Notes under the pieces: model-generated
The model's database searches: none
What the model was told of the DNA's origin: nothing
Seen by the model: only the letters and a program-made list of their open reading frames with translations
Made by a program: the position numbers and the translations under genes
Part shown: positions 1 through 64,000 of the stretch, piece by piece
How the letters are laid out: the number at the start of each line of letters is the position of its first letter
How positions within the stretch are numbered: position 1 is the stretch's first letter
NCBI GenBank assembly: GCA_905178155.1
Contig: CAJINV010000004.1
Coordinates: 94,969 to 158,968, forward strand
Source: Amoebophrya sp. A120
Lineage: Eukaryota > Protista > Dinoflagellata
Direction of reading: 5' to 3'
DNA length: 64,000 bases

Positions 1-24
1 TAAGCGCTTCCCGGACGCCGTGCT

Positions 25-580
25 GCCAAGGGGCGAAAGCCCTAGGCCAGCGCGGGGACTCGGTCCCCGCGCCATGGCCTAGGGGCCAGCTGCAGGCGCT
101 CCCCGGCGACACCGTGCGGCCAAGTTAGGGGCGAAAGCCCCAGGCCAGCGCGGGGACTGCTCGGTCCCCGTGTCATGGCCTAGGGGCCAGCTTTGGGCGC
201 TTCGTTCCCGGACAACGAACGTGCGGCCAAGGGGGCTAGCTACGAACACTCCCCGGACACCACACCGCGCGGCCGAGGATGGAAGGGGCAGAGAAAAGCC
301 CCAGGGCAGTGCGGGGACTCTGTCGCCGCGTCATGACCTGGGGGCCGGCTCCCGGCCCGGCGCGCGCCAGTTAGTTTCTTCTTTTCTTTTATCTTTGCGC
401 GCGGCAGGCTAATGAATCTAGTGCGCGCAAGCAAGGGGGCCGCGTCCGCAGGCCCGTCGCGGGTCAGTGAATGCAAGGCGCACCGAGATACCTAGCTGCA
501 GGCGACCTGCCTGGCCAGTGCCACCGCGCAGACAAATGTAATGCCGGAAGGTCGCCGCACGGGGACTCTGTCCCCGTGCT
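25..580. repeat. GC-rich degenerate repeat units, each with a GCGGGGAC-loop-GTCCCCGC hairpin; probably the 3' part of an insert that starts before the window
   Basis: Recurrent ggggcgaaagccc..aggccagcgcggggact..gtccccg..catggcctaggggccagc units near 30, 128 and 295; hairpin variant gcacggggactctgtccccgtgc near 557. Confidence 0.6.
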
Positions 581-820
581 CGGGCCTTGTTTGTAATGCA
601 AAGTCCCAAGTCCAAGTGCTGCCTTGTCGTGGCCGCACTGTTTGCGTGACAGATTCCGGGAGGTTCCCAAACAGTACTTACTACACTAGACGCATGAATT
701 TGTCATGGTGCACAGGCTCCTCCACGTGTGCTGGTATTTGTATTGCTGTTTAATATCTGCCATAGTACAACGAATGAGGGGAAGGCAGCTTGTGCACCCT
801 CATAGCCAGCATCAACGGAG

Positions 821-3699
821 GTGGGCGAGGTGGTCCGCAAACGCAGGACGTATCGAGGGGACGACGACGACGACTCCGCGCTTGCAATGTTAATGTACGA
901 CGAGGACGATGAGGAGGACGACGAACCCGCGCAGCAAGTTTTACTAGTTCAAGACGTCGTCGATGCTACTACTCCAGCACAACTCGTCCAACATCCTGAC
1001 GCGACAGACGCCAACCGCGGTCAGCATGATTTCAACATAATTTCAGTTCGCAGTAAGAACAAGCACGACGATCCTGCTGTGGACGTCGTCGGCGATATCA
1101 GAAGCTGCACGCCAGAAGTTGTAGCGGTAGAAGCCGTCAAAAATGTTCTCGAGGTGCCTTCTGAAAGCACAAGCAGTATCCAAGTCACAGCCCAAGGTGA
1201 AGAAGATGGAGGTGCTGGAACAAGAGGAATAGTAAAGCCGGATGTTGTTGTAAATGAAAGAGCCCGAAGAGAAACATCGCGGGCGGTCCCCGTGGAGGTC
1301 GTGGGAGCCTCGCCACGGAGCGGCATGAAGACGGCAACAAGCGTGCCAAAAATAGAAGCGACAAAGATGAGTGCCAAGGACGCGATGAAGGCATGGCCAC
1401 CAGCACCAAGTTCGTTTGCGGAAAAAGTAGTAAAAGACGACAGCTGTAAGAATGCGGCGCACGCGTTTGAGCGCATAAGGAGAACAAGCCGAACTACCTC
1501 TACCGAGGACAAAATCGACAAGCTGTTAAATCGCAACCTGGTATCCAGGAAGAAACACGTATCCCCATCCAATTTGTAATGCAAAACACGCATAAAATCC
1601 CGGATTTGTCATGCAAAAAATGGATGGGGGTGGGTGTTGTTTCCTCGATACCTGGAGAACCGCATGGCAACCGCGAACGTGTTCCTCCGTCTTCAAAAGC
1701 GCGAAGAGCCACCACAGCGTGGTTCTTCATCTATTCATCTCATTATCGATTGTAAAGATTAGATTGTGCCTGGGTTCTGAGGCGAAGGCGCCGACTAGAG
1801 CAAGATGAAAAGTCAGGATTTCTGACCAGGGCTGGAAAATAATTGAGGAGAGCCGTATCGAAATAATTAAATTGCCTGTAGTCCACCCGTTCTTGTTATT
1901 CGAAAATCTGTATTGCTTGACCGAAATCAACAACAAAAGTGCAACTTTCTTTGTCATGCCAAATTCTTGCAAAAACGCTCCTCGTCCGCTCCTAATCTAT
2001 CATCCACAGTTCCGCATCACAAGTTTTATTCCACGTATTCTCGTCGAGAGGACCCAGACGTAGTAAGTTACAATGCATATTACCCATGAAGACGACGCCC
2101 GGCAGGAGCCAGCCAGCTGCCTCGGCGGACGAGCGGAAGGACAAAGAGCTGCTCCCGGAAGCCACAGAAGTGCAGCCTCGACCAACCGCCCAGGCGCAAC
2201 GGATAAAAAATAAAGGAAGCAAAAACGTCAGCAAACACCAAAAGTGCTCTACTAGTGGAAATGACAATGCAGCGCCCCAGCAGCCGGAACCCGAACCTCA
2301 AGAGGAAGGACGAAAAGGAAGCCTCGACATGATATCCAAATGAAATAAAGCGCCCCCCCTCGCCAGAAGCAGAAGTAGAACGAACAGTTGGTATAATTGG
2401 AAACTCTCTGTGCACCCCTGCTGCTCGTGTGGATGTGCAAGATGAGGGAATAAAAAGAACTCGGGGGGCGCAACTTTTACGCATGATTATCACGACTTCT
2501 GGTAAGATCGGGCATGGTGGGGGCGTTTGTTTCCCTCGAGGATAAGTCTATCAGCAACTGGAGGATCTGATTGTCTCTGCAAGGCAGCTGACCAGTACTC
2601 CAACCTTGTCGAAGTCGTCTCCTTTCGCTCAAGCAAAGTCGACGGCCGAGCTGCATTTGGATCATCACGCTAGTAAAACGAAAAGCGGGACATCAGGAAG
2701 GACACGACCGTCACGACCTACTGCGGACGATGAAGAAAATCATCTGGATCATCTGCTCTCGAGCAACAGCACCAAAGATGCGGTAGAGGACAAAGCGGTA
2801 GAATTAGATGCCGGCCCTCTTACAACAACAACATCTTCCGAGACGATCCAGACAAGAAGTGGTCCAAGTGCTTCGCCTGCTCGAGAAGATCGCAAGCCTG
2901 ACCACGGGCAAGAAGAATGCGCTGTATCTCTCGATGTAGGTGAAAGGCGCGAGGAGGAAATCAGGAACAACGTCGCCAGCACCGTCACGGCACCGGCAGA
3001 CGACGAAGCCGCACCAGGAACAAGAAATACTGGAGACACGAAGGATAAACAAGCAGGTCCTCGCGTACCGCTACTGCAAGCAGCAGGACGCGGCTTGTTC
3101 ATCCCACGAACATCTCCAGTCGTATCTCAGCGTGAAGACGAGCCCCGATCAAGTTCAAGTTCCTACACGGAAAACGATCATGATTCTGATCATCATCGAG
3201 CGGTGGACTCGGCGGCCGCTTCAGAATGTACACGTTCCGGTCCTCTGGGCGCATCGCTGATGCTCGGGAATAAAACGAATACGAATTCCAGCACAACTAG
3301 CAGGCAAAAAAGGGCCGATTGCTCAACAAGAACCTCCTCGGAGCCGGAAGTGGACCTGAATCGAGTAGAGTACCTTGATTGGGTTCTCAATAATAAGGGC
3401 ACGACATCGGGCGCCAATGCGAGGGCCCCCGATATTAATGAAGTACAGGAGGTGCATGGTGCAGGACCACAAGCACGACGTCGTTCTGCAGCAACTGTGC
3501 AACAAGATCTTGCACTAGCCTCGGCCTCTTCGCAGGCGCAGCCTCCATCATCTTCGCAGACTGCTGGTAGCGGGGGTGAAGCCGGTCGTGTTTGCTCACC
3601 AGAGGACCAGCACGACGTCGAGAGGAAGTTGAAGTTGTCAACGAACCCGCCCCGCAGACCTATGCCCTGCTCAGCTGGAACAAGCTCAGCTAGAGCAAG
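821..3699 (+). CDS. Exons of an unknown low-complexity protein; ends uncertain, may be the 5' part of the RING gene
   Basis: Long ORFs 821-1579, 2086-2343 and 2606-3703; removing 1542-1650 plus one DR continues the frame (NRNL|ENRMATANVFLRL); GTGAGT donor at 3700. Confidence 0.45.
1542..1650. mobile_element. Introner-like element, family F (109 bp)
   Basis: tatccaggaagaaacac...gtgttgtttcctcgata; DR cctgg/cctgg; homologous to 12764-12876. Confidence 0.9.
1744..2079. mobile_element. Decayed family A-like element
   Basis: tatcgattgtaa..gcctgggttct versus gacccagacg..ttacaatgcata; DR not recognisable. Confidence 0.4.
2333..2490. mobile_element. Decayed family C/E-like element
   Basis: tatccaaatgaaataaagcgcccccc...ggggggcgcaacttttacgcatgattat; flanks catga/cacga. 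Confidence 0.4.
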
Positions 3700-4024
3700 G
3701 TGAGTAAGTACTTATGTAGAGCTGGGTAGACTTGTCATGTCTTGCAAACGAGGGCACACGAGGACCAGACACGCCGAGTCTGCTTCTTTGTGCTTGCCCC
3801 TTGCTCGTGCTCCTACTGCAACTCTGCATGTGACAAACTTTGTGCAGATTTCAAGACGGAGGTCGTTTGGTAGGTACTAGACATTTGCCACGCTAGACTC
3901 CGCCATATGGCTAAAGCAGATCAGGCGCATTTTGCATGGCAAATTGATGCAATTAGAGATCGTTCTTGTTCTGAGTAGGCCATACAACGTGCGTGGGACG
4001 GTCCGTCCCCGAGCAGCGCAGGAG

Positions 4025-4573
4025 TATCCTGTGCAAAAGTATGACACAAATAACTCAACCAAAGGCAATTTACCATCCCCCATCAAGCAAAAAAATCAAC
4101 ACAGTAATCTACTTGTATTTGTAATGCAGCTAGTTGATCTGATCTAACTATCAGGCCACTAAACTAGCTAGCTAAATAAGGTGTTTTTGGATGGTGAAAG
4201 GAGCCCGGAGATGGACTCTGTTGGTCCACGGATTCGCCCGAATCCGTGGACCAACATAGTCCATCTCCGGGCTCCTTTCACCATGCAAAGACACCTTATC
4301 TAGCTACCTTAGTTAATTATAATTAGTACATTAAAAAGTGGCCTATTTTACATGCAATTATCTAGCCTGTTTTGCACTATCAATTTTTTTTTTTGATCCC
4401 CCATGGTGTTTTAGATTTGGTTGAGTTATTTGTGTCATAAAAAGAATCGTACTCGTATAAATGCAAGTCTTGCATTGCAAAATTTTTTTTTTTGAAAATA
4501 AATCAGCGTGACAAATTTTAATTCTCATCCTGAGTAATGCATTTATACGAGTACGATACATTTGCAGTTCATA
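4025..4573. mobile_element. Introner-like element, family B (reverse orientation), with nested hairpin
   Basis: tatcctgtgcaaaagtat...tacgagtacgatacatttgcagttcata; DR aggag/aggag. Confidence 0.85.
4169..4306. repeat. Near-perfect hairpin with ~65 bp arms (MITE-like), nested in the family B element
   Basis: ataaggtg...ggtccacggattcg cc cgaatccgtggacc...caccttat. Confidence 0.9.
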
Positions 4574-4579
4574 AGGAGG

Positions 4580-4943
4580 TATGCGTTGCAAATGTGTCTG
4601 GGTCGTCTGGAAGGTTGTTATAGTCATGCTGATTCGCGAATGATGATGATCATGATGAACAGATTGCTATTGCAGTTGCAGTTCGCAGGCAGGCATGACA
4701 TCAAGGTCTTTCAGGAGGAGTTCTGTGCTTTCTTGTTTCTCTTTCTTCACATATGAAAAGTCCTTGCACTCTTTTCCAATAGAAACAAGAGATGCAGCAC
4801 CATGATGGATGTTGCGCGGTCACAAACCACACAAGCAGAAGCACAGCTATGTCAGACAAGATCAAAAATTTTTGCAAATCTTGCGAATTGTTGAATTAAG
4901 TATCATTTTCCAGAAGACCCGGACAGTAGATTTGCAGTTGATA
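4580..4943. mobile_element. Decayed family A element starting 6 bp after the previous one
   Basis: tatgcgttgcaaatgtgtctgggt...gacccggacagtagatttgcagttgata; DR not conserved. Confidence 0.5.
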
Positions 4944-5340
4944 CAACTAGCAGCGTCCTCGTCGCGCCAACATGGCCATGAGCTGTTCTCCACTGCTTGT
5001 CCAATAAGTACAACACCACGACAAGGCCAGGGAGCGGCGAAGATCATATTACCTCACACGCATAATTCTTCCACCGGTTCCTGTAGTTCCACCTCCCAAG
5101 CCTTCTACCATCCCACCGTGGCGCAGAAGCGCGGTCGCGAGGCGCGCAAGGAGAAGCAGAAGCAGGACGCGCTGGATTTTTTTTCGGGCATGCGCGACAA
5201 ACTACGGGACTTCCAGCGACAAACTACGCAGCAGCAGGTTCTACTATCACAGTGCACAGTGTGGTCTAGTCGTCCCACTCATTGTTCTTTTTTCTCATGA
5301 AAAATGATACAACCAAAGCGCCCACATACATGCTGCCTTT

Positions 5341-6144
5341 AGTTGAGCTGGGCGGCCTCAGATGGCACCCCCGTCCCGATTTTCTCTTGATTTTTTTTGA
5401 TTTTTTTTTCAAAAAAAATATTTTGATGGTCACTCGTCGTCGGGTGACAACGTTCGCTGGCCAGCCGCGAAGCTAAGCTGCACTATTCTACTAGACCCTT
5501 CTCGTTCTAGTACTGCTTTTATTTAAAGCGTGTCCGCGTTACAACTTGCTGCTTTCTTGTCTACTTCCAGCGACCTTTTTCGGTATCCTTTAGAAGTGGT
5601 GACGTATCCTCACAAAAAGTGCTCACTTTTGATGGCCAAAAGTGAACTCCAAAAAAGTCATCTTTTCCCATTTTTACCTCAAAAAAAAAGTCTCTCGATT
5701 TTCTGGAAGGTGAAACCGAAAAAGACCCGCCATAATTGAGAATATAAGTGCGAGAGGAGACTTTTTTCTAGACTTTTTTTTTGGGTATGCAAGGTCGGAA
5801 GGCGAAATCGAGGAGGAAAAGCGAGAGACTTTTTTGGAAGCTCTTTTGGCTTCCAAAAAGTGAGCACTTTTTGTGGGGAAAGGTTGCTGCTTGCTTTGGT
5901 GAGTGTTTCACGAGTCCACCATACCACTTGGAATAGCGTCGACGCAGCATACCACGCAGCTTCGACTCAACAAAGGAGGTGGGAAGGCGCTGCCGCCTTA
6001 GAAATTCACCGGACGACGTGGGTCGCAACCTTTTTCCCAATGCAAAGTAAAGCGAAAAATTCCAAATTTTTTTTCTAAAAAAAAATCTCAAAAAATTGGA
6101 AGAAATTTGGAAGACTTTTTTCATCTGAGGGGCCCAGCTCAACT
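5341..6144. repeat. Foldback segment with nested inverted repeats
   Basis: agttgagctgggcggcctcagatg (5341) versus catctgaggggcccagctcaact (6122); inner pair cacaaaaagtgctcactttt (5611) versus aaaaagtgagcactttttgtg (5855). Confidence 0.7.
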
Positions 6145-6342
6145 TTAGAAGCACCGTCTGCGTGACAAGTTTTAAAAGGAGTTTTTCTTCTTCAAACAGT
6201 ACGGGTACGATTTGTGTAAGTTTGGGTGGATTATTTCCCATGCGAAAGCCACACTCGTGGCCTTGCTTATGTTGCTGTGGCGGGTAGTTTCAAATTTGAA
6301 TGAGGGGAGCGGGAGCAGAGCTGTGTCCTCTCATATGGAACG

Positions 6343-9300
6343 GTGGACCTCGACAAAGGACGAACTGCAAGCGGGAGAAATGCAAGCGTTGCTCCTGAAG
6401 GAAACGGACAAATCGGAGAAGAAGCTCCTGGAAGAAGTGCTAGAAATGTACTTTCAACGCCGTCGAAAGCGGATCAACATGATTTGGTGGATCATCCTCT
6501 CGACGTCGACTTGCTTCACGGCAGTAGCAAAACTGAACCGCCAGCATGTTGTGCCACGAACACCAATAAGAATAAAGAACTCGCTGAACTACAACAAGAT
6601 TCGGATACTACTCCACCTGGCCACGCTGACGCGGCATCTCCTTGCGTCGCTGAGTTCGCGGGGTCCAGAGGTCAAGGCTCTGCGTGGCAGCGGCACCAAA
6701 TAAGGACCAACTTTAATCGAAGCGGGATCGCATCCGGAGCCGCGTCGGCGGGACCACGGGAGGGAAATGACAAGCAAGAACATGATCGCCCAGACTACAC
6801 AGAACAAAGCCACAGCGCTTGCAAAAATGAAGGCAGCAAAGTTCTTGTTCCGCCTGTTGTGCTGGATGATGCTGCACCTTGTTCTGGTGGCAAGGAACAT
6901 GGCGACGAGGGGGCAAGAGTATTATCGCAAGCGCGACCTCCATCGAGTCGTGGCCTAGATTATCAAGCAAAAAAGTGTTAACGTTAACGGTTTTCCGCAG
7001 ATGGCAGTCAGGCATTACAAATTTTGCCTTCCATGCATGCTACGCAATACAAATTTGCGCACCTTTTCTGATGCGTCACTGCATCACAAATTCCGTTAAC
7101 GTTAACAATTTTTCTTGTGATATAGATGACGAGTCCACCGATGGCCCCGCCCGCGTGAAAAATATCAAAACCAAAAGTACAACTTCTATGCGGCCACCTA
7201 TCCTGAGTAAAAACATCCCCACCCCAGAGTTGTCATGCAGATTTGCAATTGCAGGAATCCGCATGTTGTGGAATCCGCATCACAAGTTCAAGAAGATCCG
7301 TGGGTCGTTCAAGAAGAAGATCCGTGGGTCGTACAAAAGTAAGTAGCTCGGTTCCAAGTCGTAGTTGTTTGTAATTCGGTAGGGAATAGAGCTAGATACT
7401 ATGACACATGCGCCGCGTTTGTTTTCGTAGCGTGACATACCTGCAGTAGCGTTTCAGTCTGGTTTTGCTAGAGTTGTCGAAAAAAAAAAAGCAGGTAAAG
7501 TTTTGCAGAATAAAAGCAGAATACAAGCACCTCCCCAGTGAAGGGGAGGCGCTTGCATGAAATTGTCTTTTTCTCACAAAAAACTTAGGACGTAGCTATT
7601 TGCTGCTATGTGCGGCTTCTCTTTTTTTTTTTCTCCCGGAGCCCGGACCTCCTCCTCCCGGACCCCGAGCCTTCTCCTCCCGGCGCCCGGGCCTCCTCCT
7701 CCTGGCGCCCGAGCCTCCTCCCCCCGCAGTCCGGGCCCCCTCCTCCCGCTGCCCGGACGTCCTCCTCCCGGAGCCCAGACCTCCTCCTCCCGGAGCCCGG
7801 ACCTCCCGGTCCAGGGCATCTGTTTCATCCGGTCCAGGGCGTAGACCCTTTCGCGCGGGTTTTTTTGGAGTTTGTTAGTCAGCAGGACCCTAAGTGGGAG
7901 TAGGGTGGATCCCTTCTGGGGAAGTGCCTCGCTTTTTCGGGATGTAACAGCCACTGATCCTGGTTGACTTGGAGCTGCTACCGCTTCAAGCATTTTCCGG
8001 CAACTTCTGCGCTGCGTGCGCTCATTCTAGACCCGGTTACCCGGGGGCAGGGAAATAACGTGGTCTGCGTGCCCGTGGTTGCGAGTTTGGGTTGCAGCTG
8101 CGCTTGCTTCGCAGGCTGTGTTCAGTCTGCTTTCTGTCTTCCCCTTGGGGGCAAGTGGGGCTGGGGCTGGCGCTGTTCCCCCCATTCAACCACCGGTGGT
8201 GGGGTTCTGGGGGGTCTTGCCCTGGGGGCCAGGTGGTGGTGGAGTGGGCCGCTCCCCGCTACGGAAGCTGGGCGCGGCCTGCTTGACCCAGCCCCAATAG
8301 GCGCGGTCCAACGGGCCGCTTGGGTGTGTGCTCTGGATAACACTCGGAAGGAACGCAACGAAATATGGCGTTCTCAACTGTTACATTCTCAACTGTTACA
8401 TGAATTTGTCATGCAAAAACAGCAACAGGGAAAGGGGAAAGCTTGCAAGTCTTGCATCACAAATTTGGCACGGATTCAGATGCTGTTTAGCCCTTCGATA
8501 ATTTGTCATGCGAAGCAGCTTGATCGGCTTGCGGCTCATGGTCATTTTGCATGACAAATCATGTAACAGTTGAGAATGTAACGTTTGAGAACGCCATAAT
8601 ATCAAAACCAAAAGTACAACTTCTATGCGGCCACCTATCCTGAGTAAAAACATCCCCACCCCAGAGTTGTCATGCAGATTTGCAATTGCAGGAATCCGCA
8701 TGTTGTGGAATCCGCATCACAAGTTCAAGAAGATCCGTGGGTCGTTCAAGTAGAAGATCCGTGGGTCGTACAAAAGTAAGTAGCTCGGTTCCAAGTCGTA
8801 GTTGTTTGTAATTCGGTAGGGAATAGAGCTAGATACTATGACACATGCGCCGCGTTTGTTTTCGTAGCGTGACATACCTGCAGTAGCGTTTCAGTCTGGT
8901 TTTGCTAGAGTTGTCGAAAAAAAAAAAGCAGGTAAAGTTTTGCAGAATAAAAGCAGAATACAAGCACCTCCCCAGTGAAGGGGAGGCGCTTGCATGAAAT
9001 TGTCTTTTTCTCACAAAAAACTTAGGACGTAGCTATTTGCTGCTATGTGCGGCTTCTCTTTTTTTTTTTCTCCCGGAGCCCGGACCTCCTCCTCCCGGAC
9101 CCCGAGCCTTCTCCTCCCGGCGCCCGGGCCTCCTCCTCCTGGCGCCCGAGCCTCCTCCCCCCGCAGTCCGGGCCCCCTCCTCCCGCTGCCCGGACGTCCT
9201 CCTCCCGGAGCCCAGACCTCCTCCTCCCGGAGCCCGGACCTCCCGGTCCAGGGCATCTGTTTCATCCGGTCCAGGGCGTAGACCCTTTCGCGCGGGTTTT

Positions 9301-12300
9301 TTTGGAGTTTGTTAGTCAGCAGGACCCTAAGTGGGAGTAGGGTGGATCCCTTCTGGGGAAGTGCCTCGCTTTTTCGGGATGTAACAGCCACTGATCCTGG
9401 TTGACTTGGAGCTGCTACCGCTTCAAGCATTTTCCGGCAACTTCTGCGCTGCGTGCGCTCATTCTAGACCCGGTTACCCGGGGGCAGGGAAATAACGTGG
9501 TCTGCGTGCCCGTGGTTGCGAGTTTGGGTTGCAGCTGCGCTTGCTTCGCAGGCTGTGTTCAGTCTGCTTTCTGTCTTCCCCTTGGGGGCAAGTGGGGCTG
9601 GGGCTGGCGCTGTTCCCCCCATTCAACCACCGGTGGTGGGGTTCTGGGGGGTCTTGCCCTGGGGGCCAGGTGGTGGTGGAGTGGGCCGCTCCCCGCTACG
9701 GAAGCTGGGCGCGGCCTGCTTGACCCAGCCCCAATAGGCGCGGTCCAACGGGCCGCTTGGGTGTGTGCTCTGGATAACACTCGGAAGGAACGCAACGAAA
9801 TATGGCGTTCTCAACTGTTACATTCTCAACTGTTACATGAATTTGTCATGCAAAAACAGCAACAGGGAAAGGGGAAAGCTTGCAAGTCTTGCATCACAAA
9901 TTTGGCACGGATTCAGATGCTGTTTAGCCCTTCGATAATTTGTCATGCGAAGCAGCTTGATCGGCTTGCGGCTCATGGTCATTTTGCATGACAAATCATG
10001 TAACAGTTGAGAATGTAACGTTTGAGAACGCCATAATATCAAAACCAAAAGTACAACTTCTATGCGGCCACCCACGAAAATATCAAAACGAAAAATCCCC
10101 CCTCCCCATATCAAAGCGGAAATCTGTGATGCAGATTTGTTGTCACAAATCAGCTTTGTTATGCTACACGGGAAAAGATGCGGACTGTAGTGCTGGGTGG
10201 CGTGGGGGAGCCTTGCATCTTCAGCATGATAGGAGGCAGCTGAGAGTGGGAAACAGCATGACAAATTGCCTGCAAACGAGACCACGACTGCGGCTCTTGG
10301 CCTTCTAGCATGACAAGTCGATTTGGTACCTCAAATCCTGCATCACAGATTTCCATTTCGATATGGGGAGGGGGGATTTTTCCGTTTGATAGAAAATGTC
10401 ATCGACCACCAGCACGACACCCGCAATCGACTGGGCAGAGGAACTGGCCAGCATCAAGGCCGCAAAACGCACCCTGGGTGCCGCGCGAGGAGGTGGAAGT
10501 GCTGGTGGACCCAGTTCTAGTAGCACAACTACAACTTTCACTTCGGTCCCGACCGCGGCTGCCCTTGCCAGTCCGCGCCCGCCAGTTTTGCCGCTTCCAC
10601 CTACTGGAGCTGCTACGACCAGCACGACCCCATCGTCATTTTTTTCAGACGGTCGATATAATTATGTCACTGAAAGAACTGAAGACAAAAGGTCCACTTC
10701 TCCAGGCGCTTTTTCTTTGTCTGTGGCACACCGCCGCTCTCTGGCTGCCACGAAGACGACGCGGAGTAGTTTTCCGAAAACAAAGACGCCTGAAGGTATG
10801 AGAACCGACGCTCATCGTGATAGCGCGCAACAAAGTAGCCAGCACAAAAAGGGTGCTGCAACGCGGGCAGAGGACCGTGGCTGTAGTTTGTGGTCAGCAG
10901 CATCTCCAAGTAACTTGCCGAGGACCAGCTGGGACGCAGAAGACCAGGATCAGGAATATGGCTACTCACTCAGGTGTTCTTACAAGCTCAGCTGTAGTTT
11001 TTACCACAAACAGGCGTGGACTTTGTCGTGCATGAGCAGCATGGGGAACATGCAGAGTCTTGCGCAAGCTTATCGCAATACTACAAATCTCGCCGGATGT
11101 CACGGGGGCTTCGGGCAGCTCCGGGACTACTTGTTATGCGCAATTCAGTGAGAGTAGGCCTAGCCCTACGCCAGATCGTGTCCTTCTTGATGCGCGTCGC
11201 AGTAGATTTCGACTCCTGTTGTAAGTAGAACGGTTGGCATTGTAAAACACCTGCGCAGGTCATAAAAAGAACGTAGTGGCTGATCATCTTTGCCCCGATT
11301 TGCAAAATAAGAACGAAGGCGACCTCTGGGCCGCTCTTGATGATAGTGACGACACCGGCGCTCTTGGTGCTGCCCAACATGAAGAGAGCGGAAGCGATAC
11401 GTCGCCAAGATGCGCTGTTCTCTCACACGGAACCTGGCGAGCAGAAGCACAAAGCCTCTGTAGGCCAACGACACACACAGGAGCGGCCATAGCAAGAGCT
11501 ACGCAAGGACAGCACCGTAATACTAGCAGGAGAAAACGAAACGTAGGAATAAAGATGCGGCAGAACGATCGTTACACCCTTACTTCATCTTCACAAAACG
11601 AAGACTCCGCGGCAACAGCGCAGCACCTATCTGCGAAAGAGATTCTAGCCAATCCCGAGGAGAACCAGATGCGAAAGCGGATGCAGCTGTCATTGGCGGA
11701 GATCTATCTTCTGCAAAAGTACTCGTCTAAATAATCGCGCTAGTCACACATGTTAACAGAGCAATCCGCATGACAAGTGCAAATCTGTATGAAGTTTTCC
11801 ACTTGATGAAATACATAGGTTGCCAACATGCAATTTCCACTGGTACGTACACGTAGTACGATTCCGATATATTTGAAGTTGAACTTTTGCAATGCATAAG
11901 ATGGCCGACGACTGGGATGCAAAGCGGGAACGGCTCGTGGCGGCGGCAGAAAAAAAGAGGCTGAGGAAAGCGTTGAACAGGGACGAAAGATTGTCCACAG
12001 GCCACATCAAGGAACTACAAAGCATTTCCATGCAAGAAAACCAAAACAACGGCAACAAGAATAGCCACGACGACGACCTGCGAAAAAATCGCGGAACACC
12101 ATCTAAAACCGGGGCGCCGTGGTCCTCAGAAGATATAATAACACGAAGTAGTACAAGAACTACTAGAAGCGGCGCCGGCGCGGCCCCGAGAAGAACACTT
12201 TCTGTAGCAGAAACAAACCTTCCTGGTCCAGAAAGATCTGATGTGCAGAACAACAAGTACCTCGGAGGGGGCGACACTACGCCGCATGGTACCCGCGTGC

Positions 12301-15300
12301 AGAAGATTTTGAAGGAATATGAAACTGTGGCTCACCGCGCTTCCCGCGATGGTGAAGAAACCGACATGCTGAATGATCCATGGTGCGGCGACCCTTCTAG
12401 CGCGGTAGAGATGGTGGACAAGCTAGAGGTACTAGAAGATCAACATGGGAGGAGGTGGAACAAAAGCAATGACTTTCATATGCTGAAGAACCATCAGCAC
12501 GGACCGTGCGGAAGATTCCTCTTCCCTGGGGGTGAAGGAGAAGTGTCTGCCTCTCCGACAGAACAAGCCCCAAGACTCTCGGAACTGGTCCTCGTGCACG
12601 ACCCGGTGGCTGCAGCTCCGAGGACTCGTGAAGATTTCGAGACCCTAGTCACCACCACGAAAGCAGCACCTTCCGACGCCGTGGTCGCATCAGCGTCGTC
12701 AAGGAGTAGTAAACTTCGTATCGTTTCGGAGATTGAAAGAGAACGAACGGAAATTGACCTGCATATCCAGGAAAAAACACCCATACCCATCCAATTTGTC
12801 ATGCACAGCATGCATAAAGAAAGTCCACTATTTGTCATGCAAAAAATGGATGGGGATGGTTGTTTTTTCCTGGATACTGCAGCTGGAAATGTTACAGCAA
12901 CAGCGCCGGATGAAGAAACAGCAAGGCCGTAGTTGTTCGAAGACGGGACCACGAGGAGCAGTAGAACTACATGGAGCAGAGGACCAAAAAGGCTGCGCCG
13001 TCGATGCTGGTGCGACCGAGCCCGAACAAGAAGCTGCGGAACCATGGGCTCCTGCACCTGGTGCAGCTTGTTCACGACCTTGCACGGGGAATTTTCATTC
13101 GCCAGGACCACGACTCCGACTGCTGGATCAACAGCAAAGAGAGGCGATCATGGGGGACCAGCGTGGATTTGACCCGGAGCTGCTGCGCGAGGAAAACAGG
13201 AACGACGAAGCCGGCGCCGGTGGCGAGGCAGCAGGGAGGGCAGGGACTACTTTTTGTTCATCTTTGCGCAGAACTACAAGCGGTGGGAACAAGCAGAAGA
13301 TGCGGGCGGACCAGGAAGTGGTAGCCGAAGGAGAAGTGGTGCAGCAAGTCCGTGGAGGTGAAGATGGAAATAACACGGACTCGTGCAATTATACCAAAAG
13401 TTGGGACAAAGGTAAAGCAAATGAGATGTTGACCACCAGGAGCAGCAGGTTGCAGCCAGCTCCTGCACTTGAAGTAGGAGCTGCACAACGAGAGGAGCTC
13501 GACGCCTCGCGCACCTCCGCGGATATTCATTGCAAAAGTATATTCGCACCCGTCGTAATTATTGCGGTCATGCGTGAGAACAAGAAGTCTCATTTTCTAT
13601 CTGTTCTAGCATGAAGCATACAGATTTGCTCCGTTTTGCATCTTCCTGAGAAAATTTGTAGATCATGCGATTTCCATTTCGATTTCTGCTACCACGATTA
13701 TACTTTTACGATGCATAGCGGAGATCCTGCGGCAACTGGTGTTCGACGTCGTTCCGGAAGTAGATGCAAATAAAGGCGACGCAGGTGCGGCTGGACGAGA
13801 TGTTGACCACGAGCAACATCCTTCCACTCATGCCTTGGATGAGGACGTCGACTTCTTACCACATCCCCCGAGGACGTCTTCCACCAGCACAAGCACCGCG
13901 TTCGCCGCGCGACACGAAGATTGGCTGGCACGGGCTGAGGGGCGAGGCGGAACATCAAATAAACACTCTGGAGCTGCTGGCCGCGGGGAAGACGAGGAGG
14001 GAGAACGTAGTACGGAAGTAGAACAACGCGTCGTGGCACGACGAGGCGAACGGGTGGAGCAGGTCGGTGACAGCGAGCAGGTAATGATCTTAAACAGACG
14101 CTCAAGTGGAACAGATGTGGAACAAGCACAACGTGAAGATGATCCGTATCACCTGCATTCGCAACAACTTTGTCCTGCCTCGTCAGAGGACTCACGGCCA
14201 GGGTCGGATGAAACCAATCTTCGCTCCTCCAACACTAGGATTTTGGCGGCAGAGGAGCCGCGAGCGGTGGACGATCTCTTCAGTTTCAACTTCGAACGTT
14301 ATTGAATGTGAAAAATACGTGATAGATGTACTTTTGTGAATGGACGGCGGCTGCACATCACATCTAGCTTCGCACGTTGACAACGATGAAGATGGCATGT
14401 TGCGCATGGAGGATGCCTCAACTTCAGCCTTCTGCTTCTCGGGGACCTTCTGGCGTCTGTATGACTTCCCTTGTAGATCACATAGTCGTGTTGGGAAAAG
14501 CAGGCGTGTCAACATACAACTACATTTTTCGTAGTTAACATTTTTCAGTATACGTATGCGATGTGCATGAGCGTCAGCGTCTATCTGGAATTCACAAATT
14601 TTTGCACTGCATATGGTTGATGTTCTTCAAGATGATAACTTTCTGTCAGCGCGACACGGGAACAACCACGACACGACCCGTCGAGGAGCGGCGGCTTCCA
14701 CATTGATTAGCAATACCGAGGGTCCTCGTGGTCGTCCTCTTTCCGCCGCGGCGCCCCGGGCTTCTGGGACGAGGACAGCGAGTAGTCGATTGCGGCAACC
14801 GCGGACCATCATGTCCCTGCTGCAGGGGAACAACACCAGCTGGGACGGAGCTTCCCGCGGCCCGGGCAGCTCAACAACAGGTACAACAATCCCAAGAGCT
14901 GCTGCATCTTCAGCATCTTCGTCGTCGCGGACGGACGCTCTGTTGCAGCAGCTGAATTCCAACGGCAACCTGGAGGAGGCACGCCCGGCAACCGCACCAC
15001 AGCAGCTGCAACGCCATGGAGTATCAAAATGAAAAATCCCCCCTCCCCATACCGAAAAGATTTAATATTTTTGGAAATTTATGATGCTGATTTGTGGTCA
15101 CAAATCGTGTCTGTCTTGCGAGAAGGCAACTCCGCAGGTTCCGCCGCATTGTGCAGGCGGTTTGTCATGCTGTGGGGCATACAGTGCTGACGTTTTTCGT
15201 GCTAAGTGCCTAGGCCAAAACCTCTCTACTCGTCACACTTGGCATGGGGCTGCAGTGCTCTCCAGCAAGACAGCGCGGCTCTGTGTACACAAGGCCAGCA

Positions 15301-16477
15301 TCGGAAGTCTCGTTTTTATATGGGGAGAGGGGATTTCTCCTCTCAATATGGAGCGCCAGGTGGTCTCGGTCGTTTCCCCGCGGCGACCAGCAGCACCAGC
15401 GGCGCGACGAGCGTTTTGACGTCGACGCTCCGCTATCAAGTGCAAAAATGTCTGGGTCTGGAAGATTTTTGCTACGTTTGTCATGCATATTTTTCATAGC
15501 CCATGAGGCCTGTAATGCACGACCTAGCATCACAGATTTTTCAAGGGCCTTCTGATGCGTATTCCGCATGAGAAACGCCCACTCCGCGTAGCACCAACTG
15601 CACTCCTCTTGCTGGTCATGCAGTAGAGTTTTTTTTTACCTTCCACGTAAAGCATGTAAATTATCACCTCCGGTTGGTAGAGCAATCGGCTACCGAGGCA
15701 CGACAGGGGGCGTCGCTACTTCACTTCAATTCGAATTCAATTCAATTCCAAATAAGACAGCATCACACATACCCAGACACTTTTGCATTTGATATCCGCA
15801 AGCTGCAGTCCTGGACCAAGGCGCGCGTGCTGTACACCACGTATCAAATGCAGAAGTGTCTGGGTCTGGAAGATTGCAACTTGTCATGGTAAATCTGAAG
15901 CGTGCCAAAATCTGTGTTGCGTGAGTGCCAAAAGCTGTCCACTTTTGACCATCAAGTTGGAACGCAGTTTCTCATGCAGAATAGGCATGGCAGAGACCTC
16001 GCAGAGTCTGTCATGCTAAGTCCCGCATTCCAGACCTCATAAAATCTGCATGACAAGTCTACACTCTTCCAGACCCAGACACTTTTGCACTTGATACCAC
16101 GCAAGAATGCACCATCTGCCTGGAGCCCATGTGCAGGGGCGATCGGGTGACTACCTTGCCCTGCGGTAACGGAAAGCACGCCTTCCACGCGGAGTGCATC
16201 CAGGACTGGGTGCTGCAAAAGATGAAGTGCAGTGAAGGTCGCGAGGGTGGACGTGTATGAACTGCAAAAGTATCGTACTCGTATAAATGCATTACAAATT
16301 TCCTCAGCATGAGAAATAAAATTTGTAATGCGGATTTGCCTTAAGAAAAAAGTTTGCATGATTACAATACGAATGCGATACTTTTGCCCAGGATAACGTG
16401 GAGGGGGGCACCATGATCACGGGACATCAAATCCATCGTCGTTGCCGTTCTGCCCGCTCTGCAAAGAACGCATTTGA
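6343..16477 (+). CDS. Multi-exon gene for a large low-complexity protein with a C-terminal RING-H2 finger (putative E3 ubiquitin ligase); 5' end uncertain
   Basis: Manual splicing gives ...YTTQECTICLEPMCRGDRVTTLPCGNGKHAFHAECIQDWVLQK...SLPFCPLCKERI* (TGA 16475-16477); the frame is also restored across elements at 6961, 10081, 11705, 12764, 13524 and 15022; linkage across about 10.8-11.3 kb not resolved. Confidence 0.75.
6961..7122. mobile_element. Introner-like element, family G
   Basis: tatcaagcaaaaaagtgttaacgttaacgg...ccgttaacgttaacaatttttcttgtgata; DR tagat/tagat; splice gives GLD|DESTDG. Confidence 0.9.
8364..8598. mobile_element. TIR element family D, copy 1 (right end of the composite)
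   Basis: tatggcgttctcaactgttacattctcaactgttacatga...tcatgtaacagttgagaatgtaacgtttgagaacgccata; flanks cgaaa/atatc do not match. Confidence 0.85.
9801..10035. mobile_element. TIR element family D, copy 2
   Basis: Same sequence as 8364-8598 at offset 1437. Confidence 0.85.
10081..10391. mobile_element. Introner-like element, family C
   Basis: tatcaaaacgaaaaatccccctccccata...tatggggagggggattttttccgtttgata; DR gaaaa/gaaaa. Confidence 0.92.
11705..11898. mobile_element. Aged family B-like element
   Basis: tatcttctgcaaaagt...acttttgcaatgcata; DR agatc/agatg; splice gives LSLAE(I/M)ADDWDAKRE. Confidence 0.75.
12764..12876. mobile_element. Introner-like element, family F (113 bp)
   Basis: tatccaggaaaaaac...gttttttcctggata; DR ctgca/ctgca; joins EIDL|QLEMLQQQ. 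Confidence 0.92.
13524..13717. mobile_element. Introner-like element, short TIR (B-like)
   Basis: tattcattgcaaaagtata...tatacttttacgatgcata; DR gcgga/gcgga; joins SA|EILRQLVFDVV. Confidence 0.85.
14300..14613. mobile_element. Decayed TAT...ATA element
   Basis: tattgaatgtgaaaaat...atttttgcactgcata between two long ORFs; DR lost. Confidence 0.45.
15022..15348. mobile_element. Introner-like element, family C
   Basis: tatcaaaatgaaaaatccccctcccc...ggggagaggggatttctcctctcaata; DR tggag/tggag. Confidence 0.9.
15434..15794. mobile_element. Introner-like element, family A
   Basis: tatcaagtgcaaaaatgtctgggt...acccagacacttttgcatttgata; DR tccgc/tccgc. Confidence 0.93.
15842..16096. mobile_element. Introner-like element, family A
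   Basis: tatcaaatgcagaagtgtctgggtctggaag...cttccagacccagacacttttgcacttgata; DR ccacg/ccacg. Confidence 0.93.
16256..16395. mobile_element. Introner-like element, family B (140 bp), inside the RING finger
   Basis: tatgaactgcaaaagtatcgtactcgta...tacgaatgcgatacttttgcccaggata; DR acgtg/acgtg; removal brings CPLC into frame. Confidence 0.93.
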
Positions 16478-16695
16478 TGAAGAGACAGAAAAACAGAAAC
16501 GGAAACCAAGATTTTCATTGAGCCATGATCAAATTGGTAAGCAAGGAAGAGGGAGAGGCAACAGCAATAAAGATAGGAAAGCAAATTTTTCATCATGCTA
16601 GCTACTCATGGAATTTAGGAATGAAAATGATGCGGTTTGTCTAAGACCATTACCACCATGCTTCTCGTGTTCGCCGGGTCCTTTCTTTCTGTGCT

Positions 16696-18180
16696 ACTAT
16701 CGTTAGTAGTACTTTGTTAGTTTATTGTCATCATGATGTTAGAAGCTGCCAGAAACAGTAAAACTGCCCACAAGTGCCGGCAGGGCCGTTACGCATTGAA
16801 GACGTGCCGTGACGTTTCTTGTATTTTTTGAAATACCGCTTTGATAGTTCAGGTCGGCTGCTGAAGTAACATTGTTTATGCCGAAACTTCTGTGAAACGT
16901 CTCGCCTTGTTCCCATGCGAAATCTAAATCGCACGTCCGACTACGGTGTGAGAGTTTTTCCTGCTGCGCCCCTACAGTAGCTGATAAGAGCCCTTAGACA
17001 CCATGAAACAAGGAGCCAAACTGTAGCCTCATCGCTTTTCAAAGCTTCTCCAGCAACAGACAGGCAAGGTCTTCGGCCGTGTTCCGCCCTTCCAGATTTC
17101 GCCCGTGTTGGGGCTCGTACTAGAGACCCAAAGCCCTCCTGTGCGTGTCCTCTCTTCCAGGTGCTTCGGGCTATCAGCGAGGAAGCCCAGTGAAAGGCGC
17201 GCGATGGTAGTTGGGCGGGTGTTTCTTAAAGAAGGTCCCAGGAGTAGACGTCGCCCCTTCTTCAACGAGGGGGCGCGAGTGCGTCCGCCAAGGGAGGGGG
17301 AACGGGTCCACCCTTCTGTCAAGGAGGGCGGGAGCTCCTCCCATCTCCAGGGTTCTCCAGGACGGATTCATTGAGGGACCCTCCCTTTTCCAGGTAGGCA
17401 TCCCGCCTTTTTTAAGGAGGGCTTCGCTCGCCCCCGCTTCGAGAGGAAAGAAGCCCAAGATGGAGCATCTCGGCTTCTTCAAGAGGGGGCGGCTATGGTA
17501 GGGCCATCGTTGGCCTACCTGCGGGTGGGATTCATTGTTGCAGGCCTTCTTCGAGGCGGCACTGGTGCAGCCGGTCCTTCGGCACGAGGCGATTGCAGGC
17601 GGTCTTGCATCAAGACGTGACTGCAGGGGGGCACATGGCAGGCCCGCCTGCGGCTTCGCAGAAGGCGGGGGCGGTGGCTCTGTATTGCAGAGCAGGCAGC
17701 TTCCACTGCCAAACAGATGGCCTCGACTGCAGAAAAGATGGCACTGACTGCAAAAAAGATGGCACTCACTGCAAAAAAGATGGCCTCCACTGCAAAAAGA
17801 TTGCCCCCACTGCAAAAAAGATTGGCCCCCGCTGCAAAAAAGATTGGCTCCGCTACCACTGCAAAAAAGATGGGAAAGGGAGAGTATAATGTTGGGGGCG
17901 TCGGCGTGGTGGGTAGGCCGTTAGCCCCCGTTACTCTTTGGTACTAAATCCGTTAGCCGGCGTTACTCTTTCTTCAATCCGTTATCCGTTACTCTTTGAA
18001 AACAGCACTTTCCTGCAGTCCGTTCCATCTTTTCTGCAGTCGAGCAACACTTTTCTGCAGTCGCTGCCTTCAGCGTCATCTTTTTTGCAGTGCAACTGCA
18101 AAAAAGTTTAGTGCTCGACCTTTGGCACTATCGTTAGTAGTGCTTCTGTATAGTTGATTCTCATCATGATGTTAGAAGCT
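16696..18180. mobile_element. ~1.38 kb insert flanked by diverged 52/54-bp direct repeats
   Basis: actatcgttagtagt...tcatcatgatgttagaagct at 16696-16747 and 18127-18180. Confidence 0.7.
17704..17873. repeat. Minisatellite, about 8 x 21 bp (cactgcaaaaaagatggc core)
   Basis: Visible tandem units; inverted ttttctgcagt copies at about 18008-18091. Confidence 0.85.
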
Positions 18181-18199
18181 ATGCCCCTGCGAATGCCCC

Positions 18200-20036
18200 T
18201 GCAAAGATGTTGTTGAAACAGGAAGCAATGCGCCAACCCGCCGCCTCGCCTCCGCGCCGGCCCGTGCGGCCCGGCCGGCCCTCCGAACTGCGTGCGGCTT
18301 TCCTTCCCAGGGTTGGGTATGCCTGCCCCCCCCCCCCCTCCAACGGCACGCAGGATCCCCCGCCGGCGGGTTGACCCCCGCCCGGCCGCGACTTTTGTTT
18401 CTTGGCGGGAGGGTAGGAGGTTGGATTGACGGCCCACCGCAAATTTTGGGCGCCGGCCCTTCCCGGGCGCCCGCCAAGAAACAGGTCTTTGCAGGGGAAT
18501 GCCGTATCCGCGGGCGGGCCCGAGTCTGTGTTGCCCGTCTCGCCCCGCAGCGCGCCCGTGCGTGGCTGGCCAGCAGGCCGGCCCGCCTTTCTACCACCCT
18601 TGCGGCGGACTGGGTAGGCTCGCTTTGGGCCAGGGGGGCTGCATGGTGTGGAAGGGCGCAAGCATAGGTATTACCCGGGCGACCTGCGCTTGATTCGGCC
18701 GCCGCGGCCCTCGGTTCGTTGCTTGGGAAGAAAGTCTATCGGCCGGCGCGCCGCCTGCGTTGGTTCTCGTTATTTGGATTGCAAGCATGGCCAAAGCCTC
18801 ACGCGTGGGGCCGGCCGGGGCCCCGCCTGCCTCGCTTCCCTCGCTGGCATAATTGGGGCGCGCGCCAGCTTCTGTCGGCCAGCTTGGCGCGTTCCGATTT
18901 CCCGCGCTGCGCTTGCGGGGTAAGTGCTTCGGGCGGCCCACCTGGTTCCCTGGGAGGAGGGGGCGGCCGTGGTGGAACGCGTCGGGCCGACGCCGGGCAT
19001 TTGTGTGCATTGCCCGCAGTGAGCTGCGCCCGGGCATAGCCCATTGATTGGCCCGCGCCCGCAACCGGTGGGTTTGCGGTTGGCAGGTTTCGTTCTATCT
19101 GCGGCCGGCGCTCTCCGCCGGGCGTGCTGGTCGCCCGGCCCTGGCCCTGGGGATAGAAGGACGGGCGCGGAAAAAGCATGGGTGCCCAGCAGGCCCGGCC
19201 AATCAACCCCGTCGCCGGCCAGTGGAATTCCCGCTGCGCCCCCGGCAATGTCAGCCCTTCGCCGCTGGTGCGCGGGGGTTGGTAAAGCGCGCCGGGGTTT
19301 TTGTTTTGAAAAAGCCGCGAGGTTCTTGCCGCGAGCGTCAGGTCGGGCGGCCTTCTGATGGGATACTCACTCTTAGGTGGCATCGGTCGGTGGTCGCGCG
19401 CTGGTTGGCGGAGAGTTGCTACAGGGGTGGCGGCGTCCTTTTGTGCTTGCTGGCCCCCTGCTGTGCGCCGGCGTTTGCGGTGTTAGTTTTCATTGTCCGG
19501 AGGCTTGCCGGCGCGTGATCGTGACATCAAAAAGGAAAAACGCCGCGACCCCCCGCCGCAGGCGTTGCGCCGTGCGTGTGGCGCCACGCACGCTGCGCCC
19601 GCGCTGCTCCGATTTTGTTTGGAGTTTTTCCCCCCGCCGGCATTGGGGTCGCCAACAGGCGACATGCGCTGTGCGGTCCGTTCCCTTTCCCGGTAAAAGC
19701 CTCCGAAGAGCCTGGCGGAGGTTTGGCGCGGATGGTTTTCATGGTCGACATGCCGGCGCGCCTCCTCTCTTCGTCCTGCGCGCCTTTGTCGGTTTGACAA
19801 GCAACTCCGCGCCCACAATCTGGCGCCCGTCGGGCGATGTATTTGGGGTCGGATCTCGTTCTCGGTGTCTCGGACGAACAACAAGCGGCCGCCCTTTGGC
19901 GCATTGGTTTTTTAGGGTCGTTCTTGGCTAAAGCCATTGACTGCGTTGGCTAAAGCCATCCGGCGGGGGGGTTAATTTTTGCCAAATGTGCCTTCATATG
20001 CAAAGATGTTGTTGAAACAGGAAGCAATGCGCCAAC
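18200..20036. mobile_element. 1761-bp GC-rich insert flanked by exact 38-bp direct repeats
   Basis: tgcaaagatgttgttgaaacaggaagcaatgcgccaac at 18200-18237 and 19999-20036. Confidence 0.85.
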
Positions 20037-21107
20037 ACGGCAGCACGCCCAGCTGCATGTAGACACACAAGTTAGTGCGCTTTGTGTCACCAGAAGCGTA
20101 AATAAAGATAAGTAACCCTTACAACTCTTTGTCTTTCTTTCTTTCCATGCCCGGGCATGGCGTCAATTGTTCGAGGCCCTAAAACATCCTTTGTTCAGAT
20201 CACGTCTCAGATCGCTCCGGTCAGCATCAAGCTCAATTTCTAAAAAAAAAACGTATTGTTTCTTGTGCAATAACAAATTCAGATCTAATATCCTGTTTCA
20301 TGAAAAAAGTATTCTCCTATCGAAAATCAAAATCTAACTAAACTCTCCTATAAGACATTTTCAAACGATGGTGTAGCTGTCTCGTATTTTGATCTTCTGA
20401 TGAAAAGTAAACTCTTTGTCTGACTCTTAAAGATCTATTCGTATAGTTGTATTTCCTAAAAGATAATCAGAATGTATGATCCTGATGTTGAAAGTTTGCC
20501 ACCCTGTTGAGAAACTCGCTGTGTAAGTGTAAAATAGGAAGCGGGTAAGTAGCATGGACGTGGGCAAAATCGACGATGACGCGCAGCGGATTAGGCGGCA
20601 ACATGATTTTCGACTCACTGTATTAGCTTCCAAGAGGAACCAGAAGTTGCCCGCGTATTGCTGCACTTTCCTGAAGGTACTTCTCTTCCGTTCTCTGCAC
20701 TGGATTGCATTTTTGAGATCTGCTGAAAATAAAAATAGTGTAAGTATGAGTATTTTTACAGGAAACTTGGCTCCGTGAAAAAATTACAAGCCTCTTAATC
20801 GATGTTGTCATCTGATCTCTTTAATTTCATTGTGCAAACAATAATCGCCAACAGCATTTGCAGTCGCAGCCACGAGGAAGGGTGACCACCGCGAGCTTGC
20901 CCATGACGTTGGAGAGAAAAGGCCCGGCAGAACCAGGAAACACTTCCTCAGCTGCAACCAGTCGTCAGGAGCATGATTGTGATTATGAATTCAACATTTC
21001 TTTTTGTTCATCATCTTCTAGGACTTACATAACAGCAAGATGTGGGAGACTTTTTTCCGGCCTGCCACCTTGAGAAGCGCACACGCAATTCTTTTTCTTC
21101 ATCATCA

Positions 21108-24100
21108 ATGGCAAAAGCGAGGCCCGCAGAACCATCTTCACGACGTCCTCAATGCCGCCGCAGTGCTGGCTCCACTGCGAACATTCAAAGAAGAACGCCT
21201 CCGAAAGGAATGAAGTGCAGTGAAAATCGCAACACGTACCTGCGCCGCATATCGACAGGTCCCCGGTATTCATTGCAAATATGTTTATGTCAGGGTTTGG
21301 CGCATTACACAGCTTGAGATGCTGCCTTTTGGACTCCGAAAATTTGTATATGCATGCGAAGCAAGAGGAGTCCAGCTCTTGGCAAACGCTGAAGGGGCTT
21401 TTGTCATGCGGTAGGGGCACCACGACCAGCAGGAAACCCTCACGAAACCTGTGTTGCTAGGGCATGCGTCACAGACTCAGACATCATGCAAAATGTGCAT
21501 GAGAGAGACTCAGACTCATGCATCGTGGATTGATGCAGAGCGGGACCTGTTCCGGCGACAGGCGCTATGCAACCAACCAGCCAAGTTTTGCAATCTTCCA
21601 GACCCAAACATGTTTGCAAATGATACCTGTGCCGCAGTGAAACGACAGCACGACCTGCAACATCACCCCAGATCTACTAGTAAGACCCCTTCGGCTGCTA
21701 GTTCATGTGGCGCCCCGTCTCCAACAAGACTGCTTGCGCTCTCCAGCATCTTAAAAGTTGTTCTGTTTGCGCACCAACTCGTCCTTTTATTCGCGGCTAG
21801 CGCAGGGAGCGGCAGCTCCGGAGGAACAAGTCCGCCCGTGTCCAAAATTCCGAGCTTTCTGGGCAAGAAGCGGAGCAGCACTAAGCAGGGTGATGCGGAA
21901 GAAGATGGAGCTACTACTTCTATGCATTGCAAATATGTCTGGGTCTGGAATATTGCAGCTTGTCATACTAAGTCAAAGTCTGAATCATGCAAAAATCAAA
22001 ATGTGTGTTGTATGATTGCCAAAAGTTGTCCACTTTCGACCAGGTTGGGAGGGCGTTTGTCATGCAGGATAGGCATGATGTTGATAGAGAAAGAGATCTC
22101 ACAGCGCCTATCAACATCCCAGGTGCTGCATTCCAGATCTTATGGGTCATGGAAAGCCGGCATGACAGATCTTGCATTCTTCCGGACCCAGACAAATTTG
22201 CATTTGATAACTTCTTCTGGGACGATCATGGGGGGGGTCTCCGGCTCCGGCTCCTCCTCTTCCCAAACCGCCGTCTCTCCCTTCACAGACGCCGCATTGA
22301 ATGAGTACGGGCATCCGCAGGTCTCGGGAATGGACGTTGACGAGCAAGAGTTCACTTACGGCGTGGAAACCCCCAGCACCGAACCCGGGCGCCTGCAGTA
22401 CCTCCGCAGCATGATGCTGGATGACTTACCTGACCAAGAGATCGAAGAGATCACCAAGGTGTGTCAGGAAATTTTTCGCGTTCCCATGGTACTGGTCAGC
22501 ATTGTCGAATCGGAGCGGCAGTGGTTCAAATCAGCCATCGGACTCGGATGCGCCGACACCGCGCGGGAGGTTATTACAATGAAAAATGCCCCCACCCCCG
22601 AACTTGGGAGCATTTGTATTGCAAACCTTTCCAAGTGAAACAATCGCCCTCTTGCATCTATCAGCATCGCAGGTTTTCAATCGTGAACCGCAAAAATTTG
22701 TATTGCGAAAGACCCCAGCAAAAGCGGCGCTTGTCATGCAAGCGATGCGATACAAGCCTAGACTCTGCATCAGAAAGATTCATACTCCTTTCATGCATGA
22801 CAAAAAGTTTTCATTTGGAAACTTCGCATCACAAATTTTTATTTTTGTAATTTCACGGGTAGGGGGTACTTTTCACTGTAATAGAGGCGTCATTTTGCGC
22901 ACACACTTTGCTGATGGACTGTCCGGAGGTTCTCTACGTCCCGGACGCGACGCAGGACCTATCAAATGCAAAAGTGTCTGGGTCTGAATGAATGGAACTT
23001 GTAATGCTGTCTGCGGATTCAGATCCTAAAAATGTCTGTGTTGCATGAGCAGCAGCAAGAGGAGTCAGCTCTTGGCACGCGGAGAGGGCCGCATTTGTCA
23101 TGCGTATATTAGAATCAAGAAGCTCTCAGAAAATCTGTGATGCTAGCACCAGTTAGTATCACAGACTGACCTGAGTGACGGGTCATGCAAAATGTGCATG
23201 ACAAGCCCCGACTCTTCCAGACCCAGACATATTTGCAATCCATAGGACCGGCGTTTTTGCTACAACCCCCTGGTGCGTAACGACCCGAAGCTGAGGCTCT
23301 ATTGCGGTTGCCCAATCATCGTGGAGGGCGTCCGCCTGGGGGCGTTGTGCATTCTGGACACCATCCCCCGCGTGGACATGACGCGGGCGAAAGCCATGCT
23401 CCTGTGCAACTTCGCCGACATCGTTTCCGCGGCGCTCGCGCGCACGAAGAACCGCAACGAGCATTTTGACATGCTACACAATAGTTGCTTTCTACTGGAC
23501 TTAGAGCGGGAGCCCGAGCACGAAATCGAACGGAAGTTGCTAAGCGAGGAGCCGACGCTCCTGAGCCAAGATACCAACAGCGAGAAGGTCGACATAGCCG
23601 ACCTTTCCAGCGGCGCGCCTCGGTCCTCGCCGCCCTGGCAGCAGAGCAGCGAACTGCGCGAGAACCCGACTAAAGTCGAGAAGTGCAAACGCAACGAAGA
23701 CGGTGAGATGGTTTGCGTCGACGACGCCGGGAACGCCGGCGAAGGCAAGACGTTTGGTCGCATCTTGTACTCGAACCGTCTGGGAAAACAGCTGGTTGAT
23801 GCAGCCTTGAGGCCGACAAATGAAGCGGAGGGCAGCGGAGGAGCCCGGGCAGCAGGTCGGTCCCGGGCAGGCTCGGCCTCGGCGACGTTGTCGGGCGGGG
23901 AACCAATCTGTGGAGCGCCGTTCTCCCGCTGGATTCCTCCGGGGAGTGCGCAAAACACCACGCAAGACGAAGAGGTGCATCACTTCTCCGATTTGGTGCA
24001 CGTTACCGACCACCAAGCGGTCCGCGATGCAATCTTCAGCAGGGCGGCGATGCGCAGGTCGTCGGCTGCCAGCGTGGTGGTGTTTCTGGGGACGCGCCGG

Positions 24101-27100
24101 AATCCCGGGTGCGCTCCTGACACCGTTTGCTACTGGCATCCCGCGGCGTTCCAAGCCCGCCCGCACAAGTTCGGCGACAACATGCAGAGCGTAGTTTCCT
24201 ACCCCTACGTGGACACAAACGATAATGCGGTGCCAGTTTCGCCGCCAAAATGGAGCGAACAAAGCGAAAGCGACAGCTCTGCGCATCAAGATGACACAGG
24301 AACTGCTTCTACTTCCGCGAACAAACAAGACGCCTTGAAGAAAATGGGATCTAGTGTCCCAGCTGAACTTGGCAAGAATGGCGAAAAAGTAAAAGGGTTT
24401 GTAGTGATAAAGGACTACGACCCCAGCAACGATCCCAGCCTTAGCTTCGAGCGCGCAGTATGCAAATATGAAGAAAACGAACAAGAAAAAGCGAGACCAC
24501 TGTTTCCAGGTGCGGGGCCCAACATCACGCCAATCAGGACCCGCGGGGACCTGGACTGGTTCCTGAACATTAAGCACAAGGAGAAACGCAAGACAAGCCA
24601 CAGTGGGCGAAAAAGAGGCAAGCCCGCCCACGATCTTACTGTGATAGAAGACTTGGATGCTTCTCCTGAGCAACAACCAAGCGTGGACGAGGACGACGCC
24701 AGATTCTCCAGTGCCCCGATAATCAAGGACGGAGATGCCGGCGACCTATTGGGGACGGAGAACGCAGAAGTGCGCCGCGAAGCTGGCACTAGTTCTACGA
24801 CGGAGAGAAACAACGACGCTCCTCTTCTTGACGCCTCGAAAATGGTGGAGGGGCGGGCTTTGCGGGAACAAAAGGAAAACCGAACGAAAGACGAGCACCT
24901 GGCAGAGGGCGAGAAGCCGCTACTGTATGTGCTGCTGGTGTCCAGCAAATTCTGCCAGGCCTGCACGCTGTTTCGCGAATTCTACTGCACCGCGAGCGTG
25001 CCGTACAACCGCCACCGCGTCAGCTTCGCGGAAGTGGACGTGGGGCGTTCTTACGGCCTGGCAGCCTCCCTAGTTGGAGAAAAACCACTTGTGCTTCCGA
25101 TGCTGTTGTACTTCGACCGGCACGGTACTCTGCTGGGGGACCATCGGAGCAGGCACCTCGCCATCACCACTGCCTCGGAATTCCGGGGCCAGTTGTCGGA
25201 CCAAATCCAGGAGGCCGAAGAGCGGGAGACCTTCGAGAAGGAGCAGGAGGCCAATGGCAAGTTGCCCCCCCGAAAGGTGGCGCACGACAGCGACGAGTCA
25301 GATAACGACGACGAATCGGCTCGCTTCGAAAGCGAGGGCCTGAGTGGACCCCCCGGCAACGCGGGGGCACGAGGGCCGACGCCGAGCGGAGGTCTCGGGC
25401 GGGCCACTCGCCCTACACCTGCGAAGCAGGCTTTTTTGGGTCCGAACGAGGAACTACAGCAGCCAGGACGGACAGAGGACACTGCAACAAGTGGACCAGG
25501 GGGCCAGCAACTGGGCCTGCGAGAGGCCGTTGCTCATGGAGAACCTCTTCCCCTGGCTACTTCGGGGGTTCCGAGCAGTTCCTCCTCATCTACGCCGGTT
25601 AACAGCAAAAATAGTGTGGCGGGTGCAGCGACTGGCACCGGCTCCACTGCGTCCAGCACAAATTCTGTTCGACCTCCACAAGGTGCTGCAGGGGCAGCAG
25701 GACGAGCAGCAGCTGCTGCAGGAGAAACAATGCAGCTCCCTAGTATGATAAGTCCGTCCAGCCCGACAACTCCGTCTCCGACATCACAGCCGGACGAGAA
25801 CCGCACGACAACAAAACCCGAAAAGAAAACCCTGTCGGGAGCCTTCCTTCGCAGCATCACCTCCTTGGTTCCCGCCCGGATCATGCGACGTTCGTCCACC
25901 TCGTCCGTTCGGGGAACACCGCGGACGTCCTCCCATCCAAGGCTCTTCCTCTCGCGATCCTCGTCTGGACGAGAAGAGAGTTGCGAGTCCGGTCCGGGTA
26001 TGATGGGCGGCAAGAAACCGGGTCGCGATAAGAAAAGTTCAGGATGTGCTTCTAAGTCCGCGAACACGGCGGGAAAGGGCTCCTCTGTACTGTTGGGCAC
26101 CTCGCAGAAAGTAGCCTGCCAGTTGACAAAAGGCATCGCGGGGGTAGACGCTTGTGACGGAGCCAACGCGTACAAAACCGTGACTACGATCCACCGGTTG
26201 CGAACCGAGGACCGCGAGGCGGCTGCGCAGTTTCTCGAAAGGCAGGTCGAGCAAAGGCTGCTGTCGAAAAAGCGGAGCACGGACGGGCCGGTCTCCGCAA
26301 AAGTTTTTTTGGAGCAGGACCTGGAGTCCTTTCGCATCGACGAGAACGGCGAGAGGCACGTGCGGACTGTTCTAGCATGCCCCCAAGCGTGTCCCGAGGG
26401 TAAAATGGAGGTAGACGAGGGCGCGGGAACAAACAGGGGCAGGCTCGTGTTCATCTCTCCGGGCACAACGGACGTTCCCGAAGCCGGGCCCGCCGACACG
26501 CCCTGTCTGCGGAGAGAAACCTGGGCCAACTGCGTGCATGTTCTGTTTGCCGAAAATGTCTACCGCAAAGCTCTCCAGCTGCTGCTGACGTCACTCGATC
26601 ACGATTCGTTGCGCAAAAATGCACTTTCGGCCGTCGACAAGCGGCAGATACTGATGGCGAAAGTGCAGTTGCTGGAACGTCAGTGCCGCAACAAGGGAGC
26701 GGAGAAGAAGAAGGGGAAGTGTGGAAACAAAAAGAAAACAAACAAGAAGGGCACCACGGTGACGCTTGCCCGCAACTTTGAAAACAACAACGATGACGAG
26801 GGCGTCGACTCTACGGAAACAGAGGGCGCGGAGGAGAAAAAGAAAAAGGAGAAGAAGCCGCCGTACGCGTTTAGCGGAACCATCCGTCGCACCCTGGAAA
26901 CGCAAATCAAAGACAGTCAGATTCACGTCTATGGCGGCAACCGGTCCTCGTTCCTGGCGTCGCAGATGCGCGACCGCGGCTTAGACGCTCGGCAGGCAAA
27001 GACTCGCCGCGTGTACGCAGATCAGCTATTGCGCGACATCTGGCCGGGCCTGAATGCGAACCACGAACCGGAAGTGCCAGGGGAAACATCACCGGACGCC

Positions 27101-27763
27101 GACGGTAGTACCGGGGAGCGAGCAAGCTGCTGCCCGGACGGAGCTGCTTCCAGCAGCGACCGCTTCAAGCCAGCCACGTTGAGTTCGGAACAGGAGGAAC
27201 AAAAGAAAGCCTTGCTGAAGGAAAAGTTCATGGTGCTGCCCGTCATGCATCCGGATGGGCGGTGCGGACGCCCCATAGCCGTCATCGATGTTGTCGAAAA
27301 ACGCCGCGCCGTAGCCTGCCAAGTCGAGTGGTTCGCTCGCATCTACAACCACATCGGGAAGTCGAGAAGCTCGATGTACGTGATGCTGTGTGAGCACCGG
27401 CACACCACTGACCTGGCGAACCAGATCGGGGATATCTTGAGCTGGGAACGCGAGATCTTTGACGGCGCACGCGGGGACTACAGGTTGCTGTGCATGCGCC
27501 CGCCCCCGGCGCCACTGGGTGACGTCATGCTTCGCGAACGGCTTACGGACATCATTTCCATCTGCTTCTGCCTCGATCGCGACCCCCAGGACCAGGCCAA
27601 AGCGATCCAGGAACATTGTGAGGAAGTAGACGAGGACGACGATGACGACGACGACGACCCGTCTCCCCCCGCCACGAGAGACGAGAACGACAAAGAATCT
27701 GGAGGCACCGCTGGGGAAGCATCGCCGGCGCAAGATCGACAAGCAAGTACTTACTTCTTTTAA
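21108..27763 (+). CDS. Large GAF-domain protein with a thioredoxin-like CxxC domain
   Basis: Spliced GAF: IEEITKVCQEIFRVPMVLVSIVESERQWFKSAIGLGCADTARE(V/A)SFCAHTLLMDCPEVLYVPDATQDRRFCYNPLVRNDPKLRLYCGCPIIVEGVRLGALCILD; Trx-like LLVSSKFCQAC...VSFAEVDV...LPMLLYF at about 24920-25140; four elements removed; start codon tentative. Confidence 0.85.
21267..21625. mobile_element. Aged family A element
   Basis: tattcattgcaaatatgttt...aaacatgtttgcaaatgata; DR cccgg/cctgt; frame restored. Confidence 0.75.
21921..22209. mobile_element. Introner-like element, family A (stop-free in the host frame)
   Basis: tatgcattgcaaatatgtctgggtctgg...ccggacccagacaaatttgcatttgata; DR acttc/acttc. Confidence 0.9.
22572..22883. 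mobile_element. Introner-like element, family C/E, in the GAF domain
   Basis: tattacaatgaaaaatgcccccaccc...gggtagggggtacttttcactgtaata; DR gaggt/gaggc. Confidence 0.88.
22960..23244. mobile_element. Introner-like element, family A, in the GAF domain
   Basis: tatcaaatgcaaaagtgtctgggtctg...cagacccagacatatttgcaatccata; DR ggacc/ggacc; joins DATQD|RRFCYNPLV. Confidence 0.93.
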
Positions 27764-28283
27764 GCACAACTACAACTAGCCTTCTGAGCAGTAGCTACTA
27801 CGTGCATGTATTTGTACTACTTATCTATCTCCAGCCTGCTTCGATAATATGCGGCTGTTTCGTCGGATGTGCCTCGCGGGACCAAACAGTAGGCCTGAGA
27901 GCATTTGTTCCGTCGGAGCTCTGCTTTGAGCAAGAACCCTGAGGACCACACCTCTGACCCACTTTGTTGTTGAAGTAGAGGCTGCATCAATTTTTTGCTG
28001 CTACAACCAAGGCAGGGACAACAGCATGTTGGAGTTGGACTGATGAAAGTACTATGAAAGATCATAAACAACTGGAACAAGAAGAAGTGTGACTACATTC
28101 ACCAGGGCGCCGCCGCATTGGTGAGGGTGATAACGACGACAACGACGACACCATGCAAGCTTATCGCAGCAAAATCTGGAGCAGGACCAAACAGTAACAC
28201 ATTTGATTTAAGTACAAATGCATGACGAAGTGATGCCAGTCCCAGTTTCGGCTTTGCATCTTCTTACTTGTTGTAGCTCATGA

Positions 28284-28802
28284 AGAATCAATGCAGATGA
28301 TGAGCGCGGAGATCGTGCTTTCTTCTTTTTCGAGTCGGACCGACGTGCAGATAACTTCGATGTCGATCAAAGAAGAGGTATCATACTTGATGTCAAAATT
28401 ATCTGCAGACCAATTGACTGGTGTTGTGTTCTCTCCCAAATTTTTTGTGGCGATACTCGGCAGAGCCCTGACCATGGAGGTGTCAGGCAACGTCAGGCGG
28501 CGCAAGAAGAGCCGCTTTCCGAGGGGGCGAAATGCAGTGATGTTGACGCCGAGCTGCTGGCCCAGGAACTCGAGACGAAACTGCGGCTAGAGCCTACCCC
28601 CGAAACGAGCCAAGTTGGGGTCCAGCAAACTGTGCGAGGTGATCTCACAAGCGCAAACCTGAAGCTTCTAGGCAACAGCTTCGGCCACCCGAAGATGCGG
28701 AACTTCCTCTCCGGCGTTGATGCTGCAGACAGTGAGGACAATGACGAACGGTCTTATATCCCAGCGAAAAACATGAAAGAAACTACCGTGCCACATTTGT
28801 AA
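28284..28802 (+). CDS. Possible terminal exon of an unknown gene
   Basis: Stop-free frame of about 170 codons (...DVDAELLAQELETKLRLEP...NFLSGVDAADSEDNDERSYIP...); no family recognised. Confidence 0.3.
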   Translation, partial: RINADDERGDRAFFFFESDRRADNFDVDQRRGIILDVKIICRPIDWCCVLSQIFCGDTRQSPDHGGVRQRQAAQEEPLSEGAKCSDVDAELLAQELETKLRLEPTPETSQVGVQQTVRGDLTSANLKLLGNSFGHPKMRNFLSGVDAADSEDNDERSYIPAKNMKETTVPHL

Positions 28803-29110
28803 CTACACGAAAAAGAACATCAAATAGTACGCATAACAAAATCTTCATCTTTGCCCGTGCATCCCTAGAAGTGTTCTTGGAGATAAGTACAGCACGCTAG
28901 CTCTTTTTTTCCAGTGGGATGTCTTTCGCGTCGTTCAGGGATATTCCGGATAACAATGGGATGGGAACTGCTATCAAACTGAAGACCTTCTTTCCTCCCG
29001 ACTCAGAAATAAATGTTTGTATTGCAGCTACGCCAACGAATACTACTGGTTCTTTGTGGCCACCTTGTACTATGTATCATTATCGCACTCACAATGTCGC
29101 TTCTGCGCGG

Positions 29111-30315
29111 CCTGCATTGTGGGAACGATTGAAAAAGGCACAATCGACGCAGTTCTTGTTTGGTCATCTGGTAACCAAAGCGTGCCCTTGCGCTCGCAAG
29201 AGCGCTCTTTGCGAGATGCCCATCCATCGCAAACGCAGCGCGAAGGCTTTGCCGTTGCCATATGGGAGGATCTCGAGGGTATGCAACCACTCGCAAAATC
29301 GGGCAACTCCAATGCGGTTTTGCCGCCAGAGGGTGGATTTCGGACAAGTTGGCTCATTTTTTGAAAAAGTAAAAAAAGATGCGCAGTCAGATCGGGGAGA
29401 AGGGTAAAAAAAGGACTTTTTCGGCTCCGCCCGATCTGATTCCGAAGAAAGAAGCCCGATGATTGGGCTGCGCGCGATGCTGTGGCGCGTTTGGTAGCAG
29501 AAAACGCGTCACCTCCGGGCCGCCGCGGCCGATCTGCATCCAAAAAAAGAGAACAAAAAAAAGCGCACTTTTTTGCAGAATATAATGGGCCCAAAAAATC
29601 GACCGATTTTCTGCAGTGCCCAAAAGCCGATAAGCATCCGAAAAACGGTTTTTTTTGCAAAATAGAAGACCCGATCTGAAATGGCCGGCAAAAGAAGGCT
29701 TTCAAATTTGTCCGAGGTCCCGCGCCATCGGGATTGGAGGAGAAAAAATGGTACTCAGATCCTGCGGAGGCGTGTCCACACCCCACGGCTTTCGACCTCT
29801 GTGAGGGTCACAATTCGAAGCCCTCTTTCCGATTGGAAATGGTCGATTTGGGCGGCCCAAAAGGGCTGCCGGAAATGAAGAAAATTGTGTAACTTTTTGA
29901 AGTTTGTGCATTTTACCTGGCCAGCGTGCCTTCGTGTAAGTATAACGCTACGCGCGACGGCGTAGTGGCCTGCAGAAAAGGCTACTTTTTTCAACGGGCA
30001 TCGAAAGGATGCCCCGATGCGAAATAGCCGGGCTTCGCCTTCAATGCTTATCGCACGCAGGAGCCTGCGGGCCGCCGCGGGCGACAGTAGTTGTCCGCGG
30101 CCCTTTAGGGTCGCGGGGAAGTGGTGGAGCGATAAGCTTTGAAGGCGAATCCGGAAGCCCCCGATGACCCGAACAGGTCAGGGCCAGGGGTCAGCTCGAA
30201 CAAGGCTGGCGGGCCTTCGCGCTGGCTAGATGTTCGCGCACGCTTTTGGTTACCTGCATTGTGGGAACGATTGAAAAAGGCACAATCGACGCAGTTCTTG
30301 ATCTTGTTTGGTCAT
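29111..30315. mobile_element. 1085-bp insert with short TIRs, flanked by ~57-bp direct repeats
   Basis: cctgcattgtgggaacgattgaaaaaggcacaatcgacgcagttcttg..tttggtcat at 29111 and 30253; insert ends ggtaaccaaagcgtgc / gcacgcttttggttacc. Confidence 0.85.
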
Positions 30316-30729
30316 ATTAACGTCGATATTGAACCAGAGCAGAGAAAACACCACAACGATAGTACTTGTCTTCAGGCCAAAGTTGCAGGACGCGGCTCCT
30401 AGTTAGTAGGGCCCGAAACGAAAGCTCTTCTTTGCCTTCGCTTGCTACTCTGCAGCAGACTGTGCTGGCCGACGCAACCCCTGTGTCGTTGTCTTTGTAG
30501 CTGCGGTCGGTTATTTAACTCCAAGGTGTGATCACGGTCATGTGAAGCCAATCCTATCACGCAGCGCAACGCGACCTCAGTATGATGGAATAGCACTTCC
30601 AATTCATGTTGCACCCCTGAATGAAATAAGCAAAAATCTTCCGAATCACTGGAACAACAAGAAACACGCACGCTGCGCCTTTCTGCTGTCGGGGGGTGGT
30701 TGTCACTTTGATACACGGCACTTCGGGTT

Positions 30730-31042
30730 TATGGAAGCGTCAGAATTGAAATCGTCAAAGTTGAAATAGTTTGCGATGCATAAAATGCTAGACGCAAAGT
30801 CAAAGTGCCTGTCTTGCAGAGCAGCCAACTGAGGCCGATTATAATCCTGTTTGGGGTGTGAGACAGAGCTGCTAAAATAGCATGACAAAAGCTGTTTCCT
30901 CTGCCCAAACAGAATGACAAATTGGATTTCCATGCTGCCAAAATTTGTCATGCGCCACTTGCAAACTGGGCTCCAGCTGGTATCGCTTTTTTGCATTACA
31001 GATTATTTCAACTTTGACGATTTCGATCCTGACATCCCCATA
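30730..31042. mobile_element. Introner-like element, family H
   Basis: tatggaagcgtcagaattgaaatcgtcaaagttgaaata...tatttcaactttgacgatttcgatcctgacatccccata; DR gggtt/tggta; homologous to 33523 and 44165. Confidence 0.85.
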
Positions 31043-31131
31043 TGGTACGGAAAGCAGTGAATCGGCTTCCAGTGGAGAACAGCAGTTTCAAGTGGTACTC
31101 AAGGAAAAAAAATTTGCTAGTGTATGTCTGT

Positions 31132-31271
31132 CATGAACTGCAAAAGTATCGTACTCGTATAAATGCATTACAAATTTCCTCAGCATGATGAAAAATAATG
31201 CGGATTTACCTTAAGAAAAAGATGTAATGCAGGATTGCAATAGTACGAGTGCGGTACTTTTGCACAGGATA
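31132..31271. mobile_element. Family B element with a CAT (mutated) left end
   Basis: catgaactgcaaaagtatcgtactcgta...tacgagtgcggtacttttgcacaggata; DR tctgt/tctgt. Confidence 0.88.
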
Positions 31272-33232
31272 TCTGTGAAGATGCAGAAAATGCAGGCGAG
31301 TTTGTTACAATGTTGCCAAACCAGCAGAGCCACGAAATCAAATCACGACAGTCATCTTTTCACAGCACTGTGTGTCCTCGTGACGCAAAACAATGTTGTC
31401 ATGCTGTCAGCCCAAGAAAGTTATTTTACCACACTAGCACTGTTTTTTTTTTTGGATAAGGAGAGCTGCTTGCGCACTGTTTCAACCTGGAACGCCCGGG
31501 AGGGTGAGGGGCACCGGGAAAATCTCACAAAGAAACAGCTTTGAGGCTGAGCTATAGCGCTTTTCGATTTTCCCTCTTGTCTCCTTCAGATTTTGCTTGA
31601 TTTTGTTCACTAGCTTTTACTATATAAATATTATGTCTATATTCTACATGTACTTTTTACATGAAGATGGATCTGACTTCTGGCAATACAGCCCGATCTA
31701 TTTTTTGCGGTATATTACCTATGTATCATCGATATTGTTTAGTAAAACGCACTTGAAGTACTACTTACCGAATTCCTAATGGGGTGAGATATTAACATGC
31801 CGCTGCAGGAGCGCTTTGTTTTGCTTTTTCAACTATAATTTGGTCAGTAATTCAGATTTACTATTCTCCATATTAATATGTTGTTCCGGTAGGGCCAGTA
31901 GAGTGGGCTCCACGGAACAAGAGGCGGTATGTAAAAATCCAGTACATTATAGTTAGTTTCAGTGAAGCTAAACGTTAGTGATTATTCTTGCGCTCGCCTT
32001 ATTCAGCAGTCTCGAGCGATTAATTCAATAATTCGGAGGCCCACTAAATGATTACACATTTACATCCGACACGTGGTTGCGTGTGGTTTCGACGAAGCCT
32101 CAGACGATCATTTTTACCCTTTTCCTTTTTTATCGATGATTACTTCGCCTTTTCTATCATATAGTAGTACCTCTTCATCTTCATTCCCAGCCACAGCAGC
32201 ATGCAACCCGCCTACCTGGTGGAGAGAAGTAACGCGCGGCGCCACAGTTTTTTTCTGCGAACTTTGATCTGATCTGAGCGATCGCGTGCTGGTTCTCACT
32301 GAAGATATTGTGAAGACAAGTACACATACGTGACCAGTGAGAACGTGGCTGGGCGCTTCAGTGTTGAGTGTGGCAGCAACAACTTTAATTATTGGTGAAG
32401 AGCTGACGCGTGACTTAGTTCGTAGTTTTCTTGTGAAGAATGCGAACTTTCCATAACCATACTCATTGATCCAGTAGTTGTAGAGTGTGTAGTTGTACTT
32501 CTAGGCATTTTCATGAACGCAAAAAGGAGCGTCAATCTATGAGAGCGACTGCGTAAATTAGTCTGATAAATTTTACAAAAAAGAGGCACTTTTTTGAGTA
32601 TTGTTATAATCTATCTCGTTTGATGAATATGCCTGCTTAATTTGATTTTGTGTTTATTCTTTGTGTTAAAGCCTTTTCTCCTTCTGCTTTGATATCGCGA
32701 CAAGGAAAAGGAATGACCACAGGAAATTAAGAATTTCTGCGAAAATACAAAAAAACGATCGAGGCGCTTTGCGTTTTTTTGGGAACATGCCACATATATC
32801 ACTGCTCGACTTTCTTTCTCTGTTTGCGAAAATGTCAAAATCAACGCATAATGATACACAATGGAATGGATGACTCCAATCTTCATGGAGACATGACAGG
32901 AGCAGTCTGGTGTGACGCAATCAATCAGTTGTTTCAGTTGTGTCAGTCGTCATGGCAAATCACAAACATCATCCCTCCGCCCTTAGAAGAACATGTGTTA
33001 CGTATTGATTCGGTTCTGGGAGTGAATCAAAGTCGATCGAATAATATCAAGGCGTAAGAAAGGTCACCGGGGTTCTGTAATGTAAGGATAAGAACAAGCA
33101 CCAGATTAATCATGAAAAAACAAAAAAGATTCATAATTAAGAAAAAATTAGATCGATTTAAGATAAAACTAGATGTCGAATCAAGAAAAAAAGTTATGAT
33201 ATCATTCTCGAAATAAAATTCCGTGTTGAATT

Positions 33233-36200
33233 ATGATTCCGAAAGTGGTTTTTGTCGTCGTCCGTTGCTCTGAAGACATTTCCTGGCTGCGCGAGCTCGT
33301 GCCTCTATTTTCTTCTTCTGAAGGAGCGCCGCCTGCTGCGGCACAGCAGCAGGAGGTCGTGCACGGGAAGTCGTCGAGGAACTACAAGTGCCAGGAGGCT
33401 AATTTTTATACTTCATCGGGGCCTCGCAGCTCCTGCCAACACGACGATCTTCTGGACCGTCAAGAGAACCAAGGCGAGAACACTACGCAAAATGAAACTA
33501 GTAGAACAACACCGCCTGAAGATATGTTGGAACCGTCAGGATTGAAATCGTCAAAGTTGAAACAATTTCTCATGCAGAAATGGCAAGGGGTGAAATTGTG
33601 TCGCTCTTGCAGGGATGGCAACTGAGGCCGGCTGTAAGCCTGTTTCTTTTGGGTCGTCTGCGATAGAGCTGCTAAAGTAGCATGACAAAAGACGCCTTTT
33701 GTCCCTAAACAGCATGACAAACTGGATTTAGACGGTGCCGAAATTTGTCATGCACCGCTTAGAAATTGGGCTTCCAACTGGTATCGATTTTATGCATTAC
33801 ACTTTGTCGATTTCAAACCTGACACTCCCATACCTGATGTGGTGGACGTATGGCCCACCATCACGACGGGGGAGGACGAGGATCTTCCAACGGAGGGATC
33901 AAAAACACGACGACGAGATGAAAGAACGAATGGTCGTCTGCACAAAAATATGCATCGCAAATGTTTCTGGGTCTGGAAAAATGCAAATTTGTCATGCGTG
34001 TCTCACATGACAGTTGAATCTGTAATGCACGAGCAGGAAAAAAGGCTCACCTTGCCGGTCATGCAAAAGTGCAGTTTGCCATGCGGAAAGCGAAGCACAA
34101 AGGAGCGGCCCACAAACTTGTCATGCGAGGCAGCGTATTGCAATAGATTATAGATACGCCCACCATTTTTAGCAAACTAACATCACAAGTTTCCAGACCC
34201 AGACACATTGATTTGCATTTGATAAAAAACCAAGCGAAGGTGTGAGTTCGTGTGGCCTTGTTGTTGTGGAGAAGTGCGGGCGAGGTGGGGAAGGGGCTAT
34301 CAAAAGGAAGCATCCCCTCTCCCCATATCAAAACGAGACTTGTGATGCTAGATTTCCGTACACAAATCAGATTTGTCTTGCAGTAGAGGACTGAGGCGAG
34401 AGGTTTTGCTTGGTGTTGTAGGCACCTAGCATGGCAAATGTCTACGCTGTAAGCCCAACAGCATCACAAACAGCCTACAGAATGCGGTGGAATCTGTGGA
34501 CTTGCCTTCTCGCAAGACAGACGGGATCTGCGGCCACAATTCTGCATCGCAAATTTTCAGACGGATGCGTTTTCGATATGGGGAGGTGCAATTTTTCCTC
34601 ACAATAGGGGCCGAACCGGTAGCAGGACCACCAGGAGCACAAGAACCAGGTAGAAGATCTTCCCGCCAGAGAATAAATTACGCGTCAAGTACTAGAAGAG
34701 GTGGTGATAAAAAGCCACCAGCTGCGTCGATCGTCGTCGCTCCGCACTGCCGCCTGGAGTTTGACGATCGCAACCTGTCTCACAGCACGGACGAGGCAAG
34801 CGGGTACCTGACCTACATTCTCCAAGCGTGGCCCCAATTTCCGGAGTGGGTGGCTTTTCTGCAAGCGCGAGAGCCGAAGCGGGGCGACTCCCTGGGCGTG
34901 GGCTACACTTCCAGGCTAGAGCACCTTTTGAAGCGATTTGGGAGCATCCGTTTTTTGGGGTCAGCGGCCTCAGCTGCGCGGCCTCCACCTTCGCTGCATG
35001 AGCGGAAGCAGACTGCTGGAGAGGAGGAAGCCGAAGCTGAAGCTCAAGCTGAAAAAAGAACTACTCGCGAGGAGGAGGTGGACCAGCACTTTGATAAAAA
35101 TTCAACTTCGACGTTTTCCTACCTGCCACTCACGATGTTCTACCAGACTGCCTCCTTCTTTATGCCTTGTACATTTAAAGAAGTTCTTCAAGTTGTACGG
35201 CGCGCACTAGTTCTTGTACTATGGAACGCATCACAAATAATTTGTTCAGCGGAGAGGAAATATAATCAACTTTGTCATGCTGCCGCTGGTGCTGCTGGAC
35301 AATTGATACAACGAAGAGTGCGGTACTTTGCGCAGGTGGATATTCTTTCGCAAACGGCAGTTTCCTGGCTGGTGTTGGAATTTGGCGCAGCAGATCTGTC
35401 GCGAGTTCGCAGTTCAAAATTTCTCGTCGCCGTTGTCCACGACTATTGCGTCATCTACAACGTTTTCTAGTACAACTTCAAAGGTCGTTGGCATCAAGGG
35501 TCGTGCTGAAAGAGAAGTTGACATCAAGGGTCGTGCAACATCTGATGAAAGAGAAGTAGAAATACCAATACCTCCAAGACGTCGAACAAGCTACTTCCCA
35601 AGACCGGTCTCGTCAGAAGTAGATGTTGGCGTTGCTCTTGCACCACCAGAGAACAGGGTGGATCTTCACCTAGAACTACAGCACGACGACCGCGAGGGGG
35701 AGCCTTATCGTGAGGAAAAATCCCCCCTCCCCTTATTGAAAGCGCATCCATCTGAAAATTTGTGATGCAGATTTGTGACCACAAATCGCGTCTTTCTTGC
35801 AAGAAGGCAAGTCCAGGCTGCCCGGCACGTTATGCGGGCGATTTGTAATGCTGCAGGGCCTACAGGGCAGCCGTCTACCATGCTAGGCGCCTACGCCAAA
35901 AGGTCCCTACCTAGGCTTGCGAGCTGCGTGCAGTGCTCTACTGCAACACAGATTTGATTTGTGTACTGCGATACAGCATCACAAATTTCGTTTTCGATAT
36001 GGGGTGGGGGCTTTTTTCACTTTGATAAGCCTTGTCCCGAGTTTTCCGTCGCCGATTACGCAGGGGCCCAGTTTGCGGTGTATCAAATGTAAAAATGTCT
36101 GGGTCTGGAAGAATGCGACTTGTAATGCTGAATCTGAAGCATGCAAAAATCTGTGTTGCATGATTACCAAAAGTCGTCCAGTTTTGACCAAGTCTGGCGC

Positions 36201-39007
36201 GAGTTTCTCATGCAGGATAGGCATGAGAGCGCTCGCACAGAATCTGTCATGCTCCGTCCTGCATTCCAGACCCCATGGGTCATGCAAAAGCTGCATGACA
36301 AACCTGGCAATCTTCCTGACCCAGACATTTTTACATTTGATACGGTGCACCGCGATCGCATATTGAGAAACACGAGGGAGCAATACGAGCGGTTGTTGGA
36401 GCAAACCGGCGTTGTCATGGGGGACTGCCGGGAAAATGTTCCTACCCTAGAAGAAACCAAATCATAAAACAGCATCGCGGTGGTCGTCCTCGGCGAGTCG
36501 GCTGCTCGACGAGAATGAAGACGACTTGCATCACAAACACCACGCTGCTCTCTTACCTGCCCGAAAACTTGGCAGGCCAGGTAAGAGAGCGCCGTGGTGT
36601 TTGGGCCAATTTTTTTTTCGGCCGACGCGACCTTTTTTCCTTCCAAGCGCCACGCTATGCTCTTACCTGGCCTCAAAGTCTGGAGGCCCAGGTAAGAGCA
36701 CAGCATGGCGCTTGTGCTTCAAGAATGTGAATGTCTCACGCTTTGGCCACCTCCTCAGGCCAGCACGTTTTCGCATCCCAAACACCACGCTGCTCTCTTA
36801 CCTGGCCCCAAAACCTGGCAACCCAGGTAAGAGAGTGCCGTGGTGTTTGGGCGAATTTTTTTTTCGGCCGACGCGACCTTTTTTCCAAGCGCCACGCTAT
36901 GCTCTTACCGGGCCTCAAAGCCTAGAGGCCCCGGTAAGAGCGCAGCGTGCTGCTTGTGCCTCAAGATCACCCCCCTTATCTGGCTTTCTCGGGCCAAGAC
37001 ATTTTCGCATCACAAACACCGCGCTGCTCTCTTACCTGGCCCCAAAACCTGGCAGCCCAGGTAAGAGAGTGCAATGGTGTTTGGGCCAACTTTCGGTGGC
37101 CGGAGCAATCTTTTTCCCCGGCGCCACGCTATGCTCGTAGCTTGGCGGCCAAGAATCTATTTTTGATCTACTCCCTCCAAATTTTTAGTCGAAGAAATTC
37201 ACTACCAAAAACCGTATCGCGGTGGTCCTCGGCTAGTCGGCTGCTCGACGAGAATGAAGACGACTCGCAAGATTATCCTATTTGAAAATGTCCCCACCCT
37301 ATTACTATCTATTATATTCATGCGAAAGTAGAGGTCTACAGAGGATAAAAGAGAGGTGGCCGAGAGGTCAAAAAGAGGCCGACAGAGGTAAAAAAGAGGT
37401 CGACAGAGGTGAAGAGGTGGCGCGGGAGGTCTTTCGAGAGGGAGACCGAGAGGCGGCGCGAGTATAGCCCGCCGAAGGGTCCACCCTTTAGCGCCGCTGA
37501 AGCGCCTCGGAGGGTGCAGAGAGGTGGAAAGGAGGGCAAGCGAGAGGTGGGCAGAGGTGCCGAGAGGTTGCGCGAATAAGGCGGGACCTCTTGCGCACCC
37601 TCTCGGCGACCTCCCGGCCACCTCTGTAGCCCTCTGCCCGCGAGTATAGCCCGACTATTAGCGGGGACCCCCGAGAGAGGTCAAAAAGAGGGGCCGCGAG
37701 AGGGTCCAAAAAACCCGAATCCGCCCGGCACGCGGCCGATTTTTCTGGGGCTTTTTCATTGCGCAGGCCCACGCCCTCTCGTGCTACCACCTCGCGCACC
37801 CTCTCGCGCACCCTCCCGCGTCACCCTCTCGCGCGTGATCAAAAAAGGACAGCGCGGCCCCCGTTCTGCTTCGGTAGGCACCTACGCCGAGGCGGTTTCG
37901 CTTCGTCCTCAAGCTTCGTTGCGGCTGCTCCCTGCGCATAGCGCCGGAAGGCGCGGGAAGCGCGCAGGAAGCACAGCGGGCTGAGATGACGCAAACCGCG
38001 CCGGTATTTCCCTCGACCTATCACGTCGCGCGCAATCAAAGCCATGGCGTTGTGGCCCTGTCCGCAAATAGTCCTGCCCCGCCACAACAGCCGCTCGCCC
38101 CGGCGTCAGCCGGGGCATGGCTGGTAGTTGTAATGCAAATCTGCATGCTGAGAATGTTTCTCATGCGGAGCCCCATGAGAACCATTCTCTAGTCGTGTTT
38201 TGAAATTTGTCATTCTCCAATCAGCATGGTATGCTAGATCTGTGATGCTGCTCAGCTAGCTCAAACAGCACTACGCTACGAATCCAAATTTGTCATGCAA
38301 AACAGCCAAAGCTTGTGGATTTGTCTAGCCGATTCCCCATCTTGACTATGGTGTGGGGACGTTTTTACTCAGGATACAAGATTGATGAATTCCTTGTTGA
38401 AGATAGTAGAACAAGCACATTTAAATTTATCCCAGTTAAAGCTTTGACGAAAAACAGCAAGCTCCTAGTACAGGGAAAAGGCAACTTCTCCGCAGCCCCC
38501 GTGTAGCGCCGTCGACGCCGATTTGCCATACGTTTACGTGATTATGGTTTTTTTTTCATCTTGCATAACTGTGCACGGCAAGCCGAAATCTTTCTATCAG
38601 GGGGTGGTGTTCGAGCGGTTGTGGCATGTCATTTTCGGCGAGGCGTTGGTTGTCGAGAGGCGCAAAGACCGAAAGGATCTAGCGGGTGAGACTATCAAAT
38701 GCAAAAGTGTCTGGGTCTGGAACAAAGCAACTTGTCATCCTAAATCTGAATCGTGTAAAAATCTGTGTTGCATGATTACCAAAAGCTGTCCACTTTTGAC
38801 CTAATCGAGAGGCAGTCTCTCATGCAGAGTAGGCATGTAGAACTCTCACGACAGAATCTGTCATGCTATGTCCTACATGCCAGACGACCTCATGGGTTAT
38901 GGAAAACCTGCAGGACAAATCTGGCAATCGTCCAGACCCAGACACTTTCACTTTTGCAATCCATAGAGACTGTCATACGAGGATGGCACGATTACGACGG
39001 ACCTTGA
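33233..39007 (+). CDS. DUF3431-like protein (multi-exon)
   Basis: Motifs in the expected order: VVVRCSEDISWL; DEASGYLTYILQAWPQFPEWVAFLQ; AGAQFAVHRDRILRNTREQYERLL (after splicing); GVVFERLWHVIFGE; splicing of 36.45-38.6 kb unresolved. Confidence 0.75.
33523..33832. mobile_element. Aged family H element
   Basis: tatgttggaaccgtcaggattgaaatcgtcaaag...ctttgtcgatttcaaacctgacactcccata; cctga on both sides but offset 3 nt on the left. Confidence 0.75.
33949..34224. mobile_element. Introner-like element, family A
   Basis: tatgcatcgcaaatgtttctgggtctggaa...ttccagacccagacac..tttgcatttgata; DR aaaaa/aaaaa. Confidence 0.85.
34298..34606. mobile_element. Introner-like element, family C
   Basis: tatcaaaaggaagcatcccctctccccatatc...gatatggggaggtgcaatttttcctcacaata; DR ggggc/ggggc. 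Confidence 0.85.
35161..35342. mobile_element. Aged family B element
   Basis: tatgccttg...gagtgcggtactttgcgcaggtggata; DR ttctt/ttctt; joins TASF|FRKRQFPGWCW. Confidence 0.75.
35706..36027. mobile_element. Introner-like element, family C
   Basis: tatcgtgaggaaaaatcccccctcccc...ggggtgggggcttttttcactttgata; DR agcct/agcct. Confidence 0.9.
36081..36342. mobile_element. Introner-like element, family A
   Basis: tatcaaatgtaaaaatgtctgggtc...gacccagacatttttacatttgata; DR cggtg/cggtg; joins QFAV|HRDRIL. Confidence 0.93.
36474..37269. mobile_element. ~690-bp hairpin-array insert flanked by ~55-bp imperfect direct repeats
   Basis: atcgcggtggtc..ctcggc.agtcggctgctcgacgagaatgaagacgact.gca at 36474 and 37216. 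Confidence 0.8.
37274..38376. mobile_element. Family E element carrying about 0.8 kb of GC-rich cargo
   Basis: tatcctatttgaaaatgtccccac...gtggggacgtttttactcaggata; flanked by caagat/caagat; right end matches the left end at 7199. Confidence 0.75.
38693..38965. mobile_element. Introner-like element, family A
   Basis: tatcaaatgcaaaagtgtctgggtctgga...tccagacccagacactttcacttttgcaatccata; DR gagac/gagac. Confidence 0.9.
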
Positions 39008-40022
39008 GCCTGATTGCGGGGGTGGTCCTGTTGAGGAGTCATAGATAAGTACCGCGGACACGAGCAGATGCTCCTTCTCATGAATCACTAATGCGAAGAG
39101 TTAAGTATGTAGGCGTCGACATCGTGGCTGCTCCAACATTTTTCACAGCTTGAGCTTTGATTTTGATAAATTAATTCTGATTTTTCCAATGCTGCCATCA
39201 ATACAAGAGTTTCACGACGAGCCTCGTAAGAAAGCGAGCACATCAACACGGTGATGTTGAAAACCTGCATACGTTTCAACCATGGTGCACAATTCAGATA
39301 TTGACATATGGTAAAGTCAACATTTTCCTAGCACCAGGACCTCCAGCATCAAGTCGAAATTAATAAGCCCCCCTTCGTCGGTACTACGCAATTACTTTAT
39401 GTGCTATTCGAATGAGGACCTCTAGTACCTGGAGCATGCACTTTATAATAAAGCGTAGCTCGGTTCGTTCTGAATGCAAGTTTTCATTCGATGATCATGT
39501 GACAAGTAGGCTCGCAGGAGCGCCATCTGCTTATCATATTATATGAGTAAACAACGACCATAAGGAGCAAGAGTGCCTTGGTTCGTGCGCTCATGAAGAT
39601 GGAGCTCAAGACACTCAACGTGGCGTGATATGATCCTAAACCACCACCCAAGGCTCGCCGAGGGAATAAATTCAGAACGCCAAGTGTGTTGTGGTGAACG
39701 AGTGAAGCATTAACAAAAGTCAGCGGGCTCCTCACTCTTGTGCTGCAAACATCAAAAGAAAGCACTTTATTTTTCAACCATTTTATACTGGAAAATTAAA
39801 AACAACGGGAAGAAGATTGTTCTGCTTCGACTTGTTCTAGCTGGTATACTTTTTATAAATTTTCAAGTTTCTTTTTTTGGTGGGTCCGGGTCGTACGACT
39901 GTAATATTGAAGTTGATGAATTTTGGACGGCGCCCACATCGTGCACGATTGGCCCGACAAGGAAGAACACGACTGTGCTTGTCATCGGGAGGTACTAGTA
40001 ATCTAGAAAAACCACGGACATC

Positions 40023-42690
40023 ATGGGCGCCGGCGAGTCCAGTGCCGGGGACGGCAATCAGGATCCGATCATCGACCGGAGTCAGTACTATGACGGCCCC
40101 AACGTGATTGAGTTGGCCTACAGTCCGTTGGGTGGCTTTGGTGGCTTCACGGCCTACCACTCCAGCGTAGTAGTTAACGGCACCGAGTTATCAAATGCAA
40201 ATATGTGTCTGGGTCTGGAAGCATGTAACTTGTGATGCTGCATTTGGATACTACAAAAATCTGTATTGCATGAACAGCAAAACAAGAGGTCCAACTTTTG
40301 CCACTGCGAGAGGGCATTATTTCTCGTGCGGTATAGGCATCAGGAAGCCCTGCTCACAAAATCTGTGATGCTAGAGCATGCATCACAGACGTAAGGAGTC
40401 ATGTAAAATGTGCATGACAAACCCAATGAAAAAAAAAAAAAAATGTGCATGACAAACCTCGCATCCTTCCAGACCCAGACATATTTGCATTTGATACGAG
40501 TACTTTTTTGACGGCAACGGCATCGAATCCTCCTCAAACTCTATCAATTGCAAATATGTCGGGGTTTCGAAACTTGTGTTGCAGACTGGCTGCCTGCGGC
40601 ATAACAGCATGAGAAATTTCCCTCGGCTCCTTGCGAATTCATCATTCGTATTACAACGTCCAGCACGAAAAAAAAGAACTGGCCCATCGTATCGATGTTG
40701 TCCTTCAAATTTCGCATCACAAATCCGGACCCAGACATACTTGCAATGCATAGACTTTGCCTCGCACCAATTTGCCGACCAGCAGGGGGGCGATGGTAAT
40801 TTGCCCGGCGGCGCGGCGGGACAACCGGCGGACTTTGCAAACTCGCAGCAGTCCATGACAACCTCTTCCTCCAGCAGTCGGGGCGGCCCACAGGGAGGTG
40901 GTGGTGGTGCTCCCGCGCAGCGGTCCAAGATGCAAATCATGAAGATATCAAGTGCATCAAATATGTCTGGATCCTCTGGAGAAGTGCAAACTCGTCAATG
41001 AGTCCTTTGGGTCACACAAAAATACGTCTTGCATGTCACTACCAAAAGTCATAAACTTTTCTTCAAGGTGACGAGAGGCAGCTTCTCATGTGCGACATGC
41101 TGGATAGGCAGTATACTATAAAGACCTTGCAGAGCGGCCAGAATCTGTGATGCTAGAAGGTCCTGTGTGTCAGAACACATCTTCAGGTGAGAAAAACCTT
41201 AAGCTTCATAAAGAGAAGTTCAAGTAGGTTTGCATTCTTCCAGAGGACCCGGACGTGATTGCATTCGACAGAAGATGGGTAAGAGCAACAAAACCGGGAC
41301 ACAGCTTGTACAGGCTCTCCGCAAGTACTTTCCGGCCGATATCAAACAGCAGAAATTTGAATTTCATTTTCCAATCAGGCGAAAAAGTGGTCAACGGATT
41401 TGCATAATAAATTACTGTCGTGCTCATGGTCATGCTTTCTTTGTTCTTATTGTTGTTTGATCTTCTTCCATGTGCATGTGATTCCGTACGTAAATGTTTG
41501 CCAGCTACGCTCCTTCGTTACTTAGTGTCTCACTTGTGATACCCTTTTTTGTATTGGACGTGGAACTCACGGTGGAGAACTACAAAACTGTGGTGCAGGT
41601 GGCACCTTCTGCGGTGATTTGAAGCGCAGCGAAGAAGATCATGATGAGTGTATCTGTATACGATAGTAGTACGAGGAAGCTGAGAGCGCTGCTCGCCATA
41701 GTACGCGGCCCGAGATGAAAGGAAAATGATTTTCCTGCATGATAGCGGGCCACTACGATCTGCTACGCAAGAATTGCAACTCGTTTTCCGACGTCGCGCT
41801 TTTCTATTGTTTGGGAATCAGGCTGGATAAGTCGTTCAGGTATAAATCAAAATCTAAAAACGGAGCGGGTCGTTTATTGCAGCTGCTTTTCTTTCAGTAG
41901 AAAAGAAAAGGAATTTATTTTTCCGGCATGGTCTCTACTGCTACTGGCCACTGTGACTGAAGGTTGAGTCATGATGAGTGCTGATGAAGATGAAGATGAT
42001 GTCTTGTTCACGAGTGAACTTGAACTATCTTAACGTGGTTAACGAATAGTGTGAATTGATTGTGATTTTTGAAAAGTACTTATATAAAACAGAAAAATGG
42101 AGAAGCTGGGGCAGTCGTGGCAAGGCCTACTGGGAGATCAGTATGAGCCCAATCCGATGGCGGACAACTTTGACGTAGAAATATGCAGCGCAAACAAGAT
42201 CCTGCAAAAATAGATGCAAAATGGAAATGAAGGAAGCACATCAAAAATCGTGACCTTGACGAGATACCGAAGTAGAACATGTCTCATCAATCAGCTGCGC
42301 TTATTTTATATCCCGGGAACGGAACGATCAAAAAAACTTGAGCAGCCTCTATATGATCATAGACGCTGCATCTTCCTGTATTCTTGTTTTTCTTGAATGA
42401 CTATGACCGAGTCATCATGCATCTCTATCTATTTTCGCACAACTGCTCCTGCTCCATACGAAACGGTCATCGCCGATATCGACCCGGCCAAAATGTGGCG
42501 AACGCCCGGGTACACGCTTGGAACCGGCAGCGTGACGACACCAGGCGGACAGCAGCCCAGCGGAGGTGCCGGGGAAGGTGCCGGGCAGCTCAGCGCGGAG
42601 GAAATGCGCAGGAAGAGACTGGAAGCTTTGGAAAAAAGACAACAAGCGCTTGCCTTGGCGGAAAACAACAAACCGAATGTGAATGAATGA
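40023..42690 (+). CDS. PPPDE/DeSI-family peptidase (deSUMOylase/deubiquitinase-like)
   Basis: Spliced AYHSSVVVNGTEYFFDGNGI (catalytic His) and HYDLLRKNCNSFSD (catalytic Cys); five TAT-type elements plus a GT-AG intron at 41840-42092; ends EEMRRKRLEALEKRQQ...NVNE*. Confidence 0.88.
40189..40496. mobile_element. Introner-like element, family A
   Basis: tatcaaatgcaaatatgtgtctgggtctggaag...cttccagacccagacatatttgcatttgata; DR cgagt/cgagt. Confidence 0.93.
40542..40752. mobile_element. Family A-like element
   Basis: tatcaattgcaaatatgtc...gacatacttgcaatgcata; DR aactc/gactt. Confidence 0.8.
40946..41270. mobile_element. Aged family A element with an ACA right end
   Basis: tatcaagtgcatcaaatatgtctggatcctctgga...tccagaggacccggacgtgattgcattcgaca; DR gaaga/gaaga. 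Confidence 0.8.
41340..41744. mobile_element. Decayed TAT...ATA intron
   Basis: tatcaaacagcagaaat...attttcctgcatgata; DR gccga/gcggg; removal needed for YFPA(G/D)HYDLL. Confidence 0.7.
42182..42458. mobile_element. Decayed TAT...ATA intron
   Basis: tatgcagc...gctccata; DR agaaa/cgaaa; joins FDVE|TVIADID. Confidence 0.65.
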
Positions 42691-43210
42691 TAGAAAAGGG
42701 TTGCAAGAATGGTCTTCTTGGTCTCGTCGAAATAGTAGATTACGTAAACGAACGAAATAAAACTGCCGCTCCGCCTTACTAGTGCGTCTATTTTGTTATT
42801 GAAACAACTCAACAGTCCAAGACAATTGATACAAAAAAGAAAATTGTCAAAATCCTATGAGGAAAGCAGACGTGGGTGCCGCGTTATTGATAACGATTAT
42901 TAGTGTTCTTTCTATACATAGTGATAGACTGAACGACGAGCCTCATAGAGTGGTGCCGTCAAGAAGAAGATCAGGAGTTTTCCCACTGCGAAAAAAGAAG
43001 GGCTGGTAGTGTCAAGACAATCGTGCAGAATGTTGCGTACCACGATATCGTGAGTAGCTTGTTTATGTCAGGCAGCCACACCTACGCGTACGCCATGCAG
43101 GATCCCGTTTTTCCGTCAGGTCTGGTACAGATTTTTGCCATGATCTAGACTTTACATCACAAATTCGAATCCATTCAGGAGACCCAGCAGACATTTTTGC
43201 ATTTGATGCG

Positions 43211-45083
43211 GCTGTTGATGAGGACTCGTGTAGCGACTCCGCCGATTGTAACCCCATATCGCAAGAAAAAAGTTTTACAGTGACACATTGTGTTGCAAGA
43301 CCTGCAACACAGACAACCTTTCTCATGAAGGAAATGCTTAGGAGCCTCGTTCCCTTCCTGTTTTCCCTTAGCCTTATGATCTTCGCATTACAAGTTTTCT
43401 CTGTCACACAGAGAAAATTTGTGATGCAGAAACTCGAACAAATGTGTAACTGTAACACTTTTTTCTTGTGATACCCCATGAACCCGCTGCACTACCGAGA
43501 AGGCGGGGACCTGCAATACCGCAGCATGTGTTCGCTAGCAACTGGCACAGCCTCTCCGGCCGCCCACCTCGCACTGGCGGCGGACAAGGTGACGGTGTCG
43601 AGCGAGTTCAACGAGCACACCGCCGCGCCACTGCTCGTTGACGGAAACGTGGCCGGTGGTATGTTCACAACTGCCGACAACTCTTATGGCGCACCAGCCC
43701 AGAAGTGCCCCTGGATACAAATAGAGTTACCCGACGACACTCCGGTGAGCCATGTGGAGCTGAGCACGCAGCACGAAGGAAGTAACCTATTTCGGCTTCG
43801 CCGATTGTTTTTCATTTATGAGGATCATTCCCAGACGTGGGACGCTGGGAACTCGGGCCGGCCGGAGGGAAACCTCGCCAGGGAGCAGAACGCCGGCCTT
43901 CGGGTTCTGCTCACCAACACCGCACGCGACAGGACCGCCACTTCCCAATGGCATACCCCATCCGCGACCCGGCAGTGGTGGAAGGGGACCGCGGCTGGGG
44001 ACCCTTGTCCGGACCCTGATCCTGTCGAAGTCTGCGAGCACATCATCTGCAAAGAAGGCGAAGGAGCTACCTGCAAACAAGACCGGTTCCCGGCGTCCGG
44101 GGCCGTGGCCACCGCTAAAGTGACCTGCGGGGACAAGAAGGGCAAGTACCTCACCATCGAGCTGTATGGAACTGTCAGGATTGAAATCGTCAAAGTTGAA
44201 ATAGTTTGTCATGCATAAAATGCAACGCGAGCGCAGAAATGAAAACGCCTGTCTTGCAGAGTAGGCAAGGGAGGCAGATTGTGAGCCTGTTTCGGGGTAG
44301 AAGTAGAGCTTCTCAAGTAGCATCACAAAAGGCGTCCTCCTTACCCAAACTAACAGCATTACAAACTGGATTTCGGCTCTACTCAAATTTGTCATGCGCC
44401 GCTTACAAATTGGACTTGCAACTGGTATCGATTTTATGCATTACAAGTTATTTCAACTTTGTCGATTTCAACTCTGACACATCCATAAGCTGCCCGGCAT
44501 CACGGCCTCCATGGCTGCCGATTACACTGCTCCATCGAAGCGCATGCTCAACCTGAACGAAGTGCAGGTGTTTGCCGCCACCAGCCTACCAAGAGGGAAA
44601 TGGCGCGTGCAGTTTCGGGACAACCAGCCCCGCTACGTCACCCGCTTCCGCATTTTTCCGCGTCTCTATCCTGACGGAAAGATAAATGTTCGAGACCAAA
44701 ACAGGATCAAAGGAGCAAAGATTTACTTTGACGATGAGACCACCAGTTCGCAGAGCTTGCCGGTACCCTTTCCCGAAATTAATCATTACGATGCGTCTGT
44801 CCACCGCGTCCTGAAGTCCATTACGATCGAGGGGCTGCACGACCATCAGCTCACCATCTGTGGATTCCACCTGTTCGTGCCAGCGGACCAGCCTCGAACG
44901 GCAACCGTGGTACCACCGGAAGTGAGTACTCGCCTCCTTCGAGCGGAGCACCCGCTGCTCCAGCAGGCACAGCAAGGCGACCGGCTCAGGTTTCGCTTTC
45001 TTGGGGAGTTCGGGAAAACCAAGTCCGCAAACTACAAACACCATTTGTTGCGCTTTCACGTGACCCCTGCGTATCAGACGTGA
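43211..45083 (+). CDS. F-type lectin (fucolectin/discoidin-fold)-like protein; 5' end uncertain
   Basis: LLVDGN...PWIQIELPDDTPVSHVEL...GKYLTIEL|PG...LNLNEVQVF resembles FTP-domain motifs; a second divergent domain follows. Confidence 0.6.
43257..43473. mobile_element. Introner-like element, family G-like
   Basis: tatcgcaagaaaaaagttttacagtgacaca...tgtgtaactgtaacacttttttcttgtgata; DR cccca/cccca. Confidence 0.9.
44165..44487. mobile_element. Introner-like element, family H
   Basis: tatggaactgtcaggattgaaatcgtcaaagttgaaata...tatttcaactttgtcgatttcaactctgacacatccata; DR agctg/agctg. Confidence 0.92.
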
Positions 45084-45239
45084 AAGAAGATAATATGAAA
45101 TAAATATGACATCGATCTGCTCCATCTTCTACTGTAGCGCGCGCCCGCGCCGCGACTTCTGTAATTATTATATGGAGGCCCGCTCAGGTCGTAATAATTT
45201 ACTCTTTATGATGTATATCATGCAAATAACGGCGCCGCA

Positions 45240-46748
45240 TTAAAAAAGAAAAAAGACGATGTCGATCGCCTGAACCACGATGTCGATCGCGCTTATTCCG
45301 GCAGCCCGGGCGCCAGAAGGGCATTCCGGACGGAGCAGTCCCGGGGCCGGGCGACTGGTGTGCGTCTCTGTTGCCAAGGGGAGACGTTGCGTATTGGCTT
45401 GCCCAGTTACCGCCCTCGTAGATGGTTTGTGTATTTTTCCCTATTTGTCGGAGAACAGAAATTCGAACTCCGATTTTCTGCTTCCGAGGTGCATTTCAAA
45501 ATCAAGTTCAAAATCCGTTCAAAATCCGTTCAAGACCAAATTTCTAATATGGCGAAGAGGTTTTGAACGGATTTTGAACGGAATTTGAACGGAGGTTTGA
45601 GTTTCGTTTTGAAATTGGTGGAAAATTTGAATCACGTTTTGAAATTGGTGGGAAAGTTGAAATACGTTTTGAAATTGGCCTGTGGGATGAATTTCGTTTT
45701 GAAATTGGCCTCCCTCATCAATGACGCTTCGAAATTCCAACCCGGGGCGAAGCCACGCTGCGAGCCTACGGCCTGGGCTAGTCGACCGCCAGCATGCGTG
45801 AAAATTGCCGCCAAATAGCCTCCGCAGCAGCAGCGGCAAAGGTATTTTGGGGGCGCGCGCGCTGCGCGCGCGCAGTACTCGTCTTTCATTCGCCAGCTAG
45901 GGCTAGCAATGCCGCGCGCCCTGTGTCCTTCTTCGTGTTTTGGCAAAGCGCATCGAGGCGCGAAGGCCTGTGGCATCGCTTGGAAAGGATGGTTGGAAGC
46001 CGGACAACCTGAGGCCGTCGGGCTTTTGTGTTCCCTTGTCCACGCCCCCCAATGTTGTCGCTGCGCGGCTAGTTGTCTTCCTTCAGGTAGATTCATTGTC
46101 TCTTCGGCAGTTGTTGCTCCCGACGTGGTCGCTTCGGGAGTTCGACGCGGGCCGCGACGGTGGCAACCGAAGGGCCGGGCTTCTCTTGTCACTCGCCTTA
46201 CATCAAAAAAAGCAACGCGCCCCCCTGAAGGCTGGGCGATTTTTCGTACTCACCCGGGCGAGTAGCATAGCGTAGCCTCCTCGTGTAGTGTGGCTGGCCT
46301 TTGTTTGCGGCGCCTCCCACCTCCGCGGCCCGCCCCGAACTGCCTACGGCCGGCGGACGGGGTGCCCTCTGCCCGGCGCTTTCCTTTCACTAACCGGCGC
46401 AAGGCGCTCGGCCGGTGAGGTCGTGGATAGATGCTCGCCAAGGATGGTGCGCGAGCGGTACAACACCACGAGCGGGCGATGAGTAGTGGGAGTCTGCTTG
46501 CGGCTATTGGCCCCAAAGCGTGCATTGCGTGGGATGACGACGAGACCTTGGCCAGGTTCTGTGGTGAGGCATGGCAACTGCTGACTTTTTTTGCAAAATG
46601 ATCCTTGCCACAGGTGTCCAGCGGCACCGTGAAAGTCTGAAGCCTTGAAATTTTGAATTTGGTTTGAATTCGATTTGAAAAAGAATTAATTTTCGGCGAC
46701 TTTGGATTTAAAAAAGAAAAAAGACGACGTCGATCGCCTGAACCACGA
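45240..46748. mobile_element. 1427-bp insert flanked by 41-bp direct repeats (1 mismatch)
   Basis: ttaaaaaagaaaaaagacga(t/c)gtcgatcgcctgaaccacga at 45240 and 46708. Confidence 0.85.
45605..45738. repeat. 30-bp-period array of cgttttgaaattgg with variable spacers
   Basis: Units at 45605, 45635, 45665 and 45695; degenerate unit at 45725. Confidence 0.9.
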
Positions 46749-48211
46749 CTCTGATGTTGATGAAGCAGCAGAATACAGAAAGGAACCACACGAATTCGCT
46801 TTTCGAACTCTCTTGGATTTCTTCCACCAACAAATGGTGGAACTAGTAGTGTGCTTATTTTTTTAATGATAGAAGATGAACAAGAACAAAGAGAAGATAC
46901 TAGTGTATTTAGATTTACATTTTCTCCTATGATGTAGAAGACTATGCGTATGTGCTGTTGGAGGTGCAGAATATTTTTTTATTCTAGTTTTATCCTTAGC
47001 CTCAATCGTTTCACTAGTCGGCGTCTTTCGAAAAGGCAAAGCTCCTTTTTTTGACGAAGCGCTTTACTTTTTTGTTCCCAAGTGTCGCCGATATTTTTTT
47101 ATTTTTTTTGAAGCTGGTGCATGCGGTGTTTTTTTTAAAAAAATTGCAGAAACAACAGAGCAGGCCGGAAAAGGAAACCGAAGAAGGACCTCTATTAACC
47201 AAACAAGATCGATGAAGTGTCGGCTAAAATAAATGGCATCAAAACTACGGTATGTAGATGACAAGTTGGAGGCTCTGGTACGCACAGACTAAGAACGCTG
47301 CAGTGCTCCAGATGTGGTGGTGGAGTGTGGAAGTATGTAGCGTCACAGACCTTAGCCACGATGCAAGATTCTTGAAGCAATAAATATAGTACGTACTAGG
47401 TGAAGTGAGTTCGCCGAACGGCAGTTGTTCTAGCCCATGCTTATTTTCCGAAAACGGCCGGCAGTCTTCAGTGCTGTTCTTGTAAGGCGTTTCCTCTAAG
47501 CGCTAAGACTGCTAAGCGTACCAGCCTGGTTGGCTCTGTGACAAACGAAACACGGCGGGGATCCATCGTTGACCGATCTACGAAACGACGACGTTGTTGG
47601 CGAGCCAGCAAAGGAGGCGCAATTATCATTAAACACTGGACTCGGGCCGCGATGGTAGCAAGGGAGCACGGCTCGTAAAGAAAACGATGAAACAAGTCCT
47701 AATTAGATGTCTATCTAGATAAACAGGATTTCAAATCACAAGGAAGGAAAAGATCAAGGTGAAAAAGATCAAGACGAAACAAGAGCAGCAAAAAGGACTA
47801 CAGAAGGAAAAAACAACGAAAACGGATCCAGAGGCCAGTAGCGACGTTTTCGCGATGGATCGCATGGTCATTTTCATGCTTGGACTTTTCATTTTTGCAC
47901 CAGCGTTGTTTGGTGTATTTTACTTGATCATTATATTTGGACGAAGGAAGCAGGCGAAGGCGGTGCGCAAAAACATATATGCGCATTTCGGCCACGCAAC
48001 TGCGTCTAGTACGCCTGGTGCATCTACATGTCTAGTACGCCTTGTGCATCTACATCCTCTACCTCTTGTGCTTTAGTTTACTTTAGGAACCTCAAATCTT
48101 CTGCATCGGCACGACTAATTAGCACCACGCCCACCACGACCATTTGATGGATCTAGAAGTTGTTGTTGTGCGTGATTATACTATTTATTCTTCTTTTAGT
48201 ACACAAACGAG

Positions 48212-51200
48212 ATGGGAGCGCCGTCGACGGGACAATACAAGCTGGGCTTCCTTGGGGGCGGCATGATGGCAGAGGCCTTGATCGGCGGGATCTTAAAAAA
48301 GTCCCTCGTTTCGCCGGAGTCTATTTTCGTGTCTGACATGAGCGCCGACCGTTTGGCCGTGCTGGAGAAGAAGTACAAGGTTCGGACGACGCAAGAGAAC
48401 GGCGAAATTGTTTGGCAGTCCGACGTATCCTGTGCAAAAGTATCGTACTCGTATAAATCCGCTGCTGGCATGCATATAACTTCTCACCAACCTCTCACCA
48501 ACTTATCATGAACTTCTGCCCAAGCTTTTCACCAACTTCCCAGCTGTTGAGAAGTTGGCGTGGACCCTTTACCGCGGTTGTTGGGAAGCTTGATGCGGAG
48601 TTGAAATCCGCACCAAGCTCCCCACAAGCTTGAGCTTCTGGCTAGGACGTCTGAAAAGGAATATTCGTCCGGGCCTCGATTCGTGGCCGCGTACGCAGTC
48701 ACGAATCAGGCTCCGTGATGGCCCTACTTCGGCTGCTAAGCTTGTGGAAGATAATTTGATAATCTTCTGCACCAGGAGACTTTCGAGGTCCTTGTCGTGC
48801 ACAAAGCAAGCACTTCTCGACGAACACCCCGGCGCATTTCGCGGTAAGCTTCGAGCTTTTGGAGGCGTCATGCAAGTTTTTGCATGACGCCTCCAAAAGC
48901 TCGAAGGTTGCCGCGAAATGCGCTGGGATGTTCGTCGAGAAGTGAAGCGAGAAGTTGTTGAGAAGTTGTTGAGAAGTAAGTTATTCAATTCGGCCATAAT
49001 TGATGTAGGACGCACGCAACGTCGCGGCTTTTTGTTAAAACAATTAAAACGCAAGCACAAATCAACTCACTTATTTAATATAGGCAATTGACTAATTAAT
49101 AGATTAATCAATTGATTACGAAGTGGCGCCAAGTGAAAACGGAGCAGGGGCAAAGCTTGCACGCCGAAGCGGCGCGCAGCTCCACGCACATCGTCGAAGG
49201 CAGCTATTCTCCCTTCCGGCGCTTCCGTCTTTGATGGCTGCACGCAGGACAGGTGCGCGCGCGCAGACATCACGGTCGCGCTTCCTGCCGCCTCTTGTAT
49301 ACGGCTTTGCGCGTGGTGCCGTCGTGCTAACTGATGAGACTGCGCTGCAGATAAATGGACAGAACAGGACTGCCGTCTTCTTCCCATTTGTCTGCAGCGC
49401 TGTTCCTTCCCGCTCCAAGCAGCGAGCACGATATAACTCGCAGCGGCGGAGTGACGCGTCGCTTGGTCGAGGCGAGAACGACGCCAGCACGCCGCGCCAC
49501 TTCTCACCGACCTCCGCACCAACTTCGCGGCCGACTTCTCGCCAACTTCTCCGTCAGTTTACGCATAAAAATGCTAGCGGATTTATACGAGTGCGATACT
49601 TTTGCACAGGATACGACGTGATCCTTATCGCCGTAAAGCCGCAGGGTTTCCCCGCCTTGTGCAAACAGGTGGATCAGTTTTTGGAAACGAAGGCGTGCCA
49701 GCCACCTGGAGCAAACTCATCTCCAAAACCGCGGTATCCGGCTGGCAAGGTGTTTGCGAGCATTATGGCGGGGGTAACGCTACTACGCATTGCAAATTGA
49801 ATTTATATGTCTGGGTCTGGAATAAACCTGTAATGCTATTAGCGACTGCAGATCAACATGCTTATATTTATAATACATACCGCTGAGTGGAGCCCAGCGT
49901 GACAAATTCTGAGGCGCTTTCTGATGCGTAGCGCGCTCGCGCATTAGATGAAACTGCGCTTTTTCATATAGGAAACAGAGCTCGTCGCTTTTGTATTTGT
50001 TGGTCCTGCAGTACAGATTCTGCAGGAATCCAGAACACGCAATGCAGGTTCAACTTTTATTCCCGACCCAGAGTACATATTTGCGATCCATAACTGCAGA
50101 CGCTGGGGGAAAGCATCGGACGACACGGTGACGTAGTGCGGGTCATGCCAATATCAACTGCAAATATGTGTGGGTCTGGCAGATTACCAGGTTTGTCTCT
50201 GTCTGGCATATTTTGCATGACCCGTGATGCTTGTGATGCATGCGCTAGCATCACAGATTTTTTGAAGCAAGGCTTCCTGATGCCTATCTCGCATGTTGAC
50301 AAATGCCCTCCCCTCGTAGCACAAACTGGACTCCTCTTGCTGGTCCTTACGCAATACAGATTTTCATTTTTTTAGACTCCAAAGACAGCATGATCACAAA
50401 GTGCAACCTTCCAGAGGACCCAGACCTATTTGCAGTTGATAGCCCAACACACCCGCCATGGTCAACGCAGCGGCGTCCGCCTACGCCCTCCACCCCCTGC
50501 ACTTCTCGAAGGACGGCGAGGCAAAGGTGCCCTTTGTGGAACAGATCTTCAGCAGCATCGGAATTTGCTGTCAGGTACCTCTACGGATACGACAACTTGT
50601 TTGTCATTGAAGGTCTTCTACTTGATTCGTTTGGTTGCAGAAAGAACTAGAGCCAGCCCAAGAAACTAGAAAAAAAATTTCTTTACTTATTCTTGCTTTA
50701 GTGAATAAAATGAACATGGATTTACTTCCACGACGTATATGTTGTATAATGGCTGTGTTAGAAGAAATGAATGCCGTGACGATCTTCTTCTGACCTAAAA
50801 CTCAACTCCATCTGTATCTCATTACACGATCCGACACCACCACCACCACCACCAGCTTCCGTCTGAGACTTACATGGATGCAGTGACTGGGCTCTCTGGA
50901 TCAGGACTATCGACCGAGTATCGAAGTAGTTCTAATATTACCTGCGCCGGCAAGAACTACGCCGCGACCTTTCCTCCGGAGACATGCATTTTTTGAATAA
51001 TACTTGCTCGTTGCGCTTCCGGTTGTACTTAACTCTAAAGTGCCTTACGTTAAAAGCAATTCAAAATGATTTCAAAAGGAATTCAAAAAAGTGCACTTTT
51101 CGTTTTTCCGTAAAATTGGGTGTGGATTTCCTTCATTTTTTCGGATGCGTGGCTTCTTTTTTCGGCGTCTAATTTCCGCCCTGTGTCTGGCGGCCTAGCG

Positions 51201-53157
51201 CAATAGAAATTGGGCGGGGCGGATTGGTAAACGCGCGCTCAGCTGCGGTAGTGGGTCTCTGTTTCGGGCACATGACTGGATGGAATGTGCCCAGGTTTTG
51301 TGTGCCAGTTGGTGCTCCTACCACGCTTTGCAGCGAATCGCTTCCATGTATGCCCAGGACCTAGGCACTCAGCTCGGGCTCCTCTAGAACCTCTGCGCTA
51401 GGTACAAAGACGTTGGGATGCATTCTGTTTTGTGTTATTGTTGAAGCTGCTGCCTGGGAGACATGTTTATGACCGATCCTGGGAGTGCTTTTTGTGTAAA
51501 GGCTTTCCTTCGTGATCTTCTCCAGCCCCTCTTTCTTTCAGAGTATTGTGGTATAGCTTGCGGGACGTCGATAGGCCCGGCTTCACGCCGAAGGGCTTTT
51601 CGACAACGTTTCGGAAGAGGGATTCCGATACTCCAAAGGGCCTGCAGTAAAGCAAGCCAACTCAAGAGGCCCCGGCTCTTGAGAAATCTCCTCTCGCCAG
51701 ATTCAAAAAATAGTTGGAAATAAGTTGGAAGCCAACTTTTTTCTGTTTCCCATACTAAGAATCCCTGATCCAACTAGTTTTGAACTTGTGTCCAACTTAT
51801 TCCCAACTTTTTTTTTGAAATTGCCCAGGGCCGCCAATTTCTTTTTGAATTGTCTCGGGGGCGCCAATTTCTTTTTGAATTCCATCTCACCCGCCAATTT
51901 CTTTTTGAATTCCGTTCAGGCCGCCAATTTCATTTTGAAATTGCTCAGGCCCGCCAATTTCCTTTTGAAAGTGGGCACTCTGTATGATGTCGCTATGGTA
52001 TTGATTTGGTCTGTGTCCTGGGATATATGTTAGGCCCTAACGAGGCCCGCTCAATCGGGGGGAGAGGCTGCCTCTGGGCTATCTTTCGGCCGCTCCGGGA
52101 ACAGAATTGCGTTGGCCCCGTGCGCTGCGGCTTTGCGCGGGCGTGGTGTCTGTCAGAGGAATTGCCGAGGGCCCATGGCGGCCCAATCTGAAGCGGCCAC
52201 GCCATTTTCCAGAGCTTGTGGCCGTGCCAATTCCAAGCCACACACCCTCCCGAATGAAGCACGCGCAAAAGTGGATGGCCTTGCGTTATTCAAGCAACTT
52301 ACCCCGCGCGGGCACACGGCATAGGGCCCAAGAATGGCCCGCATCCGGGTCGCGGTCTTTCATTTTGGCGGGAGATTCGGCATTTCTATGGGAAGGCGAA
52401 AGTTGAAAACCTTGACTTTTTGAATTCCTTTTGAAATCAACATTTTGAATATGAATTAACGCCAGGGCGCTTTGTGATTAACGGTTGTGCATAGAATATA
52501 GTCGATGGTAAATTTTTTCAAGATCTCTAGCGGCAAAATGAAAAAAAATCCTGCGAGGCTCACAGTGGAAGCAGGATAGAAGGCTCGTCTCTTCTAATTA
52601 TATTGTGCTGTTTGAAAACTATTTATTATGCGGTGATTTTTGCGACGCTCCTGGTTTCCGTTAAAAAGCACAGCTTCCTCTTCTAAATTGCATTTTCGTA
52701 AAGTAGGTAAAGGTGTATTAAAAACTCTCGGCCCGCGACCCGCTTGTCATGATGAAATAAGTAGAGTTGTGCAGTACTTCATCTAACTTGCAGCTCTTGA
52801 CGAGCTTGGTCCTTCTCCTTTTGCCGGCGCAGCACATCACAGAACTTCTCCTTTCCTCGGTGATACAGGCCCGCGTACGTGTATATGATGATCGAGGCGC
52901 TTAGTGACGGTGGCGTGAAAAACGGGTTGCCCCGGGCACTGGCCCTCCAGCTTGCCGCGCAGACGGTGATGGGTAGCGCCAAGATGGTGCTCGAGAAGGG
53001 TGAGCACCCAGCCGTGCTGAAAAATCAAGTGGAGTCCCCCGCCGGGACAACGATCGCCGGCACGGCGAAGCTCGAGGAGCAGGGCTTTCGGAACGCCATC
53101 GTGCAGGCAGTTTCTGCGGCAACGCAGCGCAGCGCGGAACTCGGCGCGAAAAAGTGA
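48212..53157 (+). CDS. proC: Pyrroline-5-carboxylate reductase
   Basis: Spliced motifs [16 protein letters not shown]; SD|VILIAVKPQ; SIMAGVTL; VRVMP|NTPAMV; [11 protein letters not shown]|[39 protein letters not shown]; [11 protein letters not shown]; four TAT-type elements and a GT-AG intron at 50575-50855. Confidence 0.95.
48426..49613. mobile_element. Family B-ended element of 1188 bp with cargo (proC intron 1)
   Basis: tatcctgtgcaaaagtatcgtactcgtataaatccgct...agcggatttatacgagtgcgatacttttgcacaggata; DR cgacg/cgacg. Confidence 0.93.
48811..48944. repeat. Hairpin with ~65 bp arms inside proC intron 1
   Basis: cttcgagcttttggaggcgtcatgcaa gttt ttgcatgacgcctccaaaagctcgaag core, extending to cacttctcgacgaac/gttcgtcgagaagtg. 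Confidence 0.9.
49784..50092. mobile_element. Aged family A element with a TAC left end
   Basis: tacgcattgcaaat..gtctgggtctgg...gacccagagtacatatttgcgatccata; DR gctac/actgc; joins GVTL|QTLG. Confidence 0.8.
50152..50441. mobile_element. Family A element (reverse orientation)
   Basis: tatcaactgcaaatatgtgtgggtc...gacccagacctatttgcagttgata; DR gccaa/gccca; splits the MPNTP motif. Confidence 0.88.
50908..52865. mobile_element. 1958-bp aged TAT...ATA intron with structured cargo
   Basis: tatcgaccgag..gtagttct / agaacttctc..ctcggtgata; removing the element plus 5 nt restores SGSGPAY. Confidence 0.8.
51801..51970. repeat. 30-bp-period array of ccgccaatttctttttgaatt with 9-bp variable spacers
   Basis: Units at 51831, 51861, 51891, 51921 and 51951; degenerate unit at 51801. 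Confidence 0.9.
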
Positions 53158-53611
53158 TTTGTTTATATCGTAAAGTATCGAATTCATCTTATCCTTCATA
53201 TCTGCTCGAGCAACTGCTCGCTTCCTCGCTTTTAAGTAAATCTCATCAACTTCCGCGACGAGCGCGAGGAGGTCTCTGCGCTGCTGGTATTTGCGAGTTA
53301 TCTCCTGGGGGAGGCGCCGGGGGCCAAAAATCAGTACCAGAACGATCAAATTTTTTTATCGAGGCCCGGTATAATTATGGCTGATATCCCTTCAGTTTAC
53401 CACGAGATAAAAAAGTGTCGATATTCGGCTCGCACATCATGACTCGCGCAAAACGAGAAACGCAACGACTTTCATCTGTCCCCGGAATCAATGAAGATGT
53501 ACCACAAAGGGGGCGCCACGTATTGGTATTAGATTACGCAAGAACCACAACTACCACATATTTTGTGCCGTCCTACTGCGGCACCAGCAGCTGATCTGTT
53601 CGTGCCCGAAG

Positions 53612-53690
53612 TCGCATTGGTAGTTTGGTTATGTTGTACTTCTGTAGCTGTCAGCTACAGAAGTACAACATAACCAAACTACCAATGCGA
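53612..53690. repeat. Perfect palindrome, 39-bp arms, 1-nt spacer
   Basis: tcgcattggtagtttggttatgttgtacttctgtagctg t cagctacagaagtacaacataaccaaactaccaatgcga. Confidence 0.95.
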
Positions 53691-56600
53691 TGTTCCTCCT
53701 TCTTAGATGAAGAAAACGCAACACGACACGAAAAGCAAGATCGGTTCTTTGGCTAAGAACTCAGCAGAGCTTTTGACGTTGTGCGGCCGCACCTGCAGAT
53801 CGTGCTGATCTACTTAAGTATGTAAGATGAAGATCAAGATTACGCCGAGGACCATTTTATTCGGCCGCGAAGATCATATTCAAGGTACTTAACCTAAAGC
53901 TGGCCTTGTTGTGTCCCTTAGTGGTCCGATGCCTCGAAAAGCAATATTCTCAGATAAGACGAGCTGCTGCAGCATGTGTGAAGTGATTTAGCACCGATAA
54001 GAACTTGTAGTTGTTTTTTAAAGTAGCGACCACGAAGAACACGAATGCAAGAACACCTAGAGTTCTTGCGATGAGAGCGTGTAGTGGAAAAACAAAGGAG
54101 GCACAATTCATTGTTGGCAACTACATCAATTCTGCCTTACGCTAGTATGTCCACCTCTGTGTGTAGGAGCCCCGAACAGAACAATAGGGCCTCTGCCCTT
54201 CTCGATGAAACTGCGTGCGACAGACCCAAACGAATAATCGCGATCCGTAATATTTGGATTCAGCATGACTATGACATTGACATGATTTGATGTGTTTGTT
54301 TTTTCTCTGTCGACGTGCGAGTGCGAGGCCACAGGAACCAGATCTGGTGTACTTCTATTCTGTTGACTGCCACGGCTCTTTACTAAAAAGAACTATCTGG
54401 ATGAGTTTAGGACAATGTCTGAACCTTTGTTGTCTTTCAATTTTCACATCAGGATCCCATGTACTAGCTGCTCCTTGTCCATGATCTCACAACTCCTATT
54501 ACACCCAAACCCCTAGTTGTCCTACCCCAGCCGCAAGAATTGTCAACAAGCAAGAGAAACATGACATCAAAAAAGAAACCCACCATAACCAACTGTCTCA
54601 CGATCTGAATTTTCGTACACTAAAGAAAATGATCATGCACTACTATTATACTCCCATATAAAGATAATTTCCCCCGCGGCCTCGTAGTAGTCTCCATGTC
54701 CTTTGTCCGACGCTATATTTCCTTTCTGCATTGTTCTGCACCCGGCTAGAATATTTGATGCTCCACCCAACTTTTTTATATCTCTTCGAAGCTTAGGTTT
54801 TCCTTTTTCATTTTGTTCTCGCGCAGCGTACTATGTGATCTTCGTTCATCGCTATTTTTCTACTTAGAATAAATCAATCTTTGAAACCTATTTTCCGTCT
54901 AGGTTTCTCAAAAGCGCAAAGCTTTTCCCATCTCGTTGGCCAGGCCTGGCACCCTCGAGGAGAGATAGCAGAGCTATATCCGGAACGTCCAAGTTTCACA
55001 AAGAACATAGAGGCTGTGGCTTTTTGGAACTCGCAGCCTCGAGTTCGTTGTACCAAGACGGACCCACACGATCATCAAGTGGCACCTTTTCATTGTGTAC
55101 AGCCTGCAGTGACCTGAGTGGCGTTGTACTAACGCTGACCCAGTAGGTCTACTTCTACAGCCGTATTTTTTTCGCTTTATTTTTATTTTCATCTCTTTCC
55201 AATATCTTCCCGCGCGCCCTTTCGTTATTTAGTCCCTCGCACAGATCTTCTCTGCCACCACGTAGTACTTATGTACCCCAAAAGCAGAACCCTCTTGCAC
55301 ACGCAGCTGCACCCCATCCCATTATAAAAAGCGGCACTGCATTTATTCAAGGCGGTTTCATCGAAGCATTTGCATTTCATGCGCCCTACGAGAAGTCTTA
55401 AGCATGGGAGCGTAACAACAAGTCCATCTTGAGGATCCTCGATCATGATGACTACATGAAAAAGAACATTTTTCATCACGGCTCTATTGTTGATATTCCT
55501 ATTACCACCGCGCATTCAGTTTGAGTTGTTTAATATCGTTTTCGAATTGTCAACAATATTCATTGCGAGTTTCAGCCGTTACTGCTTTATTTTTGAGTTT
55601 TTTTTTCCATTATTCTTGTTGATTCATTGGCAGCAGCGCTAAAAGTAGAACATCAACACCAAAAGCGATAAACATGAGAAAAGTATAGAAAATACTTGCC
55701 GTGGAACAAAAACTCGTCCGGTTTACAATTGCTGCACAGCAGCTACACGACGAAAAAAAGTCGCAAAAAATAAATCAATCTCTCACGTGAAGATGCTCCT
55801 ATGTGATTGAAACAGGAAACACAGACATCAGAGCAAGAAGCGCACTCGCGGAACCAACGTACTATCAGGCAAGTTATTTCCTCTAAAAATATAGTACTAG
55901 CACTCCGTCAACATCACCGAAGCTAAACACGCGCTAGCGAGCACGACCCTAGCAGGAGCTGCAGCGTTAGTTGACGATAGAAACAAAGAGAAGAAAAAAA
56001 CTCAAGATACTATTGGTTTGGATTTTTCAAAATCACGCCTTGCTGAACACAGAAGTAAAGCGAGCCACAGCGATGAATGCCAGATAGGACTCTAGAAAGA
56101 TATTTAGCAGCATCTGCGTCTTTATCTTTTTGGATTTTTTCATTTTCATCGCTCTTCTGGACCAGCTCCAGCGTAAGAAGTACTATCTATAGTTTGTTGT
56201 TGTGTCCTGTAAGTAGTGATCTCCTGTTAATTCGGGTAGAACAGCCCAGTGATCTTTTATTGTCAACTGCAGTTCATCTTCGTTAGTGTACAACGAGTCA
56301 TAGAAGACCGAGTTGCTCGGTTGCATTTTCAATATTACAACATTTTGCGGTTTCATTGTTACCCTGAAGAATTATTCGGAAAAGTAGGAAGGTGTCCATC
56401 GATTGAGATTGTTGAAATAAGTTTGTCGGAGATTGAACAAGAGTCGTTGCCCACACCTGTATTGCTAATTTTCTCGGTAGTATATGTTCCACCGCAAGAA
56501 CTACCACTCCCACTTTTGGAATAGAATACGAATACCAGTAACTGCGTCTTCATGATTTTATTACGGACAAAAAATTGACAGGCACGAAAAATACAGAAGA

Positions 56601-57246
56601 TCAATAAATTATGTACATTGATGATGGAACATAGATACATAAACTAGCGCGACGAGGACGCAAACAGCGTGATACCCGACGAGATCTTTATAGTACGACC
56701 CGACCAGGAGAAGAAAGAGAAACGGTGTCCGCGCAGTCTGTGTTGGGAAGGCGAACGTCTTGGATATAATCAATCGACTTCCTACACGAAAACTCAGTGC
56801 GCGGGGCCAAAAAGCGACGATCCTGCGAAAAAATAAAACGGAGGCGAGCAGGTCCCGACGTCTGAGAAAAGGAATACACAGTGGTCGTGTACCGTCGAAC
56901 AACCCATCAAGTTCAAGTACAGAAGAGCTACTGTTCACCTCCCACCGCCGATCGAATGAGTGGCACTGAGGCGGAGCACGACGGGACGGGCGCACCGACG
57001 GGCCGTGGAGCAGGTAGCTCCACACTGGCTCATCTTCCCGATGCCGCCTTTATGACGCCACCGCCTGCGTTGGGCCACCACTACAGCTAACCAAGAGATA
57101 TTTATGCATGTGGTACCATCGGGGTCTGGATTTCATTGTTTGTGCGCACTGTTGTATTTTGATTTGCTTTTTACGACCGCCGACTTCTCTTGATATTAAG
57201 GTGCAGCTAATGCATAAGACAAAACAGCGCACATAAGAAGAAGAAC

Positions 57247-59075
57247 ATGCTAAGTTTTATTTTATCTACAAACATCAGCAATAGCAACTGCGCAGTGGCA
57301 TTTCGTTTTTCGTGTGCAGCTGCAATTCCCAGACCCGGGTCGGTGTTTCCCTCTGGTTTTTCAATTGATAGAAGCAGCACGACGAACGCGATGTCTACGC
57401 CAACCCCGCGCCTTGCGCAGTCCGCACACGCGAGCTTGGGCGCAACTAGTTCGACTGGGTTGCAGCTGCACGACAGCGCCGGCCCAACATCGACCGCACC
57501 AGCCGCTGGCAGCAACGAGCAGCGGCTTTACGGCGGCTCATCGAATAGTACGTCGCCCGGCGGAGAGCTGCACCAGGGCCAGGTAAACCATGCTACAGGT
57601 GCACGTCGGCCAGGAGATCACCTCCATGGGCAGAATCTATGCATTGCAGAAGTATCGTACTAGTATAAATTGCAGACACAAACTTTGGCGAGAAGAAAAG
57701 TGGAATTTGTAATGCTGTTTTACCTTAGGAGGGAGATTTGTCATTCATATTTGCAATTAGTACGACTACGATATTTTTGCACAGGATAGCATTTATCCAC
57801 AGCCAAGACGCCTCCACCGAGCAAGCAGCACGCCTTTGCCGCGGGCAACAGCTCTACTTCGTATATTGGCACAACTACTAGCACTACACCACCGTCGACT
57901 ACAGGACCGTCGGCCCGGGGCGGCCAGCATGCTGGTGCTGCAACAGGCTACGAGCGAGGATCTTGGGGGGCGGGAGGTGGTAACAGCACTGGAAATAAGA
58001 ACGTGGGTGTTGTATTGTGAGGAAAAATCCCCCCTCCCCATATCGAAAAGGCATGCTTTTCAAAATTGGCGATGCTGATTTGTGGTCGCAGATCGAGTCT
58101 GTCTTGCAAGAGAGCAAAGCCAGGGCCTCCGCTGCATTTCGCAGGCGATTTGTATGCATAGCCAGGACTTCCGCATGCTGCTACGCTACTAGGGCAGACA
58201 TCTGCCATGCTCAGTGCCTACCCCACGCCACCCCTTTCCGGGCTTTGTATCTGTCTACAGTCCTCCGCCGCAAGACAAATCCACAAATCCTGCGTCACAG
58301 ATTTCCATTTCGATATGGGGAGGGGGGATTTTTCCATACGATATCTTGCGGGGGTCAATCCGCCTCCTCCGCCCGCTCCGCTAATCCGAGGACACCATCA
58401 TGCGGCGTACCTATGCAACAAAAAAAGTGTGGAAGTAAGTGTAAGTCTGTGATGCAGAAAATGTACTAAAAAAAAATGCAGCAAAACAGTTACGGTTGTC
58501 ATGCTGGCCAGCCATTATAGTGTTCTTTTTTTATGCGTGTTTTCAATGCTACTAGCTGTGCATGACAGGAATTTTCTGTCATGTAGAACGAATTTGTCAT
58601 AATGCTGTGACCGCCCCAAGACGCCTACTCTAACGCTAACGCAGTTTTTTTCTTGGATAGTACCAGCAACGCTTTCACAGCTCTAGCAGCGGCGTAAATA
58701 ATACGTCCTCGTCAGGAGGTCTCGGAACCGGAACCGCCGCGACAGGTGGCGCGGCCGGAGCAGGGCAGCACTTATGGACTGCAAAAGGATCGCGCTTTTT
58801 TCTACTTGTCGTGTGCAAAGTCATTATTATCAATAGATTCCAGATAATTTCGTGCTTCTGAAAGTAGCACTGTTCTTGATAGACGAATTTAGATTTACTA
58901 CACAGCAGTACTAGAGCAGATGACAACTTCTACTTTGTTGGAGTAAGACACATCTACTAAGTCGGTGCTCCTGCAGCTTGCCACGACACAGATATTATAA
59001 TCGTAACAGGAGGTGATGATCCTTTTGCACAGGATAGTGGCAGTACTCCCAGCAACAGCACCCGAATTCGGTGAA
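57247..59075 (+). CDS. Probable multi-exon gene, S/T/G/Q-rich unknown protein
   Basis: ORF 57247-57663 followed by GC-rich segments between four TAT...ATA elements; no domain recognised; boundaries uncertain. Confidence 0.35.
57638..57788. mobile_element. Family B element
   Basis: tatgcattgcagaagtatcgtactagta...tacgatatttttgcacaggata; DR gaatc/gcatt. Confidence 0.8.
58013..58343. mobile_element. Family C element
   Basis: tattgtgaggaaaaatcccccctccccatatcgaaa...tttcgatatggggaggggggatttttccatacgata; DR tgttg/tcttg. Confidence 0.9.
58412..58659. mobile_element. Family G-like element
   Basis: tatgcaacaaaaaaagtgtg...cgcagtttttttcttggata; DR gtacc/gtacc. Confidence 0.82.
58773..59036. mobile_element. 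Decayed family B-like element
   Basis: tatggactgcaaaaggatc...gatccttttgcacaggata; DR lost. Confidence 0.6.
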
Positions 59076-60325
59076 CAAGCAACGCAGAGTGCGTGGCGAG
59101 CAGCATCTTTTCGTCGAAGAAAGCGTCTTGAAGCTGAACCTTATCTCGTGGAAAGAACAGTTCTGCGATCCTTAACTTTATCGATCCGGACGCTCGTGTT
59201 TTTCTTTTTGCTAAAGAAAAACGAGGCAGATGATAGAGACGTGCACGACTTCAGGATGTTTATTGTGCTCCTGTTGTTAAGCAAGTAGATGGGACACTGA
59301 AGAGGTAGAGGTGGCGTAACCAGAAGTTTGCGCGATGGAAGATGGCCGCATGCACATGCTTTTACACATTCTATAAATTTGTTTTCTTTTCGAAATCAAG
59401 CAGTTGCACCCGAGGCGCGTAGTACTGCGTGCTTTTGGAATATTGAAGCGTGTGCATCAACCACTTTTTCTGCGTCCGAGGCAGAAACTGGGCGTTCACG
59501 ACCGAATCGATAGGGGTGCAGAAGTTGTTTTCTTCTCCTTGCATAAAACTAGGAGAGTCGCGGTTCCGGCAACGGGATCTAGAGCGCTGGTCCGACATCA
59601 CGCTCACAGAAAGTATAATAATATGATCATGATGTGGTTCTTTTATACTCTACTTTAGGCTCCTTGCATAAAATAAGCCTGTGACTCGACGAACAAGAAG
59701 TTGTGCTTTCTTTGTTTATGCTGTGAAATTACTACAAATGCAGAAGGACGTGTCATGCAACTGAAGCGATCATAACTGGAACTGGCAGCACGTTTACTAG
59801 TAAGTTTAAGTTACCAATACCAACTACATCCGCGCTGGGGTAGTGCAACCTGTTTCTACAATTTCGAACTTTTAATCAGACAATCTACTTCTTGACCCGC
59901 TTCTGTACACCGACGTGCGCGTGGACCTGGCTGGAAACTACCTCGGGCCGTCAGCTCTATCCTCGGAAAAAAAAAACGGACTTGCTCAAGAACAGCAATC
60001 TTGCAAAGTAGACACAACCTCCCTGGGAGGTTAGGCCCGCCAGGTAGCGTCATGTAGTTACTACAGTCGAAGTTTCTTCTTTCTTGAATGAAGACGAAAA
60101 AATTGTATGTGAACAAGACGAAAAAATTTATATATCGAAATCCAACTGCTCGTTGCCGCTGGCGTTGGCTTCAAAAGAAGTGTCACTGCAGCTAGTGAAG
60201 AATGTGTTGAATTTTTCTTCGAGTCTTGCTGGTGCTCGATGTTTCTTTTCCGCTTCCATAACCTGCCGGAGTGTTTTACTTCACCCAGCGGCTTCCCTTG
60301 GCGTTGCATCAGCGGACCACCTTGT

Positions 60326-60474
60326 TATGAATTGCAAAAGTATCGTACTCGTATGAAAGCATTACAAATTTCCTCAGCATGAGAAATAAAATTTGTAATG
60401 TAGATTTGCCTTGGAAACAAGACTTGTAATGCAGGACTTGCATTTATACGAGTGCGATACTTTTGCACAGGATA
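60326..60474. mobile_element. Family B element
   Basis: tatgaattgcaaaagtatcgtactcgta...tacgagtgcgatacttttgcacaggata; DR cttgt/cttgt. Confidence 0.92.
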
Positions 60475-60808
60475 CTTGTCACTCGCTGGCAATCAATTGA
60501 CGGGGAAGGCAAGCGGGCTAGTTTCAGGTAGAAGAACGACTTCTGCGATTGAACATTTTTGAAAACAAGATGAAAACCTACAGTACGAACAATAATAACT
60601 CATCTGCGAAGGGGGCTTTCCTGTTGTAGGAAGCTTGTGCTTGTATAGAAGAAGTACTTTCCTCCTTGCAAATATGGTGCTGTCTACTTTTCTTTGATTG
60701 ATATTAACAATCAAAGAAAAGTAGACAGCACCAAAAAATTAAATGATTCCTGTGGATTCTTACAAGACTAATAAACTACGTACAAACTCATTCACATCTA
60801 CTCTGCAG

Positions 60809-62949
60809 ATATGATCGAACTGGGGGTGTGGGAAGAGCTTGTATCCCGTACAACAGCATCGCACTCGTAGTAATTGCGATTATCTATGCATTCATACAAA
60901 TCTTCATCCCAGGGTAAAACATTTGTCATGCAGCTGAGGTAGTTTATTGTAATGCAATTACCACTGGTACGATGCTGTTGCAATGCATAGCTTGACGTCA
61001 GTTGCAACTACTTCGAAAACGGGGACTTGCTCGATTTCGTGCGCCGAGCGGTGTTCTCCGGGAAGTACCCGAAACAGGTGAACATGCCCGTAGCGGCAAA
61101 AACGGAATTACCCTCATCCAGCGTTGGAGGAACAAGTAATGCACTACAAGAACCTCCAGTCGCTGGGGACAACGAAACGAGTGGAAAAAATGGCTATCAT
61201 GTATCGAGCAAAAATCTGTTATCGTTTATCGAATTGACAATTTGAAGCGAAAGCGACTATTTTTTTAAAGTTAGCTAGTGAGGGAGCTATCTTTGGCCCC
61301 GACTATTTTGATGTAGTTAGGTGCGATCGGTCACCCTTCTGGGGCAGCAAACGCTGAACGAGACGCGACCGATCTTGAGGTGGTGGCGGTCGGGTTCCAG
61401 TGTCGCGCTGGCATCCCAGGCCGGACTCGACGTCCGATCTTTGCCTCATGTCGCAATTCCGCCTGAGAACGCCAAAAGAGTAGACGAAGACCACCTTGCC
61501 CGAGAAAGCTCATGCGAAATACCTGCCACTGCGGTTGCAGAAGTGCCGGCAAAAGAGGAGAGATGAGGCGCAACGAATACGGATCGGCCTCATCCTGTAG
61601 TCTCAGCTTCAGCCCCGAGGAGGGCTCAGACACCGCCTCGCTCTGTCTGCCCACCATCTCGCGGCCACCATCGTCGCCGGGCTCTGACCAGACAACTGAT
61701 TGTTGTCTTGTTATCGGTTTGGCCTTCCGAACCGATAAGAGGCATTTAAACACGGCGGCACGCGGACTATAAAAGTGACCAAAAATGGTGCTTGTTATCG
61801 GTTTTGCCGGAGGCCTCTGAAAAATAGGCAATTTGGGAGGTCAAAGTTGCCGGATTTCCGAGTCCCTGTCCAAAACCGATAACATCGACGCTTTTTGGTC
61901 ACTTTTATAGTCCGCGTGGCACCGCGCTTAGCTCCATTTTTCAGGCCAGATCCCGGCGACGATGGTGGCCGCAAGATGGCGGGCAGGCAAAGGGGGGCGG
62001 TGCCCCGGTCTTGCTCGGTGCTGAGACGGGGAGTACAGGATGAGACGGAGCGGCATTCTTGTTGCCTCGTCCCTCCTCTTCCGCCGGCACTTTTGCAACC
62101 GCAGTGGCAGGCTTTTCGTGTGAGCTCTCCCGGATAAGCTGGCTTTCGTGCACTCTTCTGGCGTTCTCAGGCGGGATTGCGAGTGGGGCCAAGATCGGAC
62201 GTTGAGTCTGCCCCAGGATGATTTGCGCGGCATCGGAACCCGACCGCCAGCACCTCACGATCGGCCACGTCTCGCTCGCCGTCTGCTGCCCCAGAAGGAT
62301 GACCAAATGCACACAACTGGATCAAAATAATCATGACAAAAGGTAGCTTCTTCAGCAGCTAACTTTAAAAAAATTTTCGCTTTCGGTTGCAATCGTTTAT
62401 TCGATAACGATAACAGATTTTTGTTCGAGAACCTCCAGTCGCTGGGGACATCGAGACGAGTGGAAAAAATGGCTATCATACCGCGACGAACCAAAATGCG
62501 ACTTCTACTGCGGCACCCAACGGCATCAATCAAGGGCCACAGCTACTATCCAATGGCGTCGCTAGCGGAAGGGGCACGCCGACCAGTGCCAGAACCAGGT
62601 CCGTGCCACTCTTGCTGCGGTTACACAGCTATGCATTCTTGCAAAAGTCATATCGTACTAGTAGAAGTCGCATTTTTTTACAAATATCGCTCAGCATGAA
62701 GAGAAATGACAATGGGATTTGTCACACGGCCGCACCTTAAGAAGGGGGTTAGGGTTTGTCATGATGCATGATTGCGATTACTACGAATGCGACGCTTTTG
62801 CAGTGCATAACAGCAACCACGAGGCAGAGCTGGAAAAGGAAGCGCGAGCGGCGCTAGTGGCGGAGTTCGGGGACCGGCTGCAATTTGTGGAAAACACGAC
62901 TCTATCCACTACAAAAGTCTTTAAAATCGTACTTGCATTTGGGAAGTAG
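60809..62949 (+). CDS. Partial gene for an unknown protein with one LRR-like motif; upstream exons likely near 60.2-60.5 kb
   Basis: Manual splice: MIELGVWEEL|DVSCNYFENGDLLDFVRRAVFSGKYPKQ...GKNGYH|TATNQNAT...PLLLRLHS|NHEAELEKEARAALVAEFGDRLQF. Confidence 0.5.
60842..60989. mobile_element. Family B element (reverse orientation)
   Basis: tatcccgtacaacagcatcgcactcgta...gtacgatgctgttgcaatgcata; DR gcttg/gcttg. Confidence 0.85.
61152..62480. mobile_element. 1229-bp foldback element with family G-like ends, flanked by 50-bp direct repeats of exon sequence
   Basis: DR acctccagtcgctggggaca.cga.acgagtggaaaaaatggctatcat at 61152 and 62431; arms about 61202-61807 versus 61871-62430 are diverged inverted copies. 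Confidence 0.9.
62630..62809. mobile_element. Aged family B element
   Basis: tatgcattcttgcaaaagtcatatcgtactagtag...ctacgaatgcgacgcttttgcagtgcata; DR acagc/acagc. Confidence 0.82.
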
Positions 62950-64000
62950 TACGTGCATCGGTTCACAACTACACAACACTTTTTCTTTTTTAGACTGAAG
63001 CAGAATTGTGACTGAAACTGGATTACAATTAGAATTTTTACAATCAAGATTTACAGATTTATTGTTGTATGAGAAGCATGTCCTTGTACGTGATGTACGC
63101 GCATTTTTATATATACTTTTGTATTGCATAGACACCTGGCAGCGGTACCGGAAGAAAGTCATCCTTTTCCAACAAGAACCTGGATGAAACGGCAGGCAGG
63201 CAGGCGGAATTCCCGCCAATGGTGGCTGTGCTGGTACAGGAGCGCAGTTTTGCTTTTTTCCAGACCACAAATTAATGTAAATATTTTTGGTGCCCAACTT
63301 CTCGGTTTTCGTCTTTTAGAAATAAGTTGAACGTCAACGCTTTTTGAAATTCTCTTTTGCCCCCTACTTCTTCCAAGCAGGATGGATGAGGATCGAACGA
63401 ATTATTTGCGACGATTTTATCGAAGCCTGAGTCTATTCATTTACTTTTACCGGCAACTACCTGATTATATTTTTGTCAACATACTTATATAATTTCTTCT
63501 TCATCTAACTCTACTCAGATCGACAACCGCTTTGGGGAGTGCTTGCCGGCTCCACGTTATCCCGGAGAAAAAAGTGTGTGAGTGTAGGTCTGTTATGCTG
63601 AACATAAACTACATTCTAATGCTATGTATATGTAGTTTGTTCTTACAACACTCTTTGTCATGGTTGCAGATGCGTGTAGTCCTCGGCGATTTTCCTCACA
63701 GCGATCTTTTATTATGTCCACGCAGCACCCGATAGTACGGCTCGTGATCTTGTTCTCTTGCTTCACATCAAGTCTATGTATGTCCTCGACTGAGTACCAG
63801 ATGTGCGAAGAAGTAGGGGTGCTGATGAGCTGTGGGAAGAGGAGGACGATCAAGACGCTAGTAAGTACTACTAACATAGCCCAGAGGTCGTCGTCGTGCA
63901 GCTGGTACTTCTTACACTACTAGCACAGTTTTTTTACTGGACACCCGTTGGCCGACGCATAGTTCGTCATCGCTCGCTGCGAGTGGTCATCACCACGCTC

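What the first reader, a model, noticed from the sequence alone, without database searches (positions are those of the whole stretch)
1542..62809. About 40 TAT...ATA inverted-repeat elements that behave as precisely removed non-canonical introns
Seen: element plus exactly one 5-bp DR must be removed to restore invariant motifs, e.g. Pro[17 protein letters not shown] and SG|PAY, GAF DATQD|RRF, RING CPLC and PPPDE GTE|YFF. At least 8 TIR families share only a TAT-N~7-AAA(A) type end. Known from memory: similar introner elements were reported in Amoebophrya genomes, with the removal mechanism unresolved. Inference: structure-defined splicing, or possibly DNA-level excision.
Basis: partly seen in the sequence, partly recalled or inferred. 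Interest (0 to 1): 0.8.

Follow-up and report, generated by a model that had tools for sequence, protein, structure and literature searches.

The report
Amoebophrya hairpin introns with fixed cut
Genes of the parasitic alga-killer Amoebophrya A120 are riddled with transposon-like inserts already published as non-standard introns; here each is missing from the gene product together with exactly five extra bases, likely cut one base before and four bases after its paired ends, which would give a testable rule for a splicing route nobody has yet explained.

Summary
Confirmed, and already published. Exons match deposited Amoebophrya sp. A120 proteins at 100%. I curated 51 candidates; 25 TAT…ATA pairs with an exact 5-bp repeat pass a strict scan, against 0–2 in shuffles. 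Removing element+5 nt reproduces four deposited proteins at 23 junctions; RNA-like contigs show the same loss, while a DNA-like run keeps the elements. Only 1 of 51 can be read as GT-AG.

Not found in the papers searched: imperfect repeats fit only one cut register, N-UAU…AUA-NNNN (−1/+4). Repeat identity is not needed (1 of 5 matches at 14300). The families also share an inner TGTNATGC motif. The register puts U and A at intron +2/+3, as in this window's GT-AG introns, so a U1-less spliceosome is my best guess (~0.55); a separate nuclease/ligase is the rival. DNA-level excision is unlikely. The scan noted similar hairpin-bounded introns in other protist genomes. A second read lay was not available, so the register rests mostly on transcript-derived proteins.

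The parts
10062..16477 (+). Host gene 1: 1282-aa protein with C-terminal RING finger, split by 10 elements
   Evidence: P0124 maps exon by exon; Pfam zf-RING_2 E 1.5e-9
10081..10391 (.). TAT…ATA element, repeat GAAAA; removed +5
   Evidence: P0124
10957..11264 (.). Degenerate element, flanks AGGAA/AAAAG; at least 3 upstream letters kept
   Evidence: P0124
11705..11898 (.). Element, flanks AGATC/AGATG; fifth letter comes from the downstream copy
   Evidence: P0124 reads E-M-A
12764..12876 (.). Element, repeat CTGCA; removed +5
13524..13717 (.). Element, repeat GCGGA; removed +5
14300..14613 (.). Element whose flanks match at only 1 of 5 (AACGT/TGGTT), still removed +5; at least 4 upstream letters kept
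   Evidence: P0124 reads F-E-R-D
15022..15348 (.). Element, repeat TGGAG; removed +5
15434..15794 (.). Element, repeat TCCGC; removed +5
15842..16096 (.). Element, repeat CCACG; removed +5
16256..16395 (.). Element, repeat ACGTG, inside the RING; removed +5
20554..27745 (+). Host gene 2 (first 1914 of 2080 aa): GAF-domain protein, 4 elements plus GT-AG intron 20677-20854
   Evidence: P0122; Pfam GAF
21267..21625 (.). Element, flanks CCCGG/CCTGT; at least 3 upstream letters kept
21921..22209 (.). Element, repeat ACTTC; removed +5
22572..22883 (.). Element, flanks GAGGT/GAGGC; at most 4 upstream letters kept; the only one also readable as GT-AG
22960..23244 (.). Element, repeat GGACC, inside the GAF domain; removed +5
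40023..42690 (+). Host gene 3: PPPDE peptidase, 5 elements plus GT-AG intron 41840-42092
   Evidence: P0121
40189..40496 (.). Element, repeat CGAGT; removed +5
   Evidence: X3 record 9 leaves the genome at 40183
40542..40752 (.). Element, flanks AACTC/GACTT; 1-4 upstream letters kept
   Evidence: P0121 reads N-F
40946..41270 (.). Element ending in ACA, repeat GAAGA; removed +5
41340..41744 (.). Element, flanks GCCGA/GCGGG; at most 4 upstream letters kept
   Evidence: P0121 reads A-G-H
42182..42458 (.). Element, flanks AGAAA/CGAAA; first letter from the upstream copy
   Evidence: X3 record 10 and X6 record 17 start at 42460
43257..43473 (.). Element, repeat CCCCA; absent from an RNA-like contig
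   Evidence: X3 record 11 rejoins at 43473
44165..44487 (.). Element, repeat AGCTG; 328 nt (323+5) skipped in an RNA-like contig
   Evidence: X3 record 11 joins 44159 to 44488
48212..53157 (+). Host gene 4: pyrroline-5-carboxylate reductase (proC), 4 elements plus GT-AG intron 50575-50855
   Evidence: model identical to P0001, 299 aa; X6 record 22
48426..49613 (.). 1188-nt element, repeat CGACG; removed +5
49784..50092 (.). Element starting TAC, flanks GCTAC/ACTGC; removed +5
50152..50441 (.). Element, flanks GCCAA/GCCCA; removed +5
50908..52865 (.). 1958-nt element, flanks AGGAC/CAGGC; at least 4 upstream letters kept
   Evidence: X3 record 15 and X6 record 22 start at 52870; SGSGPAY needs at least 2
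1542..1650 (.). Element, repeat CCTGG; removal not tested
4025..4573 (.). Element (repeat AGGAG) holding a nested element 4040-4439 with its own repeat AAAAG; removal not tested
6961..7122 (.). Element, repeat TAGAT; removal not tested
30730..31271 (.). Two elements (30730-31042; 31132-31271 starting CAT); removal not tested
33523..38965 (.). Seven elements: 33523-33832, 33949-34224, 34298-34606, 35706-36027, 36081-36342, 37274-38376 (6-bp repeat), 38693-38965; removal not tested
57638..59036 (.). Four elements: 57638-57788, 58013-58343, 58412-58659, 58773-59036; removal not tested
60326..63130 (.). Four elements: 60326-60474, 60842-60989, 62630-62809, 62903-63130; removal not tested

Best explanation
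These are the non-autonomous, transposon-like introner elements of Amoebophrya A120, which are missing from transcripts together with five extra bases and are likely spliced out by a modified spliceosome that cuts one base before the opening UAU and four bases after the closing AUA. Step 1, inferred: a transposase acting in trans inserts them in either orientation with a 5-bp target duplication. Step 2, shown: the mature product lacks element+5 nt, so an insertion anywhere in an exon is silent. Step 3, strongly indicated: the cuts are counted from the element ends (intron = N-UAU…AUA-NNNN) and do not depend on the two repeat copies matching. Step 4, inferred: the opening N-U-A is read like this organism's G-U-A donors with +1 relaxed, and the paired ends stand in for the undetected U1 snRNA and set the 3' cut. 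Odds: identity with the published elements 0.99; RNA-level removal 0.93; single −1/+4 register 0.8; spliceosomal chemistry 0.55.
For: Identity: window exons match named A120 proteins at 100% (P0122 carries a GSA120 id), and Farhat's A120 end motif is TAT+7 nt+AAA. Duplication length: in 72 complete copies from another assembly, with the partner end picked on the inverted repeat alone, 57 have an exact 5-bp repeat and none an exact 3, 4, 6, 7 or 8; no target preference; length+5 mod 3 is 26/23/23. Nesting and both orientations within a family fit DNA transposition. Removal: element+5 reproduces P0001 and P0121 whole, P0122 residues 109-1914, and all 10 junctions of P0124. X3 record 11 skips 328 = 323+5 nt; X6 record 22 holds the predicted 403 nt between 48420 and 52870; X3 records 9 and 10 hold the predicted 234 and 88 nt. 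Register, as number of upstream repeat letters kept: >=4 at 50908 (RNA-like contigs) and 14300; <=4 at 11705, 40542, 41340 and 22572; >=3 at 21267 and 10957; >=1 at 42182. Only 4 fits all. I noted 4 after two sites; six later sites agreed (chance about 0.05 if the cut were random, my arithmetic). Deposited models came from BLAT alignment of transcripts. All 9 top A120 non-canonical classes in Farhat's Table S4 have T at +2, with all four first letters, and all 9 in A25 begin TT. The three GT-AG introns examined begin GTA. Family members in opposite orientation are both removed (22960 and 50152), so the signal lies in the symmetric ends.
Against: Seven of the nine register constraints come from deposited proteins, not from reads seen here. 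22572 can also be read as GT-AG and its paralogue P0123 has the upstream letter (V), so it is not independent. X3 and X6 are only guessed to be RNA, are assembled contigs and belong to one study. Table S4 and the Gozashti splice-site counts are open to aligner bias: acceptors there are 30-50% AG/AC. No lariat, branch point or protein was observed. A stem over +2 to +6 would have to be unwound for U6 pairing (own knowledge). In-register pairing of the first base is predicted at p<0.3 in 8 of 23 folded introns, which weakens a strict hairpin ruler. No transposase was found: 6 long-element ORFs had no Pfam hit, and Farhat found none in A120.
Confidence: 0.55

Rival explanations
1. RNA-level removal at the same −1/+4 register, but by a non-spliceosomal machine: a hairpin-end endonuclease makes a staggered cut and a ligase joins the exons, releasing a linear or circular intron, as proposed for euglenid nonconventional introns.
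For: No terminal dinucleotide is conserved at either cut. Strong end-to-end stems in most elements: z <= -3 in 17 of 23, about 20 expected end pairs in many. Euglena introns need N3 and N5-6 spacers around a paired motif, a similar 5'/3' asymmetry, and circularise (PMC12501133, abstract and Discussion). U1 snRNA was not detected in Amoebophrya.
Against: U/A at +2/+3 is shared with the GT-AG introns and with A25's TT-A starts. Introns with weak predicted pairing are still removed exactly (14300, 15022, 11705). The spliceosome is otherwise nearly complete, 83 of 89 proteins. Fritillaria shows a spliceosome can adapt to transposon-derived non-canonical introns.
Confidence: 0.3
2. RNA-level removal guided by the direct repeat itself, with the cut free to fall anywhere within the repeat (template-switch-like or homology-guided joining).
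For: 28 of 49 elements have perfect repeats, where the cut cannot be placed. Farhat describe the splice sites as variable relative to the hairpin. Reverse-transcriptase template switching can skip hairpins between short repeats (own knowledge).
Against: 14300 (1 of 5 match), 10957 and 50908 (2 of 5) are removed with exactly +5, and all nine informative sites fit one register. An artefact cannot explain intact conserved proteins such as ProC.
Confidence: 0.1
3. Programmed or transposase-driven precise excision from DNA in a somatic or trophic stage, like ciliate internal eliminated sequences.
For: Inverted ends plus one lost repeat copy resemble precise transposon excision; elements start and end with TA-containing triplets. 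Only one DNA-like run was laid, and contigs drop rare variants.
Against: X1 contigs at depth 23-34 cross junctions and whole elements (40946, 41340, 42182, 49784) with no differences. RNA-like runs also hold element sequence, as expected of pre-mRNA. The letters kept follow transcript direction: upstream 1-4, downstream 5. No separate germline nucleus is known in this parasite, so excision would be inherited (own knowledge). X1 may be the sample the window came from, so it is not independent.
Confidence: 0.04
4. The elements are ordinary MITE insertions in dead genes, or ordinary GT-AG introns using nearby sites.
For: 25 of 49 have some frame-keeping GT…AG pair within about 15 nt.
Against: 24 of 49 have none; 1 of 51 slides into GT-AG; deposited proteins and contig lengths need exactly +5. 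ProC keeps its conserved motifs and is 77% identical to the A25 orthologue over the last exon.
Confidence: 0.01

Closest known systems
Introner elements (IEs) among the non-canonical introns of Amoebophrya sp. A120 (Farhat et al. 2021, PMC7789003; Gozashti et al. 2025, PMC12130899)
   Same: Same genome, same end motif (TAT, 7 nt, AAA), inverted ends, short direct repeat over the exon border (5 bp in their Fig. S19 legend), lengths near 240 nt, many families, no internal transposase.
   Different: They give 3-5 nt repeats and call the splice position variable or unknown. Here the duplication is uniformly 5 bp, the cut fits one −1/+4 register, repeat identity is dispensable and an inner motif is shared. 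I saw passages, section 10, supplement part 2 and Table S4/S5/S7 rows, but not their figures, which may show part of this.
Euglenid nonconventional introns (Nomura et al. 2025, PMC12501133)
   Same: No GT-AG, paired ends, MITE-like origin, fixed and unequal spacers between the paired motif and the two cuts.
   Different: Motif CDG/CHG with N3 and N5-6 spacers and a purine starting the next exon; reported as circular RNA. Here TAT/ATA with spacers 1 and 4, and no exon preference seen.
Fritillaria borealis non-canonical introns (review PMC11282704; bioRxiv 10.1101/2025.08.15.670264)
   Same: Transposon-derived, TIR+TSD, genome-wide, non-GT-AG.
   Different: Preferred AG-AC/AG-AT ends and spliceosomal removal with duplicated U2AF and retained U1. 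In A120 no terminal dinucleotide is fixed and U1 was not found.
MITEs (non-autonomous TIR DNA transposons) with 5-bp target duplication
   Same: TIRs, fixed-length TSD, no coding capacity, nesting, both orientations, sub-terminal repeated motif.
   Different: They sit in exons and are removed from the product; no matching autonomous element was identified here.

Membership tests
Amoebophrya A120 introner elements | Located in the Amoebophrya A120 genome | tested here: met
   100% identity of exons to named A120 proteins; spliced ProC model equals P0001
Amoebophrya A120 introner elements | Terminal inverted repeat starting TAT, about 7 variable nt, then an A-run | tested here: met
   End logo of 102 ends: A at positions 11-13 in 80, 80, 88; definition
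Amoebophrya A120 introner elements | 3-5 nt direct repeat overlapping the exon/intron border | tested here: met
   28 of 49 perfect 5-bp repeats; 57 of 72 in another assembly
Amoebophrya A120 introner elements | Removed from transcripts without GT-AG ends | tested here: met
   RNA-like contigs, 23 junctions in deposited proteins; 1 of 51 readable as GT-AG
Amoebophrya A120 introner elements | Repeated in families | tested here: met
   6 multi-copy groups in the window; 83 loci for one end motif in metagenome contigs
U2-type spliceosomal intron | GT/GC donor and AG acceptor | tested here: not met
   1 of 51; only +2 U and +3 A are shared
U2-type spliceosomal intron | Lariat intermediate with branch adenosine; dependence on snRNPs | not testable with these tools
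   no lariat data; not in print in a search for Amoebophrya+intron+lariat
Euglenid-type nonconventional intron | N3CDG…CHGN5-6|R signature | tested here: not met
   ends are N-TAT…ATA-N4 against the signature
Euglenid-type nonconventional intron | Release as circular RNA | not testable with these tools
   no raw reads of this strain were available (X9 laid 14 reads)
MITE / non-autonomous TIR transposon | TIRs, fixed-length TSD, no coding capacity | tested here: met
   no Pfam hit in 6 ORFs of the two longest proC elements
MITE / non-autonomous TIR transposon | Autonomous partner with matching ends | not testable with these tools
   no whole genome held
Programmed DNA elimination (IES-like) | Element-free DNA form of the same locus | tested here: not met
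   X1 contigs cross elements intact; one run only, rare forms would be missed
Self-splicing or other Rfam RNA family | Match to a curated RNA model | tested here: not met
   0 matches at gathering score in the whole window

The most novel reading that the evidence does not exclude
Amoebophrya runs a U1-independent spliceosome that needs neither G+1 nor a terminal AG: it reads U-A at +2/+3 and measures the 3' cut 4 nt past a paired AUA. This one register exactly cancels a 5-bp target duplication, so any transposon with TAT ends becomes a perfect intron at any position and in either orientation, explaining some 30,000 new introns.
Probability: 0.4. Interest if true: 0.82.

Novelty: already known. 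Interest (0 to 1): 0.45.

Why it matters
The elements are published, but how two thirds of A120's introns are removed is still open. A fixed −1/+4 register turns 'variable splice sites' into one rule. It says where to look for branch points or circle junctions, links the non-canonical donors to the canonical G-U-A, would correct thousands of gene models at imperfect repeats, and explains why such transposons can invade exons at no cost.

Tried and rejected
No whole genome is held, so no genome-wide test of the register and no search for an autonomous transposon. No listed holder was on record as RNA. The one raw RNA run laid (X9, 1 of 3 offered) gave 14 reads, all partial, so it told nothing. 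In one search the joint table was swamped by repeat copies from X1; true joints were read from the piece table, which showed 24 of about 21,220 rows. A second, RNA-only lay gave no result, leaving junction letters at 40542, 41340, 49784 and 50152 unseen in reads. Stop-codon tests on unannotated genes did not separate +5 from other lengths in 5 of 7 chains (+5 was clearly best only for 43215-45090, and for 60811 only in keeping the ATG frame), so those elements are listed as untested. The end motif had 0 matches in viral contigs. Pfam found nothing in long-element ORFs, and Rfam nothing in the window. I considered the inner GCATNACA motif as a branch point and rejected it as a requirement: it is missing from 17 of 47 short elements, including verified introns 10957, 13524, 41340 and 42182. 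A cut exactly at TAT with the whole downstream copy removed (my first idea) was rejected by 11705, 40542 and 41340. Nearby GT-AG use and pseudogene status were rejected (see rivals).

Full report
Observation. I read the whole window and scanned all TAT…ATA pairs. Twenty-five have at least 9 of 14 complementary end bases and an exact 5-bp flanking repeat; 20 shuffles gave 0-2. A looser filter gave 49 hits against 7-22 in shuffles, so degenerate copies were accepted only with family similarity, clear ends or protein evidence. The curated set is 51 elements of 109-1958 nt, 26% of the window.

Identity. The last proC exon matches a protein named Amoebophrya sp. A120 at 100%; so does the first PPPDE exon, and the GAF exon matches a GSA120 gene model. 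Farhat et al. 2021 (PMC7789003; I read keyword passages, the outline, section 10, supplement part 2 and rows of Tables S4, S5, S7, but no figures) report 65% non-canonical introns in A120, with inverted repeats that start TAT, run seven looser bases and end in at least three A, 3-5 nt direct repeats, 29,850 repeated copies, no U1 snRNA and no explained mechanism. Gozashti et al. 2025 (PMC12130899; passages and 20 of 58 A120 rows of one dataset; two supplement files not searched) class most of the A120 families I saw as TIR DNA elements. The finding is therefore these published elements in their own genome.

Origin. A 27-base end motif found 83 loci in metagenome contigs and none in viral contigs. 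Of 84 matches, 9 lacked room and 3 lacked a partner end. Of the 72 complete copies, 57 had an exact 5-bp duplication, 8 had one mismatch, and none had an exact 3, 4, 6, 7 or 8; the target had no strong base preference and length+5 was even modulo 3. Nesting, both orientations within families and a shared inner motif fit MITEs moved by a transposase in trans. No such enzyme was found in 6 ORFs of the two longest proC elements.

Removal. Taking out each element plus 5 nt gives P0001 exactly; +5 was the best of 0-9 at all four proC junctions against an HMM of 119 homologues. The same rule gives P0121 whole, P0122 residues 109-1914 and all ten P0124 junctions: 23 junctions. The deposited models were built from BLAT-aligned transcripts. 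In the one read lay (33301-53300; 4 of 11 runs offered), RNA-like contigs agree. X3 record 11 joins 44159 to 44488 (328 = 323+5). X6 record 22 holds 403 nt between 48420 and 52870, as predicted. X3 record 9 has 234 nt beyond 40183 and record 10 has 88 nt before 42460, both as predicted up to the next fork. DNA-like run X1, at depth 23-34 in unique stretches, crosses whole elements without a difference. Caveats: X3 and X6 are guessed RNA from one study, X1 may be the source sample, and contigs hide rare forms. One of 51 elements (22572) can be slid into GT-AG; 24 of 49 have no frame-keeping GT…AG pair nearby.

Where the cuts fall. With perfect repeats the cut cannot be placed. Imperfect ones show how many upstream letters (c) are kept. 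RNA-like contigs resume at 52870 and 42460, giving c>=4 at 50908 and c>=1 at 42182. Proteins give 1-4 at 40542, <=4 at 41340, 11705 and 22572, >=3 at 21267 and 10957, and >=4 at 14300. Only c=4 fits all nine: the intron is N-UAU…AUA-NNNN. I recorded this after two sites. The six later sites agreed, which a random cut would give about 5% of the time (my arithmetic; about 6% without 22572). 22572 is weak because a GT-AG reading exists and the paralogue carries the other letter. At 14300 the flanks match at 1 of 5 letters, yet exactly 5 nt go, so the ends and not the repeat set the cut. Farhat's Table S4 lists nine leading A120 classes, all N-T donors with all four first letters, and nine A25 classes, all TT. 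This fits, but aligner preferences could contribute, as the AG/AC excess among acceptors shows. I found no statement of this register in the papers returned by five Amoebophrya searches; unseen figures S19-S25 and papers outside the library may bear on this.

Mechanism. With c=4, intron positions +2/+3 are U-A, as in the three GT-AG introns examined (GTA). Tolerated variants are UAC at the start (49784) and ACA at the end (40946). Members of one family are removed in either orientation, so interior signals are not needed, and the inner motif is absent from several verified introns. Most elements fold end to end (z <= -3 in 17 of 23; 12 shuffles each), but the first pair is predicted at p<0.3 in 8 of 23. 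I therefore favour a spliceosome with relaxed +1 and 3' dinucleotide, in which the paired or protein-bridged ends replace U1 and set the 3' cut (0.55). Fritillaria is a precedent for such adaptation (review passages; preprint abstract). The rival is a dedicated nuclease/ligase like that proposed for Euglena, whose introns also use fixed unequal spacers (abstract and Discussion of PMC12501133) (0.3). Repeat-guided joining (0.1) and DNA excision (0.04) fit poorly. Nothing here shows a lariat, a circle or a protein.

Earlier scan notes. None exist for this genome. Four notes from other genomes describe hairpin-bounded or position-cut non-canonical introns; I read them after forming my view and did not test them.

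Verdict. Real, correctly read and already known. Added value: a uniform 5-bp duplication, a single −1/+4 cut register that is independent of repeat identity, and a shared inner motif, which make the open splicing question directly testable. Interest 0.45; boldest reading 0.4 likely, 0.82 if true.

Noticed in passing
window 7161-10072, 16696-18180, 18200-20039, 29111-30315, 36466-37269, 45240-46748: A second class of inserts: 0.7-1.8 kb, 54-67% GC, each flanked by long direct repeats of 38-65 bp and almost unrelated to each other. 7161-10072 is a tandem pair 99.9% identical over 1475 nt (recent duplication or assembly artefact).
   Followed up: partly
window 61149-62479: A 1.2-kb largely palindromic element with a TAT left end and an AGA right end, flanked by a 52-bp duplication inside an open frame. 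The −1/+4 rule keeps the frame open and would retain the duplication as a peptide repeat (219 vs 204 aa in my partial model). Untested.
   Followed up: partly
window elements, about 41-46 nt from each end: Shared inverted motif TGTNATGC/GCATNACA across unrelated families, about 20-fold enriched inside elements; a likely transposase-binding site. 'Subterminal' and 'internal motif' do not occur in Farhat's main text.
   Followed up: partly
window 4025-4573: One element nested in another with its own 5-bp duplication; the host minus the insert is 144 nt with 119 identities to element 60326-60474 reversed.
   Followed up: yes
window 44090-44599: In DNA-like run X1, a diverged contig of depth 35.6 ends at 44160 and resumes at 44487 (table 3): probably a paralogue lacking this element (an empty site). 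Its letters at the junction were not shown.
   Followed up: no
P0123: An 88%-identical A120 paralogue of the GAF gene exists elsewhere; it has V where P0122 has A at the 22572 junction.
   Followed up: partly
window 4580-4943, 5605-5879, 28757-28885, 35220-35342, 43064-43208: Decayed elements that have lost the flanking repeat or an end, none tied to a protein here.
   Followed up: no
L001-L083 (contigs JACKZZ01…): All 80 listed hits of the end motif in the metagenome collection come from one assembly with 78-89% similar copies of these families; it could serve to find empty sites and autonomous elements.
   Followed up: partly
window 53612-53690 and 48811-48944: Near-perfect hairpins: 39-bp arms in the spacer after proC; 65-bp arms inside the 1188-nt element.
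   Followed up: no
window 43215-45083: Unnamed gene with a weak F5/8 type C hit below cut-off (E 4e-4), carrying two elements.
   Followed up: partly

Follow-up and report, generated by a model that had tools for sequence, protein, structure and literature searches.

A helically phased internal motif common to the TAT...ATA introner families of Amoebophrya sp. A120

A short internal motif, TGT(A/C/G)ATGC, is shared by the terminal inverted repeat (TIR) families of introners in a 64,000-nucleotide stretch of Amoebophrya sp. A120 DNA (the window), and its inward-pointing copies are in helical phase with the element ends. The motif probably provides subterminal double-stranded DNA sites to which a single transposase, predicted to mobilise all TAT...ATA families, would attach by its DNA-binding domain. 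The window's elements are the known A120 TAT...ATA introners with 5-bp target duplications. The product of 52891-53154 is 100% identical over 88 aa to Amoebophrya sp. A120 protein P0001 (75% for the A25 orthologue); inverted repeats in the window and in loci of a second assembly begin with TAT and carry an A stretch, as in A120 introners; the target duplication is 5 bp in 71 of 77 elements and 6 bp in none; and there are 16 multi-copy clusters. One TIR pattern is estimated to mark ~720 stretches, and 17% of the A120 assembly is reported to be introner sequence, sorted into 1954 families (PMC7789003). The available text of the published accounts shares with our elements the TAT-start inverted repeats, the A stretch, short direct repeats (3-5 nt) and non-GT-AG excision (PMC7789003, PMC12130899). 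Figures aside, that text gives terminal and direct repeats only, with no internal motif, spacing rule or single excision offset, and the text of the describing paper leaves introner borders and mover unnamed (PMC7789003).

The strings from which a sequence-only reading had proposed the motif are all present (1571, 1604, 7012, 7081, 8404, 8454, 8501, 8549, 10123, 10340, 16289, 16321). TGT[ACG]ATGC occurs 58 times on the plus and 46 times on the minus strand of the window; just 6 more appear if T is accepted there as well as A, C and G. The proposed enrichment in elements over exons and background was borne out: 93 of the 104 matches lie inside 50 elements curated by hand (6.3 per kb over 14,714 bp), none in 14,534 bp of exon and 11 in the remaining 34,752 bp, four of these 11 falling within partial element ends (7231-8714). 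In 200 dinucleotide shuffles of the element sequences, the mean was 2.9 matches and the maximum 9. The 4.5-kb plus-strand exon 23245-27763, said by the same reading to be motif-free and used here as a negative control, contains none, and the 3.7-kb stretch 53160-56900 lacks an exact motif. Since the window list was curated after motif matches had been seen, elements of the second assembly, called by TIR and perfect 5-bp duplication alone at 173 loci, give the cleaner test: 275 of 283 carry at least one match, although family A is over-represented because the loci were fetched by a family-A TIR pattern. The motif is present in all 16 multi-copy clusters. It is thus common to every TIR family, as had been claimed, but not to every copy, 12 of the 50 window elements (including 62630-62809) having no exact match. 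Strand counts within elements show no bias (52 versus 41, p 0.30), and the host genes tested read plus. The consensus can be widened to AWYTGTVWTGC. The motif resembles the Sox-Oct composite site, a likeness that we treated as coincidence.

In each of the 15 family alignments, conservation is higher at the motif than in the interior columns beside it (0.88 versus 0.67 in family A). The originally named families do not simply align end to end: cross-family BLAST pairs number 7 unmasked and 0 with the motif masked. Among masked consensus pairs, 8 of 105 score z above 4: some clusters are old relatives, so the families are not all independent. Positions 8-30 of the family-A TIR, biased by the search pattern, were left out of the evidence.

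Direct motif copies stand 31-33 bp apart in 9 of 10 groups, and 22 of 67 same-strand pairs are spaced at 30-33 bp, against a null mean of 3.4 and a maximum of 14 in 1000 randomisations. Such a spacing equals three helical turns, and a 10.5-bp period is a signature of B-DNA. Measured from the element end, inward-pointing sites lie near 33-34, 41-45, 56 and 63-66 bp and are phased with a peak period of 10.25-10.5 bp (Rayleigh R 0.63, n=25, 0 of 10,000 random sets); in these statistics, both ends of a family are counted although they are not independent. The other same-strand spacings are likewise in phase (p 0.0012). In family A the spacer 41-72 is unchanged in 85% of 182 copies, versus 43% for the next spacer, and the first site at the right end is bimodal (39 copies at 34, 77 at 42-43, 7 between), a 34 versus 43 split that may reflect one deletion event. 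Against a helical array, outward-pointing sites are unphased in 10 groups (R 0.27, p 0.28), only 40% of family-A left ends keep the end-to-first-site distance, and not every family has its most stable spacer at 31-33 bp. The helical spacing makes transposase binding the best fit among the roles first suggested, which also included a strand-symmetric splicing or packaging signal. A common trans-acting factor, as the sequence-only reading had it, is likely in view of the conservation and the unalignable masked families.

The helical grammar suggests a DNA-binding protein and leaves its owner unspecified. A host protein (bending, chromatin or transcription factor) that binds motif DNA and is exploited for transposition or tolerance is possible but unlikely. 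An A120 transposase was found neither here nor, in the available text, by others (PMC7789003), as a host factor would allow; however, sites of such a factor would be expected near promoters, and outside elements there are just the 11 matches in 34.8 kb, with no exact one in 53160-56900. Phasing to the element tip also better suits an enzyme that cuts at the tip.

Removal of the elements from transcripts follows the tips. Fifteen skips were seen in transcript-like contigs of a run that is only guessed to be RNA, 14 of them in one comparison and one in a second. Contigs of run X5 read through the elements; repeat joints of X5 dominated the joint table of the second comparison, and its piece table alone was used. 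Raw RNA runs X8-X10 contributed 1, 0 and 0 reads. A single offset (-1/+4), with the cut 1 nt ahead of TAT and 4 nt past ATA, fits 15 of 15 joints; the cut takes out the element plus five bases irrespective of base identity and restores open frames. With this offset, 5 of 15 introns begin with GT, a G followed by the first T of TAT, and AG terminates none of them; these are not the GT-AG borders of canonical spliceosomal introns, and all four bases occur at the first intron position. The distance of the motif from the element end varies among families, while the cut tracks TAT/ATA. On folding 11 introns, the ends paired in 10 but not in 35161-35342; a terminal stem is thus usual but may not be required.

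A 109-bp family F introner at 1542-1650 (duplication CCTGG), skipped in a run X1 contig, has two direct motifs 32 bp apart (1575, 1607) and none in the opposite orientation; a second skipped family F copy (12764-12876) has two direct motifs 36 bp apart. Unambiguous -1/+4 joints were found at three elements: an old introner at 1744-2079 with a decayed duplication and two exact motifs remaining, a skipped old one at 2333-2544 with no motif-like site, and a family D element without target duplication (9801-10035). Old introners at 10957-11264 (no exact motif, two weak matrix matches of 9.1 and 7.8), 11705-11898 (B-like, one exact motif), 13524-13717 (B-like) and 14300-14613, the last two with no motif-like site, were skipped as well. 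So were a family C copy (15022-15348), a minus-oriented family A copy (15434-15794) together with, in the same contig, the oppositely oriented plus copy at 15842-16096, and a family B copy whose outward-pointing motifs lie 35 bp apart (16256-16395). For the old introner 3661-3984, which has no exact motif but retains matrix matches, RNA support is only a piece ending at 3657.

Family B at 4025-4573 holds a nested 400-bp TAT...ATA element (4040-4439); family G at 6961-7122 (duplication TAGAT) has minus-strand motifs at 7012 and 7081; family D at 8364-8598, the first copy within a 1436-bp tandem duplication, has four motifs (+,-,+,-); and family C at 10081-10391 (duplication GAAAA) has four exact ones. 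Four elements occupy 21267-23244 (A 21267-21625, A 21921-22209, C 22572-22883, A 22960-23244), and -1/+4 removal of the last three yields a 1743-aa frame. Families H (30730-31042) and B (31132-31271, starting CAT) share 30730-31271. Six elements lie in 33523-36342 (H 33523, A 33949, C 34298, old B 35161, C 35706, A 36081); for the first three, exon lengths predicted by the -1/+4 rule match contig spacing (179 = 179). Eight lie in 37274-44487 (long C 37274, A 38693, A 40189, A 40542, A 40946, old A 43046, G 43257, H 44165) and nine in 57099-63130 (57099, 57638, 58013, 58412, 58773, 60326, 60842, 62630, 62903), of which five have no exact motif. The pyrroline-5-carboxylate reductase gene holds two family A elements (49784-50092, starting TAC, and 50152-50441) and a 1188-bp element with B-type TIRs (48426-49613), whose removal restores the frame. 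The latter keeps a perfect duplication and near-perfect TIRs despite having no exact motif and one weak matrix match (6.4), which speaks against the binding-site reading.

To follow the motif with age we used 363 of 402 copies (duplication at least 3/5, <15% gaps), 361 of them belonging to families with at least 5 members. Over four age bins, motif sites gained private substitutions (0.012, 0.020, 0.037, 0.054), close to the duplication-mismatch clock, which counts two copies (0.042, 0.033, 0.049, 0.074), while the TAT/ATA tips stayed at 0.009-0.019. In copies with decayed duplications, motif mutations rose from 259/7598 to 85/1837 (p 0.015), while tip mutations did not (19/1651 to 6/440, p 0.63). 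The motif-to-interior mutation ratio is ~0.4 in every bin, a value also expected if the motif were partly constrained once inserted. On retention in aged elements, suggested earlier as a check, the motif mutates at ~0.4 of the interior rate and decays with age, unlike the tips. An earlier test, consensus divergence by duplication class, was discarded as uninformative because the low-match classes contained mis-called ends.

Three excised introns, 2333-2544, 13524-13717 and 14300-14613, contain no matrix match of at least 6 bits. Together with the age decay unlike that of the tips and the placement of the cut by the tips, this does not bear out the proposal that the motif is the splicing recognition code. 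A weaker role, as a redundant, strand-symmetric splicing enhancer, read in RNA or co-transcriptionally in DNA and aiding the U1-less machinery, is quite improbable. It would suit the several sites kept by nearly all copies, the mutation rate of only ~0.4 of the interior in all age bins, and the fact that contigs show the presence of the spliced form rather than its efficiency; A120 is described, in the available text, as without detected U1, its splicing mechanism being unknown (PMC7789003). It fits poorly with the three skipped introns that lack such a site, with a cut that tracks TAT/ATA while the motif-end distance differs by family, with mutations that accumulate in the motif of decayed-duplication copies but not in the tips, and with a period that is that of B-DNA. 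That plus and minus copies pair in RNA to extend the terminal stem, or that the motif is a passive relic of an ancestral long TIR, is highly improbable, even though in families A, C, D and H the first site at one end mirrors that at the other and 8 of 105 masked pairs are still alignable, since family F, with direct copies only, allows no motif-motif pairing and both its elements are skipped, pairing would not impose one identical sequence on families that do not align, and a relic would not persist longer than the spacers around it.

The transposase itself did not emerge from our searches. Pfam gave no transposase match in 22 frames (9 + 13), only P5CR and a weak F5/8; a regex scan of the window and about 440 kb of non-redundant loci gave 3 unconvincing matches; none of six TIR pairs over 500 bp contains a recognisable frame, and an autonomous element was not found among them; Rfam gave 0 matches, as did the family-A TIR pattern in viral contigs. 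The describing paper, in its available text, argues against general transposase-mediated mobilisation in A120 (PMC7789003) and lists putative transposases in A25 only and none in A120 (Farhat et al. 2021, PMC7789003). A120 fam38 is tabulated as '5-bp TSD, TA/TA Termini', with integrase-like homology (Farhat et al. 2021, PMC7789003; Gozashti et al. 2025, PMC12130899).

Among known systems, hAT elements (Hermes BED sites, AAACGG of Ac/Ds, hAT5) likewise have, internal to their TIRs, multiple short sites that point both ways. Subterminal repeats are precisely phased in Hermes, where phasing is critical (PMC10368747), as introner inward sites are phased; non-autonomous Ds1 has only TIRs and hexamer repeats in common with Ac (PMC3260210); and the 5-bp duplications of the hAT5 group (PMC12730594) are found in introners, with subterminal repeats in both orientations. 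However, hAT sites are 4-6 bp, versus ~10 bp in A120 introners, whose pairs 31-33 bp apart and widely differing TIRs are unlike hAT, and no hAT transposase with BED and dimerisation domains was found in the window, the ~440 kb of loci (regex) or the 22 frames (Pfam). Integrase-type IS3EU/GingerRoot transposons share the TA..TA termini (TAYGG..CCRTA in fungal IS3EU), but their duplication is usually 6 bp, a length seen in 0 of 77 elements here, and the available text of their descriptions has no subterminal motif; an autonomous copy with an integrase-like DDE transposase did not turn up in the frames, loci and TIR pairs searched. Euglenid nonconventional introns resemble introners in non-canonical junctions, terminal pairing, a stem offset from both cuts, probable MITE origin and an unknown removal mechanism (PMC11282704). 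They differ in having CAG/CTG at +4..6 and -8..-6, often with pyrimidine|purine junctions (PMC11282704), whereas A120 introners have TAT/ATA at +2..4 and -7..-5 and any first base.

In the transposase reading, a group of protein subunits would sit along one face of the helix and bring the catalytic domain to the TAT/ATA tips, whose insertion is staggered by 5 bp. The sequences of TIRs and spacers could then drift under one system, which would explain the many TIR 'families', and the motif appears to decay after insertion. Removal from the transcript is a separate step, placed at -1/+4 from the tips, the offset seen in the contigs. More tentatively, all A120 TAT...ATA families could constitute one system with a phased array of 10-bp motifs and a three-base tip, removed by the host with a junction-blind -1/+4 ruler that needs neither U1 nor GT-AG; specificity residing in array and tip would leave the TIRs free to diversify.

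A common phased motif would merge the 1954 introner families into one mobilisation system. The motif offers a bait for pull-downs and a signature for locating the autonomous element, and the -1/+4 rule lets introns be annotated with exact borders and provides work on U1-less splicing with a defined substrate. With the two signals separated, a transposon-derived intron can lose its mobility signal and stay an intron. If the wider reading is true, the motif points to the missing A120 transposase, a member of a superfamily marked by TA..TA ends and 5-bp duplications, and a distinct splicing pathway would be defined by the -1/+4 ruler.

The genes that we tested in the window are encoded on the plus strand, and elements that start with TAT and end with ATA interrupt them; an 88-aa exon of the pyrroline-5-carboxylate reductase gene matches, at 100% identity, a protein named Amoebophrya sp. 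A120. Such TAT...ATA introner elements are already known, and those of the window match the introners reported for A120 by Farhat et al., as described in the part of that paper available to us (PMC7789003). Family-A copies found without using the duplication had a 5-bp target duplication in 71 of 77 cases and a 6-bp one in 0 of 77.

The sequence-only reading held that one internal motif, TGT(A/C/G)ATGC in either orientation, unites families with differing terminal inverted repeats (TIRs). This observation is real: every string quoted was present at its position, the 4.5-kb exon 23245-27763 is motif-free, and all 16 multi-copy clusters carry the motif. Of 104 matches in the window, 93 fall in the 50 hand-curated elements and 11 in other DNA, while the 14.5 kb of exon has none; shuffled elements gave 2.9 matches versus the 93 in real ones. 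A second sample comprised 173 distinct loci fetched by TIR pattern, all from one other public assembly; the motif occurred in 275 of 283 elements of the second assembly whose definition used only the TIR and a perfect duplication. The exact motif is absent from 12 of the 50 window elements, mostly old ones. A matrix trained on the fetched loci broadens it to AWYTGTVWTGC, taking in TGTVTTGC and TCTCATGC variants, and at 10 bits matched 147 times in window elements versus twice in exons. Control DNA (six other-type insertions, a GT-AG intron and an intergenic stretch) contained one exact match in total, with matrix matches at background level. The 2.3-kb GT-AG intron of the reductase gene (50576-52869), which lies alongside three non-canonical introners, has zero exact motifs.

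The six other-type insertions (16689-18180, 18200-20049, 29098-30315, 36450-37269, 45240-46748 and 61149-62479) are 0.7-1.75 kb long, almost motif-free and each flanked by direct repeats of 41-81 bp. Several are internally palindromic (61226-62407), and the frames scanned gave no Pfam matches. They form a second class of element, marked by very long duplications.

Shared ancestry was weighed as the simpler account of a common motif, and some of the clusters are old relatives. By BLAST among the 50 window elements, cross-family pairs fell from 7 unmasked to 0 when the motif was masked, but a more sensitive comparison of 15 consensus interiors gave z > 4 in 8 of 105 pairs. We therefore merged the clusters into 10 groups, leaving out two weak links (10/14 and 2/4). 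Conservation was higher in motif columns than elsewhere in the interior in all 15 alignments, a comparison somewhat biased towards the motif, as its columns were set on the consensus.

Of 67 same-strand pairs, 22 have their sites 30-33 bp apart, versus 3.4 expected, and such spacing recurs in 9 of the 10 groups. Three turns of B-DNA span 31.5 bp, so this is spacing as a multimeric DNA-binding protein would select. Inward-pointing sites group at 33-34, 41-45 and 63-81 bp from the element end, and the period that fits them best is 10.25-10.5 bp (R 0.63, n=25). The remaining same-strand spacings are likewise in phase (p 0.0012) and outward sites showed no phasing (p 0.28), although the two ends of one family are not independent and these p values thus overstate the case. 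In family A, 85% of copies keep the 31-bp spacer unchanged, 43% the neighbouring spacer and 40% the end-to-site distance; the site at the right end lies at position 34 or 42-43, seldom between. The simplest form of the layout is a fully symmetric 171-bp element of the second assembly (locus L002, 5114-5284), with inward sites 33 and 64 from either end.

Contigs of run X1, presumed RNA, gave no coverage in 7 of the 30 bins and skip elements (at least 14 skips among the joints listed), one contig skipping elements of both orientations; contigs of run X5 read through them at even depth. Skip length equalled the element plus 5 bases in 15 of 15 placeable joints, and the sole offset fitting all 15, of which 3 are unambiguous, puts the cuts 1 base ahead of TAT and 4 bases beyond ATA (-1/+4). 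Applied to three further elements, one of which has a displaced duplication, this offset predicts the 179 bases that separate two contig pieces; its use also reopens reading frames of 1276 and 1743 aa and that of the reductase N-terminus. Each of the four bases was seen as the first base of an intron. Altered tips, with a CAT or TAC start or a right end other than ATA, were seen at 31132, 49784, 40946-41268 and 43046-43208; because the reductase frame is regained even when the TAC-start element is taken out at -1/+4, some change in the tip is tolerated.

Across 361 copies, private substitutions in the motif rise 4.5-fold over age bins, approximately at the level of the duplication-mismatch clock, while tips stay at about 0.01. 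Copies with decayed duplications had more motif changes (p 0.015) but not more tip changes (p 0.63). Motif decay as fast as that of the interior, which would have told against the sequence-only reading, was not seen: changes grow with age, but at about 0.4 of the interior rate in every bin.

The common trans-acting factor proposed earlier stands best as a transposase: the motifs are probably its binding sites, judging from their layout and decay, and would be selected in lineages that keep transposing. No transposase was found in the frames, regex scan or long TIR elements examined. Binding by a host cofactor is an unlikely alternative reading of the same candidate sites. A redundant splicing role is also unlikely: among 19 elements with support from presumed RNA, three excised ones lack a matrix match of at least 6 bits and a fourth has weak matches only, and the motif decays while tips persist, although contigs cannot reveal splicing efficiency and the motif-to-interior ratio of about 0.4 in every age bin counts in favour of such a role.

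For transposase binding, the accessible parts of the cited papers offer precedents in Hermes, whose subterminal repeats are phased (PMC10368747), and in Ac/Ds with its hexamer repeats (PMC3260210). From similarly partial sources, hAT5 shares the 5-bp duplications of the window elements (PMC12730594), whereas IS3EU/GingerRoot agrees in its TA..TA ends but differs in duplication length (PMC10045372, PMC6839031). The sections of Gozashti et al. available describe one A120 family that combines a 5-bp TSD and TA/TA termini with integrase-like homology, the other A120 families being listed mostly as unclassified TIR elements (PMC12130899); the S23 legend of Farhat et al. places repeats 1-5 nt from splice sites (PMC7789003). 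The internal motif, its spacing and the single offset were not found in the text of the Amoebophrya introner literature searched (Farhat Figs 3, S19, S23 and S25 could show part), nor in the accessible portions of PMC12005148, PMC11282704 and bioRxiv 2020.10.14.339549, and a search with the motif string gave no dinoflagellate paper among the matches listed.

Several elements have unusual structures. A 1188-bp element (48426-49613) has B-type TIRs, a perfect duplication, an internal hairpin (48811-48944) and 0 exact motifs. A 400-bp TAT...ATA element (4040-4439), with its own 5-bp duplication and a near-perfect 144-bp hairpin (4166-4309), is nested in a family B element. A perfect 39-bp inverted repeat with a 1-base loop lies at 53612-53690. 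A 1436-bp tandem duplication (7163-10035; 1435 identical), containing a partial C-type left end and a family D element without target duplication, could be genuine or an assembly artefact. Two 1.1-kb elements, 37274-38376 and 505-1608 of locus L027 from the second assembly, have about 540 bp of interior in common at 84% and different TIRs (C-like versus H-like), which suggests that modules were exchanged or that both hold the same nested insert.

Families H and C have near-identical site layouts; their TIRs differ and their spacers can barely be aligned. The families may share one old element as their ancestor, of which the motif and its spacing have outlived the rest of the sequence.

Follow-up and report, generated by a model that had tools for sequence, protein, structure and literature searches.

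The length of the target duplication serves to classify transposons. In Amoebophrya, introners with direct repeats of 3–5 nt have been reported (Farhat et al., 2021, PMC7789003; Gozashti et al., 2025, PMC12130899), and in the 56 of 58 rows covered of the family table for strain A120 the direct repeats, where given, measure 2–11 bp (PMC12130899). Longer duplications have been described in other systems. For example, host enzymes complete the insertion of retroviral DNA that has one defective end, often in truncated form and with larger duplications (PMC5041404), and HERV-K insertions with duplications of 61–450 bp have been found (PMC5488345). In bacteria, "insertion with long target duplication" is recognised from a second genome in which the site is empty (Furuta et al., 2010, PMC2853133). 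Another example is Replitron-1 of Chlamydomonas, which like some Helitrons makes duplications of variable length, in both transposon groups of unknown cause according to these sources (PMC10288648, PMC9977147). Finally, transposed genes of Arabidopsis have flanking repeats >30 bp, for which re-insertion of a circle has been proposed (PMC2869330).

The window analysed here (the whole 64-kb stretch from Amoebophrya sp. A120) contains seven inserts, I1–I7, flanked by pairs of direct repeats (DRs) of 37–62 bp (Table 1), about ten times longer than the duplications made by the ordinary transposons of this genome. The inserts share with Amoebophrya introners the organism, the TAT...ATA-type ends at I1 and I7 and the modelled removal of the I7 element plus 5 nt, but their DRs are of 35–62 bp (one of about 100 bp) and the inserts are larger, mixed and often one-ended. 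Aberrant one-ended retroviral integration likewise combines a normal end, a truncated or defective end and an enlarged host duplication; as described, however, it is rare or drug-induced and duplicates hundreds to thousands of bp, whereas here the events are frequent, narrow in length and made of DNA-transposon pieces from several families. The bacterial system also has duplications >30 bp, inserts without mobility genes and a mechanism that is open, but is described as prokaryotic with restriction-modification cargo, while none of the eight ORFs in the window inserts matches Pfam, in keeping with the preliminary description, which had seen no credible coding frame. The Chlamydomonas elements, R9 and Dualen resemble the inserts in having duplications of long or variable length, in Chlamydomonas likewise in a protist; in contrast to Replitron-1, Helitrons and LINEs, which are described as families with set termini and enzymes of their own, the inserts have no common terminus, tail or ORF, and the lack of a common terminal motif speaks against a Replitron or Helitron origin. 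Captured genomic DNA and junction filler recall the repair-mediated duplications of vertebrates (PMC2671141), although these are given as 4–21 nt, with junctions away from transposon termini. The preliminary description knew of no account of such a process; for Amoebophrya and for introners no published description was found in the open-access literature searched, but other systems are known to have long duplications.

Direct-repeat pairs of the window

All seven pairs of the preliminary description have been recovered at their positions. Six score 69–89 bits and I1 appears as a 1475-bp match, whereas the best direct pair 0.3–3 kb apart in 30 Markov-resampled 64-kb control sequences reaches 33 bits; the window has no further two-copy direct pair >35 bits. 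The two DR copies are non-identical in five of the seven pairs. An Rfam search of the whole window gave no match.

Table 1. Coordinates, within the window, of the inserts with long DRs and of the comparison transposon
Feature	Position	Strand	Description
I1 DR copy 1	7161..7198	+	37-38 bp; inside open frame from 6304 spanning 6961-7122 introner
I1 insert copy 1	7199..8598		between DR copies 1 and 2
I1 DR copy 2, tandem insert copy 2, DR copy 3	8598..10072		copy 3 at 10035-10072
I2	16696..18180		DR 16696-16747 / 18127-18180; between genes P0005 and P0001
I3	18200..20036		DR 18200-18237 / 19999-20036, exact 38 bp
I4	29111..30315		DR 29111-29167 / 30253-30315; insert 1085 bp
I5	36466..37266		DR 36466-36527 / 37208-37266; 680-bp hairpin array between
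I6	45240..46748		DR 45240-45280 / 46708-46748; insert 1427 bp
I7	61149..62479	+	DR 61149-61200 / 62428-62479; foldback between
M51, comparison element	51026..52481		complete TIR transposon in window

I1 is a whole 1437-bp unit duplicated head-to-tail with one mismatch between the copies, and its exact 38-bp DR is present three times (7161/8598/10035). Its insert opens with an introner left terminus of one family (TATCC...) and closes with the right terminus of another (...CCATA), that of the element at 8364–8598, which here lacks a 5-bp duplication. A 97.9% copy of this introner in the second assembly (L008) carries the normal 5-bp duplication; in I1 its end directly adjoins the long DR, which argues that it moved together with 1.16 kb of neighbouring DNA. 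I2 has DR copies of 52 and 54 bp, 91% identical, around 1379 bp with short arrays, and I3, a GC-rich insert of 1761 bp, starts 19 bp past it. The DR of I4 is 57 bp long, with 6 bp extra in the right copy, and the short inverted repeat at the ends of the insert is out of register by a few bases; the DR copies of I5 measure 62 and 59 bp. In I6 the 41-bp DR has one mismatch, the right end resembles the terminus of transposon M51, and the left junction repeats at least 10 bases of the DR. I7 is a full-length 1.2-kb foldback (61202–62430, ends TAT...AGA) whose 52-bp DR, with two mismatches, is coding host sequence. Read depth, analysed for positions 28500–47500, is 390–480 in the interior of I4, a dispersed repeat, and 130–180 in that of I6, while both I6 DRs are crossed by DNA contigs at the single-copy depth of 43–46; the inserts are therefore repeats and the I6 DRs are not. 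An exact 22-mer from the end of I4 had no match in metagenome contigs. Two DRs had been regarded as exonic. I7 is exonic in the published model, and DR copy 3 of I1 contains the annotated start codon of P0005; to these I5 should probably be added, the frame around it being predicted to stay open once the inserts are removed.

Junctions, ordinary introners and the second assembly

Long DRs are not peculiar to the window, since five further sites have been found in a second assembly that shares its introners (92 loci, about 713 kb). Of 468 direct pairs there, 33 low-copy rows were inspected and seven rows (the five sites) kept; the other 26 were discarded as near-chance matches, arrays, protein repeats or portions of more extensive local duplications, although a few of 24–37 bp among them (L014, L026, L064, L078) may belong to the class in a shorter or older form. 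The density, seven sites in 64 kb versus five in about 713 kb, is some 15-fold lower in the second assembly, and none of its 92 loci provided an orthologue of the window or an empty site with a single DR. Over both sets, 12 of the 13 distinct inserts have a DR of 35–62 bp, and the remaining one has a DR of about 100 bp.

The inserts had been treated as one class of element, a view that is not supported: comparison revealed neither shared ends nor a shared body, and they range from truncated transposons and composite pieces to a fragment of a host gene. A recognisable transposon terminus lies at the junction or at most 6 bp away in 6 of the 13, as in L057, whose insert starts 6 bp inside one, and not in the other seven (weak in I2 and I3; none in I5, L016, L058a, L058b and L073). 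Inverted repeats of 8–20 nt occur at both ends of I7 and, offset, of I4, and are weak or absent in I2, I3, I5 and I6. L073 is a 5-kb insert holding a host-gene piece with introners, and L058b resembles an integrase C-terminal fragment, which is a lead only. The insert junctions have no poly(A), 3' tail or common 3' end; this speaks against non-LTR retroposition, as do the introners kept in I1 and L073, which are thus not processed RNA copies. Templated copies at junctions are a signature of repair synthesis, and 10–12-bp copies of nearby DR sequence, found at 3 of 26 junctions versus 1.3% of 4000 random positions, are read as such.

Standard introners, on the other hand, have a 5-bp duplication in 298 of 490 cases and one of at least 24 bp in none, so that the 37–62 bp seen here form a second footprint, distinct as the preliminary description had held. 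The same description linked both systems through introner-type ends, and these are indeed present in I1 and I7. An introner pattern had no match in viral contigs.

More informative is the comparison between M51 and its 98%-identical copy at L032. M51 has a short duplication, an exact 7 bp or, allowing one mismatch, about 9 bp, whereas the copy, which lacks the left ~350 bp and ends exactly at the right terminus, is flanked by a 36-bp DR that differs from the M51 flanks and has no further occurrence in the sequences compared. This suggests that the DRs are target duplications rather than element ends, and in this one pair, where it was checked, the DR does not travel with the insert copies. Together with the coding DR of I7 and the single-copy DRs of I6, it agrees with the earlier impression that the DRs are host-derived. 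The same comparison and the depth of the I6 DRs speak against an LTR or TRIM retroelement, the flanking repeat not being constant between M51 and L032.

Possible origins of the long direct repeats

The best reading, to which we give about an even chance, is an uncoupled insertion of DNA released at transposon ends: a transposase or integrase would join one end in the normal way, and host repair would attach the other, copying 35–60 bp rather than the usual 5–9 bp. The repeats themselves are probably duplicated host target sequence; that the DR was single beforehand, which step came first and which enzymes took part is what we infer in this reading. It is favoured because one family, that of M51 and L032, shows both footprints, and because ends are odd or mismatched in I1 (two families), I7 (TAT...AGA), I4 (offset inverted repeats), I6 (one terminus) and L057. 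Further support comes from the I1 introner that lacks its usual 5-bp duplication, the DR copies at 3 of 26 junctions, the separate footprint of standard introners, the depths at I4 and I6, the removal of I7 plus 5 nt in P0006 and the retroviral precedent. One exact and one truncated or altered end with an enlarged duplication are found in L032 and partly in I6, I7 and I4, while I1 has two exact ends and L057 none. Against it stand the 490 ordinary introners, none of which shows the effect expected if it were general, the narrow range of DR lengths, which the model does not explain, the seven inserts without a recognisable terminus, the failure to find an empty allele or orthologous site among the 92 loci and the density gap between the two assemblies; moreover, no transposase was identified.

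Pure repair capture, in which opposite-strand nicks 35–60 bp apart are filled in and available DNA is patched between without any transposase, appears rather unlikely. Transposon pieces would then dominate merely through abundance, and the unrelated inserts, the composition of L073, the L058b lead, the templated junctions and the repeated use of the same site (I1, I2/I3, L058) would all be natural; random filler, however, would rarely end exactly at transposon termini, as both ends of I1 and one of L032 do, or within a few bases of them, as in I4, I6 and I7, and the vertebrate duplications cited above are shorter. The two-family ends of I1 and the paired inverted repeats of I4 and I7 recall instead alternative transposition or recombination of nearby copies, reactions known from maize and Drosophila to yield flanking duplications (PMC3744419), in which ends of two elements or of sister chromatids act jointly; in a variant, recombination of a copy that has jumped ~50 bp with its parent would leave long repeats on both sides of a single element. 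Neither truncated ends (L032, L057) nor terminus-less inserts would result, and a wide length range is predicted, which makes this route unlikely. The narrow DR length is what a dedicated enzyme with widely staggered cuts would give, which might be an unknown transposase or the endonuclease of a non-LTR retroelement working in trans; R9, with 126 bp, and Dualen are LINEs with long duplications (PMC9977147), and non-LTR-derived introners have been reported for A120 (PMC12130899). Such an enzyme is nevertheless improbable, given the lack of poly(A), of a common 3' end and of a common end motif and, for the non-LTR case, the introners retained in I1 and L073. The one candidate for a shared signal, an ATG 10–12 nt before the DR end, was rejected, being present in five of seven window cases by eye (four, on the + strand, with script-set boundaries) and in none of six in the second assembly. 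That the DRs are element termini such as short LTRs, or assembly artefacts, is very improbable: the I1 tandem, known from the assembly and with its single mismatch in 1437 bp, would suit an artefact, but the copies differ in most pairs, single-depth DNA contigs run across the I6 junctions, the I7 DR is coding, the class recurs in the second assembly, and M51 lacks the DR that its L032 copy has. Among the three mechanisms initially proposed (widely staggered nicks, repair-templated insertion and recombination between elements at neighbouring sites) none is singled out; the best fit combines end-joining by a transposase with host repair.

Modelled splicing of I7 and implications

I7 is annotated as an intron in the published transcript-based model of P0006, which removes the element plus 5 nt and leaves a 45-nt in-frame duplication (15 residues); removal of the element plus 5 nt is also found in 15 of 17 ordinary introners tested. 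The cut, as this gene model says, follows hairpin geometry and not the DR. In an exonic insert with paired ends, the introner splicing route would take out the element plus 5 nt whatever the DR length; a duplication of ~50 bp would thereby become an in-frame 15-residue repeat, as modelled for I7, while the 37-bp duplication of I1 would instead shift the frame. Since the element ends and the repeat ends of I7 are separable, it tests a stated open question of non-canonical intron splicing in Amoebophrya, and it offers a route by which intron gain adds a tandem peptide repeat. In addition, pipelines that seek introners by short duplications would miss such inserts, and a single family with 9 bp or 36 bp according to end intactness indicates a host route of genome-scale importance. 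A more far-reaching proposal, which we regard as doubtful, is that a routine route with a set stagger of 35–60 bp pastes any DNA with a transposon end, and that the hairpin-guided non-canonical splicing of this parasite removes insert plus 5 nt with the repeat unread, so that in-frame peptide duplications arise from insertions into exons. If true, this would be a natural test of introner splicing and would add a previously unrecognised source to the rapid protein evolution that has been reported in Amoebophrya.

Long direct repeats in the window and in a second assembly

All seven pairs of direct repeats (DRs) proposed in the preliminary description, each enclosing one insert (I1–I7), were found again at the same positions by a seed-and-extend scan (37–62 bp). 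Among the two-copy direct repeats of the window, six of these pairs score 69–89 bits and I1, in which a unit of 1437 bp stands twice in head-to-tail order (1 mismatch between the two) so that the DR occurs three times, scores far higher, the next-ranked repeat reaching 35 bits. The suggested comparison with shuffled sequence agrees, 30 resampled 64-kb controls giving a maximum of 33 bits (spacing 0.3–3 kb), below the window DR pairs. The long-DR class is discrete and is not due to chance. I2 and I3 lie 19 bp apart, clustered at one spot, and locus L058 of a second assembly holds two different inserts, as if such sites had been hit again.

Searching that assembly with an introner motif gave 92 loci, which together cover about 713 kb without redundancy and carry elements up to 98% identical to those of the window. 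They contain 468 direct pairs; of the 33 low-copy rows examined among these, 7 were retained, at five sites (L016, L032, L057, L058, and L073). Long-DR sites are about 15-fold sparser there, which may reflect contig breaks at repeats plus gene-rich sampling, or an unusual window. Neither an orthologue of the window nor a copy of the I1–I7 insert bodies was found among the 92 loci. In the L073 insert, repeat-rich DNA adjoins a fragment, including two introners, of a methyltransferase-like gene; one L058 insert opens with a frame of 139 codons whose product resembles the C-terminal domain of an integrase (an ESM Atlas lead with no Pfam match); and L015 carries a palindromic element with AT-rich flanks and no long DR.

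Positions and sizes of the elements discussed
Feature	Position	DR	Insert or element
I2 and I3	window 16696–20036
Introner-ended element	window 37274–38376	short
Introner-ended element	window 48426–49613	short
M51, complete transposon	window 51026–52481	short
I7 element, placed by symmetry	window 61202–62430
L015, palindromic element	L015:14455–15081		627 bp
L016		58–60 bp	942 bp
L032		35–36 bp	1104 bp
L057		36 bp	558 bp
L058	L058:1181–3746	58 then 35 bp, three copies	two inserts
L058, integrase-like opening	L058:2748–3164
L073	L073:588–5635	about 100 bp	5 kb

Element identity and footprint

The inserts had been presented as a single class, which does not hold for the elements themselves: I1–I7 share neither a body nor ends, and the only relations found among inserts and window elements are those of I6 to M51 and of I1 to an introner terminus. 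The proposed link to introner-type ends is borne out in I1, whose left end is that of one introner family and whose right end is that of another. I7 is a full-length foldback (arm identity 73%), and I4 has short, offset inverted repeats. Insert ORFs gave no Pfam match (0/8), and Rfam gave none. In DNA contigs over 28500–47500, single-copy pieces have a depth of 33–49; because bins inside I4 (390–480) and I6 (130–180) lie well above it, these interiors are marked as dispersed repeats, summed contig depth being a rough guide. Two introner-ended elements of 1.1–1.2 kb with short duplications have mutually unrelated interiors, that of the first being repeated by read depth, and are read as DNA captured inside an introner.

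In the window, M51, a complete non-coding TIR transposon that we take to be Mutator-like, retains its two inverted repeats and lies between copies of a short duplication (7 bp if exact, about 9 bp if one mismatch is allowed). Its 98% identical copy in L032 lacks the left 350 bp, stops at the right terminus and is flanked by a 36-bp DR that does not occur in the window; in this one testable case, the DR does not recur with every insert copy. The introner at the end of I1 gives a similar picture: its 97.9% copy in L008 has a normal 5-bp duplication, which is missing in I1. The separateness from the 5-bp introner footprint was confirmed in 490 ordinary introners of the window and loci, where 298 have 5 bp, 189 have no duplication scored, three have 7–23 bp and none exceeds 23 bp. 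These comparisons indicate that the long DR belongs to the insertion event and not to the element family. Proteins encoded in the window are assigned to Amoebophrya sp. A120 in their source records or have an A120 gene identifier. The many TAT...ATA introners of the window, with 5-bp duplications, agree with the 3–5-nt repeats published for Amoebophrya (PMC7789003). The A120 family table includes a Mutator family with 8–9 bp, and the duplication lengths stated among 56 of its 58 rows span 2–11 bp (PMC12130899); introners of Polarella and Symbiodinium have 3–8-nt duplications (bioRxiv 10.1101/2020.10.14.339549).

Inserts within genes

I2 and I3 are intergenic, and I4 falls within an intron of the P0001 model, close to the end of that gene. 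The P0006 protein reads ...PVAGDNETSGKNGYH PVAGDIETSGKNGYH... across I7, requiring removal of the I7 element plus 5 nt, which would leave an in-frame 15-residue duplication; removal of the respective element plus 5 nt likewise fits 15 of 17 ordinary introners tested (one gave 6, its assigned boundary being one base short, and one was unscorable). This removal is predicted from the published gene model, A120 models being built from transcript alignments (PMC7789003). The literature searched contains no report of an introner that leaves behind a duplicated peptide of such length. In I1, the corresponding 37 − 5 = 32 nt would throw the reading frame out; the start annotated for P0005 lies inside the last I1 DR, though the frame is open upstream, which would fit a split gene. 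The C-terminal part of P0006 matches translated introner sequence (window 7200–7247), suggesting that its model beyond the window may contain an unspliced introner. For the genes at 20554–31504 and 43475–45083, A120 has closely related paralogues at other places (P0002, 88% identical; variant contigs); at such a locus, I4 or I6 might have an empty counterpart site.

Origin of the long repeats

In 6 of the 13 distinct inserts (I1, I4, I6, I7, L032, and L057), a junction coincides with a recognisable terminus or is no more than 6 bp away from one; the termini of I2 and I3 are weak, and five inserts have none. A 10–12-bp copy of nearby DR sequence occurs at 3 of 26 junctions versus 1.3% of random positions. 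Introners are retained inside I1 and L073, and L073 also contains a host-gene piece. The favoured reading, to which we give an even chance, is an uncoupled insertion, in which one end would be joined by a transposase or integrase and the other by host repair, with 35–60 bp copied. Retroviral DNA with one bad end is described as behaving in this way (PMC5041404), and rare HERV-K insertions with 61–450-bp duplications have been reported (PMC5488345). Uncoupled insertion does not account for the narrow range of DR lengths, nor for ordinary introners having no long DRs. Capture of filler DNA at staggered nicks (PMC2671141, PMC2869330) is unlikely on balance. Alternative transposition or recombination (PMC3744419) is rather improbable, and a dedicated enzyme with a wide stagger (PMC9977147, PMC10288648) is doubtful indeed. 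That the DRs are terminal repeats or an artefact seems highly improbable; both I6 DRs are crossed by contigs (44719–45345 and 46667–47168, depth 43–46) in a run from which the assembly may have been made, so that it checks the junctions without being independent.

No poly(A) tails were found at insert junctions. The literature searched contains no description of such a footprint for Amoebophrya; in bacteria, a mode named "insertion with long target duplication" has been described (PMC2853133). Tests of membership speak against counting the long-DR inserts as introners, LTR elements or retroposed copies, and they appear to work like known aberrant insertions.

Follow-up and report, generated by a model that had tools for sequence, protein, structure and literature searches.

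The window analysed here is a stretch of 64,000 nucleotides that fits the introner-rich genome of Amoebophrya A120, a marine parasite in which short transposons serve as introns; positions are counted from its first letter, and all features described lie on its + strand. Positions 10396-16474 hold exons of a 1282-residue low-complexity protein (P0001) with a C-terminal RING finger (PF13639/PF17123). Further up lies a coding exon (6304-6959; depth of the spliced X4 contig 7.98), which is in frame with the RING open reading frame in the reconstructed empty allele and, together with 7127-7161, gives 230 stop-free codons, as did 0 of 20000 shuffles. No start codon was identified for this exon, whose exon chain could not be fixed, and no homologues were found among public proteins; a match to P0002 (E 4.9e-5, 24 residues in a repeat protein) was judged spurious. 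Our RNA evidence consists of short-read contigs from one sample of one study, namely the RNA-like runs X3, X4, X5 and X6 (the RNA label being a guess), used alongside the DNA run X1, which may be the sample behind the assembly. Seven of the 11 listed runs were used, among them two raw RNA runs, X9 and X10, which yielded 0 reads here and so neither support nor oppose any splice form. Contigs drop rare RNA forms, and contig depth is a flat mean, inflated by repeated ends.

Anatomy of the doubled insertion

The gene carries an insertion made of two 1437-bp units and a third copy of a 37-bp piece. The piece is identical at 7162-7198, 8599-8635 and 10036-10072 (38 bp counting the preceding A), and the 1400-bp parts of the two units, 7199-8598 and 8636-10035, differ at a single position of 1400 (7314 A, 8751 T). 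As originally predicted, each opens with a left end of introner family E, continued by a body (7199-8363 in unit 1, with a 22-bp tandem array at 7633-7806; 8636-9800 in unit 2), and closes with a whole 235-bp family D element (8364-8598 and 9801-10035) that lacks a direct repeat. The first 32 bp of the unit match the right end of a long element at 37274-38376 at 90.6%. The bounds of the composite are precise and come from two different elements, the TAT of E at its start and the ATA of D at its end, and its flanking repeat is 37 bp rather than the family's normal 5-bp target duplication. Excision of 7199-10072 had been expected to restore the reading frame, and does so when introner X (10081-10391) is removed as well, giving ...VKNIKTKSTTSMRPPTKMSSTT in frame. 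No donor locus for the unit interior was found within the 64-kb window, and no empty allele was seen; contig depths show parts of the body to be common to other genomic loci, and an exact 28-nt body pattern had 0 matches in metagenome contigs.

The piece had been taken for exon that mimics an introner end, a view its sequence does not bear out. Its end-profile score (7.2-9.4 bits) is like that of a genuine introner end and is reached by 0 of 57 exonic TAT sites, the best of which scores -3.0. It matches the left end of introner X at 13 of 14 positions and the 11898 end at 19 of 26, a 13/14 match to any of 60 ends occurring at 8e-6 per nt in simulated exon. On these scores, an orphan introner end that has become exonic describes the piece better than plain exon with a chance resemblance does. 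Copy 1 (7162-7198), now exonic, would then comprise one A and a 36-nt orphan left end ('G-left') with its TAT at 7163. Copy 2 (8599-8635) is joined by the right end of D 1 nt before its TAT, as read in a 93-nt DNA contig, and copy 3, followed by CAC and GAAAA (10036-10080 in all), holds the ATG at 10062 that starts the public protein. The 5-mer GAAAA stands at 7157-7161 and again at 10076-10080 and 10392-10396, and has a frequency of 0.002 per position in simulated exon. The 1-nt spacer between a right and a left end, at 8598/8600 and 10035/10037, represents a single type of junction in two copies; the next closest right-left pair among the ends listed for the window is 6 nt apart.

Splicing of the D element and read-through of the E end

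The D arms (43 nt, 93% complementary, intact at 22/24) fold into a stem closed exactly at TAT/ATA, with the flanks unpaired. These flanks, CGAAA and ATATC, share one base in five, so that this copy of D has no direct repeat of 3-5 nt, though it functions as an introner does. The D end starts with TAT, yet has CTC instead of AAA at positions 11-13; its end-profile scores are 9.4 and 8.1, against a profile that itself included D. The element is repeated in the genome, with a summed DNA contig depth in X1 of about 80,000-110,000 compared with about 41 for single copy, and many different flanks are seen beside it in DNA contigs.

D is spliced in all three RNA-like runs with contigs at 7121-7360, and the D-less junction is absent from the DNA run. 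The spliced intron of copy 2 is 9800-10039 (8363-8602 for copy 1, if spliced), with loose ends before base 5 of the piece in X4, X5 and X6. Its borders are AT..AT, not GT-AG, and the cuts fall 1 nt before TAT and 4 nt after ATA (-1/+4). D has no direct repeat, and therefore the cut cannot slide; -1/+4 is the only offset pair that fits. The two ordinary introners of the gene, one at 6961-7122 (direct repeat TAGAT; loose end before 7123 in X4) and the other introner X (direct repeat GAAAA; loose ends behind 7198 in X4, X5 and X6), are also spliced. An old introner without direct repeat (10957-11264, X3 joint 10954>11268) allows -1/+4 or -2/+3; at an introner with a 4/5 direct repeat (11705-11898, X3 joint 11699>11899) the RNA excludes 0/+5; and at a further old one without direct repeat (14300-14613) the public protein permits only -1/+4 or 0/+5. 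Only -1/+4 fits all seven junction entries tested (six distinct introns, D being entered for both copies); D is the only one that fixes the register by itself, and the other three informative introns narrow it. Compared with P0001, -1/+4 is allowed at 9 of 10 introns, the tenth being introner X, where the test flank precedes the protein start and is thus uninformative. All contigs show a single register, rare forms being of the kind that contigs would drop. We consider -1/+4 the likely general rule for these introns, for which no published splice register was found in the literature searched (subscription papers lay outside the search). The splicing machinery would measure from the base of the TAT/ATA hairpin, taking out 1 nt, the element and 4 nt, which at a normal insertion would remove exactly one 5-bp target duplication's worth; splicing would need end pairing, not a direct repeat.

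The idea that this locus provides a natural test of end pairing proved sound: the paired D element is spliced without a direct repeat, whereas the unpaired E end is not seen spliced. Pairing between E-left and D-right amounts to -3.7 kcal/mol, compared with -10.3 to -49.7 for 17 other catalogued end pairs, and the two ends match at 8 of 16 positions. Contigs running from the piece into E, in X6 (depth 9.68) and X3, read through the E end unspliced, and no E-left splice joint was found among the RNA contig paths at the locus. With unpaired ends and no removal from RNA seen, the whole 1400-bp unit therefore does not class as an introner. A joint from E-left to D-right would be out of frame under -1/+4, and none is listed in the RNA contigs. 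Equally out of frame and unlisted are two kinds of RNA junction proposed in the original prediction, 7163 to the right end of X and retained mini-exons; a single large intron over the former span was rejected on its frame and on an X4 contig that retains the piece. The proposed skip from 7198 to 10073 is indistinguishable in 31-mer contigs, the piece exceeding 31 nt in length. The sole exit from it listed in X4 leads downstream, which a clean skip would fit too; in both X4 and X6, the listed contigs fully account for the depth binned over the piece. The DNA contigs too lack a path from upstream into the piece, so that a missing path counts for little. Record 16 of X4 (1540 nt from 7220) exceeds the length that the unit allows, for which we have no explanation.

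We also rejected a candidate at 8339 (12/16 match) for a weak right end of E. Its profile score of 0.17 lies under the 10th percentile (1.6) of 60 real ends, a match this good is found at 12 of the window's 644 ATA sites, and RNA contigs retain the stretch around it. If this candidate and D were both spliced out, each unit would contribute 51 nt and keep the frame.

Origin, consequence for the gene and copy number

How the composite arose is the least certain part of our reading, and to the version given here, insertion at an orphan end followed by doubling, we assign slightly less than an even chance. An old 45-nt in-frame remnant carrying the orphan left end would have preexisted in the exon. 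To it the introner transposase would have joined a composite with E-left at one edge and D-right at the other; D-right would have landed 1 nt outside the orphan end and E-left 36 nt within it, which duplicated 37 bp. Unequal exchange or rolling copy through this 37-bp repeat would then have doubled the unit. By analogy, the position of D-right 1 nt outside the orphan end resembles end-targeted transposition. Normal 5-bp insertions would suffice if, instead, an allele in which E, with D nested inside, sat at the end of the piece had met an allele with D at the start of the piece; unequal crossover inside D would give one unit with 37-bp flanks, to be doubled later. This would explain the two differing flanks of D, which is very abundant, and parts of the body do occur at other loci; however, it requires two independent insertions of D elements of the same family 37 bp apart and leaves a D junction 1 nt from a genuine end unexplained, and we regard it as unlikely. 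Origin of the junction from a circular-intron RNA was rejected, as a spacer of 5 nt rather than 1 nt would be expected.

The composite insertion likely splits the RING-finger gene, and downstream RNA probably comes mainly from inside the unit, which the original prediction had not anticipated. In X4, depth rises from 7.98 in the upstream contig to 21.6 at the D junction and 94.8 downstream, leaving upstream 12-fold lower than downstream, and in X3 it is 27.4 at 9749-9765 compared with 27.8 downstream and 3.4-11.9 further up. A 696-nt contig of X5 comprises 96 nt before the piece, the piece and then the downstream exon, in a run without cover at 7257-7360, of the upstream exon or of the E body. 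Public protein P0001 starts at MRPP inside piece 3, without the upstream exon; the last 420 nt of unit 2 contain no ATG, and the spliced leader is A/C-rich. The gene's 5' half would meet a stop inside the E body (7344-7346), and the bulk of RING mRNA would begin in the last ~100 nt of unit 2, its likely new 5' end, with translation from the ATG at 10062.

It is rather improbable that the gene is not split, the insertion being lost from a share of transcripts or cells via the 37-bp repeat so that full-length protein is made. The frame is indeed restored by removal, and the spliced upstream contig of X4 enters the piece with no contig from the piece into E listed, but -1/+4 yields no in-frame product from E-left, read-through from the piece into E is present in X3 and X6, and the 12-fold lower upstream depth in X4, the downstream RNA of X5 without upstream or E-body cover and a P0001 without the upstream exon all speak against it. 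A protein beginning in piece 3, an A/C-rich and ATG-free spliced leader and an upstream exon absent from public proteins would also agree with a unit body that is the native promoter and 5' UTR of the RING gene, with D as its intron, next to which a separate gene, the upstream reading frame, has been rearranged. We think this quite improbable given that the 230 upstream codons contain no stop and keep the frame of the RING exons, that a copy of the piece precedes unit 1 also, and that intact D arms (22/24) between flanks sharing 1/5 bases fit a new junction better than decay.

The doubling itself is real as far as the contigs show. In X1, one 93-nt contig leads from the D end through the piece into the E start at a depth of 101.3, ~2-3x single-copy depth, where one unit should give 37-50, two units 70-95 and three units 103-139; the copy number of the unit is about 2-3, its exact figure not being fixed by contig depth. 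DNA depth splits at 7358 into 69.3 and 32.9, or 2.1:1 against a sibling locus, and at 7314 the one contig present has T in X1, X4 and X6 alike, A not being seen and X5 being without cover. Copies that are 1399/1400 identical, their single difference unseen in contigs, would suit an assembly artefact or a free 1437-bp circle, which would give the same junction contig and the extra depth, but a depth of 101.3 against the 37-50 predicted for one unit makes both very improbable, and the circle would need a mean of roughly one copy per genome. To our reading as a whole, a real tandemly doubled composite that likely splits the RING-finger gene, with D spliced at -1/+4 and E read through, together with the mechanism, consequence and origin proposed above, we give a probability of roughly 60%.

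Known systems and significance

The following comparisons draw on the available parts of the papers cited. A120 introners have inverted repeats of 8-20 nt at both intron ends, ends with TAT, seven free bases and a run of three or more A, direct repeats of 3-5 nt, and hairpin introns (Farhat et al. 2021, PMC7789003). The same account puts non-canonical introns at over 60% of the A120 total, did not find U1, and calls the position of introner borders 'unknown' and the splice sites, with respect to the hairpin, 'variable' (PMC7789003). The TAT ends and hairpin seen here are the same, and the repeat-less copy fixes the border at -1/+4; a composite, doubled or gene-splitting insertion is absent from the available part of that account (PMC7789003).

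In the nonconventional introns of Euglena, for which an origin from MITEs has been proposed, a hairpin joins the ends, cut distances are fixed and asymmetric, and 'non-slidable' introns gave the register (PMC12501133). The Euglena code, with 3 nt before CDG, 5-6 nt after CHG and a purine starting the next exon, differs from the N1-TAT ... ATA-N4 arrangement found here, where the exon after D begins with C (PMC12501133). SOS splicing in C. elegans and human cells removes DNA transposons from mRNA by inverted-repeat pairing without GU-AG, is described as imprecise, leaves indels and requires AKAP17A, CAAP1 and RTCB (PMC12779559). A pairing trigger like that of SOS splicing would agree with the spliced, paired D and the unpaired E not seen spliced, at one locus and in contigs, but here a single register, as read in contigs, cancels the 5-bp duplication (PMC12779559).

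Alternative transposition of maize Ac/Ds produces composite insertions and tandem direct duplications (PMC4270019; 10.1101/2020.08.10.245175). Common to both systems are captured DNA bounded by the ends of two elements, host tandem repeats separated by element ends, and a neighbouring gene that is newly expressed, whereas composite insertions in maize are still flanked by the usual 8-bp target duplication and the repeat here is 37 bp, not 5 (PMC4270019; 10.1101/2020.08.10.245175). One event of reversed-ends transposition should have left a 5-bp repeat at one of the outer junctions; none is seen here. End-targeted insertion of IS30/IS911 and circle junctions of IS2 bring a right end and a left end together across a short spacer, of 1 bp in IS2, and form tandem dimers (PMC9333248, PMC3299598). 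Those are bacterial elements with known transposases, and we note a likeness of the junction without claiming homology (PMC9333248, PMC3299598).

Somewhat less likely than not is the wider proposal that any paired TAT/ATA ends are spliced by exact, hairpin-measured cutting at -1/+4, which cancels the 5-bp duplication without reading it, and that right ends join 1 nt outside orphan left ends, building gene-splitting cassettes with new 5' ends. If true, this would be a precise counterpart of SOS splicing by which tens of thousands of transposons are tolerated in exons, and the right-left joining would parallel bacterial copy-out IS elements. The rearrangement, a single event in one strain, carries lesser weight; it shows how introners may split a gene and supply a new 5' end. 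For splicing, the locus separates two signals, in that pairing is enough without a repeat and no use of an unpaired end is seen. Direct repeats have hidden the true cut sites of A120 introns (PMC7789003). With a fixed -1/+4 register, the substrate by which to find the nuclease, ligase or altered spliceosome would be defined as a stem whose arms are 1 nt and 4 nt long. The borders of tens of thousands of introns would be put right, and it would be clear why insertion into exons does no harm.

Architecture and copy number of the insertion

Short elements that open with TAT, close with ATA, pair at their ends and carry a 5-bp direct repeat crowd the window (sequence scan, 64 kb), matching the Amoebophrya A120 introners in the accessible text of PMC7789003; such elements are already known in the literature (PMC7789003, PMC12130899 and PMC11282704, accessible parts), and non-canonical introns are limited to A25 and A120 among sequenced strains in the available portions of PMC12005148 and PMC11453091. 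Insertions tend to gather at the ends of elements: 4040-4439 lies nested 15 bp within 4025-4573, and 4580-4943, which has no direct repeat, starts 6 nt past it.

As first noted, a 37-bp piece occurs in three identical copies (at 7162, 8599 and 10036) around two 1400-bp units (7199-8598 and 8636-10035) that mismatch at a single base in 1400, and deletion of 7199-10072 restores the reading frame. Each unit begins with an end (E-left) 90.6% alike across 32 bp to the right end of element 37274-38376, and closes with a 235-bp element, D (8364-8598 and 9801-10035), whose arms pair over 43 nt at 93%. The folded stem of D closes at TAT/ATA and leaves the flanks single-stranded; these are CGAAA and ATATC, so that D indeed has no direct repeat of its own. 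The unit's ends are mismatched, as proposed, with E-left/D-right pairing near nil (-3.7 kcal/mol). Element 37274-38376 itself is long and flanked by a 6-bp repeat, CAAGAT (37268-37273 and 38377-38382), rather than a 5-bp one. Within the unit body, 9510-9800 has many genomic copies (depth about 390-1500 vs about 41) and no recognised bounding ends. At 7358, DNA and RNA contigs branch off to out-of-window sequence, because another locus has the initial 160 bp of E-left in common with the unit.

Seven of 11 available sequencing runs were compared with the window, and the read support came from contigs. In the DNA run X1, a 93-nt contig passes from the D end through the piece to the E start at depth 101.3; single-copy depth (33-44.5) predicts 37-50 for one unit, 70-95 for two and 103-139 for three, which at contig level argues against an assembly artefact. 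Depth at 7358 splits 2.1 to 1 (69.3 for the unit, 32.9 for the other locus), as computed from bin means with the branch assumed to end there as in the RNA-like run X6. Because the 38-bp repeat is beyond contig phasing, end k-mers raise mean depths and X1 is possibly the assembly's own sample, copy number is a lower bound: at least two units, possibly three. At 7314, where the window has A, contigs of X1, X4 and X6 give T instead.

Splicing of D and the splice register

In three of three RNA-like runs from one sample (X4, X5 and X6), a contig links the final body bases straight to base 5 of the piece. This D-less join is absent from X1, where the upstream path is also missing. The RNA nature of X3, X4, X5 and X6 is a guess, yet all four remove introns retained in X1, which has an unbroken contig across 10365-12805. 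The only offset pair that fits the D intron is -1/+4, the cuts falling one base ahead of TAT and four bases past ATA; D has no direct repeat, therefore the cut position cannot slide and the register is fixed. Three further introns narrow the register independently of D: 10957-11264, without a repeat, permits -1/+4 or -2/+3; 11705-11898, with a 4/5 repeat, rules out 0/+5; and for 14300-14613, without a repeat, the public protein permits -1/+4 or 0/+5. Overall, -1/+4 is permitted at 7/7 junction entries, which cover six distinct introns with D entered for each copy, and at nine of ten introns checked against the public protein; the tenth, at 10081-10391, has its test flank ahead of the protein start.

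The offsets total 5, and a normal insertion therefore leaves no trace after removal; element 37274-38376 would leave one base over. The enzyme may measure its cut sites from the stem. Four more introners have 4/5 direct repeats (22572-22883, 50152-50441, 58013-58343 and 62903-63130). The old repeat-less intron 10957-11264 is partly retained where its ends have decayed; over 10926-11294, X3 has an unspliced contig at depth 4.97 vs 27.8-55.4 for spliced ones.

The orphan end, the unpaired end and the host gene

The piece had been taken for exon with an end-mimic, but it scores as a genuine introner left end, at 7.2-9.4 bits on a profile from 60 real ends, whose own leave-one-out scores have a median of 11.4 and quartiles of 6.7 and 14.8. 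None of 57 exonic TAT sites scores as high, and simulated exon yields a 13/14 match to any end at 8e-6 per nt. Given this score, a preceding 5-mer identical to the flanks of the ordinary introner at 10081-10391 (GAAAA), and a frame that is also open after removal of 7162-10396, the 45 nt starting at 7162 most plausibly represent an old exonised remnant that keeps the frame and bears an orphan left end. D-right adjoins this orphan end with a 1-nt spacer, and the repeat unit is best read as A, orphan end, E-left, body and D.

The locus had been proposed as a natural test of end pairing, and it serves in part: paired D is spliced, while unpaired E-left has no splice joint among X1, X4, X5 and X6 contigs and is read through from the piece in unspliced contigs of X6 (depth 9.68) and X3. 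In X4 and X6 the listed contigs account fully for depth across the piece. X4 has no piece-to-E contig despite upstream (7.98) and body (11.7) contigs, which assembler loss of a short low-depth path or a clean skip would explain. None of the anticipated RNA junctions was demonstrated in these contigs; -1/+4 products starting at E-left or at the orphan end's TAT (7163) are all out of frame. Read-through into E meets a stop at 7344-7346. A 1540-nt RNA-like contig from 7220 (X4, record 16) exceeds the 1143 nt of body before D.

The downstream exons (10396-16474) encode P0001, a public 1282-aa protein with a C-terminal RING finger, labelled Amoebophrya sp. A120. Upstream, 230 codons are free of stops (0/20000 shuffles) and, with the insertion taken out, share the frame of the RING ORF, so both were likely once one gene, judging from sequence; no public protein was found to contain the upstream exon. 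A decayed element at 5605-5881, whose left end is good and whose right end has lost ATA, could represent an old intron in this upstream part. The RING mRNA likely has a new 5' end near 9700: X4 gives 7.98 upstream, 21.6 at the D junction and 94.8 downstream; X3 gives 27.4 in the final 100 nt of the body, 27.8 downstream and 3.4-11.9 farther up; and one 696-nt X5 contig holds 96 nt before the piece, the piece and the downstream exon, with the E body uncovered. The final 420 nt of the body also contain no ATG, and the first ATG past the splice, at 10062, is the start of P0001. A transcript start is not visible in contigs, however, part of the gradient may come from 3' bias, and this stretch of body has further copies in the genome (at 9749-9765 the depth is about 730).

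Origin and significance

Each junction coincides precisely with an element end, so a transposase most likely produced both. Of the two origins first proposed, aberrant transposition is favoured at roughly 45%: one aberrant insertion would have placed an E-left/D-right composite with D-right targeted beside the orphan end, and doubling through the 37-bp repeat would have followed. A multi-step route via a circle is less probable, and a crossover between two alleles, each singly inserted, is unlikely. A single maize-type reversed-ends event would have given one of the outer junctions a 5-bp repeat, and neither has one; the maize composite insertions, as far as described in the accessible text of PMC4270019 and a bioRxiv preprint, are alike in DNA structure, but the A120 insertion does not carry its family's normal target duplication, its flanking repeat being 37 bp in place of 5. 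The D-right/orphan-end junction resembles IS30/IS2 end junctions, in the accessible accounts, by analogy only. Elsewhere in the window, 36528-37240 is a 234-bp tandem array of hairpins that separates two copies of an exon-like stretch of ~40 bp (about 36470-36527 and 37215-37265) and may be another insertion of this kind, again flanked by a long repeat. At 61226-62407 lies a large nested inverted repeat, its arms of 183 and 248 nt being complementary at about 80%.

The splicing logic is like that of Euglena nonconventional introns (PMC12501133, accessible part), although motifs and distances differ, and like that of SOS splicing (PMC12779559, accessible part), although, unlike SOS, the splicing in these contigs is precise. 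The accessible text of PMC7789003 calls the intron border unknown, and searches of openly accessible text found no later published register for these introns. The value of the finding lies more in the splice register than in the rearrangement.
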